Shown here: piece after piece, positions 1 to 64,000 of the stretch | Layout: every line of letters begins with the position of its first letter | How positions within the stretch are numbered: the stretch's first letter is position 1 | DNA from: Botryllus schlosseri | Lineage: Eukaryota | Reading direction: 5' to 3' | Length of the DNA: 64,000 nt | Assembly (NCBI GenBank): GCA_051294905.1 | Contig: CM119371.1 | Span: 13,888,001-13,952,000 of the forward strand | Notes under the pieces: generated by a model | Database searches by the model: none | What the model was told of the DNA's origin: nothing | What the model saw: the letters and a program-made list of their open reading frames with translations, nothing else | Position numbers and translations under genes: made by a program

Positions 1-699
1 TCATTACAAATTTTTAATCAAGGCACGAAGTCATTTCTAATTTTTTCAAGTCAATTCAGGCAGGTTCTAAAACTGACTCTGGAGTCAGGCCTTCTGAAGT
101 TGTGAAAGTTGGCAAAACCTACTCGAGGATATCGCAAAAAGCATCACGTTTTTGAAGTAATAATAGTCATTATTCCTTTGTTACGGACATTCATCTTGTG
201 ATCCGAATGCTCATATATACAAATGAGTAAAAATAAAAATATTTTTGTTTGATACATATCAGGAGTAATCGTCAGCAGCTTTTAGATACAGTATACAATT
301 GACTAACAGATGTATACAAAGTAAAGTCTAACTCATTTCTTCATACTACTCGTGTTCTTTTCAGACCGTTCATTTTCTGCTTTAACAAGTAGATTTCAAT
401 ATCCAATTGACTAAGAAACGTCTGCAAAACCTGGTCTTAACCTACTTTTTCAAACTACGGTACTTCATGAGTACAATTTACCATGATATGATGGTATATC
501 TTATAAGTGTATGTGTGCGCAAGAGCGACCCACAATAGGTAGAAAGTTCCTGCCATTGTCCATGTCAGGTTTGATGGACTTGTATACACAGCCAATGATC
601 TATAAATGATTGTTCACAGCATATACTTTGTATAGTCATTAAATTGTAATGTTGTCCATGTCCAGTCCAGTTTGTCTGTCAACTCTTACAATCATAGCT

Positions 700-1320
700 G
701 ACTTGCGAGATGGTGACTTCGAATAATGGGACGGAATAGAGGCTATCCAACAATCCCCTTCACTCAACAAATCTCCGAACTTACACATCACCATCTATTC
801 CCTCAACGGTCCAGGTGATCATGGAAGAAGTTGATCGAATCCGAGAATCATAACAATGTGTCATCGCATGGGTATTACAGAAGCAGGATTTTGAACAAGT
901 TAAAATATCTCACCTCTTCATGGACTCCTAAATGCTCTGATACTAGTCGTGTCTAAATTTCAATGAGGATACCAGACACCATAATATCATTGAGAAGTTT
1001 ATACGGGGTATGGGTATTTCATTTACTATAACACTTGAAAACTGCATAAACAACTTTTGTTATCATGTCAGACTTGTTGTCATCTAAATTCAGAATAACA
1101 AGAACCAAAATCCTAGTTAACGGAAAGCATTTAAGTCAAGTGAATATGTAGCAAAAAGGGATTTTCATATTTATGCAAATTACAATATCAGATATACCTA
1201 TGTTTAAGCCATTCGATAAATGTACTGTCTGCATCTATTTTTGTTGTAATTTATGAAACTGTGCTGTGCTATTACGAACAATCGAATAACTGTGCCTAGT
1301 AGTTGATAACACCAATGTTT
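700..1320 (-). mobile_element. Highly decayed non-LTR (LINE) reverse transcriptase remnant
   Basis: Minus-strand fragments QHSF (~1266-1249), LDLNAF (~1142-1122), GV..P (~980-961) and DDTLL (~868-851) occur in the order and approximate spacing of LINE RT motifs (QxGF, LDxxKAFD, GVPQG, YADD). Many stops and frameshifts. Confidence 0.45.
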
Positions 1321-3859
1321 CTTGTCACGTAACAAAAATATATATTCTCAAATGTTATTTTTTCGAGCTTTCTTATCCTCTCTTAATGACAATAACAGGA
1401 CAGCAGTTAGATGGTAGAGCAGCGATCTCACATGACGTTGAACATCGGAGGGCATTCAAGCATCAAGTACCATGGCATTTGAACACTAGTATGTTTCAAG
1501 CCTCTTTAGAAATCAATTATTCTTTGAAAATTACCATATCGCAGGTGCGGCCAGATTTCCTGATCAGAATAAAAATGATTCCGATAACGGATCAAGACTC
1601 AATCTCTTGGCGATAATGAGGTAGTCTGCTCGATGGATTGGCAAAAATGTCCGTATCAAATTTATCATTGATGTTGTTTTCTTGTCTCTTTGATAAGCTT
1701 TCCTGCTCACGAATTTCGTTGCTGTTTCTGGGGCATAAGAATATCTCCAGTTTTGCAGTAGCGGCATATCTTTTTCCAGCTAGTACAAGTGAAGAAATAT
1801 TATCTGGAATGCAATATGGCTTAAATGGCAGTTGTAGCTGAACTTGGTTGTCATATTCACAAGGCACACGAAATTATCCACAGGTTGCATTGTAGTGTCC
1901 ATCTCTTCACCTCTATCGTACTCGAATAATATGCATAGTCTTTCAGCAAGACTATTTTTCTCTGCATCAATCGATCCAATGAGTATCAATCCAATCCGGC
2001 ACCATTCGTCAAAGTAACATTCATATTGACTACAATCTTTGGAAATATCTCAATGTCTGAAGCAAAGTGGAACATGAAATGGTTGCTTCTCATGGACGGC
2101 CTGGCGTGCCGAAATCCCATAAGATAATGATTTGCACTTTTATTAGGATCCCTGAATCCTTTTCAATTTCCTCGTGACTGTGGGTTGCTTTGCGGCTGTT
2201 TCAATACACGAACAATCTTTTCTTGAAAGTTAGAATGGACTATAATTTATAAAAAAATGTTAACGATCCTGTAAAAAATTTATGCATTAGACATTTACAG
2301 AATGGGAATTTGTTATGTCACAGTTTTGCCAGTCAACTACTATTGAAATCAAGTTATTTATTCAATCCGTCAAGTATTTTCCGTACTGCCGCATATGCAA
2401 TATATATGAGCAATGTGCATATTCAAGAGAGAGATTTTGCATTGGATGATTGTGGAGTTACATTGCTGGAAAAATAACCTGGGTAGCAGCACATACAATG
2501 CAAGTTGATGCTCATGCTCAGGTCATAAAGCGTGATGCAAATGGCGAAAAGTTATGAAGGTTATACATAAAAAAACCATAGACGTACACAAATGCATAAA
2601 TCATCTATTTTGTACAATCCTTCCAGCTATCAATCTTAACGAGTACTCCATGTTAATTTTCAAGGTTTACAGGCAATGCATGGGGAACACTTCACAACGG
2701 GTAGTTCATATCAAAGTGCCAAAACGTTTACCAGGTATATTTTTAATAAATGGGCATTGGTAGACGCTTTCGGACACCGCGGTGTGAAAGATTCAACTAT
2801 TGAGAGTAGTACGACATATCACGCCAGGTCGATGTGCACAATACCAACTATGGAGTGATTATCCTCAATATCATTCTAGTGCATTGTTTTGCCGATGGAA
2901 TATTGTTTGGAACAATGCCGATTCTCATCATTGATGTGGAATGTGAATTCAACGGCCTGACCCGGTAAAAAGTTATATCTGTTAGCATTTTACCAATCAG
3001 TACAATGTTAGTTTCGATTTTATATTATATTATGAAGGTACAATCGCCATACTGATACTATGGTTGCCAGTGAACTCGGCCCTTGGTGAATTCGGCCTCA
3101 CAATATTACAATATATACTATCTAAAACAACTTAGTTGCTCACACAATTATCGTAATCAACCCTTCTCTTTTAAAAAATCAGGTGACGTAAATGCTGCCA
3201 GAAAAATTTCAAATCCTCTTTCAACAATCCTTCCAGGTTCTGCACATCTATATTGACGCTCACCCACAGTATCTATAAATTCTTTAGGCTGTGTCGTAAA
3301 TGCATGGTTGCAACTGATGCTAAAATACCTCGCAGCTAGTCTGTACTTTGATAAATGTGCATTGTTAAAAGTTGTATTACATCCTATTATGCAGCACTGC
3401 CTCACTATGCTCAAGAAACCAACAAAAACTAAACCGATTGGGGAAAATCAGTGAATTAGTATGCCAGCAAGGCCGATCGCATCACCCCACCACAGTCGAC
3501 ATACGCAATCCCGTTCCTGTACTCAAGCATATCCCGCGACGGACTGATTTCGCCGGGAAACTCTCTTATAGCGTTAAGGGGCGTGGCAGTTTCCAATCAT
3601 TGTATATATATCATTGATCCACCCCTCGACTATACCCCTAGGAAATATTTTACAATGTTCTAAAATGTTATAAATCAGTGGTTCTCAACCTTATTCACCT
3701 CGCGGACCGGTAAAATTTCAAAAAATGTCTGGCGGACCGGTGAACTTTCAAAATTGAAATGAATCCAACATGCAAAGTATGCAACCGTTTTTGCAAATAT
3801 ATGATGCTACAGAGTGATATTTAGAGGGTTTTCATCGTAATTAATTTTCTTCATGATGG

Positions 3860-4080
3860 CATCATCATCATCATCATTGGTTTATTAGCAATTTTATCAG
3901 TTCAATACACCACAAAAAATGCGATACAATGAAAAGACAGGAAGATGTCGAAGCGACAAGGAGTAGTCTATGGAATCTGACACCCACCTTGGCCTAGGCG
4001 ATGTAAAGAGGAGGCATGCACACTGAATGAAAGTAAAGAAGATAGTAAAGAAAAAGAATGCGACAAGAAATAGGGCGTCC
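3860..4080 (-). mobile_element. 5'-truncated L2/Crack-like LINE 3' end with AATAAA and (TGA)n tail
   Basis: Minus strand ends AATAAACCAA(TGA)n. Homologous to 43345-43560, which continues into a LINE ORF2 C-terminus. Confidence 0.6.
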
Positions 4081-4129
4081 ATGTGGTTTTATGGTAGTGA
4101 GTCATCTGAGTCAAGGTAAAATTGCCTTG

Positions 4130-5341
4130 TCCAGTTAAACGTGCTATCACTCAGAGTCGTTTAGAGTATTTCGATCCGATGGCTGTGGGTTTAACCGACC
4201 ACGCCAACACGAATAATATTCTTGTATTTGTCAATATCGAGAGAAAAAGCGTTTCGGAGTAGAACCATAAGCACCTTGTCGTGCTACCTTGCGCATTGCC
4301 CACTGCCACCAGACGCAGGCTACTCTGGCAACTACGAATACAACGCGTGCCGCAAGGAAACACCTTATACAGGCCATGCGCAAATCCGGGAAGAAAAATT
4401 ACTACGTCAGCCCCCCCCCAAAAAAACGTTGGTCTTGGGCCCCCACAGGACGATAAGCCAAACTTCCGGGGGATTGGCCCCCAAACCCTACAGTTGGGTG
4501 AATGTTTCACCTGTACTTGGGACTTGTGAGCATATTCATTCTATAGTCAGTTGTGGGACGCCCTGCGCCCTCTCACGGTTCATACACTTTGTAAGATACA
4601 ACATCATTATGGTACATCGGAACATCGCCCATATCTGTATATCACGTGACTTATATCTTTCTTCTCGCTTCCACGTGACTTGCCATTTATCAGCTCGTGC
4701 ATCTCATTTTACAAGCTAGACTCATCTGCGATATCCTACTGTATATTCCATACATATTCGACCAATATATCTATCTGAGGCAATGCTGTCGTTGCATTCG
4801 CGTTGAAGTTGTCAGACCAAGGACTTAACGCAGGAACGTGCGTCTTGCTACGAAAGAGCTAAGTATATCCACCCAGCCACACATTACGTGGGGACTCAGG
4901 TTACAACTCTAGCAGGTATCAGACAACACACCTTTCCATACAGTGTAAGCAGAGAGTTTATGTAGCTTAATCGCGCCACTAGCGAACATTTTCGATCATT
5001 CATGACTGAGTCCGATGTTAGCCTAAACATCATTATGTGTTGGTACGTTGTGGCGCGGTAATGGCTGACGCCGAAATGCCTACTTCTATAAATCATGCGT
5101 ATTTCTCGGAGAAGGGCACGTATAAGTGTAACGGTGTCGCTACTAGTTCTTTATACTCTTCAAGTGTAAATCAGTTCACAGCCAGACAGATACCGTAACA
5201 GTTATATTCACGACAGTAGAAAGCGTGTACCACCCGGACACAGACACAGAACAGAATATTCTAGAAGCTGCGGTTATCTCCCGCGAACACATTGTCTCAA
5301 GGCGTGACGTCATTGGTCGCCATAGATGGCGCCCCGTCACA
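4130..5341 (-). mobile_element. Probable 3' LTR of the Gypsy element (left boundary uncertain)
   Basis: Minus strand reads polypurine tract GGAGGGGGG (5354-5346), then TATA, then TGTGAC... starting at 5341, downstream of pol. The distal end and TSD could not be fixed. Confidence 0.45.
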
Positions 5342-5511
5342 TATACCCCCCTCCAAATTTTTTCGAATGGTACATGAGAAAATATCTACCTCAAAACAAA
5401 AAGCAATGACACCAAAAATATATCGGCATAAAAGCCCAAAAAGGAACGAACATACAAAGGGTTAGGACAACTAATTGTGAAAATCGACGACAATGATGAA
5501 AACATGTCATG

Positions 5512-7326
5512 TTATGTAGTCCCATCATCAGCAATCGGATCTGATGGTGTGGCTGGTGATTCCCACGTCTTGAAATCATCCGACCATTCAAAGGCAGCTT
5601 TCTTACGAATGAGTTTCACCAATGGCTCTGCAATGGTTGAAAACTGGTCCATGAATCTTCGATAATAGTTTGCCGTGCCGAGGAACGCTTGAACATCCTT
5701 GAGATTTTTCGGCACTGGCCAATCCTTCACAGCAGAAACTTTGTCATCACTACACTTGAGACCATCTGGGCAAATCACATGTCCCAGGTACTCTACCTCC
5801 TGGTAAAACAGTTTGCATTTTTTAGGCTTAAACTTAAGACCAGCGTCACGAATTCGCTTGAAAACATCTTCCAGATTGCAGAGTGTTTGGTCAAAGTTCT
5901 CCCCATACGCCAAAATGTCGTCCATGAAGGCAAGGCATTTCTTCCACAAGAGTCCATCAAGTAACTTCTCCATCATTGCCATGAACGTGGCAGGCGCATT
6001 ACACAAGCCAAAGCAAAGGACTGTCCACCGAAATTGCGAATGCCCAGGTACGCTGAATGCAGTTTTGTCTCGGTCACTTGGATTCAGGGGAACTTGCCAA
6101 AAACCGGATTCAAGATCAAGGGTACAATACCATTTTGCCCCACCCAGAGAATCCAGGATATCATCAATGCGGGGCAGAGGGTGGGCATCCTTTACCGTGA
6201 TCGTATTTAATTTCCGGAAGTCGGTGCAGAAACGGTACGTGTTATCCCGCTTTGGAACCAGAACAATCGGCGCGTTGTACGGGCTTTGGGCCTTCTCGAT
6301 AACACCCAGTTTTTCCATCTTTTCGATCTGCTCACCCACAATTTCTCGTGCCTTCCAACTCAAACGTCGCGGGGGCACTTTAACTGGTACCGTAGAAGAT
6401 AGCTCAATTTTGTGCTCAATCAAAGTGGTATATCCCAATTTTCCATCAGGCCCCGTGAATATATCCTGATACTTGATGAGAAGATCTCTTAACTGTTGTC
6501 GCTGTTGTACATTCAAGTGGTCTGGCTCTTCTACGAGGTGTCGCAGATGGTCCGGCAGATCCAAGCACGGATCGACTTCCACGGTGTCAGGCGCCTCCAC
6601 AGACCCACAAGTCGCAAGGGGCACTAAAGAGCCTACTCGTTCCCCAGCAGGGATTACAATATCATTTTGAGATAGGTTTATAAACATCACAGGCACCTCA
6701 TTACATGTAGGATCGACCAAACCGGACAACACACGCAAACCACGATTATCATACTGGCTCTCAAACACAGGTGACGATTCAACCACACCACACTGTGAAA
6801 TGGACGGCAACCAAGGCCCACTCACTGCACCCATGACAGCTCTTTCACTCCACTTAGGAACTATTATCTGTTTCTGAGTTATAACACCACAACAGGACAC
6901 CGACAGCTGTTGCAATATAACATTTTGTCCATGCAAACTCATCATTCCTTTACCCATGTACAAAACAGCATCATGCTTCTCCATAAAATCACACCCTAAC
7001 AAGCCATATGGCGCACCCAGACGAGCAATCACAACCTCTTGTTGTGCACAAAAATCACCAATACGTAGGGTCAACACCACTGTGCCATATAGCTCTAAGG
7101 GGCCACCAGAAGCAGTAACAAATGGGATATCACATGGTTTCAAATCAGTTATATCATACAGTCGAGTGTACAGATCATAGTCTAGGAAGGTACGGGGACT
7201 GCCCGAGTCTACCAAAAGTTTAGCCGACAGGCTGTCATTCACCGATGCAACGGTGTACCAGCTAGATGTGAGCCGAAGCGCACAAACAAAATTCATAAGT
7301 CTTTCCAAATCCTGGTCCATATCCAT
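5512..7326 (-). CDS. pol: Ty3/Gypsy Pol, truncated: aspartic protease plus reverse transcriptase, no RNase H or integrase
   Basis: Protease LLVDSGS. RT motifs FCTDFRKLN, LDLESGFWQV, FGLCNAPATF, FMDD, YLGHVI. Homology breaks off after FEWSDD. The frame is open upstream to the gag overlap. Confidence 0.9.
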   Translation of the reverse strand: MDMDQDLERLMNFVCALRLTSSWYTVASVNDSLSAKLLVDSGSPRTFLDYDLYTRLYDITDLKPCDIPFVTASGGPLELYGTVVLTLRIGDFCAQQEVVIARLGAPYGLLGCDFMEKHDAVLYMGKGMMSLHGQNVILQQLSVSCCGVITQKQIIVPKWSERAVMGAVSGPWLPSISQCGVVESSPVFESQYDNRGLRVLSGLVDPTCNEVPVMFINLSQNDIVIPAGERVGSLVPLATCGSVEAPDTVEVDPCLDLPDHLRHLVEEPDHLNVQQRQQLRDLLIKYQDIFTGPDGKLGYTTLIEHKIELSSTVPVKVPPRRLSWKAREIVGEQIEKMEKLGVIEKAQSPYNAPIVLVPKRDNTYRFCTDFRKLNTITVKDAHPLPRIDDILDSLGGAKWYCTLDLESGFWQVPLNPSDRDKTAFSVPGHSQFRWTVLCFGLCNAPATFMAMMEKLLDGLLWKKCLAFMDDILAYGENFDQTLCNLEDVFKRIRDAGLKFKPKKCKLFYQEVEYLGHVICPDGLKCSDDKVSAVKDWPVPKNLKDVQAFLGTANYYRRFMDQFSTIAEPLVKLIRKKAAFEWSDDFKTWESPATPSDPIADDGTT

Positions 7327-7329
7327 AAG

Positions 7330-7371
7330 AGCAGCGCCATCGGACCCATGGTCTGCTATGGCATGTTTAAA
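7330..7371 (-). other. -1 programmed ribosomal frameshift signal (gag-pol)
   Basis: U-UUA-AAC heptamer in gag phase (7371-7365), 7-nt spacer, then stem-loop AGCAG-A-CCAT...ATGG-CG-CTGCT (7357-7330). The -1 frame is open into pol. Confidence 0.7.
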
Positions 7372-8681
7372 GAATTGCCCGGTTGGTGTGGCTCATGTTC
7401 GCCGGTGACTGGCGGAACACCATCTCTATCTCTATTGGGACACGAAACTAGAAGGTGACCCAACTGGCCACAGTAAGCACAATGGGAATTTGGGCAGTTT
7501 TTGTGAATGTGTCCAGTCACTCCACAGTTATGGCAAGGTCCATACCCAAACGTTACTCTTCTACGATAGGGAGGGCTTCTAGGCCTACTCATCGGTGGTG
7601 GATTTCTGGCAGTCACTAGGTTGCTAACCAGGTCAATCAGCTTGTCAATTTTCGATTCCATCTCATTATCACGCTTGCCTACTGCAAGACGTTCATCGCC
7701 ATTTTTTGGTTGTAGACTTACAGGAGCCACAACTGGTTTACTAGTTTCGAACAATTGACTGTTAGGCGGTCCATCAACAGAGAAATACAAATCTGCCGAA
7801 GCAACTAGTTCATCAAGGTTACTTGTTTTCATCAGCGTTAGCTGTCGGCGAAGGTTAATATCACCAAGACCATTAATAAACTGTTGACACACAAACTCAT
7901 CACGAGCTGCAGAATTCATACGTGGAAAAGCCTTCAAGCTAAGCGTAGCCAGAACTGATGCGAATTCTGTTGGGGATTCTCCCAATTTCATTTTGCGTTT
8001 GTTAAATTCAGTACGGCTCAAGGTTTCCATACCCCATGGGATGTAGCGCTTCTTCAATTGGGCAATTACACGATCAATATCCCGACGGCAATCAGCCGAC
8101 ATTTGTGCAAGCACTTGCAAAGCGTTACCACGTAAGCTAGCATTAAGCCTAGCACAAGCAGTTTGTTCGTCCCATCCGTTGGCCAATGTCACCGCATCAA
8201 AATGGCATAAATAATCGCTAATGGGCATATTCACACCATCAAATGGTTCCAGTTTAATAACACCAACAGCGGGTTTGGGGATGCCATGACTAGATGGAGT
8301 GGGGCGTACAGAATTGCTACGAGTAACACGCACTCTATCATTTACATACTGTGGTTCTGGAGACATCACACCAGTTTTACTGTCAGTCATATCGACAAAC
8401 TCCTCCATGCCACCATTATCATTACTGTCAAACACACATCCACTCGCATTCGGAGCCGCAGACATACTCTCACCTCCCAAACTTTGTACAATGGTTAATA
8501 CACGACTGAGGGTACTGTTTTGGGCTTCCACCATTTCGTCGATCCGGCGATGAACCCGCTCCAACTCTGCTCGCAGATACTCATTCTCTTCACGCAATTG
8601 ATCCATGCCGATACCGGTATTCTTGTTGCCCGATCGCTGGTTGTTAACTTGAAGACTGGTGTGCTCGCCAATTGTGTGCAT
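7356..8681 (-). CDS. gag: Ty3/Gypsy Gag with two CCHC zinc knuckles
   Basis: 441-aa open ORF with a capsid-like region (LEPFDG...YLCHFDAV...NGW) and knuckles CHNCGVTGHIHKNC and CAYCGQLGHLLVSC, directly upstream of pol. Confidence 0.87.
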   Translation of the reverse strand: MHTIGEHTSLQVNNQRSGNKNTGIGMDQLREENEYLRAELERVHRRIDEMVEAQNSTLSRVLTIVQSLGGESMSAAPNASGCVFDSNDNGGMEEFVDMTDSKTGVMSPEPQYVNDRVRVTRSNSVRPTPSSHGIPKPAVGVIKLEPFDGVNMPISDYLCHFDAVTLANGWDEQTACARLNASLRGNALQVLAQMSADCRRDIDRVIAQLKKRYIPWGMETLSRTEFNKRKMKLGESPTEFASVLATLSLKAFPRMNSAARDEFVCQQFINGLGDINLRRQLTLMKTSNLDELVASADLYFSVDGPPNSQLFETSKPVVAPVSLQPKNGDERLAVGKRDNEMESKIDKLIDLVSNLVTARNPPPMSRPRSPPYRRRVTFGYGPCHNCGVTGHIHKNCPNSHCAYCGQLGHLLVSCPNRDRDGVPPVTGEHEPHQPGNSLNMP

Positions 8682-9383
8682 TTAGTGACACTAAATCGCG
8701 CAAAGCGCGAAAAGAAATTGAAAACTGTTGGAAAAAGTTTCCAGAAAATACGCTATGATTTATGTTCACTTGCAAACTAGTTTTGAGCCCTTTTCAAGCT
8801 CGGCCCCTCTCCAATTGGGCGGATTAGGGTACCCCAGTTACTGTCCTGTACAAAATGAATGTTTCGAAAACGAATGATCGCGCAAACTGCGCTGTTCAGC
8901 GACGAGTCAGTTCGTATCTGTTCTGTACTTGTCGCCTTCAACATTGTTTCTTGAAATTAAGGCTTAAAATTGTAATATACCTGGCGGACGCGCAGGGATG
9001 GCGCGGACCGGCGGTTGAGAACCACTGTTCTAAATCATGTTGGAATCAACTGATTCATTCGCGAGGTGGCGCTAATCCACCGCACTTACTCAAAGTTTTC
9101 GTTTGTAAACACTGAACGCATAGCAACAGTATTGAATGGAATCGATGAAAGAAGCTTCTTAGAATAACAGTTCTATTGTATTATTGTTGAATGCCTTTCA
9201 TTTAGCACTGTTCAGTTTCCACCTTTAGTGCAGCTGACTTTCCCTCACGTCAAAGTCGTGACCTTGATTAGTATTATGATTATGTTAACTACCGTAATCA
9301 TCTTTACTGCAATGACAGTGTTACTATAAGTAATAAATAATCGTGGTCAAATTTGATATATATTGTATAGTTGGTTGTTAATC

Positions 9384-11013
9384 ATGGTGCAGATTGCGTG
9401 TCCAAGTGTGGAGAAACATGCCGTGAAGATGATGGAAGAATTACATCGAATGAAGCGAGATAATGAACAATGTGATTTCATAATTCAAGTAGGAGATGAT
9501 GTCTATTACACTCACAAAAATGTATTGTCGTCTGGTTGTGATTATTTCAAAACAATGTTGAAGCAAGACACTAAGGAGAGTCGTGAAGGAAAAGTTGTTT
9601 TCAAAGATGTGGATTCCGAGTGTGTGAAAAGTTGCATCGATTTCATATATATATTCCGGTAAATTTGATATGACTGATGACAAGATGAATGATCTTCTTC
9701 ATGTCGCGATCATGATGCAGCTGGAAGATGTGAAACAGGCAGTATCTGATATATTGGAGCAATCAATTACTGTAGAGAATTACTTTTCGACAACACAAGC
9801 TGCCGATATGTACGGACTGGATGCCGTCTCTACGCCATGTAGAGTATTTTTTCAGGAAAAGATCATGGAAATATCAATGCAACCTGAATTTGGAAATATC
9901 AAAAAGAAGGACATCCTAGGTTTTGTGACGTCAAAATCAAAATTATGCGAGGAAGAAAAGCTAACGTTATTACTCAATTGGGTCGAGAAAAACCGTGAAA
10001 ATGAGAAACATTTGCGCAACTGTCTTGAAGTGATCAAGTTAGACAAAATTTCGCCAGCATTTTTAGAACATCTTCTGGAATCAAACCTAATTATCAGCAA
10101 TAACTTTGGATTGTACAAGTTGATCAATGGACATCTTCTGAAAGCTTCAAAAAGATTGGAGGAATCGAGAGAAGAAATTGACTCTGGTGATTTGATAATT
10201 CTTTTTGATGATGACGAGGATTGTATCCGATCCCTCAATCCAATAACCGAGAAAGTAGAGAAGTTCCATGATGAAAAGTTCGAGCATTTGCAACTTTTCG
10301 AGACAATTTTTCTGGACTCATACATTTATGTTTTATGTAAGGATAAATCTGTTCATCGACTCGATTGCCGAAGCAAAAATTCAAAATGGGAAAGAATGAA
10401 AGATATGATTTGTGACCATGGAAGATTTCCTCGATCTGTTTCATGGTCAGGATCAATATTTGTTGTTGGAGGAAGTTTTCCCAAAGCAACAAATGATGTG
10501 GAAACATTTACTTCTTCCCTAAATCAATGGTCTCAACTGCAAAACAAACCTACAGCAATTAGTGATGCAAGTATTGTATCATTGGATGATTCCATTTATT
10601 GTATTGGTGGTATGGGAGAAGATTGTGTCAAAGTTTCTTCATTCTGCAGATTCACTCCATCCTCATCAGAGTGGGTTGATCTCGAGCCAATGAGATATTC
10701 TGTGTCGGAATGTGGTGTTGTTGCAGTTGACAAAAAGATTTTTGTGTTGGGTGGTTGCAGCGGAGAGATCGAAGTCGACTACGTATCATGTTACGATGTT
10801 ACTTCAGCTCAGTGGACTTTATTGTCTTCTATGATTTCTGGTCATGGCATTTCTTCTGCTCATCACATTGACAACTGGATTTATGCAGTAGGATACGGAG
10901 AAATCTCTGATGCTATTGAAAAGTATGATGTCTCAAAAGACAATTGGATTATAGTGAAACCAAAAGTTGATCGATGTTTTACAATTTATGAATCCACATT
11001 TGTAAAAATATAG
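9384..11013 (+). pseudogene. BTB-BACK-Kelch gene A1, frameshifted in the BTB domain
   Basis: ORF 9363-9662 (CDFIIQVG, HKNVLS, CDYFKTML) and ORF 9670-11013 (BACK plus Kelch GG repeats) are joined by a +4 (AT)5 expansion at ~9645-9654, where intact paralogs have (AT)3. Confidence 0.9.
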
Positions 11014-12946
11014 ACTGTACTGATCTAAGACATGAATATAAATATTTTTTATCACAATTTAAATTTTCCAGTTGTCTGTTCTATCAATGCTACAATTGAT
11101 CATGCTATTTCCATCACAATTACATTGTAATTTGTTCATTTTGTTGTATCGAATCATTGCAATAGTGACTTTACTTATGTGGCTTTTTATCAGACCATGT
11201 TTACTTTTAACTTTATAATTCAATTCGCCACTTCTCGCTTCAGTTTTTCAGATTCTGTCGAACGTAACGTAATTTGGGGTGAATTTGTATAATTTATGAA
11301 TTGAATTGAAATGCTGTCATGAAATTTTGTGGAAATACACTTCATAACCCAGCCTACCAAAGTGCAATGGGGTGACATTGGAAATAGTTTGACTTACTTT
11401 GTTCTTTACTCAATATGTGTATTGTAAATGATATTTGATGACTTGAGAATTCGATTCCACAATTCCTGCGTGGCCGATCTCAATAGTGAATGATTTTTTA
11501 AACTCGTATCCCGCCATTTCCGTTATAAATAGTCCAAATCATCCAGTATATGGAAATTTCAATGAGAGTGAATTGTCTCGTTTCCTTGTTTAGATGCATT
11601 CGATGATTGTTAACCGATTGGCACAGGCGGGTTTTTTCAAAAACTCTGCTTCACTTTACAAAACTGAAAAACACGACCTCAACGGGATGCGAAACCAACA
11701 AGCATACATCGTTGGATTCAAAATGTCAACGCATAACCAACTACGCCACGAAGCAAGACGAGTGCAATCAACCGCGCGTGTATACAATCCAGAAGACAAG
11801 AAAACGTTGTTCTAAACATGTACATGTTTTGCTTACTTCCTTATAGAGTCCACAACGTATACCTAGTGCGAATAAGTACGTGCTATTCACTGCGACATAG
11901 ATAACATCTTTCGAACAAGCCATGAGTGACTGCTTTTGCCTAACTTACGTGATCTATACTATCAAAAAACTGTGGATCGTTTCACCATAATCCACTGTCT
12001 GACTCGTGGGTCAGCGGGGTTGCAGGTTTATAACTTATTGTGTATGATTGTGAACCCTATTGATTGCAATTCCAGTCATTATAACCAGGGCTTTGGAGCA
12101 GCCGTAAATTTGCATTGCTCCAGCTCCGGCTATCATACAGTAGCTCCGGCTCCGGCAATTTACCTATCTACCAACTGGTCTACGCAATGATTTGTTTTGA
12201 AACATTAAAATTGGTTCATATTGGCACGTACATTAATGTCTGACAATTTTCGATTCAGGCGAATGATAGCCTTAAGCCATTGACAATCAGTAATGAGGAT
12301 TCAGAATATAGTTGTATGAAAATAATCAGTGAATTTCCTTATCAGAACCCATTTATCCGAGGTATTCATTTTTATGACACATTTATTTACAATTTCTTAT
12401 TTCCAGGTGTCTCTTCTGAAAGACGAGGAAGATGTAAAGTTCGAACAATGAAGGTTGCATCCCACGTGTGTCAATAACCGTAAGTAGTTGTAGAAATAGA
12501 AGAGTTCGGAACAAAGTCATCCATCTCGGAAAAAAGTTACAAAGTCAAGTGGTGGGCAAACTAGAGCCAGCGGGTCACATCTGACGCGTGACAATAATTT
12601 GTGGGACGGGCGAAGGCATCGGCAATTGCAATAAAAATATTGAGAAATATTTTATTGTTGGTGTAATAGCCCATCCTCAGGACCAACGTATTTCGAAACG
12701 TTTCGGTTGCTAAACACCCAAAAAATCAAAACTCAAATAACTTAGTTCTGATCACAATTGTGATTTTAGATTAGAACTCCTACTTTCAGTGCTGTACTTG
12801 GAAAAAGCGGTTCAGGAATGCGTTTTAGATTCGTCCTCTATGTGCAGTTAGGTGCAAATCACTCATAAATTCGGTCTCAACTCATCCATAATGAGTAGGG
12901 TGATTTTTTTGGGTTGCCCGACATATGAGCATGCGACACAATGAAA

Positions 12947-13250
12947 AACCCTAATACCCTAATACCCATCACCCCCACCCTAATCTTGGGATACCTTAAC
13001 CCCAACCCTAACCCTAACCAACCCTAATATCCATCACCCCCAACCCTGGTATTGGGATACCTTATCCCTAACGCAAACCCTAACCCTAATCTTGGGATAC
13101 CTTACCCTTAACCCTATAACCCTAACCCTAATACCCGACCCTAATCGTGGGATACCTTAACCCTAACCCTAACCAACCCTACTATCCATCACCCCCAACC
13201 CTAATCTTGGGATACCTTAACCACAGCATGGACCCTAACCCACTTCGAAC
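12947..13250. repeat. Degenerate CCCTAA-rich higher-order repeat
   Basis: CCCTAA runs alternate with recurring GGGATACCTT and CCATCACCCCC modules. Confidence 0.85.
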
Positions 13251-13483
13251 CTTAATGTTCCCCCTACCCACCCACGGCATGTAAAACTTCCCTATCAAAA
13301 GAGACCCGCAAAATAAAATAATAAGTCCCGTGTCAAAATGCGAATTTGGAATCGCTTTCGTCTCACAAAAGGATATATTCTTTTAGTTCGTCTGATACGT
13401 GTAAACGCGATTTCAATATGTGGAGCAATGACAACCTTTATCGCTTTACCGCAATTTTCAAAGCTTTTCACACAAATCTATAT

Positions 13484-14030
13484 GGTCACATGCTCAAGTG
13501 TCGCATGCTCAAATGTCGCATACTCAAGTCTAATATGCTCAAGTGTCGCATGCTCAAATGTCGCATGCTCAAGTGTCGCATGCTCAAATGTCACATACTC
13601 AAGTGTCGCATGCTCAAATGTCACATACTCAAGTGTCGCATGCTCAAATGTCGCATGCTCAAGTGACGCATTCTCAAGTGACGCATGCTCAAGTGTCGCA
13701 TGCTCAAGTGTCTGCATATCCACGTGTCGCATGCTCAAGTGTCTGCATGTAGACGGGTCGCATGCTCAAGTGTCTGCATGTAGACGGGTCGCATGCTCAA
13801 GTGTCTCATGCGTACGTGACCCCATGCTCATGTGCACATTTGCTCTTGTGTCCCCATGCCCATGTGTCCATATGCGCATGTGTGCCCATGCTCTTGTGTA
13901 CCCATGCTCATGTGTCGTTAAGGCTCATGTATCGCATGCTCATGTGTCACCATGCTCAAGTGGCACTTACTAAATTGTCACCATGTTGATGTGTCCCTAT
14001 GCGTGTATCCATGCTCGTGTGTCCCTATAC
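13484..14030. repeat. 15-bp minisatellite (TGTCGCATGCTCAA[A/G]) decaying rightward, resuming at 14642-14673 and 18357-18490
   Basis: Head-to-tail repeats visible directly. They generate the artefactual MLKCR and SHAQV ORFs. Confidence 0.9.
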
Positions 14031-14034
14031 TCAA

Positions 14035-14641
14035 TAGGGTTGTTCAAAAAAAATTTTTTTTCCAAATCTCACTCGCCTACTGATTAAATCGTCAGGTTGT
14101 CCAAGAAAACGATGCACACCAAATTTGACTCAATTCCAACCAGTCAAGGCCGTGCAATCTTGAATTGAAATTTTTAATTTATTAAAAAAAATTTAAAAAA
14201 AAAATTTCTCAAATTTTTCTGTCAACCCCATGAAATTGTTGAGCTGTCTTCAAAGACGATGCAAAACGAATTTGAGTCAATTCCGACTAGTAGAAGCGGA
14301 ACTATTTGAGTTTTTCGTTGATAATCCCCGGATCAAGAATAATCCGACAAATATCAACGAAAAACGCGAATAACTCCGCTTCTGCAAGTCGGAATTGACT
14401 CAAATTTGTTTTGCATCGTCTTTGAAGACAGCTCAACAATTTCATGGGGTTGACAGAAAAATTTGAGAAATTTTTTTTTTTAATTTTTTTTAATAAATTA
14501 AAAATTTCAATTCAAGATTGCACGGCCTTGACTGGTTGGAATTGAGTCAAATTTGGTGTGCATCGTTTTCTTGGACAACCTGACGATGTAGTCATTAGGC
14601 GAGTGAGATTTGGAAAAAAAAGTTTTTTTTGAACAACCCTA
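14035..14641. mobile_element. 607-bp near-perfect palindromic MITE with hATm-like termini
   Basis: Termini TAGGGTTGTTCAAAA and TTTTGAACAACCCTA. Arms of ~280 bp. Perfect 8-bp TSD ATACTCAA (14027-14034, 14642-14649). Confidence 0.95.
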
Positions 14642-14673
14642 ATACTCAAGTGTCCCCATGCTAATATGTCCAC

Positions 14674-17600
14674 TAGGGTTGTCCAAAATTTGAAAAATTT
14701 CGAAAATGCTGCGTTGTAATGTCTTATTCTATAGATTATTGATTAAAAACATCAACAAGCCTGAAAGAAGCTCTCAGGAACGTCGTTAAGATTTCTTACA
14801 AAGCGTTTGAAAGTAGCTGCCAAAGACTGGGCGGGCCACCGACGGCGAAATTGCAACTAGGCGGGCAATGACGAAACCACGATTCTTGATTGGGTAATCG
14901 GTTATGCTTCAATGATGACGGCGGCTGTCAGCTCTGATTTGGGTGCTTCACCGTGTTTGACAGAAGGAGTAGGTTTTGCTGCTGCTGAGTCTGTTGGTGA
15001 CGGCTGTAATACTGTAAAAGCGTGTTGTGGTTTGATGAGTCAATAGTAGTAATGTAACAGTGGTTCTTCGAATGTATCAGTTGTAGCAGTAGTTTCTGTT
15101 TTGCGTAGGTCGAGTCTGTTAGTAGAGACGGGAATTTGTAAAGCGCATTGTGGGTTGATGCATCAATAGTTGTAATGCAACACTTGTTCCTTGCTCAATG
15201 TTTTAGTTGCAGCAGCATTTTCTGTTCTGATGAGGTCGATTTTGTTAGTAGTGGTTGTGGTTATGTACAAGGGCATTGTGGGTTGGTGAGTTAATAGTCG
15301 TAATGTAACACTTGTTACTTAAATGTTTTAGGCGTAGCTGTAATTTATGATAGAAGGCAAAAATATTACTGTCATGGCAGAGGCAAAACGGCGGAAGACT
15401 GTGCACTTGCCACAGAGAAGAACAAGATCTCGATCTGAGCATTACTTGGTCGGATATGCTTGCGATTACATCTGTGGCTCGAGATTACCAACCTTGCGAG
15501 AAGTAATGAGTTACTTTCTGCATCTGAAAGACCATTGCCCTCAGTCAACCCCTACTCGTGAGCTATGTAATGTGGTGGTTCATGATGTCATGACAGTGTG
15601 GCAAATGGCGAGAATTGCCACAATACTTAAAGGAAATGCGGTGAAATTACTTGAAAAACTGAACAAAAAATATATTTTTCTGAAGGCGACCATGAAACGG
15701 GAAAGTGATCCCAAGGGTAAGAGGAAAAAATTCACGGAAGATTTGGACAAGTTGTGGGATATTGGAAGTACAGATGCGATAGCAATAATACAAAATGACA
15801 TTTATCTATCACATGATAGAAAGCTCGAAGACATTGCATTCTATGAAGATCAACAGCAATCTCGCAAATGCATAATGTTGGGAAGAGACAAGATTCTCGC
15901 TAAAGACATCGAAAAGAAAACAGCAACCATGGCGGATAGAACTGTTAAAAACATTCAACATGACTATGTTGTTTTAGCATCTTCTTCATCTTCAAAAGAG
16001 GGTGATAGTTTGAGTTCAAGTTCTGATTATGATGCTGATGTTGGTCTTGGCACCTCGACAGCCATTAAGCTGATGGCACCTAAAAATATTATGAATAATA
16101 CCCATGTGTCCCAAGCTCTGGATCGATTGCAAATAACAGACAACAATGCTGATCGGAGCATTTATTACGGCTTGTGGCGGTGACATAGCAATGTTCTCTC
16201 TGTCAAGATCTTCGACAAAGAGAGCCAGGGAAACAAATCGTCTTGAAATTTCCAAGGATATTTCAGAAAAATTTGCAGAAAATAAACCTCAACATGTTGC
16301 TATTCATTGGAATGAAAGCTCACAGAGGATAGATTAGGAAATCGGTATGAGGCTCTGTCAATTGTCCTATCTTGTCATCCTCAATACTCAGAAGGAAAAC
16401 TACTTGGCATTCAAAAGATGCAAAATGCTGCAGGTCAGACGCAAGCAGAAACCACTTTCAACATAATTGAAAGTTGGAATATAAAAGATGCTGTAACAGC
16501 TTTGGTTTTTGACACTACAGCAAGCAACAGCGGCTGGAAGAAGGGTGCGGCAAAGATTCTTGAAGACCTTCTAGGAAGGAAGGTGTTCTACCATGCATGT
16601 CGGCACCATGTGTATGAGCTGGTAGTGAAAGACGTTTGGAAATCTTTATTTGGAAAGGCCACAACTGGACCAGAGAATGCATGGTTTGCCCACCTTAAAA
16701 GGAACTGGAGCAGTCTTGACAGGGAACAGCAATTCAAGACTCTGACTATTCCTCTATGTTTTGCTGAACGAGCTGCAATGATAGTTGATAAGTTCAAGCT
16801 ACTGTTGAACAGAAAAGATTTTTTCACACGGGATGACTACAAGCAATGTGTGACTAATGCTCTTGCTCTTCTCGGTGCAGATGAAGATATACGTCATCAC
16901 AAACCTGGTGCAGCACACCATGCGAGATGGATGGGTACAATTCTGTATGCTCAAAAGATGTTCATGTGGGCCGACCAATTAGATTACAAATCTGAAGAAG
17001 TTGAACTGCTGCGCCGCTTCAATTTATTTTTGGTTCTCTTTTATATCCCTGCGTGGGTGGATTCAAGCATTGGTCGTGATGCAGCTGGTAATGACTTGAG
17101 ATTCGTTCAGCACATGTTGAGTTATAAGGAATATGATGAGCAAGTTTCCACAGCTGCTTCACGAAAGCTTTTGAAGCACGACTGGTATATTGTTGAGGAA
17201 ACCGCTGTATACGCCTTGTTTTCACCGACGGAAAGCAAGGAAACCCGGGAAAATATGGCAAAGGCGCTCCTGCAAGTAGAGCGAACTTCCAGTTTCAGAA
17301 GGGGCCCACCCTCATTGAATGCAACTATACAGATCAACAAGGACAGTACGTTGTCTGACCTTATTGGGCCCCAGTCGTGGTACATATTTGAAGTTTTTGA
17401 ATGCTCTGGGGATTGGCTGCGTCAACCGGTTGATGATTGGCACTTTTCAGATTCATTCAATAAAATGAATTGCTACGTTAGTTCTGTCAAAGTCGTTAAT
17501 GATGCCGCAGAAAGAGGTGTCAAGCTAAGCACAGACTATGCTGCAATCTTGACTGACAATGAACAGCAAAGAGACAGTTTGCTTCAAGCTGTGGAACAGC

Positions 17601-18356
17601 ATAGGAAGATTTTTGGAGACAGCAGGAAGTCTACTCTTATCAAAGGCCAGTGATCTGCAACACTGACCCTGCGATATACTTTTTAATGATGCCTTTTGTA
17701 AATATCATTTTTGCCTTTGTTAAATCTTGAATAAAAAGTGTAATATGCGTTCGTTTTAGAGAGAGACGTCGACTTACCATAACAAGCCATAAGGAGAAAT
17801 TGACTACTGGTTTGCAATTTATGAGTTACAGTCGTTGTCAACTGGTATGTTTTAGAAGGCTCGAAGGTAGCACGATGCATGCATCTAGTTCATTCTTATC
17901 TTAATTGGCCAAGCTCCTGTGCAAGAAGTAACAAAACTGTTATACACAGTGTTCAGGTAGAAAATATATTACTGGATCGTTATGCTGTTGTCGATGGCAG
18001 CATTAACAACGTCAATTTACCATATCGCCAATGCCACGAACAGAAATGGCTGCAAACCAACACAACAGAGTAGAACGAAATCGTGACCAGCAATGATCAC
18101 AAAATCAGTATTTCAGCCAATCAGTAGCTTATTATTACACGTTCCAACCAATCAAAATTCTAGGTTCGTGATTGCCCGCCCACTTCATCGATTCCCCGCC
18201 CACATGCAGACGGCTACTTTCAAACGCTTTGTAAGAAATCTTAACGACGTTCCTGAGAGCTTCTTTCAGGCTTGTTGATGTTTTTAATCAATAATCTATA
18301 GAATAAGACATTACAACGCAACATTTTCGAAATTTTTCAAATTTTGGACAACCCTA
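14674..18356 (+). mobile_element. hAT-superfamily (hATm-like) DNA transposon
   Basis: 144-bp TIRs (14674-14817 and 18213-18356, one mismatch seen) starting TAGGGTTGTCC. Perfect 8-bp TSD ATGTCCAC. Internal transposase. Confidence 0.93.
15347..17653 (+). pseudogene. hATm-like transposase broken by two frameshifts
   Basis: Three overlapping ORF pieces (15347-16183, 16146-16337, 16418-17653 with upstream extension). Motifs HW(D>N)G, FDTT, ACRHH, NDAAERGV. The first catalytic Asp codon reads AAT. Confidence 0.85.
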
Positions 18357-21300
18357 ATGTCCACATGTTAATATGTCTCTGTGCTCATGTGTCTACATGC
18401 CCACGAGTCGCCATGACCAAAAGTCGCTATGCTCAAGTGTCGCATGCTCAAGTGTCGCATGCTATTGTGTCGCATGCTAATATGTCCACGGACCATTTTT
18501 TTGACCTGAAAACGAAAGATTTTGACCTAAACAATCAAAATTTTCAACACTTTTTTACCTAAAATAAATTTTGACCAAATTTAGACCTCACAATAGGTCT
18601 ATGCAAATTTGGTGTTTTCGCACACAATGTTAAAATTGCACCACTTATCTTCATTTCTGGTTGGAACTGTATGTCCTTACAAAGTAGTTTGGCCCGAAAA
18701 ACGTTTTTGACTTAAAAACTGACAAATTTTTACATGAAAGAACTTGTATTTTTACGAAATCTGGCCGCATGAAGAATTCCGGTATTACATCACGTATTAT
18801 GGTAGAAATAATTAAAATTTGTTGCAGTACAACAACGAAAGATACTTTTCTCGGGTAGAAAGTGTCTGTCCTTACTAAGTAGCTTGCCAGAAATGGAGAA
18901 AGAATGTTCAACAGCAGCAGTTGTTTGCTGACAATACTTAAGTTGTGCGTACACTTCTGGTGACACACCGTGTTGCTTCATTCCGACAATGTTGTCTACA
19001 ACACAACTATTCATCAAATCAAATGATATTTCCGTCATATCTCATGATGGGTCGCACAATGAAACATACTAAAAGTGGGGAGTAAAAGTAAAAGTGGGTG
19101 GAGAACTGCAATAGTTTGGAAAGCACTGATTTAAATGATGTCATCACAGCCTAAATCATAAACAATATTCGTACTGCAATATCAAATGATCAGTTGGTAT
19201 CTGTCAAACATCTGATGTCTGTCTGACGGACGTACCTTAGGCTTTAAGATCAATAAATTCTGATTTTCTGTTTTCACCCAATCAATGATTTTGTATTCTA
19301 GTATGTGCCTATTTGTGCCACTACCTTTAACTAGACTAATTCTGTATGTAACAAGAAGTGTCAATGCATTGGGTGACTGCAAAGTTAGAATTTGGATTGT
19401 GTTCTAAATTGATGTATTCTTTTTTGACTACTTATTGGCGTTGCCATATTTTGGCATCCGGCAACAAAAGCACTTTTTGAAAACCACACAAAAAGGTCAT
19501 TTTTTTCGGCTCGACTTCCGAATGACCCTCTTTATACTGTAGTGCTCTGGTGTTGTCTAAAAAAGAACATTTTTCAGACCTACTCTCGAATGACTCGTCC
19601 TGAAATCTCCGTTGCAGAAGTCGCTCCATTTATGGCGTTTTTCAGTTGTGCCCGTTCCTTAGCCTGGCTCTCAAATCTATAAAGGAGGACCGATTCAAAA
19701 ATAGGAGGACACTTAGGTGTCCTTGGAGGGTATTTTCGATTTCCAGAAGAAGGAGGGCAAACTTATACGACATAATGAAATAGTCATATTTTTAATCCCG
19801 GTACTTAAACGTTTCTATACAAAATTACTTACTTTTGACACTCAGATTTGGTATAGTAGAAAGTAGTTTTGGGACACTGTGTGAAATTTTCCAAATCGAG
19901 CGACTGTGATACATATTTGATCACCTTAGGAATGCTCAACAATGTAAATTACGGCCAGCTACACCGTTTTTGTGCGGCCCGCGAAAGGCTTAAGTAACGT
20001 AGTAACAATATTGATAAATGCTTACTAAAAATCTAATTAGGCTGCTTCAGGGACTCCATTAAACTTTTTATTTTATATTTCATCACGATAATTATGTTAT
20101 ATTCTTACTATGGTGGATTTTTATTTCATTGCTTTCGCGATAGCTCGACCTCAAATACCACGCAGGTCAAAATTTTTCAACTGTTGAACATCACAGAAAG
20201 TCAAAACAGCAAGTTTATTACTTTTAGTTGCATACTTGAACTATATTTACAAAATCGATATAATTTAGTCGGAGCGCATTTCAAGCTGACATAGTTATGA
20301 CACTGTCAGCATTGTACAATCGAATAGTGTATTCATACTGAAATGAACCCGGATATTTTCGGCTGACACTCGTCAGGGGTAATCGTGAGCAACTAGTTGA
20401 GAATTGGAAAGAACATTGTCTATCAACAATCGTATCATAAAATATGATGTCACCAGCATGAAATTTCAAATGAGAGAGCGTTCAATGTACTATTTTTAGG
20501 TGGTACACGAACTCCTTTTGTTGAACTTTGGTTGGTGTATTTTTATAAAAGTCGACTCCAAGGCACCCAAATGGAAGTGTGAATGGCCCCTCCTGACGAC
20601 ACCACATCTGTCGTCTCGATAATTATTCGCAAAAATCGGTTCATCCAGCAGATGTTTGCCGACACACACGAGTACATCATTGTAACATCATAACTACAGA
20701 ATAAGTAAATCAAAGTGAAATACGCCTGATTTTCTTCACGAAATGAGAGTCTCCGTAACATTTTTGTATTCAAGATGGAACAACTGCTAAATTTTGTTGT
20801 TCTTTTGTCCAAGTGACATTTAAGAATTGGAGTGAAGAAGTGAAGTCTATTTTTTCAGCCGTGTAATATGAGATTTTCCTTCAGGCTTTGTCTCCTGCCA
20901 AAAGACAAGATCTCGATATCAGGATTTTCAGAATCATGATGACTTCAGGTGAGCCTCTATGAAGCACTGTAACATATTCAGAGTCGGCAGCAGAGTAACT
21001 AATATATAGCAAACATTCTGTCCAAAACGTTGAAAATTTCAGTGTCAAATTAGTCAATTTGAATCCCATGCTATCTCTTGTAACGTTTTGCACTCTTTCC
21101 CATCTGCACACTCAATATATTCACCCAACGTATGCCTACATCCCGCATGTAGGCCTACTCATTTCTAAGCTTACACAGAAATAATGCGATGAATATTGCT
21201 CTCTGGTTTCCAATAAATTCGGGTGTAGGTGTCGTGAAAAAATAAGCACTCCACCCCACACTTTTTACCCGCATCTTACCAAGCCGCCTGTCAAATTTAA

Positions 21301-21420
21301 TAGATACCTTGTAGACTTCTTTAATAAGAGAGTTTTTTTCCAAATATTTGTACCGTAGTAATGGAGTACTATGAAAAGGAGAAGTACTTATTAATGATCG
21401 TATCTGCCAGCTGCTACTAG

Positions 21421-21720
21421 TGGCCGACAAGATAGCGTAATGGTGGAAAGTCCGGCTGCTTGATTGGTAGATCGATCCCTGGCCAGGTAACGCCAATGAC
21501 CTTATTGGTAACACTGCTATTCATGACTCCCCCACTTGGCGCTCAACATTACCTGGATAGCATGCAAGGGTGGTGCAAGACTTCGACAGCCTTACAAGGG
21601 TATATCTGCACCTCCCTTGTCCAGCAGCATATGCACATCACTGACTCATGGTATGCATATGCACAGGTTGTGTGGTATATATCATGTGTCGGTGGCAAAG
21701 ACATACATTCTATTCTGTTT
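21421..21720 (+). mobile_element. Old tRNA-derived SINE
   Basis: A box TAGCGTAATGGT, degenerate B box AGATCGATCCC, and CTTGGCGCTCAACA resembling the core of the 25520-25765 SINE. Duplicated at 42480-42790. Confidence 0.5.
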
Positions 21721-21779
21721 GATTTTTTCTTCCTACTTTTTTGGTTTCATCATTCAAGAGAAACTACTATAAATATTGA

Positions 21780-22400
21780 GTTGGCTAAAAATCAAGTTCA
21801 ACCATCTCATCAATGTATTGTATATTTTTCACAGCTACTTCATGGGAACACATCATTTTGCAGCTTCATCCTCGGGTAAGGATTGCATTTCTTCATAGTC
21901 AGTATATCCTCTGAGTGTATCTTCGGTTTAGGTTAAAAACTCAGGATTGGATCATACCAGGGCGTCTACCTTTAGCCTGACTTGGAATCAAGGACCAAAA
22001 CATGTTGCAAGACTCTGTCTCAAGCTTCAGTGACATTTTCCAGCAACACCGTGTTAAGACTTCGTAATTTATATTCCTCACATGAAACAAATTGACAATA
22101 AATTTCAGTGACTACTCGATGAGTTCATTAGGAGTGAACATTTCAACAAGAGTCGGCTACGTTGTATCGAATAAGTTGTTTAAGGTTCTGAAATGCTTGG
22201 AACGTACATCGATTGATTTCAAGAAATCCTGATATGTCGGTCTTGCACAGTCCAAGACTTCTTATTATGCTTGAAGGGCTTCAAGGATGCATATGTGAAC
22301 AAAAAACATTCCACACTAGAGTTATGTTTTAGGTAGAACATCCAATAACAATCCAACATCTTAATTCATCAACATCAGAATCACTATCCAGAGAGGAGAT
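21780..22400 (-). mobile_element. Decayed RTE-like LINE C-terminal remnant
   Basis: Minus-strand fragment W..IPSQAKGRRPG resembles the RTE ORF C-terminal W.P..G.R..GRP motif. Duplicated at ~42840-43290. Confidence 0.35.
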
Positions 22401-22824
22401 TTGCAAAGGCGAGTACATCACAGAACCAGACTTGCACAACTGCAAATTACAGCAGTAGAATTATAGCAACACACTTTCTTCCAAATTAGATTAGAATTGC
22501 TGAATTCGTACAGCAAACTTGGGTTGCTTTGTACTATACAGTTTTCCTGTAGCATTTCCAGGGAAATCAGAAATTACATTAGAATTAATGCTTAGAATCA
22601 TTTTAAAAATTAGAAGAGAATTAGAGCAAAAAACGGTTTGACGAGTTAGTTTACTGGCATTTCGCTGTAATTTAGTCTAAAAACGTCTTGAAAACTAGAT
22701 TATTTAGCTGACCAAGACCAAGTTTGTACAGGACACAGGGCATGTACAAAGTCAAAGCACACGAGAAAATGTTTGGCAACAATTAATGGTCATATAGAAC
22801 CATATCAATTCAATTTACTATTAC

Positions 22825-23020
22825 AATTTCAATACACCACAAGACTGTGATACAATGAAAAGAGGAGGTGTCGAAGATATGGGGTAGTCTTTGAAATCAG
22901 ACACCCACCCGGGCCTGGGCGATGTAAAAAGGAAGCAGCACACTGAACAAAAAGTGAAAGAAGATAATACAAAAGGACAGGCAACAAAAAGAGGTGGAAT
23001 GCGAGAGAAGGCAAGTTCGA
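22825..23020 (-). mobile_element. LINE 3' UTR fragment just downstream of gene B1 (sister copy at 44535-44750)
   Basis: Same GGCCT(A/G)GGCGATGTA...CACACTGAA module as 3860-4080 and 43345-43560. Confidence 0.55.
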
Positions 23021-23056
23021 TATGTTAGATCGTGGTATGGTAAACTTGAGGCCTGA

Positions 23057-24664
23057 CTATATCTTCACTATTGCAGATCCACAGATACCGAAAGATTGAT
23101 CTCCTTCCATGGTGATGCTACACCATCTTTTCTTCACTAAATCATATTTTTCAATGATATCAAGCTGAAAGTCAAACGTATCCAGTACAAAAATCCAATT
23201 GCCGATGTGATAAGCGGTGTTGCGTCCATGATCAAAATTCATAGATGACAATGAAGTCCATTGAGCTGAAGTAACATCGTAACATTCTACATTGTTGATA
23301 TATCCTCCACTCAACCCACCTGTCACAAATATCTTTTGATCGATTGCAACCGCACCGCATCCACAAGTAGGATATCTCATTGGTTCGAGGATAACCCACT
23401 CTAATGAGGATGGAGTAAATCTGTAGAATGAAGAAACTTCAAAGCCATCTTGTGTTTCACCTCCGATACAATAGATTGAATCATTCAATGATACAAGACT
23501 TGCATCACAAATTGCCGTAGGCAAGTTTCCCTGTGGAAACCATTGATTGACTGAGGGGTCGAATCTTTCCACATCATCCGTTACTAATTTTTCGCTTCCT
23601 CCAATGAGAAATATGGAAGCGCAAAATAACACTGAGCTAGGTAGCCCACCGTGGTCACAAATCATATCTTCCATCCTTTGCCATTTTGCGTTTTTTCTTA
23701 CAACATCGAGTCGATGAACTGATTTATTGTCGCATAAAATATAAATATACTGGCGATAAGAAATCATTGAGAAACGATCTTCATTGACCATCTTTTCGTT
23801 GTGAAACTTGGTTATTTTCTCTGTTCTTGGATTAAGGGATAGAATACAATTATCGTAATCATCAAATATAACCATTAATTCTTTTCTCTCAATTTGTTCA
23901 ACTGAAAATTCCGGAAGATGTCCGGTAATCAACTTGTACAAGTGCGAGTCGTTTCTGATAACAGGGTAAGTTTCTAGAAGTTGTTGTAAAAATGCAGGAG
24001 GAATTCCATCACACTCGATCAATTCTAAAAATTCATGCAAATATTCCTTCTTTTCACATGTCTCGATCCACCTGAGCGATAACTCTAGTTTTTCTTCTTC
24101 CAATAACTTCCGATTTGAGACCTTTAAAGAACTTAAAACGTCAGCTTTTTCAACACTGCCAAATCCAGCTTGGCTTGCAATTTCCATGATATTTTCTTGT
24201 AAAAACATTCGGCATCTCAAAGCAACATCGACCAGCCCATAAATATCAGCAATATTTCTTGTAGAGAAGTAGTTGTCAACAGTGATTGATTCCGCCAAAG
24301 TATCAGATATTGCATGCTTTACGTCTTCCAACTGCAGAATGATTGCGACGTGAAGAAGTTCAATGTTTTTCCCGTCAGGAATCTCAACTTTACTTGAATA
24401 TATAAAATCGATGCAATTTTTCATACACTCGGAATCTACATCTTTAAAAACGATTCTTCCTTCACGACTTTCTTTCGTGTCATGCTTTAGCATAGCTCTG
24501 AAATAATCCGAACCAGCCGACAACATATTTTTGTGGGCGTGATAGACATCATTCCCGACTTGAACTATGAAATCACAATGATCTTCATCTTGTTTCATTC
24601 GATGTAAGTGCTCGAGCATCTTCACTGCATGTTTCTCGACGTCTTGACAAACAACTTGCACCAT
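23057..24664 (-). CDS. BTB-BACK-Kelch protein B1 (KLHL-like), intact, 535 aa from the first ATG
   Basis: Single uninterrupted ORF. BTB (CDFIVQVG, AHKNMLSAGSDYFRAML), BACK (TVDNYF, IMEI, EEEKL), Kelch repeats IFLIGG, IYCIGG, IFVTGG with YD...W. Confidence 0.95.
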   Translation of the reverse strand: MVQVVCQDVEKHAVKMLEHLHRMKQDEDHCDFIVQVGNDVYHAHKNMLSAGSDYFRAMLKHDTKESREGRIVFKDVDSECMKNCIDFIYSSKVEIPDGKNIELLHVAIILQLEDVKHAISDTLAESITVDNYFSTRNIADIYGLVDVALRCRMFLQENIMEIASQAGFGSVEKADVLSSLKVSNRKLLEEEKLELSLRWIETCEKKEYLHEFLELIECDGIPPAFLQQLLETYPVIRNDSHLYKLITGHLPEFSVEQIERKELMVIFDDYDNCILSLNPRTEKITKFHNEKMVNEDRFSMISYRQYIYILCDNKSVHRLDVVRKNAKWQRMEDMICDHGGLPSSVLFCASIFLIGGSEKLVTDDVERFDPSVNQWFPQGNLPTAICDASLVSLNDSIYCIGGETQDGFEVSSFYRFTPSSLEWVILEPMRYPTCGCGAVAIDQKIFVTGGLSGGYINNVECYDVTSAQWTSLSSMNFDHGRNTAYHIGNWIFVLDTFDFQLDIIEKYDLVKKRWCSITMEGDQSFGICGSAIVKI

Positions 24665-25519
24665 GATCACCAATCACTCGTAAAGAATATATACCGTATA
24701 GGCAAACAAAGATTTGTGCTGTTTAGAAAATAAACATAATTAGATATCAACTAATGCTGAGTCATGAGCAGTCAAATACAGAGATATACATATAGCATAG
24801 TGATAAAAGAACTTGCATTGATAAACTAAAGGTAATCAAATACATTGTTTGATAATATCCAGATTTTTAACCAAGTCACAAGGTTCCGATTCAGTGGATT
24901 CACGAGTCAATATCACTCGTAAAAGTTTCCGGTCGCATTTTCAAGTATATATCAGTACTAATAAACGAAATACTCATAGTGTTGTAACTTTAATATTCTT
25001 CAATATTACAGCAGTGGTGTAGGAGCATATGCTTCCGCCCATGGCTTTCGTTAAAAATGCAGCACAAATTTTCAAATAGTTTCCAATCTTCAAATCTTGT
25101 CGCAATGACTAAAAAAAGGTCATCACCTCACATTTCGCCATCTCAAAGCAGCCTTCCGTCCGTGGCGCAGAGCCGCAAGCCACTGAATCACAGTCAAATA
25201 TAGGTATTGGCCGTCCGAGCGTCCAGTCACGCGAGTCGATGACATTTCAAGATTTGGCACACTGTAGTTGTAGGCTACATAGAAAGGTTGACGTCCCCTA
25301 AACTACATTATTTTATGGCCCCCTATGAATTTTTTATGAACTGAGAAACGATTAATAAATACTTCTTGGCGTTTAAAGTAGCAAGTGAAGAATATCCCGT
25401 ACGATCAACAACGACACGCCATTGACGATTACGATGTCCCATGTTGCGGCAAACATTAACAAGTCTCGCTTTAGGGAATTCCCGGGATAGTTTAGAAGTC
25501 GAAGATCCGTAGCGGTAGA

Positions 25520-25765
25520 GAGAGAGAGAGAGATGATATTCTTTTTCGCCTGCACCATCAAATGCTTGGACTACGGAGTTACGATACGACCGTGCGGTCA
25601 CCTAGTCTGTGCCCCCGTTTTATTCTCTTCCATTCTATCCGTGATTGCTGAGCGCCTCGCAGGATAGCTGCGGATACCAATTTTCAAGTCTTTGGTATGA
25701 CCGGGGATCGAACCAACAACCAACCGATCAAGAAGATGGACGCATCACCATTACACTATCTCGCT
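25520..25765 (-). mobile_element. tRNA-derived SINE with a Meta-SINE-like core
   Basis: A box TAGTGTAATGGT (25759-25748), B box GGTTCGATCCC (25714-25704), then GGTCATACCAAAGACTTGAAAATTGGTA...GGCGCTCAGCA, and (TC)n near the tail. Confidence 0.75.
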
Positions 25766-26518
25766 CGTTAGCGTTTCAGAAAGTCAAGTTCTGCAGACGG
25801 GCTTATAGCGACTAATCCAATATTATTAATAAGTGCAGAATAAAACAAATTTTGTTGAATAATTGTATAGGCCTATAAAAATTGAGGAACTGATCGTATT
25901 TTTGCCTCCTTTTAGCATCGCGCAGGACAGGTGGGTCCTGATTTCGAAGATTACCTTAAGTCTTTTCGACACCTCTCTATCTTTCAATATCTTTCAATAT
26001 CGCAGTTTCGTGGTGTATCGAAATTATGAAATTGATTTGAAAAAAGTCCTACTCCCACTACCATGTACATTGTACATTGTACACACGTCACTAGATGGCG
26101 GGAATAAGTGGAAATACGAGGGATTTCCCTCGGTCGAATCATCATTCATCATCGGTCATGCTTTTCCTCCATGGTTCTGTTGTTCAGTTGAAGCAGTAGA
26201 TTAAGATAAGCAACCTTCTGTTCGTGACAACAACAAGGATGTTACAGTCAAAAGTTGTTCTTGTTCGCACATGTCTCTAACGGCATTATGTCAATTGTGT
26301 CTAGTTGGGTTCTAACTATTTTGTTGGATGAAAGGATTAGCGACCTCATGATGATGAGTTGCTGCACTTATAGAAGATCCCTTTCGGATAAGGCCTATAC
26401 TTGGAAATATATTGAGTATACGCCTATTACACTGGAAAAAAACGAAAATTCATTATGGTAGGTGAGAACGATTTTATGGTACATTAGGGACGGTGAGCTC
26501 GAAGATCGCATTGGTTTC

Positions 26519-28627
26519 GGCGCTTCTTCGTTATACGATCAGAGAGAGTGAGTGCTCCCCATGGCACCTATGAACAATGTTCCCATTGAACATGATACAA
26601 TGTGACGTGTTTCACATGATATCAAGCTGTGCTGCCCCTGAACTCGATATTTTTTTCTACGCAGGCGACCTGGGTTCGATTCTCGCCAGTACCCTCTTTC
26701 TGTGAGTCGCTGCTGAGAGATCTGGTGATGGGCATGGAGATTCAAGCAAATGAGAAGCAGCAAGGATTAGAGTATGAATGACGATAACCAAAATACTTAT
26801 TTTTATATTCAATGAACACAGTGCGAAAGTGATTTTACTCGTATTTCGCATAGTCATTATGCTGTAAAGATACATTAGCGTCGTATTGGAAGTTCGGCAT
26901 TGCTCACACGATCGCTAGTTATGTCGGCTGATTAATTAAACTAATTAAATTCAGTGATTCAATCACACAATATGGTATATATGCAACAATACTGTGACAG
27001 ATAGAGTGACTCGGACTTGAGCCGCTAGTGAATTCTTGAGAGATTGACCTGCGACTAGGAACCTTCTGACTTGGTCACGACCCTGGAAACGGCTAGGAGT
27101 AGTCTTAAGATCAGACACCCACCTGGGCCTAGGCCAGGGGTTCTCAAAGGGTGGGCCATGGCCCACTGGTGGGCCACAGGAGCATTTGAGGTGGGCCACA
27201 GAGCTATTTGGAATATTGTAGAACTAGTGAAAATTTGGGTGTATTTGTTATGTTATTCGCTCAAAAATATATTCATATTATCAAATTATACGTAGGCTAC
27301 CTTACGTTTTTCATCCGACTCTGATGGGACGTAATGGCACGCATGGAGTCACAATCTACAAGTCGAAAATGGGAGGGGAAACGGAGGCTTTTATCCCCCG
27401 GCTACGTCAACCTACGGCTAACGGCAAGTTAGTGCTGAAGTGATCAAGTATTCCAGCAGGCCGTATGCCGTTGAAAGGGGTGCGCATTAAACTCGGACAG
27501 AAGTGTAGTTGATATAGACTTACGGTACCTTGGCAGGTCGTATTATTGTAGTATAAAAATAGCCATAATCGTAATTTATTATCAATTCAACTTCCTATCG
27601 AAGTATACGGCACCACCGCAACGAATCGTAATGTATTAAGGATTTAGAGAAGTGCGTGCATTAATGTTTGGAGTCGGTTTAAAATTTCCGGCCTTGAAAT
27701 CATTGTACATAATGTAAGAATCAAATGAAATGATTGTACCATTGGATTGAATGTTCTGACATCGCCACTTAAGTAGATACAGGACATACTATATGTACAT
27801 TGTACAGCTTGAACATTGAAATATTCTTTCACCAAAGAATTGTTTGAAGCTGGCCCAGCCCCAATCCGCACCACAGTGGAAGTATAACCGCAATCACACA
27901 GTTGATGTGAAGATCAGATTATTGGGTTTCGCGACGTGAGTAGAACAGCGGCCACATTAATGTACACAAAACTTATGCGATCTACCAGGACCGTAACCAA
28001 TTGGGGGAGCTCAAAGAGGCCCAAATTTCTTTGGTCGTTTGTTTGTTGGGGGAAATTTAGTCAACTTGAAAATTTTCGTCGCGCTTCGTACGATTTCATC
28101 GCTTTGACGGTCTACATTTGTAATGATCAGAAAGAGATAAATGCGCAGATTTTAGAGAAATAGGCATATCGGCGCCAGCGATGACCACGCCTTGGACGGG
28201 ACTATAACTCTAGGATAAGGGGTGGGCCACAGAACATTTTCAAACCGGAAAATGGGCCATTGGCAAAGGACGGCTGAGAACCCCTGGCCTAGGCGATGTA
28301 AAGAGGACGCAGGCATACTGAATGAAAGTAAAAGAAGATAATATAAAGTGCCAAGTGACAGAAGGCTAAATCAAGTCGTGGTCCGGTAAATGGCGAGGGC
28401 TGACTAGTATTCGTTCAGCAGAAATTGCTTGTATTTCGACTTAAATGTTGACATGCTCGACGACTGTACGATAGCCGGTGAGATACTGTTCCACGCTTCC
28501 GAGTTCAGGGGCAGCACAGCTTGATATCATGTGAAACACGTCACATTGTATCATGTTCAATGGGAACATTGTTTATAGGTACCATGGGGAGCACTCACTC
28601 TCTCTGATCGTATAACGAAGAAGCGCC
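26519..28627. mobile_element. Non-autonomous element with ~128-bp TIRs and 8-bp TSD (Merlin- or MULE-like, uncertain)
   Basis: TIRs begin GGCGCTTCTTCGTTATACG (26519-26646 and ~28500-28627). TSD TTGGTTTC (26511-26518, 28628-28635). Empty site near 50688. Confidence 0.85.
27135..28286. mobile_element. Charlie-type hAT non-autonomous element nested in a LINE 3' fragment
   Basis: TIRs CAGGGGTTCTCA and TGAGAACCCCTG. Perfect TSD GCCTAGGC. Other copies of the LINE module show a single GCCTAGGC. Confidence 0.9.
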
Positions 28628-29400
28628 TTGGTTTCTGCCAGGGTTGTAAACAAGTCACAAGGCTCCGAGTCAGGGGTCCATCTCACTTTTATAGTTTTGA
28701 AGGGTCGGAAAGCGTGTTAAAGTTGATCCCACTAATCATCGGTAATGAGATAAGTGTCATTTGACTCTTTCTGTAGCTTAAGTGAGGGGGGTGTTAATTG
28801 ACGTAATCTGACAGAATATTGTCTCTAAATGATAATTTTCCTGAAAAAACTAACTATTGCTTTATCGGTGCACTACCTACCACCGTTTCCAGTCTGGCAG
28901 ACTATGAAAGAGTGCAATATGACATGAGCCTATAAAAAGCAAGCAAAGTCATTACAAGGCTGTGTCTCACTCGAGGTAGAGTACTAACAATCCTGCAAAG
29001 TTGAATTCAATTTGGTATTACTAGGTGACACCAGCGTATCAATAACAATCGAGACTTGTGTGGGATGAAGCGATTTATTTGATACTGATCACTTGATGAT
29101 TTGAGAATGACTGGTAGATTTCCCTTCGAATCACTAGTCAATCCTCATTTCTAAAACGTTGGGTCAGGTTGAGTCATTTTTGCAAACTGACTCGAGTCAA
29201 GTCATGACTTAAGTCACCACAACACTGATTAATATTAATGTATTTGTTTACTTGTAGTGTATGAATGCGGGTAACTCTATCAACATAAATGCTTTGTATG
29301 TATTCTGACTTCATATGATACAATATCCTTTAATTTATAATCATGTTTACTTTCAGAACAATACTAATCTCCATATATCGCGTACGAGTGATTGGTGATC

Positions 29401-31019
29401 ATGGTGCAGGTTGTTCGTCTAGATGTGGAGAAACGAGCACTGAAGATGGTGGAGGAATTATATCGAATGAAGAAAGATAAGGATCATTGTGATTTCATAG
29501 TTCAAGTCGAAAATGATGTCTATCACACCCACAAAAATGTATTGTCGGCTGGTTCGGATTATTTCCAAGCCATGTTGAAGAATGATACAAAAGGGAGTCG
29601 CGAAGGAAGAGTTGTTTTAAAAGATGTTGATTCCAACTGCGTGAAAAATTGCATCGATTCTATATATTCCAGTAAGTTTGAGATTCCTGATGGAAAAATA
29701 ATTGAACTTCTTCACGTCGTAGTCATGATGCAGTTGGAAGATGTAAAGAATGCTGTATCCAATATTTTGGAGGAATCAATTACTGTTGAGAATTACTTCT
29801 CTACAAGAAATGTTGGTGATATTTATGGACTAGTCAATGTCTCTTATAGATGCACAATATTTTTACAACAGAATATTATGGAAATCGCAAACCAAGCTGG
29901 ATTTGGAAGCATGGAAGAAAATGACTTTATTAGCGTTTTGAAGTCGACAGCAACGGAATTATGGGAAGAAGAAAAAGTAGAGTTATCGCTCAAGTGGATC
30001 GAGGGATGTGAAACTTTTAAAAATATTTGTATGAATGTCTCGAATCGATTGACTTCTATAGAATATCTCCGACATTTTTGCAACATCTGGAAACTCACCC
30101 CATCATCAGAAATGACTGCAAGTCACACGAGCTGATCAGAAATCATGTTATTGGAGGGTCAGATGAAGCTGTAAATCAAAATAAATCATTAATTCTTTTT
30201 GATTGGGAAGGAGATTGCATCCGATCCTTTAATCCGATATCTGAGAAAACAAGTAAGTTACAAAATGCCAAGTTTACGCATTTTCAAGGATTTGAAACGA
30301 TTTTACTAGACTCGTATATTTACATTTTCTGCATAAATAATTCAGTTCATCGACTCAATTTTCAAAGAAAAAATTCAGAATGGCAAAAGATGGAAGGAAT
30401 GATTTGAGACCATGGGCAGTTACCTTGCTCTGTGTCATTGTCCGGATCCATATTTGTCATTGGAGGAAGTTATGGCACAGAAACAAATTATGTCGAAAGA
30501 TTTGACCCTGCAGTAAATCAATGGTTTCAACTGCAAAACAAAAGTACAGCAACTAGCGATGCATGTCTTGTAGCATTAAATGATTCCGTCTACTGTATCG
30601 GAGGTGTGCAAAATGGTTTCGCAGTTTCCTTACTCTGCAAATTTACTCAATCTTCATCAGAGTGGGTTGACCTGAAACCAGTGAAATATCCTGTGGCTGT
30701 TAATCGCGGCGGTGTTGTTGCAGTTGATCAGGAGATAATTGTGATCGGTGGCTGGAATGATTATGAGACTATCAATAACGTAGAGTGTTACAATGTAAAC
30801 TCAGATCGGTGGACTTCATTGTCATGGACATATACATATCGTGATTTAGCTACTGCAGCTTACGTAACCGGCAAATGGATTTTTGTAGTAGACAATACTG
30901 GCGACTCTATTGATATTGAGAAATATGATTTATCAAGCCACAAATGGCATAACGTTAATTTGAAATCACATGAATATCTCAGGGTTTGCGGGTTCGCAAA
31001 GGTGAATGTATTTGTATAG
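29401..31019 (+). pseudogene. BTB-BACK-Kelch gene C1 with a -1 frameshift and a nonsense codon
   Basis: One base shorter than C2 at ~30012-30025. TGA at 30405-30407 replaces the Cys of ICDHG. Otherwise collinear with the paralogs. Confidence 0.9.
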
Positions 31020-31454
31020 TCTCAGAGGTTGTCTAATTAGCCAACTGTATTACTACAGTACGAGTCAAAGTATCGCCGTAATCAGAGGTGGTCAGTAATG
31101 AGGTCATTTTACTTTTTCAAAGTACTCAAGTATTTTTCCTCTATTTCTAGTATGAACTCAAGTAGATCTACTGTTTCGATTCTTCCACTTTATCGTATTT
31201 TGTGACTTACTTACTTTTTGCTATTCACAGTTTGTAAATTGGAAGTATTGAGTAATAGAGAGAGAGTTCGACTGAAATTAAGGAACTCTTTTCTCTGAGT
31301 ACCAGCAATTATTTAACTATCATAAAATTTGAGGAATGTCCAGAATCTTGGACGTGCTCTGCACGAAATAGAAATGAAGTGACGAGTATGTTTTCATGGA
31401 AGTATCGGCCAATATAATTTGGGTTGCGTGGTTTCTTTCATACCGTATTGCCGA

Positions 31455-31835
31455 CAATGTTCCCTCTAATTCAGTGGTTCCCAACCTTTTTCCACTCACC
31501 TCCCCCTTTCTAAGCTCCACAGTCCACACTGATCATCGGCCCCCTTGAATATTGGGAACGGAAAGATCGGCAAGCAAACTGTAATAAAAAAAGACAACTT
31601 TTCGGCTCGGTCTCGAAATTACATTTTCGTGAGTTGACTAAAAAAAGGTCATTTGTCTCCAATATAGTCGTTTGAACGCACCATCCCCCCTAGATCGCCC
31701 ACGTCGAATTCTCTATGAGACTGTGCGCACTCACCGACTCACTGCGCGGTTCCTTGGACAACAGTGTGTAACAACTAAAAGAAATGTCATCACTTCGGCT
31801 TTTTTTGTGAGCAGCTTAGATTAGAGGGAACATTG
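31455..31835. mobile_element. hAT MITE (Tip100-like termini)
   Basis: TIRs CAATGTTCCCTCTAAT and ATTAGAGGGAACATTG. Flanks ATTGCCGA and ATTGCCGC match at 7/8. Confidence 0.75.
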
Positions 31836-32189
31836 ATTGCCGCCCATAGGACATGTTTCATCACAGTCAATATGGCTCAAAATAAATGTTTGGAACTATC
31901 ATATCGTAATCTGGCCTGAAACTTTTTTATCGTAATCTAGCATTCCAGCCGCGCAGACTGTGTTCAAATATGGAGAAAGTGGTACTTTAGTTTTAAGCGT
32001 TTGAGCGTCAACCGCCATTGAAACTGCCTGGACGTAATGCATAAAATATATTCCATCTTTTTAAAAATTTATAGTTGTATTTCTCTTCATGCTTTCTGCA
32101 CGGTAACGTTACAGAGAGATATCCTGATTAATCCGAGTTCTGTAGTCATGAGCAGATGCACGTGGAAGTTTAAAACTAGGTGCGCTAAG

Positions 32190-33493
32190 CAGAGGTGGTC
32201 AGTAACGAAGTATTCTACTTTTTCGAAGTACTCAAGTAGTTTTCCTCTACTTCTGGTACTTACTCAAGTAGATCTGATTTTCGCTACTTCTACTTCTACT
32301 TCCTAATATTTTGTGATCTACTTACTTACTTTTCGCTATTTTCAGTTTGTCAAGTAGAAGTAGTTCAATCTTCCAATCAGGAAGATAGCCTAAGGAATTT
32401 CGGAGCGGTTTTCACGGAGTATTAACATTGAATTTTCATAAAAGTATATTAAAGCACTGGATTTTCGTCGCGCTTCGCGCGCAGTGGATACGGAGTGACC
32501 ATGCAGTATGATTTCACGAAAGTATCGGTGAATATAATTTAGGTGGAGGGTTGGCGTGGTTCCGTTCACGCCACATTGTCGCCCTTCACCCATATGAAAT
32601 AATTCATCACAGTATGTATGGCTCATCATAACCTTTGAAGCTGATGTTTCGCAATCTAGCATTTTCTTGTCATATCGTAATCTAGCATATATGTCCATGG
32701 CGTGTCCTAATCTGGAAGAGTGGACTTTGACTTTTTATTTATTTATTTTAGAGCTGTTTTAGCATACCACCTTTGAAACTTTCTTGACTAAAAACATGAA
32801 ATACATATTCTAATTTTAGAAGTAGTATTTATATTTCACTTTCAATTCCCAGTATCATATACTTTGAGTTATAATTAATATCAGTTCTTTTGTCCGAATA
32901 ACATACATGTTGAAGTATAAAAGCAAGTGCAGTAATGCCTTTAATTTGTGGAAATAAAGCTACACAATATGGCATTTTTACGGTCCACCATATTTTTTAT
33001 TAACGTTTACTAATCGCGCAAAGTGTTTACACCGTATCCTATACAACTTCTCCATATTGCTCTTCGACTAAACTACGGGCCTTATAATATGGGGGATGGC
33101 GCCATACCATGCTATTTTCCAAAACGTGTTGTTTGAGAAAACAGAAGATTAGTATCGCATTTCCTTATCAATACTATCATTTTCATCCCATGATGTGGAC
33201 AAATGCTTATGCTATCGAAAATTGGATACCTGCTGATATGCATCAATATGAATCAAGCTCGTCACCTATCACATATAGCTCAATTTGCACCTTTTTATAA
33301 TCCATCCAATCAGGATCGTTTTCACAACTACTTACTTACTTGAGTACTTTTAAAGTCAGTCAATTCTACTTCTACTTCAAGTAGTTTTAGGTTGCTCATG
33401 AAAGAAGTACTTCTACTTGTACTTGAGTAGATTTTTTCGTCGCTACTTCTACTTTTACTTGAGTAGCTTTCTTGACTACTTTGACCACCTCTG
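32190..33493. mobile_element. hAT non-autonomous element with TACTT/AAGTA subterminal arrays
   Basis: TIRs CAGAGGTGGTCA and TGACCACCTCTG. Perfect TSD GCGCTAAG. A related left-end fragment starts at 31083. Confidence 0.9.
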
Positions 33494-34342
33494 GCGCTAA
33501 GCTAACTCAAGTTATCTTAAGCCAGCTCTCAACGCCGTTCGCGGGGCTGAGTTTAAAGCTTTTAACAGCCCATGAGAGCGTATTTAAAACTACTGCTCAC
33601 AATCACTTACTTACTTGGCACTTACAAATTTTTGAGATGTTATATTTATGGGATTTGGACTGATGTTCTTTCAACCACACAGCTGGTGTGAGGACTGAGA
33701 TTCTCAAAATTCTAGATTCGCTTATCATGGAATCAAGAGAAAGATTCACACCAAGCTATCATGAGTCAACATGTCAAATCCTATACACTTTCTTTACTTA
33801 TGTTTTCCATCACATGGAGGAGTGCCCATATGGTCATACCATCTGGTCTGATTTTAGTACTGTCAATAAATCAGGATTAATTTTATTTGAATTTGGATCC
33901 ACTGATAGGTTAGGACCATCTGGTCCTACTAGGCTGCCTAAAGTCAATTTTGGCTGAACATATGGTTATTTGGATTTAGCCACACTGGTGGAGGATTACC
34001 CGTCTACTAGTCACACCGGCTGGTGTAACATTATTGTTAACCAAAATTCTGAATGTTGGTACCGTACTATGGATATTTTAATTTAGCTGCATTGATGGCC
34101 GACTCTAGTGATTTGCCAAGTGTATCCTTAGCTATATAAGGGACTTTTCCTCAATAGTACCGTATTTATACATATACCGAGTTTTATGTATCCGAGTGTC
34201 GTTTAATCAGTAAAATACTGTTGTTACGCAGTATGATTAAATTTATGTGATACTGGTAGATATTCGTACTTACTTTTGAAACATTATGCCTGTTCTTCTA
34301 TTTTATATAGAATCTTCCTAATCAGTGATCACTTCAGCTATC

Positions 34343-35953
34343 ATGGGTTCACTTGTATGTTTGGATGTTGAAAAGCACGCTGCGTCTGTGTTGGCTGAAC
34401 TGCATCGAATGAAGCAAGATAACGATCACTGTGACTTCATAATTCAAGTCGAAGAGGATGTCTATCATACACACAAAAATGTATTGTCGGCTGGTTCCGC
34501 ATATTTCAAAGCCATGCTCGAACATGACACAAAAGAGAGTCGTGAAGGAAGAGTTGTTCTCAAAGATGTGGATTCTCAGTGCGTAAAAAATTGCATCGAT
34601 TTCATATATTCCGCGAAATTTTACATTCCTGATGGAAAAATCATTGGGCTGCTTCACATCGCAATCATGATGCAGTTGGAAGATGTAAAGCAAGCTGTCT
34701 CCCGTCTTTTGGCGGAATCAATTACCGTTGAGAATTACTTCTCGACGAGAAATGTTGGTGATATTTACGGACTGACGGATGTTTCTTCGAGATGCAGAAT
34801 ATTTTTACAAGAACACATCATGGAAATTGCAAACGAAGATGGATTTGGAAGCGTTGAAAAAAATGACCTTCTCAGTCTTATGAAGTCGGGAAAACCAAAA
34901 TTATGCGAAGAAGAAAAACTTACGTTATCCCTCAAGTGGATCGACAAATGCCAAAGTAAAAGCGACTATTTGCATGAATATCTCGAAGTAATCAAGCTTG
35001 ATCAAATCTCGCCGGTATATTTGCAACACATTTTAGAAACTCATCCCCGTATAAGCAATGATCTTGAGTTGTACAAGTTAATCAATCAACATTTTCTGAA
35101 ATCTTTGGTCAAGGCAAAAGAAGATAATGATAAATTGATAATTCTTTTTGATATTACCAGGAATCGTATCCGAACCCTTGATCCAGTAACCGAGAAAGTA
35201 GAGAAGTTCCATGATGAAAAGTTCAAGCATTTGAAGCATTTTGAGACGATATCTCTCGACTCGTACATTTATGTTTTATGTCGCAAAAAATCTGTTCACC
35301 GACTCGATTGCCGAAGTAAAAATTCAAAATGGGAAAGAATGAAAGATATGATTTTTAACCATGGAAGATATCCTCGCTCTGTTTCTTGGTCAGGGTCAAT
35401 ATTTGTTGTTGGAGGAACTTCTCCCAAAGCAACAAATGATGTGGAAACATTTACTTCTTCCTTAAATGAATGGTTTCAATTAGAAAACAAACCTACAGCA
35501 ATTTGCAATGCAAGTCTTGTATCATTGGGTGATTCCATTTATTGTATTGGAGGCATAGTAGATGATGTCGAAGTTTCTTCATTCTGCAGATTCACTCCAT
35601 TCTCATCAGAGTGGGTTGATCTCGAGCCGATGAGATATTCTGTGTCGAATAGTGGTGTCGTTGCAGTTGACCAAAAGATATTTGTGATGGGTGGTTGCAG
35701 CGGAGGGATCGGAGTCAACTATGTATCATGTTACGATGTTACTTCAACTCAGTGGACTTTATTGTCGTCTATGATTTCTGGTGGTAGCATTCTTTCTGCT
35801 CATCACATTGATAACTGGATTTTTGCAGTAGGATACGGAGATATCTCTAATGCTATTAAAAAGTATGATGTCTTAAAAGACAAATGGGTTATAGTGAAAC
35901 CAAAAGTTAATCAATATTTTGGAATTTATGAATCCACATTTGTAAAAATATAG
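34343..35953 (+). CDS. BTB-BACK-Kelch protein A2, intact, 536 aa, chimeric
   Basis: Uninterrupted ORF with BTB, BACK and Kelch motifs. The 5' half matches A3 and the 3' half matches A1. Confidence 0.95.
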   Translation: MGSLVCLDVEKHAASVLAELHRMKQDNDHCDFIIQVEEDVYHTHKNVLSAGSAYFKAMLEHDTKESREGRVVLKDVDSQCVKNCIDFIYSAKFYIPDGKIIGLLHIAIMMQLEDVKQAVSRLLAESITVENYFSTRNVGDIYGLTDVSSRCRIFLQEHIMEIANEDGFGSVEKNDLLSLMKSGKPKLCEEEKLTLSLKWIDKCQSKSDYLHEYLEVIKLDQISPVYLQHILETHPRISNDLELYKLINQHFLKSLVKAKEDNDKLIILFDITRNRIRTLDPVTEKVEKFHDEKFKHLKHFETISLDSYIYVLCRKKSVHRLDCRSKNSKWERMKDMIFNHGRYPRSVSWSGSIFVVGGTSPKATNDVETFTSSLNEWFQLENKPTAICNASLVSLGDSIYCIGGIVDDVEVSSFCRFTPFSSEWVDLEPMRYSVSNSGVVAVDQKIFVMGGCSGGIGVNYVSCYDVTSTQWTLLSSMISGGSILSAHHIDNWIFAVGYGDISNAIKKYDVLKDKWVIVKPKVNQYFGIYESTFVKI

Positions 35954-38900
35954 ACTGTACTGATCGAAGACATGATTACAAGTATTTCTTATTACAACTT
36001 AAATTATGCAGTTGTTCGTTCTATCCGTGCCACAATTGATCATGCTATTTCCATCATAATTACATTGAAAATTGTGCATTTCATTGATTGCAATTTAGTG
36101 TCTTGAACTAGTTAGTCATGTGGCTTTTTATCAAACATGTTTACGTTTAACTTCATAATTCAATTCGTCAGAACTTCTCACTTTAGCTTTTCAGATTCCG
36201 TCGAAATTAACCTAGTTTGGGGTGAATTTGTATAATTTATAAATTGAATTAAAATGCTGTCAAGAAATTTTGTGGAAATGTACTTCATAACCGGGCCTAC
36301 CAAAGTGCAACCGGGTTACATTGGAAATAATTTGACTGACTTTGTTCTTTCCTCAATAAGTGTATTGTAAATGATAATTGATGACTTGAAAATTCGATTC
36401 CACAATTGCTGCATGGTCGATATCAATAGTGGACAACTTACTGAGTACTGTGTGCTGAATTATTTTTTAGACTCATATTCAGGCATTTTAGTTTTACATA
36501 GCCCAAATCACCCCGCTCATGAAAATTTCAATGAGAGTGAATTGTCTTGTTTCCTTGTTTTGATGCATTCGGTGTTTGTTAACCGATTGGCACAGGCAAG
36601 TTTTTTGAAAAATTCTGCTTCACTTAACAAAACTGAAAAACACGACTTCAACGGGGTGCGAAACCAACAAGCAATGCATCGTTTGATTCAGAATGTCATC
36701 GCATAACCAACTACGCCACGAAGCAAGACGAGTGCAGTCAACCGCGCGTGTATACAATCCAGAAGACGAGAAAACTTTCTAAACATGTACATGTTTTGCT
36801 TACTCCCTTATAGAGTCCACAACGTATACCTAGTGCGAAAAATCACGTGCTATTCACTGTCATTACAACCCTGCGTTCCAGTTATGATATTAGCCAGCAA
36901 TCATGACAGTGTCATTATATGTGCTCCGTATATGCAGAAATTTACCTGTCTACCAACTGGTCTACGCAATAATTTGTTTTGAAACATTAAAATTGGTTCA
37001 TATTGGCACATACATTAATATCTGACAATTTTCGATTCAGGCGAATGACAGCCTTACGCCATTGACAATCAATAATGAGGATTCAGAATGTAGTTTTATG
37101 AAAATAATCAGTGAATTTCTAGATCAGAACCCATTTATCCGAGGCATTCATTTTTATGACACATTTATTTACAATCTCTTATTTCCAGGTGTCTCTCCTG
37201 AAAGACGAGGAAGATGTCAAAGTTCGAACAATGAAGGTTGCATCCCACGTGTGTCAATAACCGTAAGTAGTCGTAGAAATAGGAGAGTTCAGAACAAAGT
37301 CATCCATCTCGGAAATTGCAATAGAATTATTGAGAAATATTTTATTGTTGGTGTAATAGCCCATCCTCAGGACCAACGTATTTTGAAACGTTTCGGTTGG
37401 TAAACATCCAAAAAATCAAAACTCAAATGACTTGGTTCTGATCACAATTGTGATTTTAGATTAGAACTCCTACATTCAGTGCTGTACTTGGAAAAAGCGG
37501 TTCATGAATGTGTTTTAGATTCGTCCTCTATGTGCAGTTAGGTGCAAATCACTCATAAATTCGGTCTCGACTCATCCATAATATGTAGGGTGATTTTTTG
37601 ACCTGAAAACGAAAGATTTTGACCTAAAAAATCAAAATTTTTGACACTTTTTTACCTAAAATAACTTTTGACCTCACAATAGGCCTATGCAAATTTGGTG
37701 TTTTCGCACACAATGTTAAGATTGCACCACTTATCTTCATTTCTGGTTGGGAGTGTATGTCCTTACAAAGTAGTTTGGCCCGATAAACGTTTTTGACTTG
37801 AAAACTGACAAATTTTTACATGAAAAATCTTATATTTTAACAAAATCTGGCTGTATGAAGAATTCCAGTATCACATGACGTATTATGGTAGAAATAATTA
37901 AAATTTGTTGTAATACATCAAATCAAATGATATTTCCGTCATATCTCATGACGGTTCGCACAATGAACCATAGTAAAAGTGGGTAGTAAAAGTAAAAGAG
38001 GGTCGAGAACTGCAATAGGTTGGAAAGCACTGATTTAAATGATGTCATCACAGCCTGAATCATAAACGATATTCGCACTACAATATCAACTGATCAGTTG
38101 GTATCTGTCAAACACATGATGTCTGTCTGACGGACGTACCTTTGGCTTAAAGATCAATAAATTCTTATTTTCTGTTTACACCCAATCAATAATTCTGTTT
38201 TCGAGTATTTGCCTTTTTGTGCCACCATCTTTAACTAGATTAATACTATATGTAAGAAGAAGTCTCAATGCATTGGGTGACTGCAAAGTTAGAATTTGGA
38301 TTGTTTCCAAATTGATGTATTCTTTGTCATCACAGGCAAGGATTTCTTTTTCATCATGTTCAATCAAGCTACAAGTTTCCAGCAAGGAAGCTTCCCCAAT
38401 TGTCATTCAAGATGAGTTTTATCCGGCTGCATATTTTGCGAGGCACAAATACGATTGACATCGACCTTCTATGCACGTAACAATTATCAACTCGGAAGCG
38501 GATGAGGTCAGCAACATCAGCATCCCAGATTTTTCGTCATTTATTGAGTTTTTTAGTTGTGCCCGTTCGTTAGCCTGGCTGCCGAATCTACAAAGTAGGA
38601 CAGATTCACAAAAAGGAGGACATGTAGGCATCATCAGAGGATATTTTCGATTTCCTGAAAAAGGAGCACAAACTTGAACGACATACTCAAATGGTCATAT
38701 TTTTAATGCCGGTACTTAAAAATTGCTATACAAAACTACTTACTTTTGAAACTTGGATTTGGTATAGTAGAAAGTAGTTTTGAGACACTGTGTGAAAGTT
38801 TCCAAATCGAGCAGCTGTGATACCGATCTTATAACCATGGGGATGTGTTGTTTTATGCGATCCAACATCCTAACGTTTGTCGCTCGATTCGGGAAATTTC

Positions 38901-39655
38901 ACACAATGTAAATTACGGCCCGTTACCGTGGTGGATTTTCATTTCATTGCTGTTGCGATAGCCCGACCTCAAGGCCCATGCAGTTCAAAACAGAAAGTTT
39001 TTTACTGTGCGTTGTGTACTTAAACCACGGTATATTTACAAAATCGATATATAATTTAATCGGAGCGCATTTCCAGCTAACATGGTTATGACGCTTTCAG
39101 CATTGTACAATTGAATACTGAAATGAACCCGGTTATTTTCGGCTGACACTCGTCAGGGGTAATCGTCAGCAACTAGTCGAGAATTGGAAAGAACATGGTA
39201 TATCAACAATCGTATCACAAAATAGGACGTCACCAGCATGAAATTTCGAATGAGTGAGCGTTCAATGTACTATTTGTAGGTGGTACACGAACTCCTTTTG
39301 TTGAGTTTTGGTTCCAAGTGTATTTTGATAAAGGTCAACTCCAAGGCACACAAATGGCAGTGTGAACGGCCCCTCCTGACGACACCACATCTGTCGTCTC
39401 GATAATTATTCGCAAAAATCGGTTTATCCAACAGATGTTTACCGATGCACACGAGTACATCTCTGTGACATCACATCATAAATACAGAATAAGTAAATCA
39501 AAGTGAAATACCCCCAATTTTCTTCACGAAATGAGAGTATTCGTAACATTTTTGTGTTCAAGGTGGAACAACTGCTAAATTTCGTTTTTTTTTTGTCCAA
39601 GTCACATTTAAGAAGTTGAGTGAAGAAGTGAATTCTATTTTTTAGCGGTGTGATA

Positions 39656-41198
39656 CAGAGTTGGATCAATTGTAATTTGTAATGTAATGTATTGTAATTA
39701 ATTACATTTTTTCAATGTAATTGTAATGTAATTGTAATTGAAGCATTTTTATTTTGTGTAATTGTAATTTGACAAAAATTTTGGTCAATTACAATTTCAA
39801 TTACATTAAATTGCTATTGAGACCTGACAAGCACATCATAAAATAATTGACTTATTATGCATTCTCTTTCAATGTCGACAAGGAATTTGGTGGATCCATT
39901 CGCGGAAGCCCTTGACTGCGCCCTTGCGGGCGAAGTTTTTTTATTTTCACCGCTATGCTGGCCTCGACTGCCATTGTATACAATTATTAGATTACTAACC
40001 AACGGATGGATTCGCAACACGTGACTCACGATTGAATACGCCGAGCAGCGAACTGCTGAGCCGGCTAAAAGCAGCAGAATTGATAGTCCCATAGCTGGCG
40101 ATCCAAGCGTCGAAATTTGATATGTATGGTCCTAATCGAAAGCTAGTGTCGCACTGATTCCGCAATAAAAGTATATTTCCAGGCAATGGTACCATCCCAA
40201 AATAGTCGTGAAAGTCTGGGAATCGGCATTGTTCTGAACAATCGCTGGGCGTAATAGGTCATTGTTGTGGTCATGCTGCTGCGGCGCTCTCACCTTTCAG
40301 AACAGTCGGCCTTGAAAGGCTATTTTAGAGCAGTTAAATTGCCCTGACGAGATTTTAATTTGTATTTTCGGAACTAGTGCATCAATAGCTTACGATAAAG
40401 ACCAGATGCATCAAATTTGGACGCTTGGATCGCCAGCTCTAGGACTACAAAGTTTGCTGCTTTTAGACGGCTCTGCAGTCTACGTTTGTCGGTTTCATTC
40501 ATCCGTGACTCACATCTTGCGCATCTATCCGTGGGTTGGCAATCTACAATACGATCTCAGGTCACGATGCTGCATCGTTACTTCGGCTGGCTAACTAACC
40601 AGACCACTGGATATTATATAACGTCTTATCTGACAAAGCACAGTTTTGGTTTTACTCCTCATCCTAATTCCTACGTCCCTCGATAAAAATAATATTATTT
40701 CTTTAATTATATACTATATGCGCAAATCCAACACGTGCACATATTATAATACTTTTTTCAACGACATACTGCACCCTATCCCTAATCCTAACCCATAGGA
40801 AATTAGGTAAATAACATTTTACATTTCCAATTACGTGAGCCATAATTACCAAGCATACAAAACACGCTTATATTACGTCACATTGACATCTTACATAGCA
40901 TACTATGTATGCACATAAACGCATTTATTACTACACAATCTGAACTAGACTTGAATTGTTGTTAATTACGATGCTACAGTTGTCAAGGAGCACGGTTGAA
41001 TTTATGATTATTCAATTGCATGTTCAACAGCAGCAATTGTAATTGTAATTGTAATGTAATTGAAGCATGCATGGAGTAATTGTAATTGTAATTTGATATT
41101 TTTAGAATGGAGTAATTGTAATTGTAATGTAATTGAAACATGCATGAAAGTAATTGTAATTGTAATTGAACTGAAATAATGTAATTGATCCAACTCTG
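39656..41198. mobile_element. hAT non-autonomous element with (GTAATT)n subterminal arrays
   Basis: TIRs CAGAGTTGGATCAATT and AATTGATCCAACTCTG. Perfect TSD GTGTGATA. Empty site GTGTAATA near 20861. Confidence 0.9.
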
Positions 41199-41355
41199 GT
41201 GTGATATGAGATTTTCTTTCAGGCTTTGTCTCCTGCTGAAAGACAAGATCTCAATATCAGGACTTTCAGGAATCATGATGACTGCAGCTGCAGGTGAGCC
41301 ACTATGAAGCACTGTAACATATCCAGAGTCCGCAACAGAGTAACTAATATATAGC

Positions 41356-41543
41356 AAACGTAAGACCGTGATAGCTTTCACACCCTATTTATCGTCCACT
41401 TGTATGAATATAACTTTATTAGTTACACGAGCTTTCGGAGCTCTGCTCCTTCATCAGGCTCCGAAAGCATGTGTAACTAATAAAGTTATATTCATACAAG
41501 TGGACGTTAAATAGGGTGTGAAAGCTATCAAGGTCTTACGTTT
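41356..41543. mobile_element. Penelope-like pseudo-LTR fragment with inverted duplication (188-bp hairpin)
   Basis: Long palindrome centred on CTGATGAAGGAGCAGAGCTCCGAAAGCTC followed by AATAAA (minus strand). TAATATATAGCAAAC is duplicated at 41345-41359 and 42071-42085. Absent in the sister copy (~21000). Confidence 0.65.
41429..41457 (-). ncRNA. Minimal hammerhead ribozyme core
   Basis: CUGAUGA-A, stem II GGAGC/GCUCC, GAAA, palindromic AGCU stem III, C at the cleavage position. Stem I is weak in this copy. Confidence 0.55.
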
Positions 41544-41580
41544 ATATATATCGTCTGCTATCGGCGCAACAAAGTATTAA

Positions 41581-42069
41581 AGGGGCACTGTACTCTAAAA
41601 ATGATGTGGTCTCAAATTGAAGGGCAAAACGAAAGAAAAATTTTGACAGCAGCCGTTTTCTTCAGAACGCCACCGTAATGGAGCTGTAATGAATTGAAAT
41701 TTCCATAGTTGCAGCACGCTCCAGCAGTCACGCAGAGATCGAACTATATATAGTTGTCAGCCGATGTTATGAAGGAAATAGAATACACTAGGCCCGATTT
41801 TGACATAAATCTCCTGACTGGACATCTTCCGTTGAACGCGGTATCTAAACCACCTTGGCGTGTACGACATATATCCTTCATAACATCGGCTGACAACTAT
41901 GGAAAGTTCGATCTCTGCGTGACTGCTGGAGCGTGCTGCAACTATGGAAATTTCAATTCATTACAGCTCCATTACGGTGGCGTTCTGAAGAAAACGGCTG
42001 CTGCCAAAATTTTTCTTTCGTTTTGCCCTTCAATCTGAGACCACATCATTTTTAGAGTGCAGTGCCCCT
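41581..42069. mobile_element. Palindromic MITE with TTAA TSD (Kolobok-like termini)
   Basis: TTAA-AGGGGCACTG...CAGTGCCCCT-TTAA. The arms are complementary over almost the whole 489 bp. Confidence 0.85.
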
Positions 42070-42479
42070 TTAATATATAGCAAACATTCTGTCCAAAACA
42101 TTGAAAATTTCAGTGTCAAATTAGTCAATTCAAATCCCATGCTATCTCTTGTAACGTTTTGCGCTCGTTTCCATCTGCACACTCAATATATTCACCCAAC
42201 GTACGCCTACATCCGGCATGTAGGCCTACTCATTTCTAAGCTTACAAAGAAATAATGCCATGAATATTGCTCTATGGTTTCCAATAAATTCGGGTATAAA
42301 AAATAAGCACTCCACCCTACACTTTTACCCGCATCTTACCAAGCCGCCTTTCAAATTTAATGGATACCTTGTTGACTTCTTTAACAAGAGATTTTTTCCA
42401 AACATTTGTACCGTAGTAATTGAGTACTATGAAAAAGGAGAAGTACTTCATTAATGATCGTATCTGCCAGTTGCTACAA

Positions 42480-42790
42480 CTGTCAGACAAGATAGCGTAA
42501 TGGTGGAACGTCCGGCTGCTTGATTGGTAGATCGATCCCTGGCCAGGTCATGCCAATGACCTTATTGGTAACACTGCAACTGCTATTCATGACTCCCCCA
42601 CTTGGCGCTCAACATTACCTGGATAGCATGCAGGGGTGGTGCAAGACTTCGAAAGCCTTACAGGGGTATATCTGCACATTCCTTGTCCAGCGGCATATAC
42701 ACATCACTGACTCATGGTATGCATATGTACAGATTGTGTGTGTGTATATCATGTGTCGGTGGCAAAAACATACATTCTATTCTGTTTGAT
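42480..42790 (+). mobile_element. Old tRNA-derived SINE (sister copy of 21421-21720)
   Basis: A box TAGCGTAATGGT and collinear homology with 21421-21720. Confidence 0.5.
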
Positions 42791-43344
42791 TTTTTCATCC
42801 TACTTATTTGGTTTCAACATTCAAGAGAAACTACGATAAATATTGAGTTGGCTCAAAATCATGTCGAACCATCTCATCAATGTGTTGTACATTTTTCACA
42901 GCTACTTCAGGGGAATACATCATGTTGTAGCTTCACCCTCGGGTAAGGATTGCATTTCTTCATTAACACTGTTCTGGATATACTGTTTGAGTGTATCTTC
43001 GGTTTAGGTTGAAAACTCCGGAGTGGATCATTTCCGGGCGTCTCACTCTACCTTTGACCTGACTTGGAATGAAGGACCAACTCATGTTACACGACTCTGT
43101 CTCAAGCTTCAGTGACATTTTCCAGCAACACCGTGTTAATTTATATTCATATCACATGAAACAAATTGACAATAACTGTCAGCGACTACTGAATGAGTTC
43201 ATTACGAGTGACCAATTTTGACAAGACTCGGCTACGTTATATCGAATAAGTTGTTCTGGAATGCTCTGAACACACAGTGATTGATTTTTGCAGTCCGAAA
43301 TCTCTATTGTCCTGGATTTATATCTATATATATATACATTTTAG

Positions 43345-43800
43345 TCATCATCATTGGTTTATTAGCAATTTGTATCAGTTCAATACACCACAAAAATGCG
43401 ATACAATGAAAAGATAGGAAGATGTCAAAGCGACTTGGAGTTGTCTATGGAATCAGACACCCTTGGCCTAGGCGATGTAAAGAGGAGGCATGCACACTGA
43501 ATAGAAGTAAAGAAGATAGTATAGAATAAAAGAAAGCGACAAGAAATAGGGCGGCATGTCATGGAAAGCGAGATCGATAGGTCAGTCGTGATCCGGTAAT
43601 CTTGAGGATAGACCGTATTCATTCAGTAGTTATAGCTTTTATTTCGACTTGAATGTGGACATGCTCGTTGACTGTCGGATGGCCGGCGGGATATGCTTGA
43701 AGGGGCAAAAGGTTTGTAGTATGCCAAATTTGGCGTGCTAGCTTGCCTAATAATTTCGTCGAATAACGAGTAGTAAAATTTTTGGACAACGCTAACACAC
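43345..43800 (-). mobile_element. L2/Crack-like LINE 3' end (ORF2 C-terminus, 3' UTR and tail)
   Basis: Minus strand encodes IPPAIRQSTSMSTFKSK*KL*LLNEY, typical of CR1/L2-group ORF2 ends, and terminates in AATAAACCAA(TGA)n. Confidence 0.7.
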
Positions 43801-44798
43801 TTCTCCAATTAATTTGTAATAATACGACACAGAATTACCAGTTCAAAAGCCGCCTGGATTGCTTAGGTGTTAAGTTCTAGGTCTTGGTAGAAGAGTCAGA
43901 ATTTCCAATGTCTATATTCGTCACTATCCAACGAGCATATAAACGAAGGTGAGTACATTACAGAATCAGACTTGGACAACTAGAAAAATTAGAATTTCAG
44001 CTATGAAGTTTTTTTTTCCAAATTAGATCGAGATATGAATTATAGCCACACACTTTCTTTTATATTAGCATTAATGAATTCAAGAAAACTTGGACATCGA
44101 ATCAATTTCGGTTAAAATCAAATCAGATCGCTCTAATAAGCATGAGAATAGCAAATGTCAGTAGAGCGAGCTTGACTCATTTTGCACTATACAGTTTTCC
44201 TATAGCGTTTACTGGAAAACCAGAAATTAGATTAGCATAAGTGCAAAGAAAGATGTGACGATTTAGAAATAGATTACCGGCATTTCGCTCTAATTTAGTC
44301 TAAATAGAAAACTATAATTATCTAGCAGTCCAAATTTGTAAACAGCACGTGGTATAAATACAAAGTCGAGGCACACGAGGAAATGATGTTTGGCAGTAAT
44401 TACTAGTCGTATACGAATGAGAGTCAGAGGATACCAAAGTAAATACATGTATATAACAGTCATAATATCTGATGTCCCGGCAGTGAGGCTGCATTTCATT
44501 GAAAAACCAGTTTCATTCAATTTAGTATTACAATTTAAACATTTCAATACACCTCAAGACTGTGATACAATGAAAAGATAGGAAGGTGTCATAACGACTT
44601 GGAGTAATCTATGAAATCAGACAACCATCTGGCCTAGGCGATGTAGAAAGGAGGCATGCACATTGAATGCAAAGTAAAAGAAGATAAGGTAGTATAAAAG
44701 GACAGGCGACAAAAAGAGGTGGCATGTGTCGGAAGGTAAGACCGATATGCGAGGTAGTGGTCCCGGAAACTTGAAGAAATTCTAGTTGATACACTGAT

Positions 44799-46412
44799 CT
44801 ATATCTTGACTATTGCCGATCCGTAGCTACTGAAAGATTGATCTTCTTCCATTTTGATGCTACACCATATTTTGTTCACTAAATCGTATTTCTCAATGAC
44901 ATCCCGTTCAACGACAAACGTATCCAGTACAAAAATCCAATTGCCGATGTGATAAGCGGCATTGCGTCCATGCTCAAAATTCATAGATGACAATGAAGTC
45001 CATTGAGCTGAAGTAACATCGTAACATTCTACATTATTGATAGTATCGTCTCCCCTCCACCCACCGGTCACAAAAATTTTTTGATCTATAGCAACCGCAC
45101 CACATCCACTAACAGGATATCTCATTGATTCAAGGATAATCCACTCTGATGAGGATGGAGTAAATCTGTAGAACGAAGAAATTTGAAAACCATCCCGTGT
45201 TTCACCTCCGATACAATACACAGAATCATTCAACGACACAAGACTTGCATTACAAATTGCCGTAGGCGAGTTTCGCAGCGGAAACCATCGATTTACGGAG
45301 GGGTCAAATCTTTCCACATCATTCGTTACTAATTCTTCGCTTCCTCCAATGAGAAATATGGATCCGCAAAATAACACGGATCTAGGTAGCCCACCGTGGT
45401 CACAAATCATATCTTCCATCCTTTGCCATTTCGCATTTTTTCTTCCAATATCGAGTCGATGAACTGATTGATTATCGCATAAAATATAAATATACCGCTG
45501 ATAAGAAATTACGGAGAAACGATCTTCTTCGGTAATCTTTGCGTTGTGAAACTTGGTTATTTTCTCAGTTATCGGATTAAGGGATAGAATAGAATTTTCT
45601 TCATCATCAAAAATAACTATTAATTTTTTTCTTTTGATTAGTTCAGCTGACGATTCTGGAAGATGTCCGGTAATCAACTTGTACAAGTTCGAGTCATTTC
45701 TGATAACGGGGTAAGTTTCGAGAAGTTTTTGTAAAAAGGCAGGAGAGATTCCATCACACTCGATCAATTCGAGAAATTCGTGCAAATATTCCTTCTTCTT
45801 TTCACATGTCTCGATCCACTTGAGCGATAACTCGAGTTTTTCTTCTTCCAATAACTTCCGATTTGCGGCCTTCAAAGAACTTGAAACATCACCTTTTTCA
45901 ACACTTCCAAATCCAGCTTGGTTTGCAATTTCCATGATATTTTCTTGTAAAAACATGCGGCATCGCAAAGCAACATCGACCAGCCCGTAAATATCAGCAA
46001 TATTTCTTGTAGAGAAGTAGTTGTCAACAGTGATTGATTCCGCCAAAATATCAGATATTGCATGCTTTACGTCTTCCAGCTGCAGAATGATTGCGACATG
46101 AAGAAGTTCAATGTTTTTCCCGTCAGGAATCTCAACTTTACTTGAATATATGAAATCGATGCAATTTTTCATACAATCGGAATCTACATCTTTAAAAACG
46201 ATCCTTCCTTCACGACTTTCTTTCGTGTCATGCTTCAGCATAGCTCTGAAATAATCAGAGCCAGCCGACAACATATTTTTGTGGGCGGGATAGATATCAT
46301 TCCCGACTTGAACTATGAAATCACAATGATCTTCATCTTGTTTCATTCGATATAATTCCTCCATCATCTTCACTGCACGTTTCTCGACGTCTTGACAAAC
46401 AACCTGCACCAT
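44799..46412 (-). CDS. BTB-BACK-Kelch protein B2, intact, 537 aa
   Basis: Uninterrupted ORF. Close paralog of B1 with the same BTB, BACK and Kelch motifs. Confidence 0.95.
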   Translation of the reverse strand: MVQVVCQDVEKRAVKMMEELYRMKQDEDHCDFIVQVGNDIYPAHKNMLSAGSDYFRAMLKHDTKESREGRIVFKDVDSDCMKNCIDFIYSSKVEIPDGKNIELLHVAIILQLEDVKHAISDILAESITVDNYFSTRNIADIYGLVDVALRCRMFLQENIMEIANQAGFGSVEKGDVSSSLKAANRKLLEEEKLELSLKWIETCEKKKEYLHEFLELIECDGISPAFLQKLLETYPVIRNDSNLYKLITGHLPESSAELIKRKKLIVIFDDEENSILSLNPITEKITKFHNAKITEEDRFSVISYQRYIYILCDNQSVHRLDIGRKNAKWQRMEDMICDHGGLPRSVLFCGSIFLIGGSEELVTNDVERFDPSVNRWFPLRNSPTAICNASLVSLNDSVYCIGGETRDGFQISSFYRFTPSSSEWIILESMRYPVSGCGAVAIDQKIFVTGGWRGDDTINNVECYDVTSAQWTSLSSMNFEHGRNAAYHIGNWIFVLDTFVVERDVIEKYDLVNKIWCSIKMEEDQSFSSYGSAIVKI

Positions 46413-47230
46413 GATCACCAATCACCCGTAAAGGATCTATAGGCTAATAAAGATTTGTGCTGTTAAGAAAATAAACATAATTAGATATCAACTAATGTTG
46501 AGTCATGAGCAGTCGAATACAGAGATAGACATATAGCATAGTGATAAACTAAAGGTAATCAACCACATTGATTAATAATATCCAGATTTGTAACCAAGTC
46601 ACAAGGTTCCGATTCAGTGGATTCACAAGTTAATATCACTTGTAACAGTTTGCGGTCGCATTTTCAAGTATATATCAGTACTAATAGACGAAATACCCAT
46701 AGTGTTGTAACTTTAATATTCTTTAATATTACAGCAGTGGTGTAGGAGCATATGCTTCCGCTCATGGCTTTCGTTAAAAATGCAGCACAAATTTTCAAAT
46801 TGTTTCAAATCTTCAAATCTTGTCACAATGACTAAAAAAGGTCATCACCTCACATTTTGCCATCTCAAAGCAGCCTTCCGCCCGTGGCGCAGAGCCACAA
46901 GCCACTGAATCACAGTCAAATATAGGTATTGGCCTTCCGAGCGTCGAGTCACGCGAGTTGATGACATTTGGCAGACTGTATAGTTGTAGGCTACATAGAA
47001 AAGGTTGACGTCCCCTAAACTACATTATTTTATGGCCCCCTATGAATTTTTTATGAACTGGGAAACGATTAATAAATACTTCTTAGCGTTTAAAGTAGCA
47101 AGTGAAGAATATTCCGAACGATCAACAACGACAGGCCATTGATGATTACGATATCCCATATGTTGCGGCAAACATTAAGTCTCGCTTTAGGGAATTCCCG
47201 GGATAGTTTAGAAGTCGAAGATCCGTAGCG

Positions 47231-47234
<4 letters not shown>

Positions 47235-47269
<35 letters not shown>

Positions 47270-47487
47270 TCTTTTTCGCCTGCACCATCAAGATACTTGG
47301 ACTACGGAGTTGCGATACGACCGTGAGGTCACCTAGTCTGTGACTCCGTTTTATTCTCTTCCATTCTATCCGTGATTGCTGAGCGCCTAGCAGGATAGCT
47401 GCGGATACCAATTTTCAAGTCTTTGGTATGACCGGGGATCGAACCCACAACTAACCGATCAAGAAGATGGACGCATCACCATTACAC
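47235..47487 (-). mobile_element. tRNA-derived SINE (sister of 25520-25765), A box split by an insertion
   Basis: B box and core intact, (GA)n expanded. The remainder of the head lies at 49642-49660. Confidence 0.7.
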
Positions 47488-49641
47488 TAGGCCAGTGGTT
47501 CTCAACCTTTCGGACCTTGCGGCACCCTTTGGAAATGAAAAATAGTTCGCGGCACACCAACACAGTGGTTCTGAACTTTTCTGGCTTTTGGCAACTGCAA
47601 ACTACCAGAATACTTAGCAGCACTCAATTCAGTTGTAACGCTGACTAATGTGACCACCTCTGCAGTCAATACAAAATGTTTCTCTATTAAATTGAACAGT
47701 TTTAGCGAAAACAAAACAATCTATTGAATTTCATCACAAACAAGGTCAGTACGAATTTTGTGTTTCATTTCTAGTGCATTTAATTTACTGCCTGGACGCA
47801 CATTTGATAATGCTACTCCTATCTCGTCTTCAACAGCAAGTAACCTGTCACTTTTTGGTTTTTATGTTGGCCAGAACGGAAATCCGGCCTCGCACAAATA
47901 CGGCGTGGAAAATTGAAGTAAAATTACAACAGCCCTTTCTCGAATGCAAGGAAATTCCTTCTGGAATTTAATTCAACTGTCATCGAGAGCCATCTCACTG
48001 TACCATAACGTTGAGTTCCGTTATTATGGTGTGTCAATCAGCTCCTCCTCCTCTTTGAGATTTAACGTAAAGTTGGTTTCTTGAGGTAAAAATGGGTTTC
48101 TTACCCATGTATAGTTTTCTGTGATTATAGTGTTTGAAAATAAGTGTTTATATTTTCATGCAAAAATGTGAGATTCTGAACAACTCATGTCGCGATGTCC
48201 TTGTTATTAGTTTCGGAGAAATGGGAGAACTTGATACGAGATCCTGCTTCTGCTCGTACTGAACACACTTTTAATTTCTCTTGCAATGCTCTAATTTTGT
48301 CTGTTGAAGGGAAAAGATTTTATTCTTGCCTTGCATACTGAAATTAGTCTTATTTAGGGAGTCAAAGATATTTACCAAATATGCTATAATATCTCTGGAC
48401 ATGTTGCGATTAGCCTATGTCTAGGAATCGCATCATATGACATTGAAATCGTTTTCAAGTCATCTGCAGCTTTGGTCCCCAACATTTTTTTTACAATTAC
48501 AGTGCAAGGCGGGGAAATAACTTTCTCCGCTTCATTGTGAGGCTTCAAATTTTTAGCTAGTACCTCCGCCACCATATAACTGGCTTGTTGCGATCTCGTG
48601 AAAACTTATGACGTTTTGATAATAAACGAGTAAGATAATAGCCTCAGCGGCGAGAAAGTTTGTTAGCTGATAAAATTTGATCAACCTTACTACCCAATTC
48701 TCATATTCGTCTCCGTAATACAACGTTGTGCTACAAGCCTACATTTTAACGGAAATGACGGCACGCTACCTAACAATCGTAATGTGGATTGCTATGTTTG
48801 TACTTCGAATTTATAAACACGAACACTACTTCCAAAGGAATTCATTTCTCGCTGGTGATTGGAGAGACAATGAGGATTGGGAAACTGCATTAGGTACCGT
48901 CATGTCTGCTCTTCTCTGCGATCAGACAACGAATTGTGCAAAACTGAATTCAGCCTTCAAGGCACGCGATATGCCGGGTAAAGCGAATTCGCGGGAGATA
49001 TAGATTGAGTGCATAACACCAATCTTGATTTGCCAAATGTACAAACAGCACATCATGCTCGATTTAGATTATTGATCGTTTGCTGAAGATTAGAATTATT
49101 TTGCGCATAATTTCAAAATTTCGGGGAAATTGCTCGCGGCACACTTGCGAGACGCAAATGGCACACTAGTGTGCCGCGGCACACCGATTGAGAACCACTG
49201 CACTAGGCTTACCATATTTTGGAAATGTAAAAAGAGGACACTTTTTCAGAAATTTGAGACTTGCAAAGCCGGAGAAGAATTCTCAAAAACCGGTGAATTT
49301 TTCCCACTTTGTGACCGGTTGACTAAAAAGAAAGGTCATCACTTCGCGCTCGGAGCCCAAAATACCGTTTTTTTCTCCGCATTGCTAGGTGGATGACTAA
49401 AAAAAAAAAAAAGTCATCTCTCGCGCAATATAGAGTTTTTCGCTCCGAAATACCCTCCGAAGCGTCACTTCTGTGCTATTTACGGCATATCACTCGCAAT
49501 TTGCTCTAAATCTGACCTCAATTTTCAAAAAATAGGACAAAATCTCGAAAAAAAAGGACAAAAGGGCGTCCTCCGAGGACACTTTCAAAAAAGTCAAAAA
49601 AGAGGACAAATCCTCTTAAAAGAGGACGTATGGTAAGCCTA
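47488..49641. mobile_element. Blackjack-like hAT MITE interrupted in its left TIR
   Basis: Termini TAGGCTTACCATA (reassembled from 47488 and 49204) and TATGGTAAGCCTA. AGAGGACA subterminal repeats. TSD CATTACAC (47480-47487, 49642-49649). Confidence 0.85.
47493..49200 (-). mobile_element. Internally deleted Buster/Charlie hAT with decayed transposase
   Basis: TIRs CAGTGGTTCTCAA. TSD CACTAGGC. Minus-strand remnants KPHNEAEKVI...MLG, WVRNPF and FSTPYLCEAGF match Buster-type transposases. Confidence 0.9.
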
Positions 49642-50698
49642 CATTACACTATCTCGCTCGTTAGCGTTTCAGAAAGTCAAGTTGTGCAGGCGGGCTTATA
49701 GCGACTGATCCAATAATATTAATAAGTGCAGAATAAAACAAATTTTGTTGAATAATTAAACTAAGTTGGTCCAGGGTCATGAAGTAAGTGCGACCTTGTC
49801 CTGAATGATTGCTATCGATTTAACACTGATCTTTCTTCCATAGGTTGGCGCCAATTGATCACGTGCGTCGTGCATTTCTGTTCGAAGTTCGATACGAACC
49901 AGACATGGCCCTCCGTTGCTGATCAGACCATGACCACTTCCAGTCACGCCCCACGGATTGGTTTCAAAAATTATGAAGAGGGTGGAAATTCTCGTTTTTG
50001 TCTGTCTCATAGTCCCAGCAAAAATGTAAAGGCCTATAAAAATTGAGGAACTTATCGTATTTTTGCCTCCTTTTAGCATCGAGCAGGACAGGTGGGTCCT
50101 GATTTCGAAGATTACCTTAAGTCTTTTCGACAACTCTCTATCTTTCAATATCTTTCAATATCGCAGTTTCGTGGTGTATCGAAATTATGAAATTGTTAAC
50201 AATTAATTGATTTGAAAAAAGTCCCACTTCCACTACCATGTACAGTACATTGTACACACGTCACTAGATGGCGGGAATAAGTGGAAATACAAACGTGGGA
50301 TTTCCCTCGGTCGAACCATCATTCATCATCGGTCATGCTTTTCCTCCATGGTTCTGTTGTTCAGTTGAAGCAGTAGATTCAGATAAACAACCTTCTATTC
50401 GTGACAACAACAAGGATGTTACTGTCAAAAGTTGTTTTAGTTCGCACATGTCTCTAACGGCACTATGTCAATTGTGTCTAGTTGGATTCTAACTATTTCG
50501 TTGGATGAAAGGATTAGCGACCTCATGATGATGAGTTGCTGCACTTATAGAAGATCCCTTTCGGATAAGGCCTATACTTGGAAATATATCGAGTATACAT
50601 CTATTACACTGGACAAAAACGAAAATTCATTATGGTAGGTGAGAACGATTTTATGGTAAATCATGGACGGTGAGCTCGAAAATGGCATTGGTTTCTGC

Positions 50699-51123
50699 CA
50701 GGGTTGTAAACAAGTCACAAGGCTCCGAGTCAGGGGTCAATCTCACTTTTATAGTTTTGACTCGAGTCAAGTCGAGTCATTTTAAAATCACCAACGAGTC
50801 AAGTTCGATTCCAAGTCAATGAGCAGGGCGTTTAGTCAGAGTCATGGTATTATGACTCGGGTCCGAGTCCAAGTCATTGTGTTGACTGATCTTTCTCGAG
50901 TTAACGTCTTGTTAAACTCTGTTTGGTGATATTGAATGGTTCGCATTTACAATATACTAATGGCGGTATGAGTCCCGGTCTTATATGACTTGGTTCAAGT
51001 TATGCGCAATGACTCGAGTCAATAGACAGATTGACTCGAGTCGAGTCAATTCTTTGTTTTGAGAAAATGACTCGAGTCAAGTCGGGTCATAAGAAAGTCG
51101 TTACTCGAGTCATTACAACCCTG
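50699..51123. mobile_element. hAT MITE with GACTCGAGTC subterminal repeats
   Basis: TIRs CAGGGTTGTAA and TTACAACCCTG. Flanks GTTTCTGC and GTTCCTGC match at 7/8. Only the left end survives in copy 1 (28637-28700). Confidence 0.75.
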
Positions 51124-53122
51124 GTTCCTGCAGATTAGCTCTATTTTTCAAGATATCACCGAATTTGGACATTCGTATATATTTTAATTTGATTGAAACT
51201 CGGTTAAATTTTATCCTAACAGCCTATATTAAATGTGAAACCATGAGAATGTGAGAAAATGTAAAACACAATTAGATCGGCGGAACGAAACTGCTGCATA
51301 AATCTATTCTTTTCCAAATATCGAACACAAAAATACCCCATTTATCCGTATATTCCTCGGATTCTCCTAATAGATTGTAATTTGTGACAATAAGCTTCCT
51401 GTACCGATCAATGAGTTGAAGTGAACAATAATAGCAGTAATTCGGTAATAACAAATCAAGTATGCCTGAACCTACAAAAAGACAACAACTTGTAAACAGA
51501 CGAAATAAACAAGCAAGCAATATTTGTGTTTACCAAGTCATCTGCAGGAAAGTCCTGTTGTACGATTTTGATGGGGACAGATTCGCGATTGCCAGCTGGC
51601 GATAATCATTCACAATGTGAGCATCACAACTACCTTGGTATTTCTCTTCCATTTGTTTGATATATAGAAGAAAAATTCCACCTCGTTCCTTACTCGTTTA
51701 TAGCCGGATTTTAGGGTAGCCGAAGAGATGATACTGAACTTTTATGCTCATGCTTATCCTTGATCAAAGAACAATCATGACCATAACCTCCACGTTATCC
51801 TCAGAGCTTCTTTTTTGTCGTCTCAACACAAGTCAAGACCTTCATTGTTATGCTGATCTCAAGTACAAGACGTTGGTTGGTAATAATGTTGAGGAGTTTT
51901 AATGGATTTTCTACAGCATATACTATTGTCATCTACATCTACCACTACATCCTATATAGTAGCAGTACTCGAAATCAGGTCTGGCAGGGACGTAAAGCTT
52001 TCAACTGGAATTTCGGAGTAATGGGTAATTGGCTGTAAAGCAGAATCAATGTCGAAGAAGTGCTATGACTCGTAGTTTTGTTCCAACCTTACATCTCATT
52101 CATCAATCATGATGGCGGCTCTTTGGCTCGTACAAAACTACAGTGATTACAAATCGAATCATTTAGACTTTACCTTGAGTCCATAAGCGCAAACTTTTAG
52201 CCGAATGTTGGCAGGCCGTTTGCCGTGCCCGACGTTTATCTTGATCTCACAACATCATACCAAAGTGCTCCTTGTAAGTGCACTTGGTGACATTTCACGT
52301 ATGGAATTCTTCATGTTCAACGTGTTCTTGTAACATATGTAGCAAAACAAATTTATGCTATTTATCACTTACTCTGTCTATTTATCTCTGAATTTTTAAC
52401 ATATATGTTCATTAAAACACCCATGAATTGCAATTTGTGAAAATATAATAGCAAGGGACACTATCCAATATTAAAATGAGTCGGAAAGCCTGTTAAATTT
52501 GATCCGACTAATCATCGGTGTAAGATGAGTGCTATTTGACTCTTTCTGTAGAATAAATGAGGGGGGTGTTAATTGACGTAATCTGACAGAAAATTGTCTC
52601 TGAATGGTCATTTTCAGGATAAAGCTAACTATTGCTTTATCGGTGCACTGCCTACCATCGTTTCCAGTCTGGCTGACTATGAAAGAGTGAAATATGGGCC
52701 CATAACAAGCAAGCAAAGTCATTGCAACGCTGTGTCTCACTCGAGGTAGAGTACCAACAATCCTGCAAGGTTCAATTCAATTTGGTATTACTAGGTGACA
52801 CCAGCGTATCAATAACAATCGAAACTTGTGTGGGATGAAGCGATTTAGTTGATACTGAACACTTGATGACTTGACAATGACTCGTAAATTTTCCTTCGAG
52901 TCACTAGTCAATTCTCATTTCCAAAACGTACAGTCAGGTTAAGATATTCTTGCAAACTGACTCGAGTCAAGTCATGACTTGAGTCACCACAACACTGATT
53001 AATATTTGTTTATTTGTTTACTTGCAGTGTATGAATGTGGTACAATATCCGTTAATATATAATCATGTTTACTTTCAGAACAATACTAATCTCTATATAT
53101 CGCTCGCGAGTGATTGGTGATC

Positions 53123-54736
53123 ATGGTGCAGGTTTTATGTCTAGATGCGCAGAAACGTGCAGTGAAGATGATGGAGGAATTATATCGAATGAAGCAAGAT
53201 CAAGATCATTGTGATTTCATAGTTCAAGTCGGAAATGATGTCTATCACACCCACAAAAATGTATTGTCGGCAGGTTCGGATTATTTCAAAGCCATGTTGA
53301 AGTATGATACAAAAGAGAGTCGCGAAGGAAGAGTTGTTTTTAAAGATGTCGATTCTGAGTGCGTGAAAAATTGCATCGAGTCTATATATTCCAGTAAGTT
53401 TGAGATTCCTGATGGAAAAATAATTGAACTTCTCCACGTCGCTATCATGATGCAGTTGGAAGATGTAAAGAATGCTGTATCCAAAATTTTGGCGGAATCA
53501 ATTACCGTTGAGAATTACTTCTCTACAAGAAATGTTGGTGATATTTATGGACTGGATTACGTCTCTTCAAGATGCAAAATATTTTTGGACAAAAATATAG
53601 TGGAAATCGCAACCCAAGATGGAGTTAGAAGCATGGGAAAAAATTACTTTCTCAAAGTTTTGAAGTCGACATATATGGAATTATGGGAGGAAGAAAAGGT
53701 AGAGTTATCACTCAAGTGGATCGAGGGATGTGAAAATAGAATGAAATATTTATATGAATGTCTCGAATTGATAGACTTTTACAGAATCTCTCCGACGTTT
53801 TTGCAACATCTAGAAATTAACCCCATCATCAGGAATTACTGCAAGTCACACGAGCTGATCAGAAAACCTCTCCAGGAAGGGTCAGATGAAGCGGTAAAAC
53901 AGAATGAATTGATGATTCTTTTTGATTGGGAAACAGATTGCATCCGATCATTTAATCCGATTTCTGATAAAATAAGTAAGTTACACAGTGCCAGGTTTAG
54001 GCATTTCGATTTATTCAATACAATTTTACTAGACTCGTATATTTACATTTTATGCCGAAATAATTCTTTTCATCGACTCAATTTCTGAAGAAAAAATTCA
54101 GAATAGCAAAAGATGGAAGGACTGATTTGTGACCATGGGATGTTTCCATGCTTGATGTCATTGTCTGGATCCATATTTGTCATCGGAGGAAGTGATGCAA
54201 GAGAAACAGACTATGTGGAACGATTCGACCCTGCAGTCAATCATTGGTTTCAACTGCAAAACAAACCTACAGCAACTAGCGATGCACGTCTTGTAGCATT
54301 GAATGATTCTATTTATTGTATCGGAGGTCGGGAAAATGGTTACCAAGGCTCCTAACTCTGCAGATTTACTCCATCTAAATCAGAGTGGTTTGACCTCGAA
54401 AAGATGAGGTATCCTGTACGTGTGAATCGCTGCAGTGCTGTTGCAGTTGATCAGGAGATATTTGTCATCGGTGGGGGGAATGGAGATGAGACCATCAATA
54501 ACGTAGAGTGTTACAATGTTACTTCAGCTCAGTGGACTTCATTGTCATGGACATATAAATGTCTTTGTTGCGTTGCTGCTGCTTACGCAACTGGCAAATG
54601 GATTTTTGTAGTAGACCAGTCTTACGACTCTACTGATATTAAGAAGTATGATTTATCAAACAACAAATGGTATAACATCGATCTGAAAGTACATGAATAT
54701 CCCACGTTGTGTGGCTTTGCAAAGGTCAATGTATAG
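53123..54736 (+). pseudogene. BTB-BACK-Kelch gene C2 with three in-frame premature stops
   Basis: ORF pieces 53114, 54113 and 54404 share one frame. TGA 54086-54088, TAG 54104-54106 and TAA 54353-54355 sit at codons that are sense in the paralogs. Confidence 0.92.
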
Positions 54737-55343
54737 TAGAGTGGTTCAAAAATAACGTATTGATCAGATTTTGGCGGCTATAAACATACTGTTAAATTGT
54801 CTGGTTGGCTAAAAAAAACTTTCACACCAAGTTTGGTTCCATTTCAATGAGTGGACGTGAAGCTATAAGAGTTTGTAAATTTTGAATTTATTCTATTTTC
54901 AAATTTAACCCTTGACATTGGTAAGTTATCTACAAAAACTAAGCATAACTAATTTGAGTCAATCCAGCTCGTTGAAGTGCAGCTATTAAAAGTTTTTCAT
55001 TAGTAATTCTTACATTTTCCACAGTAAATACTGTTAGGGATAGCCTACTATTTTTTTAAATCCAAGATTTTCAACTCCGATAATTCTGCATCTACTAGTT
55101 GTAATTATGACAAATTTGTTGTGTTTCTTTCTATTGGACGGATATATAATTCAATGGGGTAAACAGTCGAGTTCTCTGGAAAATAATAGTATATTTTTAT
55201 AGTAAATTCTATTGTAAATTCAAACTTTTCCAATACTAATAGCTTCACTTCTGCATGTTGGAATTCAGTCTAGTGAGTCAACCTAACAATTTTAGCTAAT
55301 AGCTGTGAAAATCTGAAAAAAAAAGTTATTTTGAACAACCCTA
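54737..55343. mobile_element. 607-bp hATm-related MITE inserted at the C2 stop codon
   Basis: Termini TAGAGTGGTTCAAAA and TTTTGAACAACCCTA. Flanks ATGTATAG and ATGGATAG match at 7/8. Empty site after C1 (TTGTATAGTCTCAGAGG at ~31012). Confidence 0.85.
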
Positions 55344-55635
55344 ATGGATAGTCACGGAGGTTGTCAATGAAGCCAACTGTCCTACTTGAGTACAAATCTT
55401 TGACCGCTCACATCAAAAGTTTCCAAACGTAGATCTCGTTAAGTACTCGCACACTTTTTGTAGTTAATGTGAGGTGGCCACCACTTTAGACGTTTAGAGT
55501 TGTATCTTCAAGACTAACTCGAAATGTATGATGAAACCATGAATTGTTACATTTTACAACTTGAAATGTGACCATTATGATCAGTAAGCAACAGTGAACC
55601 GAGTTCTCCTGAATTAAGAGGCCTACACCTACAGT

Positions 55636-56145
55636 CAGTGTTGTAATCAAGTCATGAGTCAATTCTACTATCACAGTTTTGACTCGAGCCAAGTTGACTG
55701 ATTTTCACACTTCACCACCAAGTCAATTCCTAGTTTAAGTAAGGATTCGAGTCCGAGTCATAGTATTGTGACTCGGGTCCAACTCATTGTGTTCATTTTC
55801 GAATTTAATGCTGTTCAATTTAAATTCTACAACTGTGATCGAGTTACGTTGAATGCCTCGTATTTATATTATACCAAGTTTTCCTCACACAGTTTCAACA
55901 GTTTCTGGCCCTATTTTCAAGTATCAGGACTAATAGACGAAATACCAATAGTGTGGTAGCTTTACTTTTCTTGGAAATTACAATCAAATGTCGGTCATGG
56001 CTGTTCCAGCCTCGCGTACAAGTCGAGTCAATGCACAGATTGACTCATGTCGGGTCATTTCCCGTATTTTGAGAAAATGACTCAAGTCAAGTTGAGTCAC
56101 CAAGAAATAGTAAGTTGAGTCATGGCTCGAGTCATTACAATCCTG
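55636..56145. mobile_element. Older GACTCGAGTC-family MITE copy
   Basis: CAGTGTTGTAAT...ATTACAATCCTG termini and GAGTC repeats. No TSD recognised. Confidence 0.5.
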
Positions 56146-57325
56146 GAATTACCCACCTCGGGCGATATGTTGTTTGAGCCGATTGGCAAACGTTAATCAA
56201 AGCATGTCAGCATTAATCTGAGCAAGCTTTCGGCTATTGTAGGCAAAATGCATATGAGCTTATCATCATCCAAAGTTGACTCTCTCATACATGTAAAGTC
56301 TTGTAACAATTCAACGCTTTTTAGGAATGTTGTTATAGTTTCACACTTTCCTGTTTTATATGTTTACTATTCATGTCATTTGTCATTCATCTCTGTCAGC
56401 TTTTGTGCCTGCGATCTGACTTGCAATAATATTGAACCTTAATTCATACTTGTACACATGCTTCGAATTACTCTGTATGTTACGGTAATCCTACACTTGC
56501 AGGTCCAATTTTACCTTATTTCTATTTTTCTTTCTTCCAGAGATACAACTAGTCATATGCCACTCTAGGTCTATGTTCCATCTCTGCTGTATGATTGGGA
56601 TTCTTCAACGAATTTTTGAGATGTTAGTCAAGATTTAACGGATTCGTTCTTTCAAATACACAGCTGTCAAAATTCACTCAGCATGGAAACAAGAGCAAGT
56701 TTCACATTAAGCTGTCATGAGTCAATATTTCAAATCCTATTCACTTTGTTTTGATTTTCCATTATATTGAGCAAAACCCATATGGTCACACCAGCTGGTC
56801 TGATGTTAATGTTGTCAATAAATCAGGATTTTTTAATCTGAATTTGGACACAATTGTAGCTTAGGACCATCTGATCACACTAGGCTGCCTGAAGTCAGTT
56901 TTGGCTAAAGATGTGAATATTTGTATTTAGCCACACCAGTGGAAGAGTGCCCATCTAGTCACACCAGCTGGTCTGACGTTAGTGTTGGCAAAAACTATGA
57001 ATTTCTGTATTTTGAGTTCGCCACACATGTAGGGAATCTGGACCGGATATTTGTATTTTGCTGCAATGGCGGTGGACTCTACAGTACATTTTGACCATTT
57101 CTCTGGTCATTTGCAATGTGTGTCTTTTGCAATATCGCGGACTCTTCATGATTATTACAGTATTGGTATATCCGTGTCGAGTGTAGTTGAATCAGTCAAA
57201 TACTGTTATTGCACAATAACATGCAATTTATGTGATACTTATGGTTATTCATACTACTGTCAAAACATTATGCCTCCGATTCTATTTTTATAGCATATAC
57301 TTAATCAGTGGTCACTTTATCTATC

Positions 57326-58965
57326 ATGATGCAAAATGTATGTTTGGATGCAGAGAAGCACGCAGTGTCTATGATGTCTGAATTGCATCGAATGAAGCAA
57401 GATAACAATCATTGTGATTTCATAATTCAAGTTGGAGATGATATCTACCGTACCCACAAAAATGTATTGTCGGCCGGTTCCGCATATTTCAGAGCAATGT
57501 TAAAATACGACACAACAAAGGGTCGCGAAGGAAAAGTTGTTCTCAAAGATGTGGATTCTCAGTGCGTGAAAATTTGCATCGATTTTATATATATTCCGCA
57601 AACTTCCAGATTCCTGATGGAAAAATCATAGACCTTCTTCATGTTGCAATCATGATGCAGTTGGAAGGTGTGATGCAAGCCTTATCCAATATTTTGGCGG
57701 AATCAAATACCGTTGAGAATTACTTCTCAACCAGAAATGTTGGTGATATTTATGGACTGGCGGATGTTTCTTCGAGATGCAGAATATTTTTAGGAGAACA
57801 CAACATGGAAATCGCAAACCAAGATGGATTTGGAGCTCTTGAAAAATATGACCTTCTCAGTCTTATGAAGTCGGGAAAATTGAAATTATGCGAAGAAGAA
57901 AAGCTTATGTTATCCCTCAAGTGGATCGACAAATGTCAAAGCAATAGCGAATGTTTGCAAGAATATCTCGAAGTAATCAAGTTCGATCAAATCTCACCGG
58001 TGTATTTGCAAGGGGTTTTAGAAACTCACCCCCGTATAAGTAACGATTTCGAGCTGTACAAGTTGATAAATAGACATATTCGTAAAGCTTCGGTCGAGGC
58101 AAAAGAAGAAAGTGATTCCGATAAATTGATAATTCTTTTGGATTTGGGCCGAAAACGGCTGCGATCCTTCAACCCAATAACCGAGGAAGTAGAAAAGTTC
58201 CATGATGCAAAGATTAAGTTCTCGTCGCCTTTTACAGCGACTTCCCTTGACTCGTACATTTATGTCGTATGTGAGAAGAAATCTGTCTATCGTCTCAATT
58301 TTCTTGACAAATATTCGAAATGGGAAAAAATGGACAGTATGATTTGCAACCATGGTATCTTTCCTCGCTTGATTTGTGCGACAGGATCCATATTCGTCAT
58401 TGGAGGAGGCTATCCTACCGCAACGACTGATGTGGAAAGATTTGACCCATCTGTAAATCGATGGATTCAACTGGAAAATAAACCATCGGCAATTTGTGAT
58501 ACAAGTCTCATATCATTGGATGATTCAATATATTGTGTGGGAGGTGGAGGACAAGATGGCGCTCAAGTTTCTGCATTCTGCAAGTACACTCCATCGTCAT
58601 CAGAGTGGGTTGACCTCGAACAGATTAAATATCCTGTGGCTAGGTGTGGTGTTGTTGCTGTTGATCGAAAGATATTTGTTATCGGTGGGTGGAATAGAAG
58701 AGCGAGTCTCAATAACATGGAATGTTACGACGTTACTTCGGCACAGTGGTCTTCGTTGTCGTCGATGAATTCTTATTGCTGTTGGCCTTCCGCGTATCAA
58801 ATCGGCAACTGGATTTATGCAGTAGATTGGAACGGCTATGTTCGTATTGAGAAGTATGATTTATCGCACAAAAAATGGTATAACGTGGAATTGAATGGGG
58901 ATCAATCTATCTTGGGCTTCGGATCTGCAATTGTGTGGGTAAAGTCACAGAGGATGTCAAGGTAG
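57326..58965 (+). pseudogene. BTB-BACK-Kelch gene A3, frameshifted in the BTB domain
   Basis: +2 (AT)4 expansion at ~57587-57594 separates ORF 57308-57631 from ORF 57562-58965. The rest of the gene is open. Confidence 0.9.
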
Positions 58966-60627
58966 TCAACGTGACAACTCAAGTAGAAATAGTGCTGTAA
59001 ATTTCCACTCGATCGCAATTAGCATTAGCAATTTCTGCTGCATGAAGCTGAAGGGCTTGAGTAAGCTGCTCGAGTAAGTAGTTTCAAAAAGTACGTTTGG
59101 TCAATTGGGTCTCGTACTTCTAGTAGTAATAGGATGTAGGTAGCACTGTTGAAATCGCAAAATGCATCTTCCTGACTAGCGCAAAATGACTGACGAAGCT
59201 ACAAACGGGTACAATCTTCTAAAATATCTGTATTTACCGTGGTGCATGGGCTATTTAAAGCAGTTAAACGGGATGCATATTTATCCCCAAACTGCTTTCC
59301 ACTTCTCAAAATAATACGAAGATGGTTATGCCTCAAAAACTGCTCAAGAAGTGAATACGGGCAAATCTGATTTCAGTACATTATAAACGTAGAAGTAGTT
59401 CTTCACTGATAACCACTGATTTCTTTCATATCGCTTTTGCATGGGGCACAGCAGAATTTCCATTTATCTTTAATAGGGTTACTATATTTTGAGATCCGGA
59501 AAAGAGGACACCTTCCACAGATTCAGAAAGCCCTAGTACCGGCAAAGAATACTGGCGATATTGAAGTTTTCGACCAATAGTACTGTGTTAACTAAATAAA
59601 TGGTCATCTATCCAGTAATTTTCGTTGATTGTCTGGCCAAGTCTGGCATTCACTTCGCCGAAGTCCGGTTTTGGATCGCATTTTAACACTTTTTCCAGAA
59701 ACGAAGTACTAATTCCCAGAAAAGAGAACATTTAGTCATCCTCCGAGGATAATTTCAATTTGTCGAAAAAAAGAGGACAAATCCTTTCATATGGTGACCC
59801 TATCTCTAATCACATTCAGGGTATATGTTGGAAACATGACTATAGTCTGAAATGTTTCATGAATATTCTATGTGTTCGCACACCCTACCATCACCTTCTT
59901 TCGCATCATTGCAAACGATTCGCAATTGGTTTTGACTTTAGCATTGTGTGTTCGTGCATTTATATTGCTATCGTTTGACTGTTGTTACTATAGGACTAGT
60001 AATTGGTGCCAGTCATTATTTACTGGTGTGCCTTGTCTGATACTGCCAGCTCCTAATCGAAAGCAGAAAAGCTCCTGAACAAGTTAAATGACATCTCAAA
60101 CACTGTTGTCCACTGAGACAGTAAGTTTTGATACTAGAGTATTTGTAAAAGTAAAGCTGTAGATTTCTACTCGATTACAAGTAGAAAATCGATTTCCGAG
60201 ATATCTCAAAACTACTGCAAGTGGAAGTACAAATTAACATCTGATTAGGAATAAAGTAAGTAGTTTCAAGAAGTAGCCTTGGTCAATAGGTTCTGATAAT
60301 CTTAGCAGTTCAACAGAGATGTCTACTTTTGGAATTACAATGTGCAACTTTAATCTGCTGCAAACTTCTAAAGTATTTTCAGTTGTCGTGATACGGTGGC
60401 TATTAGCCCAATTGTGTTTGACAGTTTAACAAAAATAAGTGATGTGAAGTTATCCCAAAACTACCTTTTTACTTTCAAATACCCAAAGTGGAATATGAAA
60501 GTAGCTTTGCCTACAAATGTTCAAGTAAAAGTAGAATTAGTCTAAGATATAACCATTTGTTTTTGTAATTAGGACTAATACTTGAGTATTCCGAAAAAGT
60601 TGCAGTACTTCGTTATGACTACCTCTG
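58948..60627. mobile_element. Decayed hAT element(s) of the CAGAGGTGGTCA family
   Basis: CAGAGGATGTCAAGGTAGTCAA at 58948 and ATGACTACCTCTG ending at 60627, with AAGTA repeats and an internal duplication (~58980-59400 and ~60170-60540). No TSD. Confidence 0.45.
59474..59802. mobile_element. Blackjack-like hAT MITE
   Basis: TAGGGTTACTATA...TATGGTGACCCTA with AGAGGACA motifs. Flanks approximately ATCT(T/C)TAA. Confidence 0.7.
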
Positions 60628-62281
60628 GAGATATGTTCCCAACTTTGAGCTGATTGGCCACCGACAGCGTCCTGTCACTCTAATGAGGAGATTTCCAGCT
60701 ATTGTTGAAATACCTTGCGCAAAAAGCAGATTAGATTATCTGCATCCTCTGGTCACTCTCATGAATATAAAATCTTGTAGTAACAATGGCCCGAGGCTTT
60801 CATATATTTATTTGCTATTGTAGTTTCATGTTTGGCTGTTCTATACATTCATTGTCTAACTATCTCTGTCATTTGTCATTCAGCTGTGTGAACTCTATTC
60901 TGCGTTTGACCAGAGAGAGGCTATAATGATTGATTTTCATCCGTACACATGCTTCAAATTGGTGGTGTTCCTACACTTGCAAGACCAATTTTTTCCTGAT
61001 TTGTTTTTGTTCTCTTCCAGGGATATAACTAATGATATTCTAGTGTGAAGCTGTATCCGAGCTCAATTATGCAAAAGGCACTCTTCGACAAAGGTAATTC
61101 AAAACAGAATTTTTGGATTGTTGGACAAGACATTTTAAATCCGTCTGGACTGAAGCCAAATTGTTGAGGGGGAATGACAGACATTTTGGCGAGACCAACC
61201 ATAATAACATCAAACGCTACATTATGCTGACGAACATGTCGAAAGGACAGTAACAAAGTATCATCTGAATCATAGCCTACAGTTCACACAATAAGCACAT
61301 AGACATTCCAATGGCGTGCATAAATTCTGAAGACACACACAGAAATTGGAAAGTGACAAAATAAAGATTGAATCGAAGGGACTTGAGCAGGGCCAGAAAC
61401 TGTCAAAAAAGAACTAACTTACATTAAATGTGAACTCTTTACTTGAAAAATGCTTCAAAATGCTATGTAAGGGACTTTCTTTTACGAACACCATCTGGAA
61501 TTTCTCTTTTCAAACTCCAGCAATAGTCGACCATCATATGTCAATCCAGGTTCAGGTGGCGACTGTGTACTAAGGCCTTGCGGCCCCTCATCGTCATCCT
61601 TGTCTGTGTCGGATATTCACTGGTGTGACTAATGAATGCATCTATAAATCCCACCGACCTTGATAACGTGCCTCCATAATTTCAATAACATGATGTGATG
61701 GAGAAAATCTGAGGTCATTTTCGGATTCAGCGCACCAAATTTAGCCAAAATGAATTGTCAAAACCCAAACCTGAAATTTTGTGTAGACCAGTGAATTGAT
61801 ATGATGTGTACCGTGGAAAGAGTCTAAAATGACTCAAGTACAGTGCAAGTAGGCAAGACCTACATGAGTAGCCTGTTCTAAAAAAAAGTAGTGTGCCTAC
61901 TTAAAACTGGCCACATCCGGCCACTGTACCACAATGGTTGAGCTAAATGGAAACAGTCATTCATGTTTTTATTCGGCTAGATATTTTGAAAGAATACATA
62001 ATTGATGACTTTGTTGTACCTTGTTCATTTACTGGCTGATAGTTGATGTCTTGTCAGAATGTCAGCAGTCGGGCCTACTATGCTTACCTGCACTTTTGGT
62101 GAAAATATAAATCAATTTTATTATATTGCGTAGTACTGTAATAATTCGAATATTCTTTCAATAATAATTATTTCTGTATATTTTGACTACTCATGATTCA
62201 ATATCTGTTTTTAGATAATCATATTAACTTCAAAAATAGCACTAATATCTACTATATATCTTTCACAAGAGATTGCTGATC

Positions 62282-63889
62282 ATGGTGCATGTTGCTCGGT
62301 ATGATGTCGAGAGGCGTGCAATGAAAATGATGGAGGAATTACATCGAATGAAGCAAGATAAGGCTCATTGTGATTTCATAATTCAAGTTGGAAATGATGT
62401 CTACTACGCCCACAAAAATATTTTGTCGGCCGGTTCGGATTATTTCAAAGCCATGCTGAAGCATGACACAAAGGAGAGTCGAGAAAATAGGGTCGATTTC
62501 AAAGATGCTGATTCTGAATGTGTGAAAAATTGCATCGATTTTATATATTCAAGTCAATTTAAGATTCCGGATGGAAAAATTATCGAACTTCTTCACACTG
62601 CAATCATGATGCAGTTGGAGGATTTAAAGAAGGCAATATCCAATATTTTAGCGAAATCAATTAATGTGCAGAATTACTTCTTCACAAGAAAAGTTGCTGA
62701 TATATATGGACTGGTTGATGTCACTTCGAGATGCAGACAATTTTTACACAGAGATAATTTGCACATCGTAGAGCAAGCTGAATTCGGAAGCGTGCAAAAC
62801 TTCGACCTTCGACCTGTTTTGAAGTGGGCTGAATCCAAATTATGGGAGGAAGAAAAACTAGAGTTGTCGCTTCAGTGGATCGAGACATGTGAAAATAAGA
62901 GGGAATATTTGCATGAATGTCTCGAATTGATCGACTTTGAAAGAATATCTCCGGCAATATTGGCACGTCTTCTAGAAACTAACCCCATTATCAGGAATGA
63001 TTCCAAGTCGTACGAGTTGATTAACAAACATCTTCTGGAAGCGCAAGATGGAATGGTGAACAAAAAAGAATTGATAATTATTTTTGATAATGACACAGAT
63101 TGTATTCGATCCCTTAATCCTACAACCAATAAAATAACCAAGTTCCACAATGCAAGGTGTATGTATATGAATTGTCTCGCAACGATTACTCTGAACCCGC
63201 ATATTTATATTTTATACCATCGTGAATCTGTTCATCGGCTTGATTTTTTAAGAAAAAATTCCAATTGGGAAAAGATGGAAGATATGACATGGAACCATGG
63301 ATTTTACCCTCCGTCAGTTTCGTTGTTGGGATCAATATTCGTTATTGGAGGAAGTTATTCTGTAAAAACTAATGTTGTTGAAAGATTTGACCCCTCAGTA
63401 AATCGATGGTTTCAACTGCAAAACATGCCTACAGCAATTTGCGCTTCAAATCTTGTATCAATGAACGATTCAGTGTATTGTATTGGAGGTTATCTCGATG
63501 GCGTCCAAGTTGCTTCATTCTACAGATTTACACCATCCTCATCAGAGTGGGTTGAACTCGAACCAATGAGATATCCAGTGCATGGGAGTGGTGCTGTTGC
63601 AGTTGATCAAAAGATTTTTGTGATCGGCGGTTTGACTGGAACAGAGCAACTCGACAACGTAGAATGTTACGATGTAGCTTCAGCTCAATGGACTTCGTTG
63701 ACATCGATGAATTTTAAACATGGTTTCAATTCTGCTTACCAGACCGGCAATTGGATTTTTGTTGTAGATGAGCGTGCCCGCTCTAATTTTATTGAGAAGT
63801 ACGATTTATTGAACGAAAAGTGGTATTGCATAGGAAAGTTAACAGATCGATCTTTGAGACTCCGCGGATCAGCAATGGTGAAGGAATAG
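62282..63889 (+). CDS. BTB-BACK-Kelch protein E, intact, 535 aa
   Basis: Uninterrupted ORF with BTB (CDFIIQVG, AHKNILSAGSDYFKAML), BACK and Kelch repeats (IFVIGG, VYCIGG, IFVIGG). Confidence 0.95.
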   Translation: MVHVARYDVERRAMKMMEELHRMKQDKAHCDFIIQVGNDVYYAHKNILSAGSDYFKAMLKHDTKESRENRVDFKDADSECVKNCIDFIYSSQFKIPDGKIIELLHTAIMMQLEDLKKAISNILAKSINVQNYFFTRKVADIYGLVDVTSRCRQFLHRDNLHIVEQAEFGSVQNFDLRPVLKWAESKLWEEEKLELSLQWIETCENKREYLHECLELIDFERISPAILARLLETNPIIRNDSKSYELINKHLLEAQDGMVNKKELIIIFDNDTDCIRSLNPTTNKITKFHNARCMYMNCLATITLNPHIYILYHRESVHRLDFLRKNSNWEKMEDMTWNHGFYPPSVSLLGSIFVIGGSYSVKTNVVERFDPSVNRWFQLQNMPTAICASNLVSMNDSVYCIGGYLDGVQVASFYRFTPSSSEWVELEPMRYPVHGSGAVAVDQKIFVIGGLTGTEQLDNVECYDVASAQWTSLTSMNFKHGFNSAYQTGNWIFVVDERARSNFIEKYDLLNEKWYCIGKLTDRSLRLRGSAMVKE

Positions 63890-64000
63890 ATCATTTGTCC
63901 TTGAACTAAAAGCTGCGCCACTCTTGAGAGATTGTGAGATATTTTAACGTGGTATAAAAACCTTTGTTAATAAGGTTTCAACATGCATTTTTGAGCTGGG

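Follow-up and report, generated by a model that had tools for sequence, protein, structure and literature searches.

What does a run of eight BTB-BACK-Kelch genes on one chromosome of the tunicate Botryllus schlosseri represent: ordinary ubiquitin-ligase adaptors, a variable recognition locus, or the debris of a spent expansion? BTB-BACK-Kelch proteins are typically Cullin-3 substrate adaptors. Tunicates, the closest living relatives of vertebrates, are without antibody-type immunity, and to our knowledge the means by which they recognise diverse intracellular threats are largely unknown. The explanation that we consider best, with a probability of about two in three for the whole of it, is a lineage-specific family of dimeric Cul3 adaptors with a constant scaffold and a diversified top face, growing by birth and death.

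The window analysed here, a 64,000-nt stretch of contig CM119371.1, holds exactly eight full-length copies as determined by tblastn with intact copy E as the query (Table 1). Together with the ORFs, this search confirmed the four intact (C, D, E, H) and four disrupted paralogs counted in a preliminary description of the locus. The broken copies A, B, F and G carry one to three lesions each, and these lesions are independent and recent. B and F are sister copies (85% nucleotide identity), as are C and E (86% at the amino acid level); none of the three stops of F recurs at the matching codons in B, nor does the single-base deletion of B recur in F (B's TGA was placed by alignment to E, and F was compared for the deletion only). 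The disruptions can fairly be called recent, as the frames past the frameshifts are still open over long distances (447 aa of BACK-Kelch frame in A and 467 aa in G). A family-wide check found the (TA)n frameshift in copies A and G only, which rules out this run as a family-wide hotspot.

Table 1. Features located in the window, in order of position.
Feature	Position	Strand	Remarks
Retroelement fragment (gag with zinc knuckle, protease, reverse transcriptase)	5512..8681	-	Pfam; beside copy A
Copy A, broken	9384..11013	+	+4 nt in (TA)n run ~9645 (codon 88, CIDFIYS motif)
Broken very high-copy, recently active element	15347..17653	+	no Pfam hit
Segmental duplication [C,B], first copy of two-gene segment	21000..31011	.	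colinear with 42071-54734
Copy C, intact, 535 aa	23057..24664	-	ATG-to-stop, one frame; BTB-BACK-Kelch
Copy B, broken	29401..31019	+	-1 nt at 30020 and one TGA ~30405
Copy D, intact, 536 aa	34343..35953	+	ATG-to-stop, one frame; chimera
Segmental duplication [E,F], second copy	42071..54734	.	colinear with 21000..31011
Copy E, intact, 537 aa	44799..46412	-	ATG-to-stop, one frame; query and folded copy
Pyrimidine tract and AG, candidate cis- or trans-splice acceptor	46460..46475	-	~48 nt upstream of E's ATG
Copy F, broken	53123..54736	+	in-frame stops 54086 (TGA), 54104 (TAG), 54353 (TAA)
Copy G, broken	57326..58965	+	+2 nt ~57586 (codon 87), same (TA)n run as A
Copy H, intact, 535 aa	62282..63889	+	ATG-to-stop, one frame

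Recent growth of the family clearly proceeded by DNA-level tandem segmental duplication and unequal crossover. The segments [C,B] and [E,F] are 85-93% identical at the nucleotide level, with insertions interrupting them. Copy D is a chimera, G-like in its upstream flank and BTB-BACK part (80-90% nucleotide identity) and A-like in its Kelch domain and downstream flank (87-95%), with the switch point at ~35100-35200. Close pairs have flanks in common, whereas distant paralogs have only ~110-150 nt upstream in common and nothing downstream. Taken with the independent, recent pseudogenisation, this bears out the idea of birth and death, in which members are lost through frameshifts and stops.

At the scale of the genome, the family comprises ~160 copies according to two independent DNA markers (158 and 161 matches; controls 0-2), and a hand count gave at least 101 distinct full-length places, ~90 of them stop-free with uninterrupted ORFs of ~540 aa. 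Most copies are grouped into three clusters of megabase scale on a single chromosome (contig C1, 6.5-8.1, 13.8-15.7 and 35.9-36.2 Mb), and the window is best explained as a piece of the family's oldest, most diverse cluster. The 26 copies sampled for a tree formed one clade, albeit weakly supported (bootstrap 54), with a 51%-identical protein from another sample as its sister. Close relatives in a collection of 15 billion proteins are singletons from read-archive assemblies; the nearest named ones, at 29-32% identity over the full length, are a 'kelch-like protein 28/3/5/30' group from Styela clava. This group, likewise from a tunicate, has the same length and architecture, yet it is multi-exon, forms a separate clade and consists of a handful of near-identical entries. 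No one-to-one vertebrate ortholog was detectable (20-25% identity). Copy number and tree thus agree with the lineage-specific expansion that had been proposed.

Every copy has its coding region in a single ORF. Since the nearest named homolog, from Styela clava, has at least 11 coding exons across 15.7 kb, the comparison indicates that the single coding exon is a derived state, which fits a retrocopy origin; the family would go back to a KLHL-type gene with several exons that gave rise to a processed copy. On the other hand, a run of at least 10 A within 600 nt downstream, as a potential poly(A) remnant, occurred in only one of 44 copies, the regions downstream of the copies revealed no pattern of a conserved poly(A) signal, and neither poly(A) tails nor target-site marks are left as signs of retroposition. 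Since erosion of such marks is to be anticipated, their absence carries little weight. Hence, of the earlier wording 'possibly retroposed', intron loss relative to the Styela homolog speaks in favour and the missing hallmarks speak against. 'Single-exon', in turn, applies to the coding region: every copy has a conserved acceptor-like YAG 32-65 nt before its ATG, which hints at cis- or trans-splicing of the mRNA.

Pfam assigned BTB, BACK and Kelch_1 to all long ORFs in the window. PF00651 (BTB/POZ) matched the N-terminus of all four intact copies (E ~1e-20 to 1e-21) as well as the N-terminal ORF of broken copy F, and PF07707 (BACK) followed the BTB domain in every copy tested; the AlphaFold2 model of copy E (pLDDT 87.6) has a helical region at 129-250. 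In this model, 24 strands build six four-strand Kelch blades. Its best Foldseek matches were the KBTBD2- and KLHL22-CUL3 complexes, its Kelch part aligned with the KLHL12 and KEAP1 propellers at TM 0.84-0.85 (normalised by target), and a profile search of the PDB returned KEAP1 (E = 5e-135). Architecture, fold and six-bladed propeller are therefore those of the vertebrate KLHL/KBTBD adaptors (KEAP1, KLHL12, KLHL22, KBTBD2). A BTB dimer like that of these proteins is predicted and may form: a BTB-BACK homodimer model scored an ipSAE of 0.65 against 0.26 for the best control, a score that may reflect the model's memory of solved BTB dimers, with the partner at pLDDT of at least 85 and three runs agreeing to 100%. 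Of the solved homodimers, 21 of 30 attained the mark applied, whereas none of 23 monomers did.

Four BTB residues, A57, M58, T63 and E65, are invariant across 44 paralogs, and, aligning them by hand with KLHL3 and SPOP, we take them to be Cul3-contact positions. A57, M58 and E65 presumably match KLHL3 A77, M78 and E85, where mutation breaks Cul3 binding; conservation at these hand-aligned positions would be a further likeness to the vertebrate adaptors. Counting against an adaptor role, all copies have a Thr (T-K-E) where the Cul3 'phi-x-E' motif calls for a hydrophobic residue. Homology and the invariant residues at the aligned contact positions suggest that family members may bind Cul3, and together with the fold and the dimer model they point to proteins that would act as dimeric Cullin-3 adaptors. 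The cullin genes themselves are divided into small exons in the B. schlosseri genome.

Selection was measured via independent sister pairs and a marginal-likelihood grid. A codon model yielded omega values of 0.23 for BTB, 0.32 for the Kelch strands, 0.38 for the bottom loops and 0.64 for the top loops. Across 19 independent sister pairs, pN/pS was 0.22 for BTB, 0.31 for strands and 0.90 for top loops, with pS equal everywhere; selection is strongly uneven along the protein. In a site test, the fit improved when dN>dS was allowed (2dlnL 59.2), and all 12 codons with a posterior of at least 0.9 for dN>dS fell in top loops (Fisher p = 3e-9). Individual sites had two to three times the amino-acid changes expected under neutrality. 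With gap-free columns the pattern persisted, but the gain was borderline (2dlnL 34.5 for 22 extra classes). Besides, recombination between paralogs, as in copy D, can inflate single-tree site tests, and, with a top-loop mean omega that stays below 1, relaxed constraint could explain much of the signal. With these qualifications, the sequence comparisons support diversifying selection confined to the top-face loops of the Kelch propeller alongside conserved BTB and BACK domains, in line with the earlier suggestion of variable recognition. In KEAP1, the corresponding loops bind substrate.

We thus envisage a BTB-BACK scaffold that would be held constant and a six-bladed propeller whose top face, the substrate-holding side in KLHL proteins, would be driven to differ between paralogs, so that each paralog would mark a different target for ubiquitination. 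As to these targets, our leading guess, a tentative one, is fast-evolving foreign or selfish proteins, such as those of viruses or of the genome's abundant retroelements. It is unlikely, though conceivable, that the copies form a germline-encoded intracellular recognition repertoire of an invertebrate chordate, in which each Kelch pocket is tuned to a different protein of viruses or retroelements, or to a zinc-finger protein that reads such elements and is matched to it by type, and delivers it to Cul3 for ubiquitination; crossover at the BACK-Kelch boundary would then shuffle recognition modules, and the family would use Kelch propellers in a role parallel to TRIM5-like restriction or the KRAB-ZNF system.

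Among known systems, the MATH-BTB genes of nematodes and grasses and the F-box genes of nematodes and plants make up large families that are specific to their lineages, arranged in tandem and subject to birth and death; their cullin-docking module is conserved, and positive selection acts only on the substrate-binding domain (PMC4091423, PMC8120010, PMC1257465). The Botryllus family resembles them in its large lineage-specific tandem clusters with pseudogenes and in its pattern of selection (with the caveat of recombination between copies), and differs in that the recognition module is a Kelch propeller rather than MATH or FBA/LRR and the host a chordate. Vertebrate genomes, by comparison, hold 25-50 old BTB-BACK-Kelch genes each, mostly conserved one-to-one (PMC1257465), whereas the Botryllus family consists of ~160 close copies with a single coding exon and a Thr in phi-x-E, and its substrate face appears to be under diversifying instead of purifying selection. 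Our literature search turned up no relevant account of a Kelch expansion in tunicates. We regard the family as a real and apparently undescribed form of expanded E3-adaptor family under adaptive evolution; it would carry the pattern seen in nematodes and plants over to a chordate and to Kelch propellers. With its conserved docking scaffold and positively selected binding face, it is a candidate variable recognition system that is concrete enough to test, and a clean natural experiment in propeller-pocket diversification. Even if the targets are host proteins, it would reveal at which Kelch positions change is tolerated and at which it alters specificity.

Neither expression of the family nor the link to defence that had been suggested is supported by the data. 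Two bulk RNA-seq runs gave hardly any reads for gene E, and the few reads fall where E and C are 95% alike. X10 and X6, two runs that may be RNA, were rejected as expression evidence on account of low depth over coding and intergenic regions alike. This near-absence of bulk reads would fit tissue-restricted expression, as expected if the genes were germline-restricted ampliconic adaptors engaged in sperm-egg or meiotic-drive conflict and not in defence. Testis-specific KLHL10 and ampliconic drive and suppressor genes would be comparable; megabase tandem clusters on one chromosome would suit such a family, and diversifying selection is also typical of reproductive proteins. No sequence feature points to the germline, however, and we regard a reproductive role as rather improbable. 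Similarly, the Kelch faces might co-evolve with co-amplified host partners, e.g. zinc-finger proteins that read transposon DNA, rather than with foreign proteins. The diversifying selection on these faces is compatible with type-matched partners, but a C2H2 finger motif occurs in no frame of the window and its eight copies duplicate without a zinc-finger partner, and we give such a two-component arrangement little credence.

Half of the copies in the window are dead, which counts against our preferred explanation of a diversifying adaptor family and would be natural for a largely neutral, decaying expansion, in which a retrocopy was amplified by unequal crossover amid abundant repeats and the mostly unexpressed copies, their loops unconstrained, are heading to pseudogenes. 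The near-absence of RNA and the top-loop mean omega below 1 can be read in the same way. Yet neutral decay would hardly leave BTB and strands as constrained as they are even between young sister copies, nor the many uninterrupted ORFs and the invariant BTB residues at positions aligned with the Cul3 contacts; nor does it sit well with the better fit once dN>dS is allowed and with sites that exceed neutral expectation. We accordingly think it improbable that drift and decay account for the family. Finally, descent from integrated and amplified BTB-Kelch genes of a large DNA virus is already disfavoured and hardly credible: poxviruses do have intronless BTB-BACK-Kelch multigene families that engage Cul3, and the Botryllus coding regions are free of introns too, but the nearest relatives are cellular tunicate genes, a splice-acceptor-like site is conserved upstream, no viral genes adjoin the copies and the clusters are of megabase, chromosomal scale.

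As regards mobile elements, the locus had been called TE-saturated, a description that our data support at individual places. No LTRs were found within 13 kb around the gag-protease-reverse transcriptase fragment, and Pfam searches of ten intergenic ORFs returned no match. The very high-copy element downstream of copy A is broken in the window, while intact copies elsewhere in the genome have a 776-aa ORF, and very high-depth repeats are present at 43200-43800 and 47200-47600.

The BTB-BACK-Kelch genes in this window of Botryllus schlosseri DNA belong to a large lineage-specific family that has undergone tandem duplication, recombination, and birth-and-death evolution. A tblastn search with the intact copy E as query recovered eight full-length copies from the window (A to H; see table) and nothing else of the kind, with Pfam matches to BTB, BACK, and Kelch_1 well over threshold. 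C, D, E, and H read from ATG to stop without interruption (535-537 aa), and the search and reading-frame inspection together confirmed the preliminary description of eight paralogs, four intact and four disrupted. The disruptions are indeed recent, as illustrated by the 447 and 467 codons that remain open behind the frameshifts in A (4 nt inserted at ~9645) and G (2 nt inserted at ~57586), respectively. Both insertions fall in one short (TA)n run within the codons of the conserved CIDFIYS motif (window positions 9640-9660 and 57580-57600), and A and G are the only two of ~163 copies genome-wide in which this run is lengthened, both residing inside the window. Slippage could account for these frameshifts, possibly as an on/off state that can revert; the alternative is a mistake in the assembly. 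Copy B lacks 1 nt at 30020 and carries one TGA, and copy F contains three in-frame stops. Since all stops of F are absent from its sister copy B (85% nucleotide identity) and the deletion of B is absent from F, the two genes died independently.

Family members and mobile elements in the window
Feature	Position	Strand	State or content
Copy A	9384-11013	+	broken
Copy C	23057-24664	-	intact
Copy B	29401-31019	+	broken
Copy D	34343-35953	+	intact
Copy E	44799-46412	-	intact
Copy F	53123-54736	+	broken
Copy G	57326-58965	+	broken
Copy H	62282-63889	+	intact
Retroelement fragment	5512-8681	-	gag (zinc knuckle), protease, reverse transcriptase
High-copy element	15347-17653	+	broken; two ORFs (278 and 411 aa)
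SINE-like repeat (putative)	43200-43800		
SINE-like repeat (putative)	47200-47600		

Similarity between close copies extends into their flanks, as for C and E (89% over 3 kb), B and F (85%), A and D (82%, sharing ~900 bp downstream), and D and G (76%, sharing ~620 bp upstream); distant pairs have just ~110-150 nt of upstream sequence in common. Positions 21000-31011, harboring C and B, are colinear with 42071-54734, harboring E and F, at 85-93% identity and with interrupting insertions, and hence represent a two-gene segmental duplication. Copy D is chimeric: its upstream flank and BTB-BACK region resemble G (80-90%), and from ~35100-35200, at the BACK-Kelch junction, through the downstream flank it resembles A (87-95%). 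Scaffold and recognition modules have therefore been recombined by unequal crossover or gene conversion, and recombination at this junction exchanges whole recognition domains between scaffolds. Together with the segmental duplication and the independent loss of B and F, the chimera substantiates the birth-and-death evolution that had been proposed for this cluster. The copies have no zinc-finger partner in the window, where C2H2 finger motifs were absent from every frame. In a nucleotide tree, the window copies fell into at least three deep lineages, and a cluster at 6.5-7.5 Mb of the same contig formed a single younger clade.

Within the 495.5-Mb assembly (the window being G000:C1:13888001-13952000), a protein search yielded 81 scored full-length matches with 55-100% identity, nearly all of them single open frames of 530-570 aa, and searching again with a Styela protein contributed ~20 further places (hand count). 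Two independent 20-22-nt markers from the BTB region, which detect broken copies too, gave 158 hits against 0 in the control and 161 against 2, respectively. Based on these protein searches and marker counts, the family comprises ~160 copies, ~90 or more of which are intact, and is thus expanded, as anticipated. Most copies lie in three regions of contig C1, which carries the window (6.5-8.1, 13.8-15.7, and 35.9-36.2 Mb), with a minor share on C3, C4, C5, C6, C12, C14, and C16.

Whole-gene dN/dS of close pairs ranged from 0.2 to 0.55. In KEAP1, the substrate is contacted by the B-C and D-A loops on the top face of the Kelch propeller. We assigned strands and loops from a structural model of E, checking the register against KEAP1, and compared partitions using a codon model on a fixed 44-taxon tree (omega) and 19 independent sister pairs (pN/pS).

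Selection by protein partition
Partition	omega	pN/pS
BTB	0.23	0.22
BACK	0.39	0.38
Kelch strands	0.32	0.31
Bottom loops	0.38	0.42
Top loops	0.64	0.90

Selection was strongly uneven between partitions, with pN/pS lowest in BTB and highest in top loops. The sister-pair pS was equal in all partitions (0.17-0.22), which argues against misalignment as the cause. Of the 30 codons with the most amino-acid change, 27 were in top loops. A FUBAR-like grid (55 alpha, beta classes; fixed branch lengths; no inferred ancestral states) placed dN above dS at 9.7% of sites, and permitting this improved the fit (2dlnL 59.2, 22 extra classes, p ~3e-5), a gain to be read in light of real recombination between copies, the fixed branch lengths, and a mean top-loop omega below 1. 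All 12 sites with a posterior of at least 0.9 (271, 294, 298, 341, 342, 404, 410, 452, 456, 457, 502, and 505) were located in top loops (Fisher p = 3e-9), with site 341 displaying 16 different residues among the 44 paralogs. When restricted to columns with a gap-free neighbourhood, top loops held six of seven such sites and the gain was borderline (2dlnL 34.5). The sister-pair contrast needs no tree and is the sturdier result. The family thus combines a conserved scaffold with a recognition face under diversifying selection, and each paralog may have its own single target.

AlphaFold2 folds E (pLDDT 87.6) into a BTB domain, a BACK domain made of helices, and a propeller of six blades with four strands each, closed by the C-terminal strand. 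The model's best Foldseek matches were full-length KBTBD2 and KLHL22, both in CUL3 complexes; the Kelch part of the model matched the propellers of KLHL12, KEAP1, and KLHL3 with target-normalised TM scores of 0.84-0.85, and a profile search of PDB sequences retrieved KEAP1 at E = 5e-135. The BTB segment DYFRAMLKHDTKES is nearly invariant across the 44 paralogs, and A57, M58, T63, and E65 are unchanged in all of them. By hand alignment to KLHL3 and SPOP, A57, M58, and E65 would correspond to KLHL3 A77, M78, and E85, residues whose mutation abolishes Cul3 binding. In the phi-x-E motif, the paralogs carry Thr at the hydrophobic 'phi' position. A BTB-BACK homodimer was predicted via the canonical alpha1/beta1 interface (ipSAE 0.65 vs 0.26 for the best control; partner pLDDT at least 85; 100% agreement between runs). 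This mark was attained by 21 of the 30 solved homodimers and by none of the 23 monomers examined, yet passing it could stem from BTB dimer structures memorised by the predictor. The fold, the invariant BTB residues, and the predicted dimer suggest that the family would act as Cul3 adaptors, with the Thr at 'phi' counting against this. Vertebrate KLHL proteins are closest in structure; in behaviour, the nearest analogues are the expanded MATH-BTB and F-box families known from nematodes and plants (PMC4091423, PMC8120010; overview PMC1257465). Literature searches turned up no comparable Kelch-based expansion described from tunicates.

Among named proteins, the Styela clava 'kelch-like' group is closest (29-32% identity). 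When 1.84 billion cluster representatives were searched exhaustively with HMMER, just one protein at 52% and a few at 40-44% came up before identities fell to ~30%, the close relatives all being singletons from read-archive assemblies. In a protein tree, 26 copies sampled from every cluster formed one clade (bootstrap 54), followed by a 51% protein as sister and then by 40-42% proteins, with the Styela group apart, which supports the previously suggested lineage-specific expansion. Every copy here is one ORF, whereas the Styela homolog P0002 has at least 11 coding exons across 15.7 kb; the one-ORF state is derived and is in keeping with descent from a processed transcript. This speaks for the retroposition considered earlier, and we infer a retrocopy origin of the family; no poly(A) remnant is left downstream of the copies, though such marks are expected to fade with time. 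At G000:C12:16830887-16836404, two neighbouring copies, each a single ORF of 594 aa, show the top identity to the Styela homolog (34-36%) and could represent basal members or stand near the founder copy.

The term 'intronless' holds for the coding region but is qualified by a splice-acceptor-like site upstream of all eight window copies. An alignment of 44 upstream regions revealed a conserved pyrimidine tract and AG, located 32-65 nt before the ATG in each window copy (e.g. 46460-46475 on the minus strand for E) and followed in C, B, E, and F by a conserved GTGATTGGTGATC immediately preceding the ATG. The sequence probably marks a splice acceptor, cis or trans, that would serve a 5' exon or the ascidian spliced leader.

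For gene E and its flanks, we sampled 6% and 13% of the reads of two bulk RNA-seq runs and found almost none on the gene, the few present lying within 45800-46199, a stretch in which E shares 95% identity with C; the flanking repeats were heavily covered. Transcription of E in the sampled runs is therefore at best very low, and tissue-restricted or induced expression is possible. Two older runs gave short low-depth contigs on coding and intergenic DNA alike and were taken as DNA.

Among the mobile sequences, neither an LTR pair within 13 kb nor an integrase ORF was seen for the retroelement fragment. The two ORFs of the high-copy element had no Pfam match; intact copies encode a 776-aa ORF, and a 99-100% identical protein occurs at 50 or more places across chromosomes (3552 candidates at first look). 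This mobile element has been active recently, and the protein it encodes is an unrecognised one. The two short stretches flanking E are covered thousands of times over in contig runs and strongly in RNA runs, and a tRNA-like sequence runs on from 47433; they look like SINE-like repeats.

What the first reader, a model, noticed from the sequence alone, without database searches (positions are those of the whole stretch)
9640..9660. Recurrent (AT)n slippage switch in the BTB F-I-Y-S codons (A1, +4)
Six paralogs have (AT)3 at the codons for F/S-I-Y-S. A1 has (AT)5 and A3 has (AT)4, so there are two different-length frameshifts at the homologous site, and the rest of each gene is stop-free. Inference: a mutational hotspot that could act as a reversible on/off contingency locus. 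In A1, one more AT unit would restore the frame with two extra residues.
Basis: partly seen in the sequence, partly recalled or inferred. Interest (0 to 1): 0.7.

Follow-up and report, generated by a model that had tools for sequence, protein, structure and literature searches.

The report
Two young frameshifts at one AT repeat
Two copies of a hugely expanded sea-squirt gene family were each knocked out recently and independently by extra AT units at the same short repeat, which looks like ordinary gene decay at a slippery spot and not a built-in on/off switch.

Summary
The window has eight intronless BTB-BACK-Kelch genes. Six carry (AT)3 across the Ile-Tyr codons ATA-TAT of the BTB motif C-I-D-F-I-Y-S. 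Copy A1 has (AT)5 at 9645-9654 (+4) and copy A3 has (AT)4 at 57587-57594 (+2). Each has this single frameshift and an otherwise open frame.

In the whole 495-Mb genome, 96 family copies with the same flanks carry (AT)3. Only A1 and A3 are longer, none is shorter, and none carries an in-frame (AT)6.

A tree of the 5' half, tract masked, puts A1 and A3 in deeply separated subfamilies whose nearest relatives have (AT)3. The two insertions are therefore independent. Both lineages show the same purifying selection as their intact sisters, and about 450 stop-free codons put each frameshift late on its branch.

Three other slippery tracts gave 1 length variant in about 228 copies against 2 in 98 here (p = 0.22), so a special hotspot is not shown. 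The tracts are shorter than the cut-off used for known phase-variable dinucleotide repeats.

Public reads were swamped by paralogues and could not settle allele state.

Verdict: recent slippage null alleles or young pseudogenes in a birth-and-death family. A reversible switch is not supported. The scan's first readers had already noted the A2 chimera and birth-and-death evolution on this same window.

The parts
9384..11013 (+). Gene copy A1 (c09k): an intronless BTB-BACK-Kelch gene disabled by one +4 frameshift
   Evidence: tblastn gives two HSPs in different frames. Pfam finds BACK and Kelch in the 3' part.
9645..9654 (+). (AT)5 tract in A1, across the Ile-Tyr codons of the C-I-D-F-I-Y-S motif. 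It has two units more than the family's (AT)3.
   Evidence: It is the only (AT)5 in this context in the genome.
9384..9662 (+). Truncated A1 reading frame: 92 residues of N-terminal BTB ending ...IDFIYIFR, then TAA at 9660-9662
9655..11013 (+). A1 downstream frame: 452 stop-free codons covering the rest of BTB, BACK and the Kelch propeller. The first ATG is at 9670.
57326..58965 (+). Gene copy A3 (c57k): a BTB-BACK-Kelch gene disabled by one +2 frameshift
57587..57594 (+). (AT)4 tract in A3, one unit more than (AT)3
   Evidence: It is the only (AT)4 in a family copy in the genome.
57595..58965 (+). A3 downstream frame: 456 stop-free codons, with the same C-terminus as its intact sister L004
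34343..35953 (+). Intact copy A2 (c34k) with (AT)3. It is a chimera: the 5' ~800 nt resemble A3/L004 and the 3' ~800 nt resemble A1.
   Evidence: Sliding identities, tree, Pfam BTB + BACK + Kelch
23057..24664 (-). Intact copy c24k with (AT)3
44799..46412 (-). Intact copy c46k with (AT)3, 91% identical to c24k
62282..63889 (+). Intact copy c62k with (AT)3
29401..31019 (+). Pseudogene c29k. It keeps (AT)3 but has a 1-nt deletion near 30015-30024 and an in-frame stop.
53123..54760 (+). Pseudogene c53k. It keeps (AT)3 but has three in-frame stops.

Best explanation
ATA-TAT, the Ile-Tyr codons of the conserved BTB motif C-I-D-F-I-Y-S, happen to form an (AT)3 proto-microsatellite. In two paralogues of a very large, tandemly arrayed BTB-BACK-Kelch family, replication slippage or tandem duplication added AT units. 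The family consists of putative Cullin-3 substrate adaptors. A1 gained two units, in one step or two, and A3 gained one.

Each insertion shifts the frame after residue 89, in the middle of the BTB fold. The product then lacks the rest of BTB, BACK and the Kelch propeller, so these are null alleles. The two events are independent and recent. They sit in a local cluster where gene death is common: 4 of 8 copies are disabled. This is ordinary birth-and-death evolution.

Shown here: the sequence states, the independence of the two events, past purifying selection, and recency. Inferred: slippage as the mechanism, loss of function, and that the alleles are real and not consensus errors.
For: - Tract states and single frameshifts.
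- Family assignment: Pfam finds BTB, BACK and Kelch_1 in intact copies. The best solved relatives are KEAP1 and KLHL2/3/12/20, and 'cidfiysakf' aligns to KEAP1 'liefaytasi'.
- Genome-wide census with identical flanks: 96 copies with (AT)3, one with (AT)4 (A3), one with (AT)5 (A1). The mismatch-tolerant extra hits (L033, L035, L036) are not family genes.
- Independence: in an IQ-TREE of the 5' 780 nt with the tract masked, A1 groups with L002/L003 (99/98) and A3 groups with A2 and L004 (100/99), on opposite sides of a 100/100 split. All of those relatives carry (AT)3. The flanks also differ (TTC...TCCGGT against TTT...TCCGCA).
- Selection: lineage-specific nonsynonymous/synonymous counts are 1.06-1.56 for A1 and 1.25-1.69 for A3. 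Their intact sisters give 0.87-1.83, and the neutral expectation is about 3.9. Pairwise dN/dS is 0.35-0.47, as for intact pairs.
- Recency: about 450 stop-free codons are expected (P > 0.05) only if less than 0.04-0.055 neutral substitutions per site have passed, with a median near 0.01. dS to the nearest intact paralogue is about 0.28.
- AT runs are generally over-represented: ATATATAT occurs 11 times in the window against 1.7 expected.
- Cluster decay: c29k and c53k are dead by other lesions, and neighbour L002 has a stop.
Against: - Reads could not confirm the tract lengths locus-specifically, because contigs from hundreds of paralogues were laid on the stretch. Consensus error or heterozygosity therefore remains open.
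- The same call shows contigs of run X1 that differ from the assembly by 1-nt homopolymer indels. Either the reads or the assembly has some indel noise.
- Two hits at one 6-nt site among about 98 copies, both in one 64-kb cluster, is more than a uniform model predicts. The model gives 0.019 for uniform 10-nt bins. Something beyond chance, such as a locally raised slippage rate or relaxed selection, must contribute.
- Loss of function is inferred, not measured.
Confidence: 0.7

Rival explanations
1. Assembly or consensus artefact: the true sequence is (AT)3 in one or both genes, and the extra units are errors of the reads or of polishing.
For: Contigs of run X1, the best holder and possibly the source sample, differ from the assembly by 1-nt indels in short runs at 9242, 9901, 10202, 10425 and 11045. 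One contig in X5 and one in X10 show a 4-nt deletion at 9645.
Against: - The errors would have to be +4 and +2 in a 6-nt tract. That is unusual for any platform, and it did not happen in the 96 other copies with the same sequence.
- No X1 contig shows a 2- or 4-nt deletion at 9645, although X1 does reveal a 2-nt indel at 9369.
- The X5 contig, at depth 148, is probably a short contig shared by paralogues. X10 is another species label.
Confidence: 0.08
2. Contingency-type switch: the tract is kept because reversible slippage toggles individual family members on and off in the germline, and selection favours this variability.
For: There are two independent hits at the homologous site with intact downstream frames. 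Two of the control tracts show no variants. The family has the look of a fast-evolving recognition family (one search found 547 candidate hits; dN/dS is 0.3-0.5).
Against: - The tracts are 3-5 units long, against a cut-off of 6 or more for phase-variable dinucleotides.
- Only 2 of 98 copies vary. No (AT)2 and no in-frame (AT)6 'revertant' exists anywhere.
- Codon use at the site is no more conserved than the gene average, 0.85 against 0.84.
- The excess over the controls is not significant, p = 0.22.
- Short-tract slippage rates in an animal germline are far too low for switching within lifetimes (established knowledge, not tested here).
Confidence: 0.05
3. The frameshifted genes still make a useful product. 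One route is reinitiation at the ATG at 9670, 7 nt after the A1 stop, giving a BACK-Kelch protein without a BTB core. The other is ribosomal frameshifting.
For: In A1 an ATG lies just downstream of the premature stop and opens a 447-codon frame with BACK and Kelch domains. The downstream frames are intact.
Against: - Reinitiation after a 92-codon ORF is inefficient in eukaryotes (general knowledge).
- A3 has no such ATG close by.
- A1 would need a +1 shift and A3 a -1 shift, so no common recoding signal is possible (sequence).
- RNA reads at 99% identity or more were very few: 6 of 148 laid.
Confidence: 0.05
4. Single origin: one expansion arose once and was spread between A1 and A3 by gene conversion, then changed in length.
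For: Recombination is active in this array: A2 is a chimera and A1 is a mosaic of L002-like and L003-like segments.
Against: The immediate flanks differ between A1 and A3 on both sides. The two genes are only 74-83% identical around the site. A2, which shares its 5' half with A3 and L004, carries (AT)3.
Confidence: 0.03

Closest known systems
Simple-sequence contingency loci (phase variation) of bacteria such as Haemophilus, Neisseria and Campylobacter
   Same: A short tandem repeat lies inside a coding region, and changes in its length move the reading frame in and out.
   Different: Known phase-variable tracts are long (cut-off of 6 or more dinucleotide units in PMC6321876) and vary within populations at high rates, with both ON and OFF states seen. 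Here ON is 3 units and OFF is 4-5. Only 2 of 98 copies vary, no revertant or other length states exist, and the organism is an animal.
Birth-and-death evolution of tandem multigene families, with frequent pseudogenes (as described for olfactory receptor and immune receptor families; from general knowledge)
   Same: There is a large tandem array, mosaic or chimeric copies from unequal crossover, and a high share of disabled copies (4 of 8 here). The pseudogenes are young and still look selected.
   Different: Two of the deaths hit the same 6-nt tract independently. This is a small local bias, not a new process.
Birth of microsatellites from proto-repeats, and frameshifts at coding repeats (for example coding mononucleotide runs hit in mismatch-repair-deficient tumours; from general knowledge)
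   Same: Expansion occurs in whole repeat units at a very short pre-existing repeat and gives frameshift null alleles.
   Different: This is germline, it lies in a paralogous family, and the repeat is AT dinucleotide units of only three copies.
KLHL/KEAP1-type BTB-BACK-Kelch Cullin-3 adaptors
   Same: The domain order BTB-BACK-Kelch is the same. The motif hit by the frameshift aligns to KEAP1 'LIEFAYTASI'.
   Different: The family is intronless and expanded to hundreds of copies in this genome. The nearest database proteins are only 40-52% identical. Its targets are unknown.

Membership tests
BTB-BACK-Kelch (KLHL-type) proteins | N-terminal BTB/POZ domain | tested here: met
   PF00651 scores 72-76 bits in the intact copies A2 and c24k. 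A1 and A3 encode it only across the frameshift.
BTB-BACK-Kelch (KLHL-type) proteins | BACK domain followed by a Kelch-repeat propeller | tested here: met
   PF07707 and PF01344 (with related Kelch families) are found in A2, c24k and the A1 downstream frame. Solved relatives are KEAP1 and KLHL2/3/12/20.
BTB-BACK-Kelch (KLHL-type) proteins | Binding to Cullin-3 and substrate recruitment | not testable with these tools
   No assay is available here, and no complex prediction was run.
Simple-sequence contingency (phase-variable) locus | The repeat tract is long enough for high-frequency slippage (6 or more dinucleotide units in the cut-offs of PMC6321876) | tested here: not met
   The tracts are 3, 4 and 5 units long.
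Simple-sequence contingency (phase-variable) locus | Tract length varies between individuals or cells at the same locus, with both ON and OFF states | tested here: inconclusive
   The laid reads were dominated by paralogue contigs. X1 shows no deletion at 9645. The single contigs in X5 and X10 that carry (AT)3 cannot be assigned to this locus.
Simple-sequence contingency (phase-variable) locus | A range of length states, including in-frame revertants, across homologous loci | tested here: not met
   Across the family there are 96 copies with (AT)3, one with (AT)4 and one with (AT)5, and none with (AT)2 or (AT)6.
Simple-sequence contingency (phase-variable) locus | The repeat is more mutable than comparable tracts in the same genes | tested here: inconclusive
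   The site gives 2 variants in 98 copies. The controls give 0 of 92, 0 of about 85, and 1 of 51. Fisher p = 0.22.
Young frameshift pseudogene or null allele | A single disabling lesion in a gene whose lineage shows past purifying selection | tested here: met
   There is one frameshift in each gene. Branch N/S is 1.1-1.7 against about 3.9 under neutrality. The age bound is t < 0.04-0.055.
Young frameshift pseudogene or null allele | Absence of functional product or expression | tested here: inconclusive
   Bulk RNA run X23 gave only 6 reads at 99% identity or more. Most RNA reads came from paralogues.

The most novel reading that the evidence does not exclude
The AT tract could be a recurrent germline on/off polymorphism in a hypervariable recognition family of a sea squirt. 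Null and working alleles of individual BTB-Kelch adaptors would segregate in populations. They would be lost by slippage and regained by slippage or by gene conversion from neighbouring copies. Individuals would then differ in which adaptors they express.
Probability: 0.07. Interest if true: 0.6.

Novelty: new member of a known kind. Interest (0 to 1): 0.22.

Why it matters
If the frameshifts are real, they date two very recent gene deaths. They also show how a chance codon pair (ATA-TAT) creates a weak spot shared by about a hundred paralogues. That is useful for annotating this family: A1 and A3 should be flagged as frameshifted, not split into two genes. It also helps in estimating gene turnover in a lineage-specific expansion of ubiquitin-ligase adaptors. 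The finding does not reveal a new regulatory mechanism. It would become interesting only if population data showed many length alleles or revertants.

Tried and rejected
- **Reads.** Contigs from hundreds of paralogues were laid, with depths in the thousands, so the tract length at A1 could not be genotyped.
- **Full census of frameshift positions.** I replaced it with pattern censuses at the AT site and three control tracts.
- **Extra pattern hits.** The (AT)2 hit on C10 (L033) and the (AT)4 hits on C9 and C16 (L035, L036) are not family genes: they give no tblastn match and lie in non-coding context.
- **Pattern.** It was poorly designed and could not match A3. The exact patterns cover that case.
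- **Nucleotide-level constraint.** I rejected the idea that the ATA-TAT codons are specially constrained. Majority-codon use is 0.85 near the site against 0.84 gene-wide.
- **Retroelement upstream of A1.** I could not show that it disrupted the promoter. All paralogues share only about 100 nt of upstream homology.
- **Protein search.** It gave three unnamed relatives at 40-52% identity, and the contig look-up returned no DNA. Neither told me the species.
- **Paper searches.** They found nothing on this family in ascidians.

Full report
**What is there.** The window holds eight copies of an intronless gene of about 1.6 kb (tblastn). Intact copies carry BTB, BACK and Kelch domains (Pfam). Their best solved relatives are KEAP1 and KLHL2/3/12/20. 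According to another agent's note, the genome is a sea squirt's (I did not verify this). It is 495 Mb in 219 contigs, and the family is huge: 547 first-look candidates, mostly in tandem arrays on contig C1.

The eight copies in the window are:

| Copy | Coordinates (strand) | State |
|---|---|---|
| A1 (c09k) | 9384-11013 (+) | +4 frameshift at the AT tract |
| c24k | 23057-24664 (-) | intact |
| c29k | 29401-31019 (+) | pseudogene: 1-nt deletion plus a stop |
| A2 (c34k) | 34343-35953 (+) | intact |
| c46k | 44799-46412 (-) | intact |
| c53k | 53123-54760 (+) | pseudogene: three stops |
| A3 (c57k) | 57326-58965 (+) | +2 frameshift at the AT tract |
| c62k | 62282-63889 (+) | intact |

**The observation.** At the codons for C-I-D-F-I-Y-S, six copies read ...GAT TTY/TCT ATA TAT TCN, which contains (AT)3. 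A1 reads GATTTC-ATATATATAT-TCCGG, with (AT)5 at 9645-9654. A3 reads GATTTT-ATATATAT-TCCGC, with (AT)4 at 57587-57594. A1 terminates at TAA 9660-9662 after 92 residues, and its other frame is open for 452 codons from 9655 to 11013. A3 terminates at 57629-57631, and its other frame is open for 456 codons to 58965. Neither gene has any other lesion. The one qualification is that two of the six (AT)3 copies (c29k, c53k) are dead for other reasons.

**Genome-wide state of the site.** I searched the whole assembly with the flanks held constant (TGYATYGAYTYY...TTC):

| Tract | Matches |
|---|---|
| (AT)3 | 96 places |
| (AT)4 | 1 (A3) |
| (AT)5 | 1 (A1) |
| (AT)2 | 1, on C10, not a family gene |

Allowing two mismatches adds only two non-coding, non-family hits. 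That search would also have caught an (AT)6 allele, and none was found.

**Independence.**
- A2 is a chimera. Its first ~800 nt are 80-95% identical to A3 and to L004, the next copy just beyond the window. Its last ~800 nt are about 90% identical to A1.
- This layout fits an unequal crossover that duplicated an A-B-C block, as another first-reader note proposed.
- In a maximum-likelihood tree of the 5' 780 nt with the tract columns removed, A1 groups with L002 and L003 (support 99/98). A3 groups with A2 and L004 (100/99).
- These two groups lie on opposite sides of a 100/100 split. All of those relatives carry (AT)3.
- The bases on either side of the tract also differ between A1 and A3.

The two expansions are therefore separate events.

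**Age and selection.**
- Pairwise dN/dS of A1 and A3 against their closest intact relatives is 0.35-0.47. That is the same range as intact-intact pairs, 0.31-0.48.
- Changes private to the A1 lineage give nonsynonymous/synonymous counts of 1.06-1.56, and those private to A3 give 1.25-1.69. Their intact sisters give 0.87-1.83. Random mutation would give about 3.9.
- Both genes were therefore under purifying selection for most of their history.
- Under neutrality, about 450 codons stay stop-free with P > 0.05 only for less than 0.04-0.055 substitutions per site (P = 0.5 at about 0.01). dS to the nearest intact paralogue is about 0.28.
- The frameshifts are thus recent, and they could still be segregating alleles.

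**Is it a hotspot?**
- Each gene has on average 11.5 homopolymers of 5 nt or more and 5 dinucleotide repeats of 3 units or more. If all were equally slippery, two of the window's three frameshift indels would share a tract with probability about 0.17. Under a uniform model the figure is 0.019.
- I measured length variants at three conserved control tracts:

| Control tract | Length variants |
|---|---|
| A-run 12 nt upstream | 0 of 92 copies |
| (AG)3 run | 0 in about 85 family copies |
| 34-nt stretch with a T5-7 run and an A4 run | 1 of 51 copies (C1:15129531, +1) |

- The AT site gives 2 of 98. The difference is not significant (Fisher p = 0.22).
- ATATATAT is over-represented in the window generally, 11 against 1.7 expected. 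AT expansion may therefore be a general tendency of this genome.
- Codon use around the site is no more conserved than elsewhere, 0.85 against 0.84. Nothing suggests that the repeat is maintained for its own sake.

**Reads.**
- One lay was allowed. I laid four runs on 9200-11200 at 90% likeness.
- Depths of thousands show that contigs from many paralogues were laid. Reads clipped at 9650 that continue TCCGGCAAATTTGAG... are paralogue transcripts carrying (AT)3.
- In X1, the best holder and possibly the source sample, no contig has a 2- or 4-nt deletion at 9645. The same run does reveal a 2-nt indel at 9369.
- One X5 contig at depth 148 has the 4-nt deletion. So does one 399-nt contig of X10, which carries another species label and is about 95% identical. 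Neither can be assigned to this locus with confidence.
- X1 contigs also differ from the assembly by single-base indels in short runs, so there is indel noise somewhere.
- RNA run X23 gave only 6 reads at 99% identity or more.
- The reads neither confirm nor contradict the tract lengths. An error of +4 and +2 at a 6-nt tract that is correct in 96 other copies seems unlikely.

**Mechanism and comparison.**
- The best reading is slippage or tandem duplication at a proto-microsatellite created by the ATA-TAT codon pair. It gives null alleles in a family that turns over by birth and death.
- The frameshift falls where KEAP1 has LIEFAYTASI. That is before the rest of BTB, BACK and the propeller.
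- Bacterial contingency loci work through the same frame arithmetic, but this site fails their defining features. The tracts are below the cut-off of 6 or more dinucleotide units (PMC6321876). No spread of length states exists, and no variation is demonstrated at the locus.
- A programmed recoding reading is unlikely, because A1 would need +1 and A3 -1.
- Reinitiation at the ATG at 9670 is conceivable for A1 only.

**Verdict.** Recurrence at the site is real and independent. The hotspot is plausible but unproven. The reversible switch is not supported. I file this as a new member of a known kind, with low to moderate interest.

Noticed in passing
window 34343-35953 (A2), with 9384-11013, 57326-58965 and L004: A2 is a chimera: its 5' ~800 nt resemble A3/L004 and its 3' ~800 nt resemble A1. 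The gene order A1-B-C-A2-B'-C'-A3 fits an unequal crossover between an A3/L004-type gene and A1 that duplicated a block of about 24 kb. B and B' are 91% identical, and C and C' are 85.5% identical.
   Followed up: partly
window 29401-31019 and 53123-54760: c29k and c53k are a duplicated pair of pseudogenes. c29k has a 1-nt deletion in an A/T-rich stretch plus a stop. c53k has three stops. Both keep (AT)3.
   Followed up: yes
window 5512-8681 (-): These are retrotransposon ORFs: gag with a CCHC zinc knuckle (7356-8681) and aspartyl protease plus reverse transcriptase (5512-7326). They end about 0.7 kb upstream of the A1 start. No LTR pair was found in a quick blastn.
   Followed up: partly
G000:C1:15129531-15129565 (outside the window): A family copy has one extra base in an A-run (ACAAAAATAATATC where others read ACAAGAAAATATC). 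It is a probable frameshifted pseudogene at a different slippery tract.
   Followed up: no
window 9242, 9901, 10034-10036, 10202, 10425, 11045: Contigs of run X1 with no other mismatches lack one base relative to the assembly, mostly in short homopolymers. At 9242 this is the only X1 contig. The cause is either read error or residual consensus errors or heterozygosity in the assembly.
   Followed up: no
window 9356-9370: An (AT)4 run sits about 20 nt upstream of the A1 start codon. Next to it, at 9369, a 2-nt deletion is seen in part of the depth in both X1 and X5. This is a possible real indel polymorphism beside an AT repeat.
   Followed up: no
whole window: ATATATAT occurs 11 times against 1.7 expected from shuffles, and there are ten separate runs of 4 or more AT/TA units. 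AT dinucleotide runs are generally enriched here.
   Followed up: partly
L002 (G000:C1:13884765-13886384, just upstream of the window): This is the closest relative of A1 on that side. It has a premature TAA at about codon 22 in an otherwise full-length frame, so it is another young pseudogene in the same local cluster.
   Followed up: partly
window 9274-9384 compared with L002, L003, L005, L012: Homology between paralogues extends only about 90-110 nt upstream of the start codon. The shared promoter or 5'-UTR part of the duplicated unit is therefore very short.
   Followed up: partly
window 13338-17653 (+): Three ORFs of 211, 278 and 411 residues lie between A1 and c24k. None has a Pfam match.
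   Followed up: partly

What the first reader, a model, noticed from the sequence alone, without database searches (positions are those of the whole stretch)
34343..35953. Gene A2 is a chimera marking the unequal crossover that duplicated the cluster
A2's upstream DNA (33660-34340) and BTB-BACK half match A3 (56640-58140) through GATAAATTGATAATTCTTTT (~35149). From AACCGAGAAAGTAGAGAAGTTCCATGATGAAAAG (35188) onward, its Kelch half and downstream DNA match A1 (10245 onward). A1's upstream and A3's downstream regions are unique. This is the pattern expected if A1-B-C-A3 recombined between A1 and A3 to give A1-B-C-[A3/A1]-B-C-A3. The switch falls at the BACK-propeller boundary, and the chimera is the only A-type copy still intact.
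Basis: partly seen in the sequence, partly recalled or inferred. Interest (0 to 1): 0.78.

Follow-up and report, generated by a model that had tools for sequence, protein, structure and literature searches.

The report
Hybrid Kelch gene at a duplication joint
One intact gene in a tandem cluster of ubiquitin-ligase adaptor (BTB-Kelch) genes is a real hybrid of two different gene lineages, sitting exactly where two copies of a ~23-25 kb block meet; this is a textbook product of unequal crossing-over, but the cluster's history is messier than one clean event.

Summary
A2 (34343-35953) is an intact 536-aa BTB-BACK-Kelch gene. Its upstream DNA and first ~263 codons match one gene lineage (beta: A3, plus A4 and A5 just outside the window). 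Its last ~260 codons and downstream DNA match another (alpha: A1, plus Z1 and Z2 outside the window).

- **Switch:** there is a single switch at 35131-35167 (max chi-square 162.6, 0 of 10,000 permutations). In the predicted structure it lies on the first propeller strand, just after the BACK helices.
- **Trees:** each half sits in its clade with 100% support. The two clades lie on opposite sides of the deepest split among 39 family members.
- **Not an assembly join:** short-read contigs from two other samples bridge the switch, and a decayed copy of the same hybrid sits on contig C17.

The layout (alpha, B, C, hybrid, B', C', beta, with one switch) fits unequal crossing-over. It is not a clean A1 x A3 event:
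- The BTB part is closest to A4, and Z1 is nearly as close as A1 in the Kelch half.
- Block divergences range from 0.035 to 0.23.
- The C-to-A spacers of the two units do not match.
- A4 and Z2 are also intact.

This is a new example of a known kind, of modest interest.

The parts
34343..35953 (+). A2: intact 536-aa BTB-BACK-Kelch gene, hybrid of a beta-type 5' part and an alpha-type 3' part
   Evidence: ORF and translation; Pfam BTB, BACK and Kelch hits; confident fold, pLDDT 88; half-specific trees at 100% support
33624..35130 (+). Beta-type part: ~720 bp upstream plus BTB and BACK codons 1-263. Collinear with A3 (56608-58121) and in part with A4 outside the window
   Evidence: Fixed alpha/beta sites are almost all beta-state up to 35162
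35131..35167 (+). Switch interval (residues 263-275). It contains a 14-nt island (35135-35148) identical in A1, A2 and A3 that encodes the first propeller strand
   Evidence: max chi-square between 35165 and 35167; last beta site 35162, first alpha site of the run 35168; identity runs; secondary structure
35168..36859 (+). Alpha-type part: Kelch propeller codons 276-536 plus ~900 bp downstream. Collinear with A1 10225-11892
9384..11013 (+). A1: full alpha-type gene at the left end of unit 1. Frame broken by +4 in an (AT)n tract near 9645
   Evidence: whole gene plus flanks is ~84-85% identical to Z1 and Z2 outside the window
57326..58965 (+). A3: full beta-type gene at the right end of unit 2. 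Frame broken by +2 in the same (AT)n tract near 57590
   Evidence: whole gene plus flanks is 83.9% identical to A4 outside the window
10221..35164 (.). Unit 1 of the tandem duplication: A1 3' half, B (23057-24673, minus strand), C (29392-31019, pseudogene), spacer, A2 5' half
   Evidence: collinear BLAST blocks with unit 2; K2P per block
35164..58155 (.). Unit 2: A2 3' half, B' (44799-46421, minus strand), C' (53114-54740, three stops), spacer, A3 5' half
31020..33623 (.). Unit 1 spacer between C and A2. No homology to the unit 2 spacer. Holds a young 1.3-kb repeat at 32186-33494 and an older fragment of a related repeat at 31079-31453
54742..56607 (.). Unit 2 spacer between C' and A3. Collinear with the spacer of the C17 copy that precedes an A2-type hybrid fragment

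Best explanation
A2 is the junction gene of a tandem duplication of a ~20-25 kb block.

**Proposed event.** The ancestral order was alpha gene (A1 lineage), B, C, spacer, beta gene (A3/A4 lineage). The alpha and beta genes were ~70-75% identical and in direct orientation. They misaligned, and an unequal (non-allelic homologous) crossover joined the beta gene's upstream region and BTB-BACK codons, in frame, to the alpha gene's Kelch codons and downstream DNA. The join lies in or next to a short identical stretch that encodes the first propeller strand. The result is alpha, B, C, hybrid, B', C', beta.

**What is shown.** The hybrid nature, the single switch, its position at the unit boundary, and its presence in other samples.

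**What is inferred.**
- The crossover mechanism itself.
- That the hybrid works as a Cul3 substrate adaptor, pairing a beta-type docking and dimerisation module with an alpha-type substrate-binding propeller.
- That selection has kept it open.

**Later events that blurred the picture.**
- Transposon insertions.
- Replacement of the unit 1 spacer.
- Exchange among paralogs, for example in the BTB segment shared with A4.
- A copy of the C-spacer-hybrid stretch moved to contig C17.
- Frameshifts in A1 and A3.
For: - **One switch only.** 153:52 informative sites on the left and 30:192 on the right; chi-square 162.6; 0 of 10,000 permutations.
- **Trees.** The 5' half sits in the beta clade at 100/99 and the 3' half in the alpha clade at 100/100. 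A2 is the only one of 39 genes that crosses the deepest split.
- **Collinearity to the right.** Everything right of the switch is collinear with A1's 3' half and ~20 kb beyond it, through B and C.
- **Collinearity to the left.** Everything left of the switch is collinear with A3's upstream region. Through the C17 copy, this extends across a spacer to a C gene.
- **No alpha-type upstream remnant** lies ahead of A2.
- **Orientation and order** fit the duplication product of unequal crossing-over.
- **A 14-nt identity island** lies in the switch interval.
- **Independent samples.** A 511-nt contig from X6 (34714-35224, 14 differences) and a 123-nt contig from X5 (35102-35224) bridge the switch.
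- **A second copy.** C17 carries the same switch at 89-91% identity. It is the only other such copy in the genome.
- **BACK-segment dS fits one age.** A2-A3 0.44±0.12, against B-B' 0.30±0.09 and C-C' 0.39±0.11.
- **ORF retention.** With ~119 substitutions on A2's own branch, only 0.9% of neutral simulations keep the frame open.
Against: - **Unequal divergence.** 5'-half dS to A3 is 0.39±0.06, against 3'-half dS to A1 of 0.16±0.03. Upstream K2P is 0.228, against 0.045-0.10 for most non-coding blocks.
- **BTB segment.** A2 is closer to A4 than to A3. In the upstream region A3 and A4 are closer to each other (87%) than either is to A2 (80-81%).
- **Kelch half.** A1 is not resolved as A2's sister.
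- **Spacers.** The two C-to-A spacers share no homology in the window.
- **C17 copy.** Its C gene groups with C' rather than C (99/98), so at least one arrangement not present today must have existed.
- **Untested predictions.** No unduplicated haplotype or reciprocal product was looked for.
Confidence: 0.68

Rival explanations
1. Two-step history. An older resident beta gene already sat after C. Later its 3' half and downstream DNA were replaced by a copy of A1's 3' half, B and C. This could have happened by template switching or break-induced replication primed in the homologous Kelch region, or by a crossover followed by deletion of the redundant spacer and beta copy.
For: - The beta part is about twice as diverged from A3 as the alpha part is from A1: dS 0.39 against 0.16, and upstream K2P 0.228.
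- The upstream branch pattern places A2 outside A3 plus A4 under a clock.
- Unit homology detected by BLAST stops at the end of C (31020 / 54742), and the spacers do not match.
Against: - BACK-segment dS is compatible with the age of B-B' and C-C'.
- Coding and upstream DNA shared among paralogs is a poor clock here. B-B' third codon positions differ at 0.14 while their flanks differ at 0.045.
- The spacer region is also the fastest-diverging block in the C17 comparison, 75% against 83% for C.
- C17 shows C, spacer, beta upstream and hybrid as one continuous stretch.
- This history needs more events than a single crossover.
Confidence: 0.15
2. Gene conversion. A conventional duplication made a second complete alpha gene at the head of unit 2. 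A beta paralog later overwrote its 5' half and upstream region.
For: - Mosaicism is common in this family. L019, L026 and L005 show significant switches at residues ~342, ~285 and ~306.
- A ~440-bp BTB tract (34424-34862) has 45 of 52 informative sites shared between A2 and A4, which looks like a conversion tract.
Against: - Only one boundary is seen, where a conversion tract should have two.
- No alpha-type upstream sequence remains between C and A2.
- In the C17 copy the beta-type context runs on through the spacer to the C gene.
- A tract of more than 1.5 kb ending exactly where unit homology resumes would be indistinguishable from a crossover and is less parsimonious.
Confidence: 0.12
3. 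Assembly artefact. The hybrid is a mis-join of two haplotypes or paralogs.
For: The region is repetitive, with eight paralogs in 64 kb.
Against: - Contigs from other samples bridge the switch at 96-97% identity, while the next best genomic match is 91%.
- The units differ by 5-20%, far more than the 1-4% seen between samples.
- There are no N runs in the window.
- A diverged second copy of the same hybrid sits on C17.
Confidence: 0.02

Closest known systems
Duplication-type ('anti-Lepore') hybrid genes from unequal crossing-over, such as HBB/HBD anti-Lepore, the CYP11B1/CYP11B2 chimera and red/green opsin hybrids (named from general knowledge, not tested here)
   Same: - Two direct-orientation paralogs flank a duplicated block.
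- The junction gene takes its 5' part from the distal paralog and its 3' part from the proximal one.
- The join is in frame at homologous positions.
   Different: - The parents are only ~70-75% identical and ~25 kb apart, with two other family members between them.
- The event is old (5-20% divergence).
- It has been overprinted by later exchange among paralogs, transposons and a secondary copy.
Chimeric paralogs in tandem recognition-gene clusters that evolve by unequal crossing-over and conversion, such as plant NLR/R-gene clusters or KIR genes (named from general knowledge)
   Same: - A large, fast-evolving tandem family with frequent mosaics.
- Pseudogenes sit beside intact copies.
- The binding domain evolves faster than the scaffold domain.
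   Different: No recognition or immune role is shown for this family. It is a ubiquitin-ligase adaptor architecture, not a receptor.
KLHL/KBTBD-type BTB-BACK-Kelch Cul3 substrate adaptors (KEAP1, KLHL2/3/12/20)
   Same: - Same three-domain architecture by Pfam.
- The best solved relative is KEAP1 at E 2.6e-37.
- A six-blade propeller follows a helical BACK domain in the model.
   Different: - Intronless, and part of a lineage-specific expansion of hundreds of copies.
- Only ~21% identical to the nearest named animal KLHL protein found.
- Cul3 binding and substrates are unknown.

Membership tests
BTB-BACK-Kelch (KLHL-type) adaptor | N-terminal BTB/POZ domain | tested here: met
   PF00651, E 3.9e-20, residues 22-125
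BTB-BACK-Kelch (KLHL-type) adaptor | BACK (IVR) helical domain after BTB | tested here: met
   PF07707, E 1.3e-12, residues 135-231; helices up to residue 258 in the model
BTB-BACK-Kelch (KLHL-type) adaptor | C-terminal six-blade Kelch propeller | tested here: met
   Kelch_1 and related Pfam hits; 25 strands from residue 264 to 535 at pLDDT ~90, which fits six four-stranded blades plus a closing strand; PDB Kelch-domain matches
BTB-BACK-Kelch (KLHL-type) adaptor | Binds Cul3 and recruits substrates for ubiquitination | not testable with these tools
   No complex prediction or assay was run; the function is inferred from the architecture only
Junction gene of an unequal-crossover tandem duplication | Two parental paralogs in direct orientation at the outer ends of the duplicated units | tested here: met
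   A1 (full alpha) and A3 (full beta) are both on the + strand
Junction gene of an unequal-crossover tandem duplication | Single switch at homologous, in-frame positions, with the 5' part from the distal and the 3' part from the proximal paralog lineage | tested here: met
Junction gene of an unequal-crossover tandem duplication | Uninterrupted collinearity of the two units on both sides of the junction | tested here: inconclusive
   The right side is collinear for ~20 kb. On the left side the ~2-kb spacers do not match in the window. The C17 copy shows a continuous C-type gene, spacer, beta upstream and hybrid, but its C gene groups with C'
Junction gene of an unequal-crossover tandem duplication | Both halves equally diverged from their parental copies, and those copies are the nearest relatives | tested here: not met
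   dS 0.39 against 0.16. The BTB part is nearest to A4, and the Kelch half is not resolved between A1 and Z1. Ectopic exchange may explain this, but the simple expectation fails
Junction gene of an unequal-crossover tandem duplication | Unduplicated or reciprocal (deletion) haplotypes exist or existed | not tested

The most novel reading that the evidence does not exclude
The start of the propeller is a preferred and selectable exchange point. On this reading, this hugely expanded, intronless BTB-Kelch family uses unequal crossing-over and conversion to re-pair Cul3-docking and dimerisation modules with substrate-binding propellers. That would be a combinatorial way of making new ligase specificities, like the one seen in variable recognition-gene families. 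A2 would be a retained product that joins the two deepest clades of the family.
Probability: 0.1. Interest if true: 0.6.

Novelty: new member of a known kind. Interest (0 to 1): 0.3.

Why it matters
It is a clean, datable example of how a tandem gene family makes a new intact gene. The hybrid pairs the scaffold half of one lineage with the substrate-binding half of a distant one, and it has stayed open while both flanking parental-position genes carry frameshifts. It also marks the boundary of the duplication and so anchors a reconstruction of how this cluster grew. The mechanism itself is textbook, so the value lies mainly in annotating and understanding this family's expansion. It does not establish a new principle.

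Tried and rejected
- **Assembly join:** rejected by the bridging contigs.
- **RNA evidence:** no indexed RNA run holds the gene. One bulk RNA run gave only 20 partial reads, with about 6% of the run read, so expression stays unknown.
- **Large protein database:** only three unnamed relatives (40-52% identity) and distant Kelch proteins, with no names or context.
- **Exact-protein look-up in public assemblies:** nothing found.
- **Literature:** two searches found no description of this expansion or of such hybrids.
- **Direct homology between the two C-to-A spacers:** none found even with 7-nt words.
- **A single clock-like age for the duplication:** abandoned. Coding and shared upstream DNA diverge faster and more unevenly than unique flanks.
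- **Complex prediction:** not run, because the report makes no binding claim.

Full report
**Setting.** The window is G000:C1:13888001-13952000 of a 495-Mb animal genome. That genome holds hundreds of intronless BTB-BACK-Kelch genes: 547 first-look candidates, of which 81 were scored.

The window has no N runs and eight family members:
- A1: 9384-11013, + strand
- B: 23057-24673, minus strand
- C: 29392-31019, + strand
- A2: 34343-35953, + strand
- B': 44799-46421, minus strand
- C': 53114-54740, + strand
- A3: 57326-58965, + strand
- D: 62273-63889, + strand

I fetched 30 kb to the left and 40 kb to the right of the window. This added further copies, given here in window coordinates:
- Z1: -3235 to -1610, minus strand
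- A4: 65720-67291
- E: 68585-70144
- A5: 71574-73173
- F: a partial copy
- Z2: 87171-88796, minus strand

**The observation.** A three-way alignment with flanks shows the following:
- A2 is 80-94% identical to A3 and 55-84% to A1 up to about 35100.
- It is 84-93% identical to A1 and 62-79% to A3 from about 35140 onward.
- Upstream DNA from 33624 aligns only with A3-type upstream.
- Downstream DNA aligns with A1's downstream and then, block after block, through B/B' and C/C'.

A maximum chi-square test on 427 informative sites places the switch between 35165 and 35167. The chi-square is 162.6, and none of 10,000 permutations exceeded 21.1. Sites fixed between the two lineages change from beta state (last at 35162) to alpha state (first of the run at 35168). 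Because the alignment of 35150-35163 is ambiguous, I give the interval as 35131-35167.

That interval contains a 14-nt island (35135-35148) identical in A1 and A3. It is among their ten longest shared runs but is not the longest.

**Where the switch lies in the protein.** I predicted the fold with AlphaFold2 on a 20-sequence family alignment (mean pLDDT 88). The model has these elements in order:
- the last BACK helix at residues 241-258;
- a low-confidence linker at 258-263;
- the first propeller strand at 264-270.

The switch (residues 263-275) therefore lies at the very start of the propeller. 'BACK-propeller boundary' is a fair description.

**Two lineages.** Looking outside the window changes the picture.
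- A1 is a full member of an alpha lineage with Z1 and Z2, at ~84-85% identity over the gene plus flanks.
- A3 is a full member of a beta lineage with A4 (83.9% over the gene plus flanks) and A5 (80.1% over the gene).
- In trees of 13 and of 39 family members, the 5' half of A2 falls in the beta clade (100/99) and the 3' half in the alpha clade (100/100).
- These clades lie on opposite sides of the deepest split of the sample, and A2 is the only gene that crosses it.

Within each clade, however, A2's sister is not resolved:
- In the BTB segment A2 is nearest to A4 (91.6% against 85.2% to A3; dS 0.18±0.05 against 0.36±0.07).
- In the BACK segment A3 and A4 are equally near.
- In the upstream region A3 and A4 are closer to each other (87.4%) than either is to A2 (80-81%).
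- In the Kelch half A1 (89.7%), Z1 (87.8%) and Z2 (85.2%) form a near star.

Only the long downstream collinearity singles out A1 as the syntenic partner. Only the position after C' singles out A3.

**Is it real DNA?** I laid contigs of three DNA runs and raw reads of one RNA run on 33500-37600.
- A 511-nt contig of run X6, from another study and carrying a different organism label, covers 34714-35224 with 14 differences.
- A 123-nt contig of run X5, from another sample, covers 35102-35224.
- Both bridge the switch. The next best genomic match to this stretch is only 91% identical.

The junction is therefore not an artefact of this assembly. The RNA run gave no usable evidence of expression, and no indexed RNA run holds the gene.

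**The duplication.** Unit 1 (10221-35164) and unit 2 (35164-58155) are collinear apart from insertions. Some of the insertions are young transposons:
- a 3.7-kb element with ~220-bp inverted ends at 14667-18365, 99% identical to at least 30 other copies;
- a 1.3-kb repeat at 32186-33494.

K2P distances between the units range from 0.035 to 0.23:

| Block | K2P |
|---|---|
| Most unique non-coding blocks | 0.045-0.10 |
| B coding sequence | 0.095 |
| C coding sequence | 0.158 |
| A2/A3 5' coding sequence | 0.163 |
| A2/A3 upstream | 0.228 |

Coding DNA is more diverged than its own flanks. For B/B', third codon positions differ at 0.14 while the flanks differ at 0.045, and the differences cluster in BACK and Kelch. 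Sequence shared with other paralogs is therefore a poor clock here, probably because of ectopic exchange, diversifying selection, or both.

**The spacer problem and the C17 copy.** The spacers between C and A2 (31020-33623) and between C' and A3 (54742-56607) share no detectable homology. The single-crossover model does not predict this.

A paralogous stretch on contig C17 helps (C17:259979-265137, reverse strand). In one continuous run it carries:
- a C-type gene;
- a spacer collinear with the unit 2 spacer;
- beta-type upstream DNA;
- a truncated A2-type gene, 89-91% identical to A2 across the same switch.

So a C gene, this spacer and the hybrid were once contiguous, and the present unit 1 spacer is a later replacement. 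However, the C17 C-type gene groups with C' rather than C (99/98). It also shares C'-specific upstream DNA. At least one arrangement no longer present in the window must therefore have existed, such as an extra or recombinant unit.

**Best reading.** The evidence for a duplication junction made by unequal crossing-over between an alpha and a beta paralog is this:
- there is one switch, not two;
- there is collinearity on both sides;
- there is no alpha-type upstream remnant;
- the parents are in direct orientation;
- the join is in frame.

I put this at about 0.68. The rivals are a two-step history (older resident beta gene, later arrival of the alpha-B-C block; 0.15) and gene conversion into a complete alpha gene (0.12). 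Both are kept alive by the unequal divergences. An assembly artefact is effectively excluded.

**Is the hybrid functional?** Several points suggest selection has maintained it:
- A2 keeps all 35 residues that are invariant in the 20-sequence family alignment, which includes A2 itself.
- It folds confidently.
- Pairwise dN/dS is 0.3 for the 5' half and 0.6 for the 3' half.
- It has stayed open over ~0.074 substitutions per site on its own branch. Only 0.9% of neutral simulations do so.

Function as a Cul3 adaptor is inferred from architecture alone.

**Status of the other A-type genes.** A1 (+4) and A3 (+2) are each broken only at the same (AT)n tract. I could not check these with reads. Outside the window, A4 and Z2 are intact.

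**Context.** Mosaic genes are not rare in this family. L019 switches partner clade at about residue 342 (chi-square 105). L026 and L005 show weaker switches at about residues 285 and 306. I picked these from tree conflicts, so they are not an unbiased sample, and their switch points are not all at the domain boundary.

**Verdict.** This is a new example of a well-known kind of event.

Noticed in passing
window 14667-18365: A 3.7-kb element with ~220-bp terminal inverted repeats and two ORFs (15347-16183 and 16418-17653, no Pfam hit). It is 99% identical to at least 30 copies across the genome and is present in unit 1 only. It is probably a very recently active DNA transposon.
   Followed up: partly
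window 5512-8681 (minus strand): Retrotransposon-like ORFs just upstream of A1: a gag-like ORF with a zinc knuckle (7356-8681) and a protease plus reverse-transcriptase ORF (5512-7326).
   Followed up: no
window ~9645 (A1) and ~57590 (A3): Both flanking A-type genes are broken only by expansion of the same (AT)n tract in the BTB domain (+4 and +2). All 16 other copies inspected have the short form.
   Followed up: partly
B/B' 23057-24673 vs 44799-46421 and their flanks: Duplicated coding sequences are more diverged than their unique non-coding flanks (third positions 0.14 against flanks 0.045). The differences are concentrated in BACK and Kelch, while BTB matches the flank rate. This suggests ectopic exchange with other paralogs, diversifying selection, or both.
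   Followed up: partly
L038/L039 (G000:C17:259979-265137): A decayed secondary copy of a C-type gene, spacer and A2-type hybrid on another contig. The hybrid is truncated at both ends: about 540 bp of upstream DNA and 520 bp of 5' coding sequence are missing, and homology stops at A2 position 35737.
   Followed up: yes
L019 (G000:C1:14740646-14742205): Another strongly mosaic family member. The first ~340 codons group with L018 and the rest with L014 (chi-square 105, 0 of 2000 permutations). The gene carries one TGA stop.
   Followed up: partly
window 29392-31019 (C) and 53114-54740 (C'): Both C copies are pseudogenes with different lesions: two 1-nt deletions and a TGA in C, and three stops in C'. 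They therefore decayed independently after the duplication.
   Followed up: partly
window 3868-4077, 22828-23051, 43345-43608, 44526-44777: A short (~210-250 bp) dispersed repeat occurs four times in the window, including downstream of B and B'. It inflates the apparent divergence of that block.
   Followed up: no
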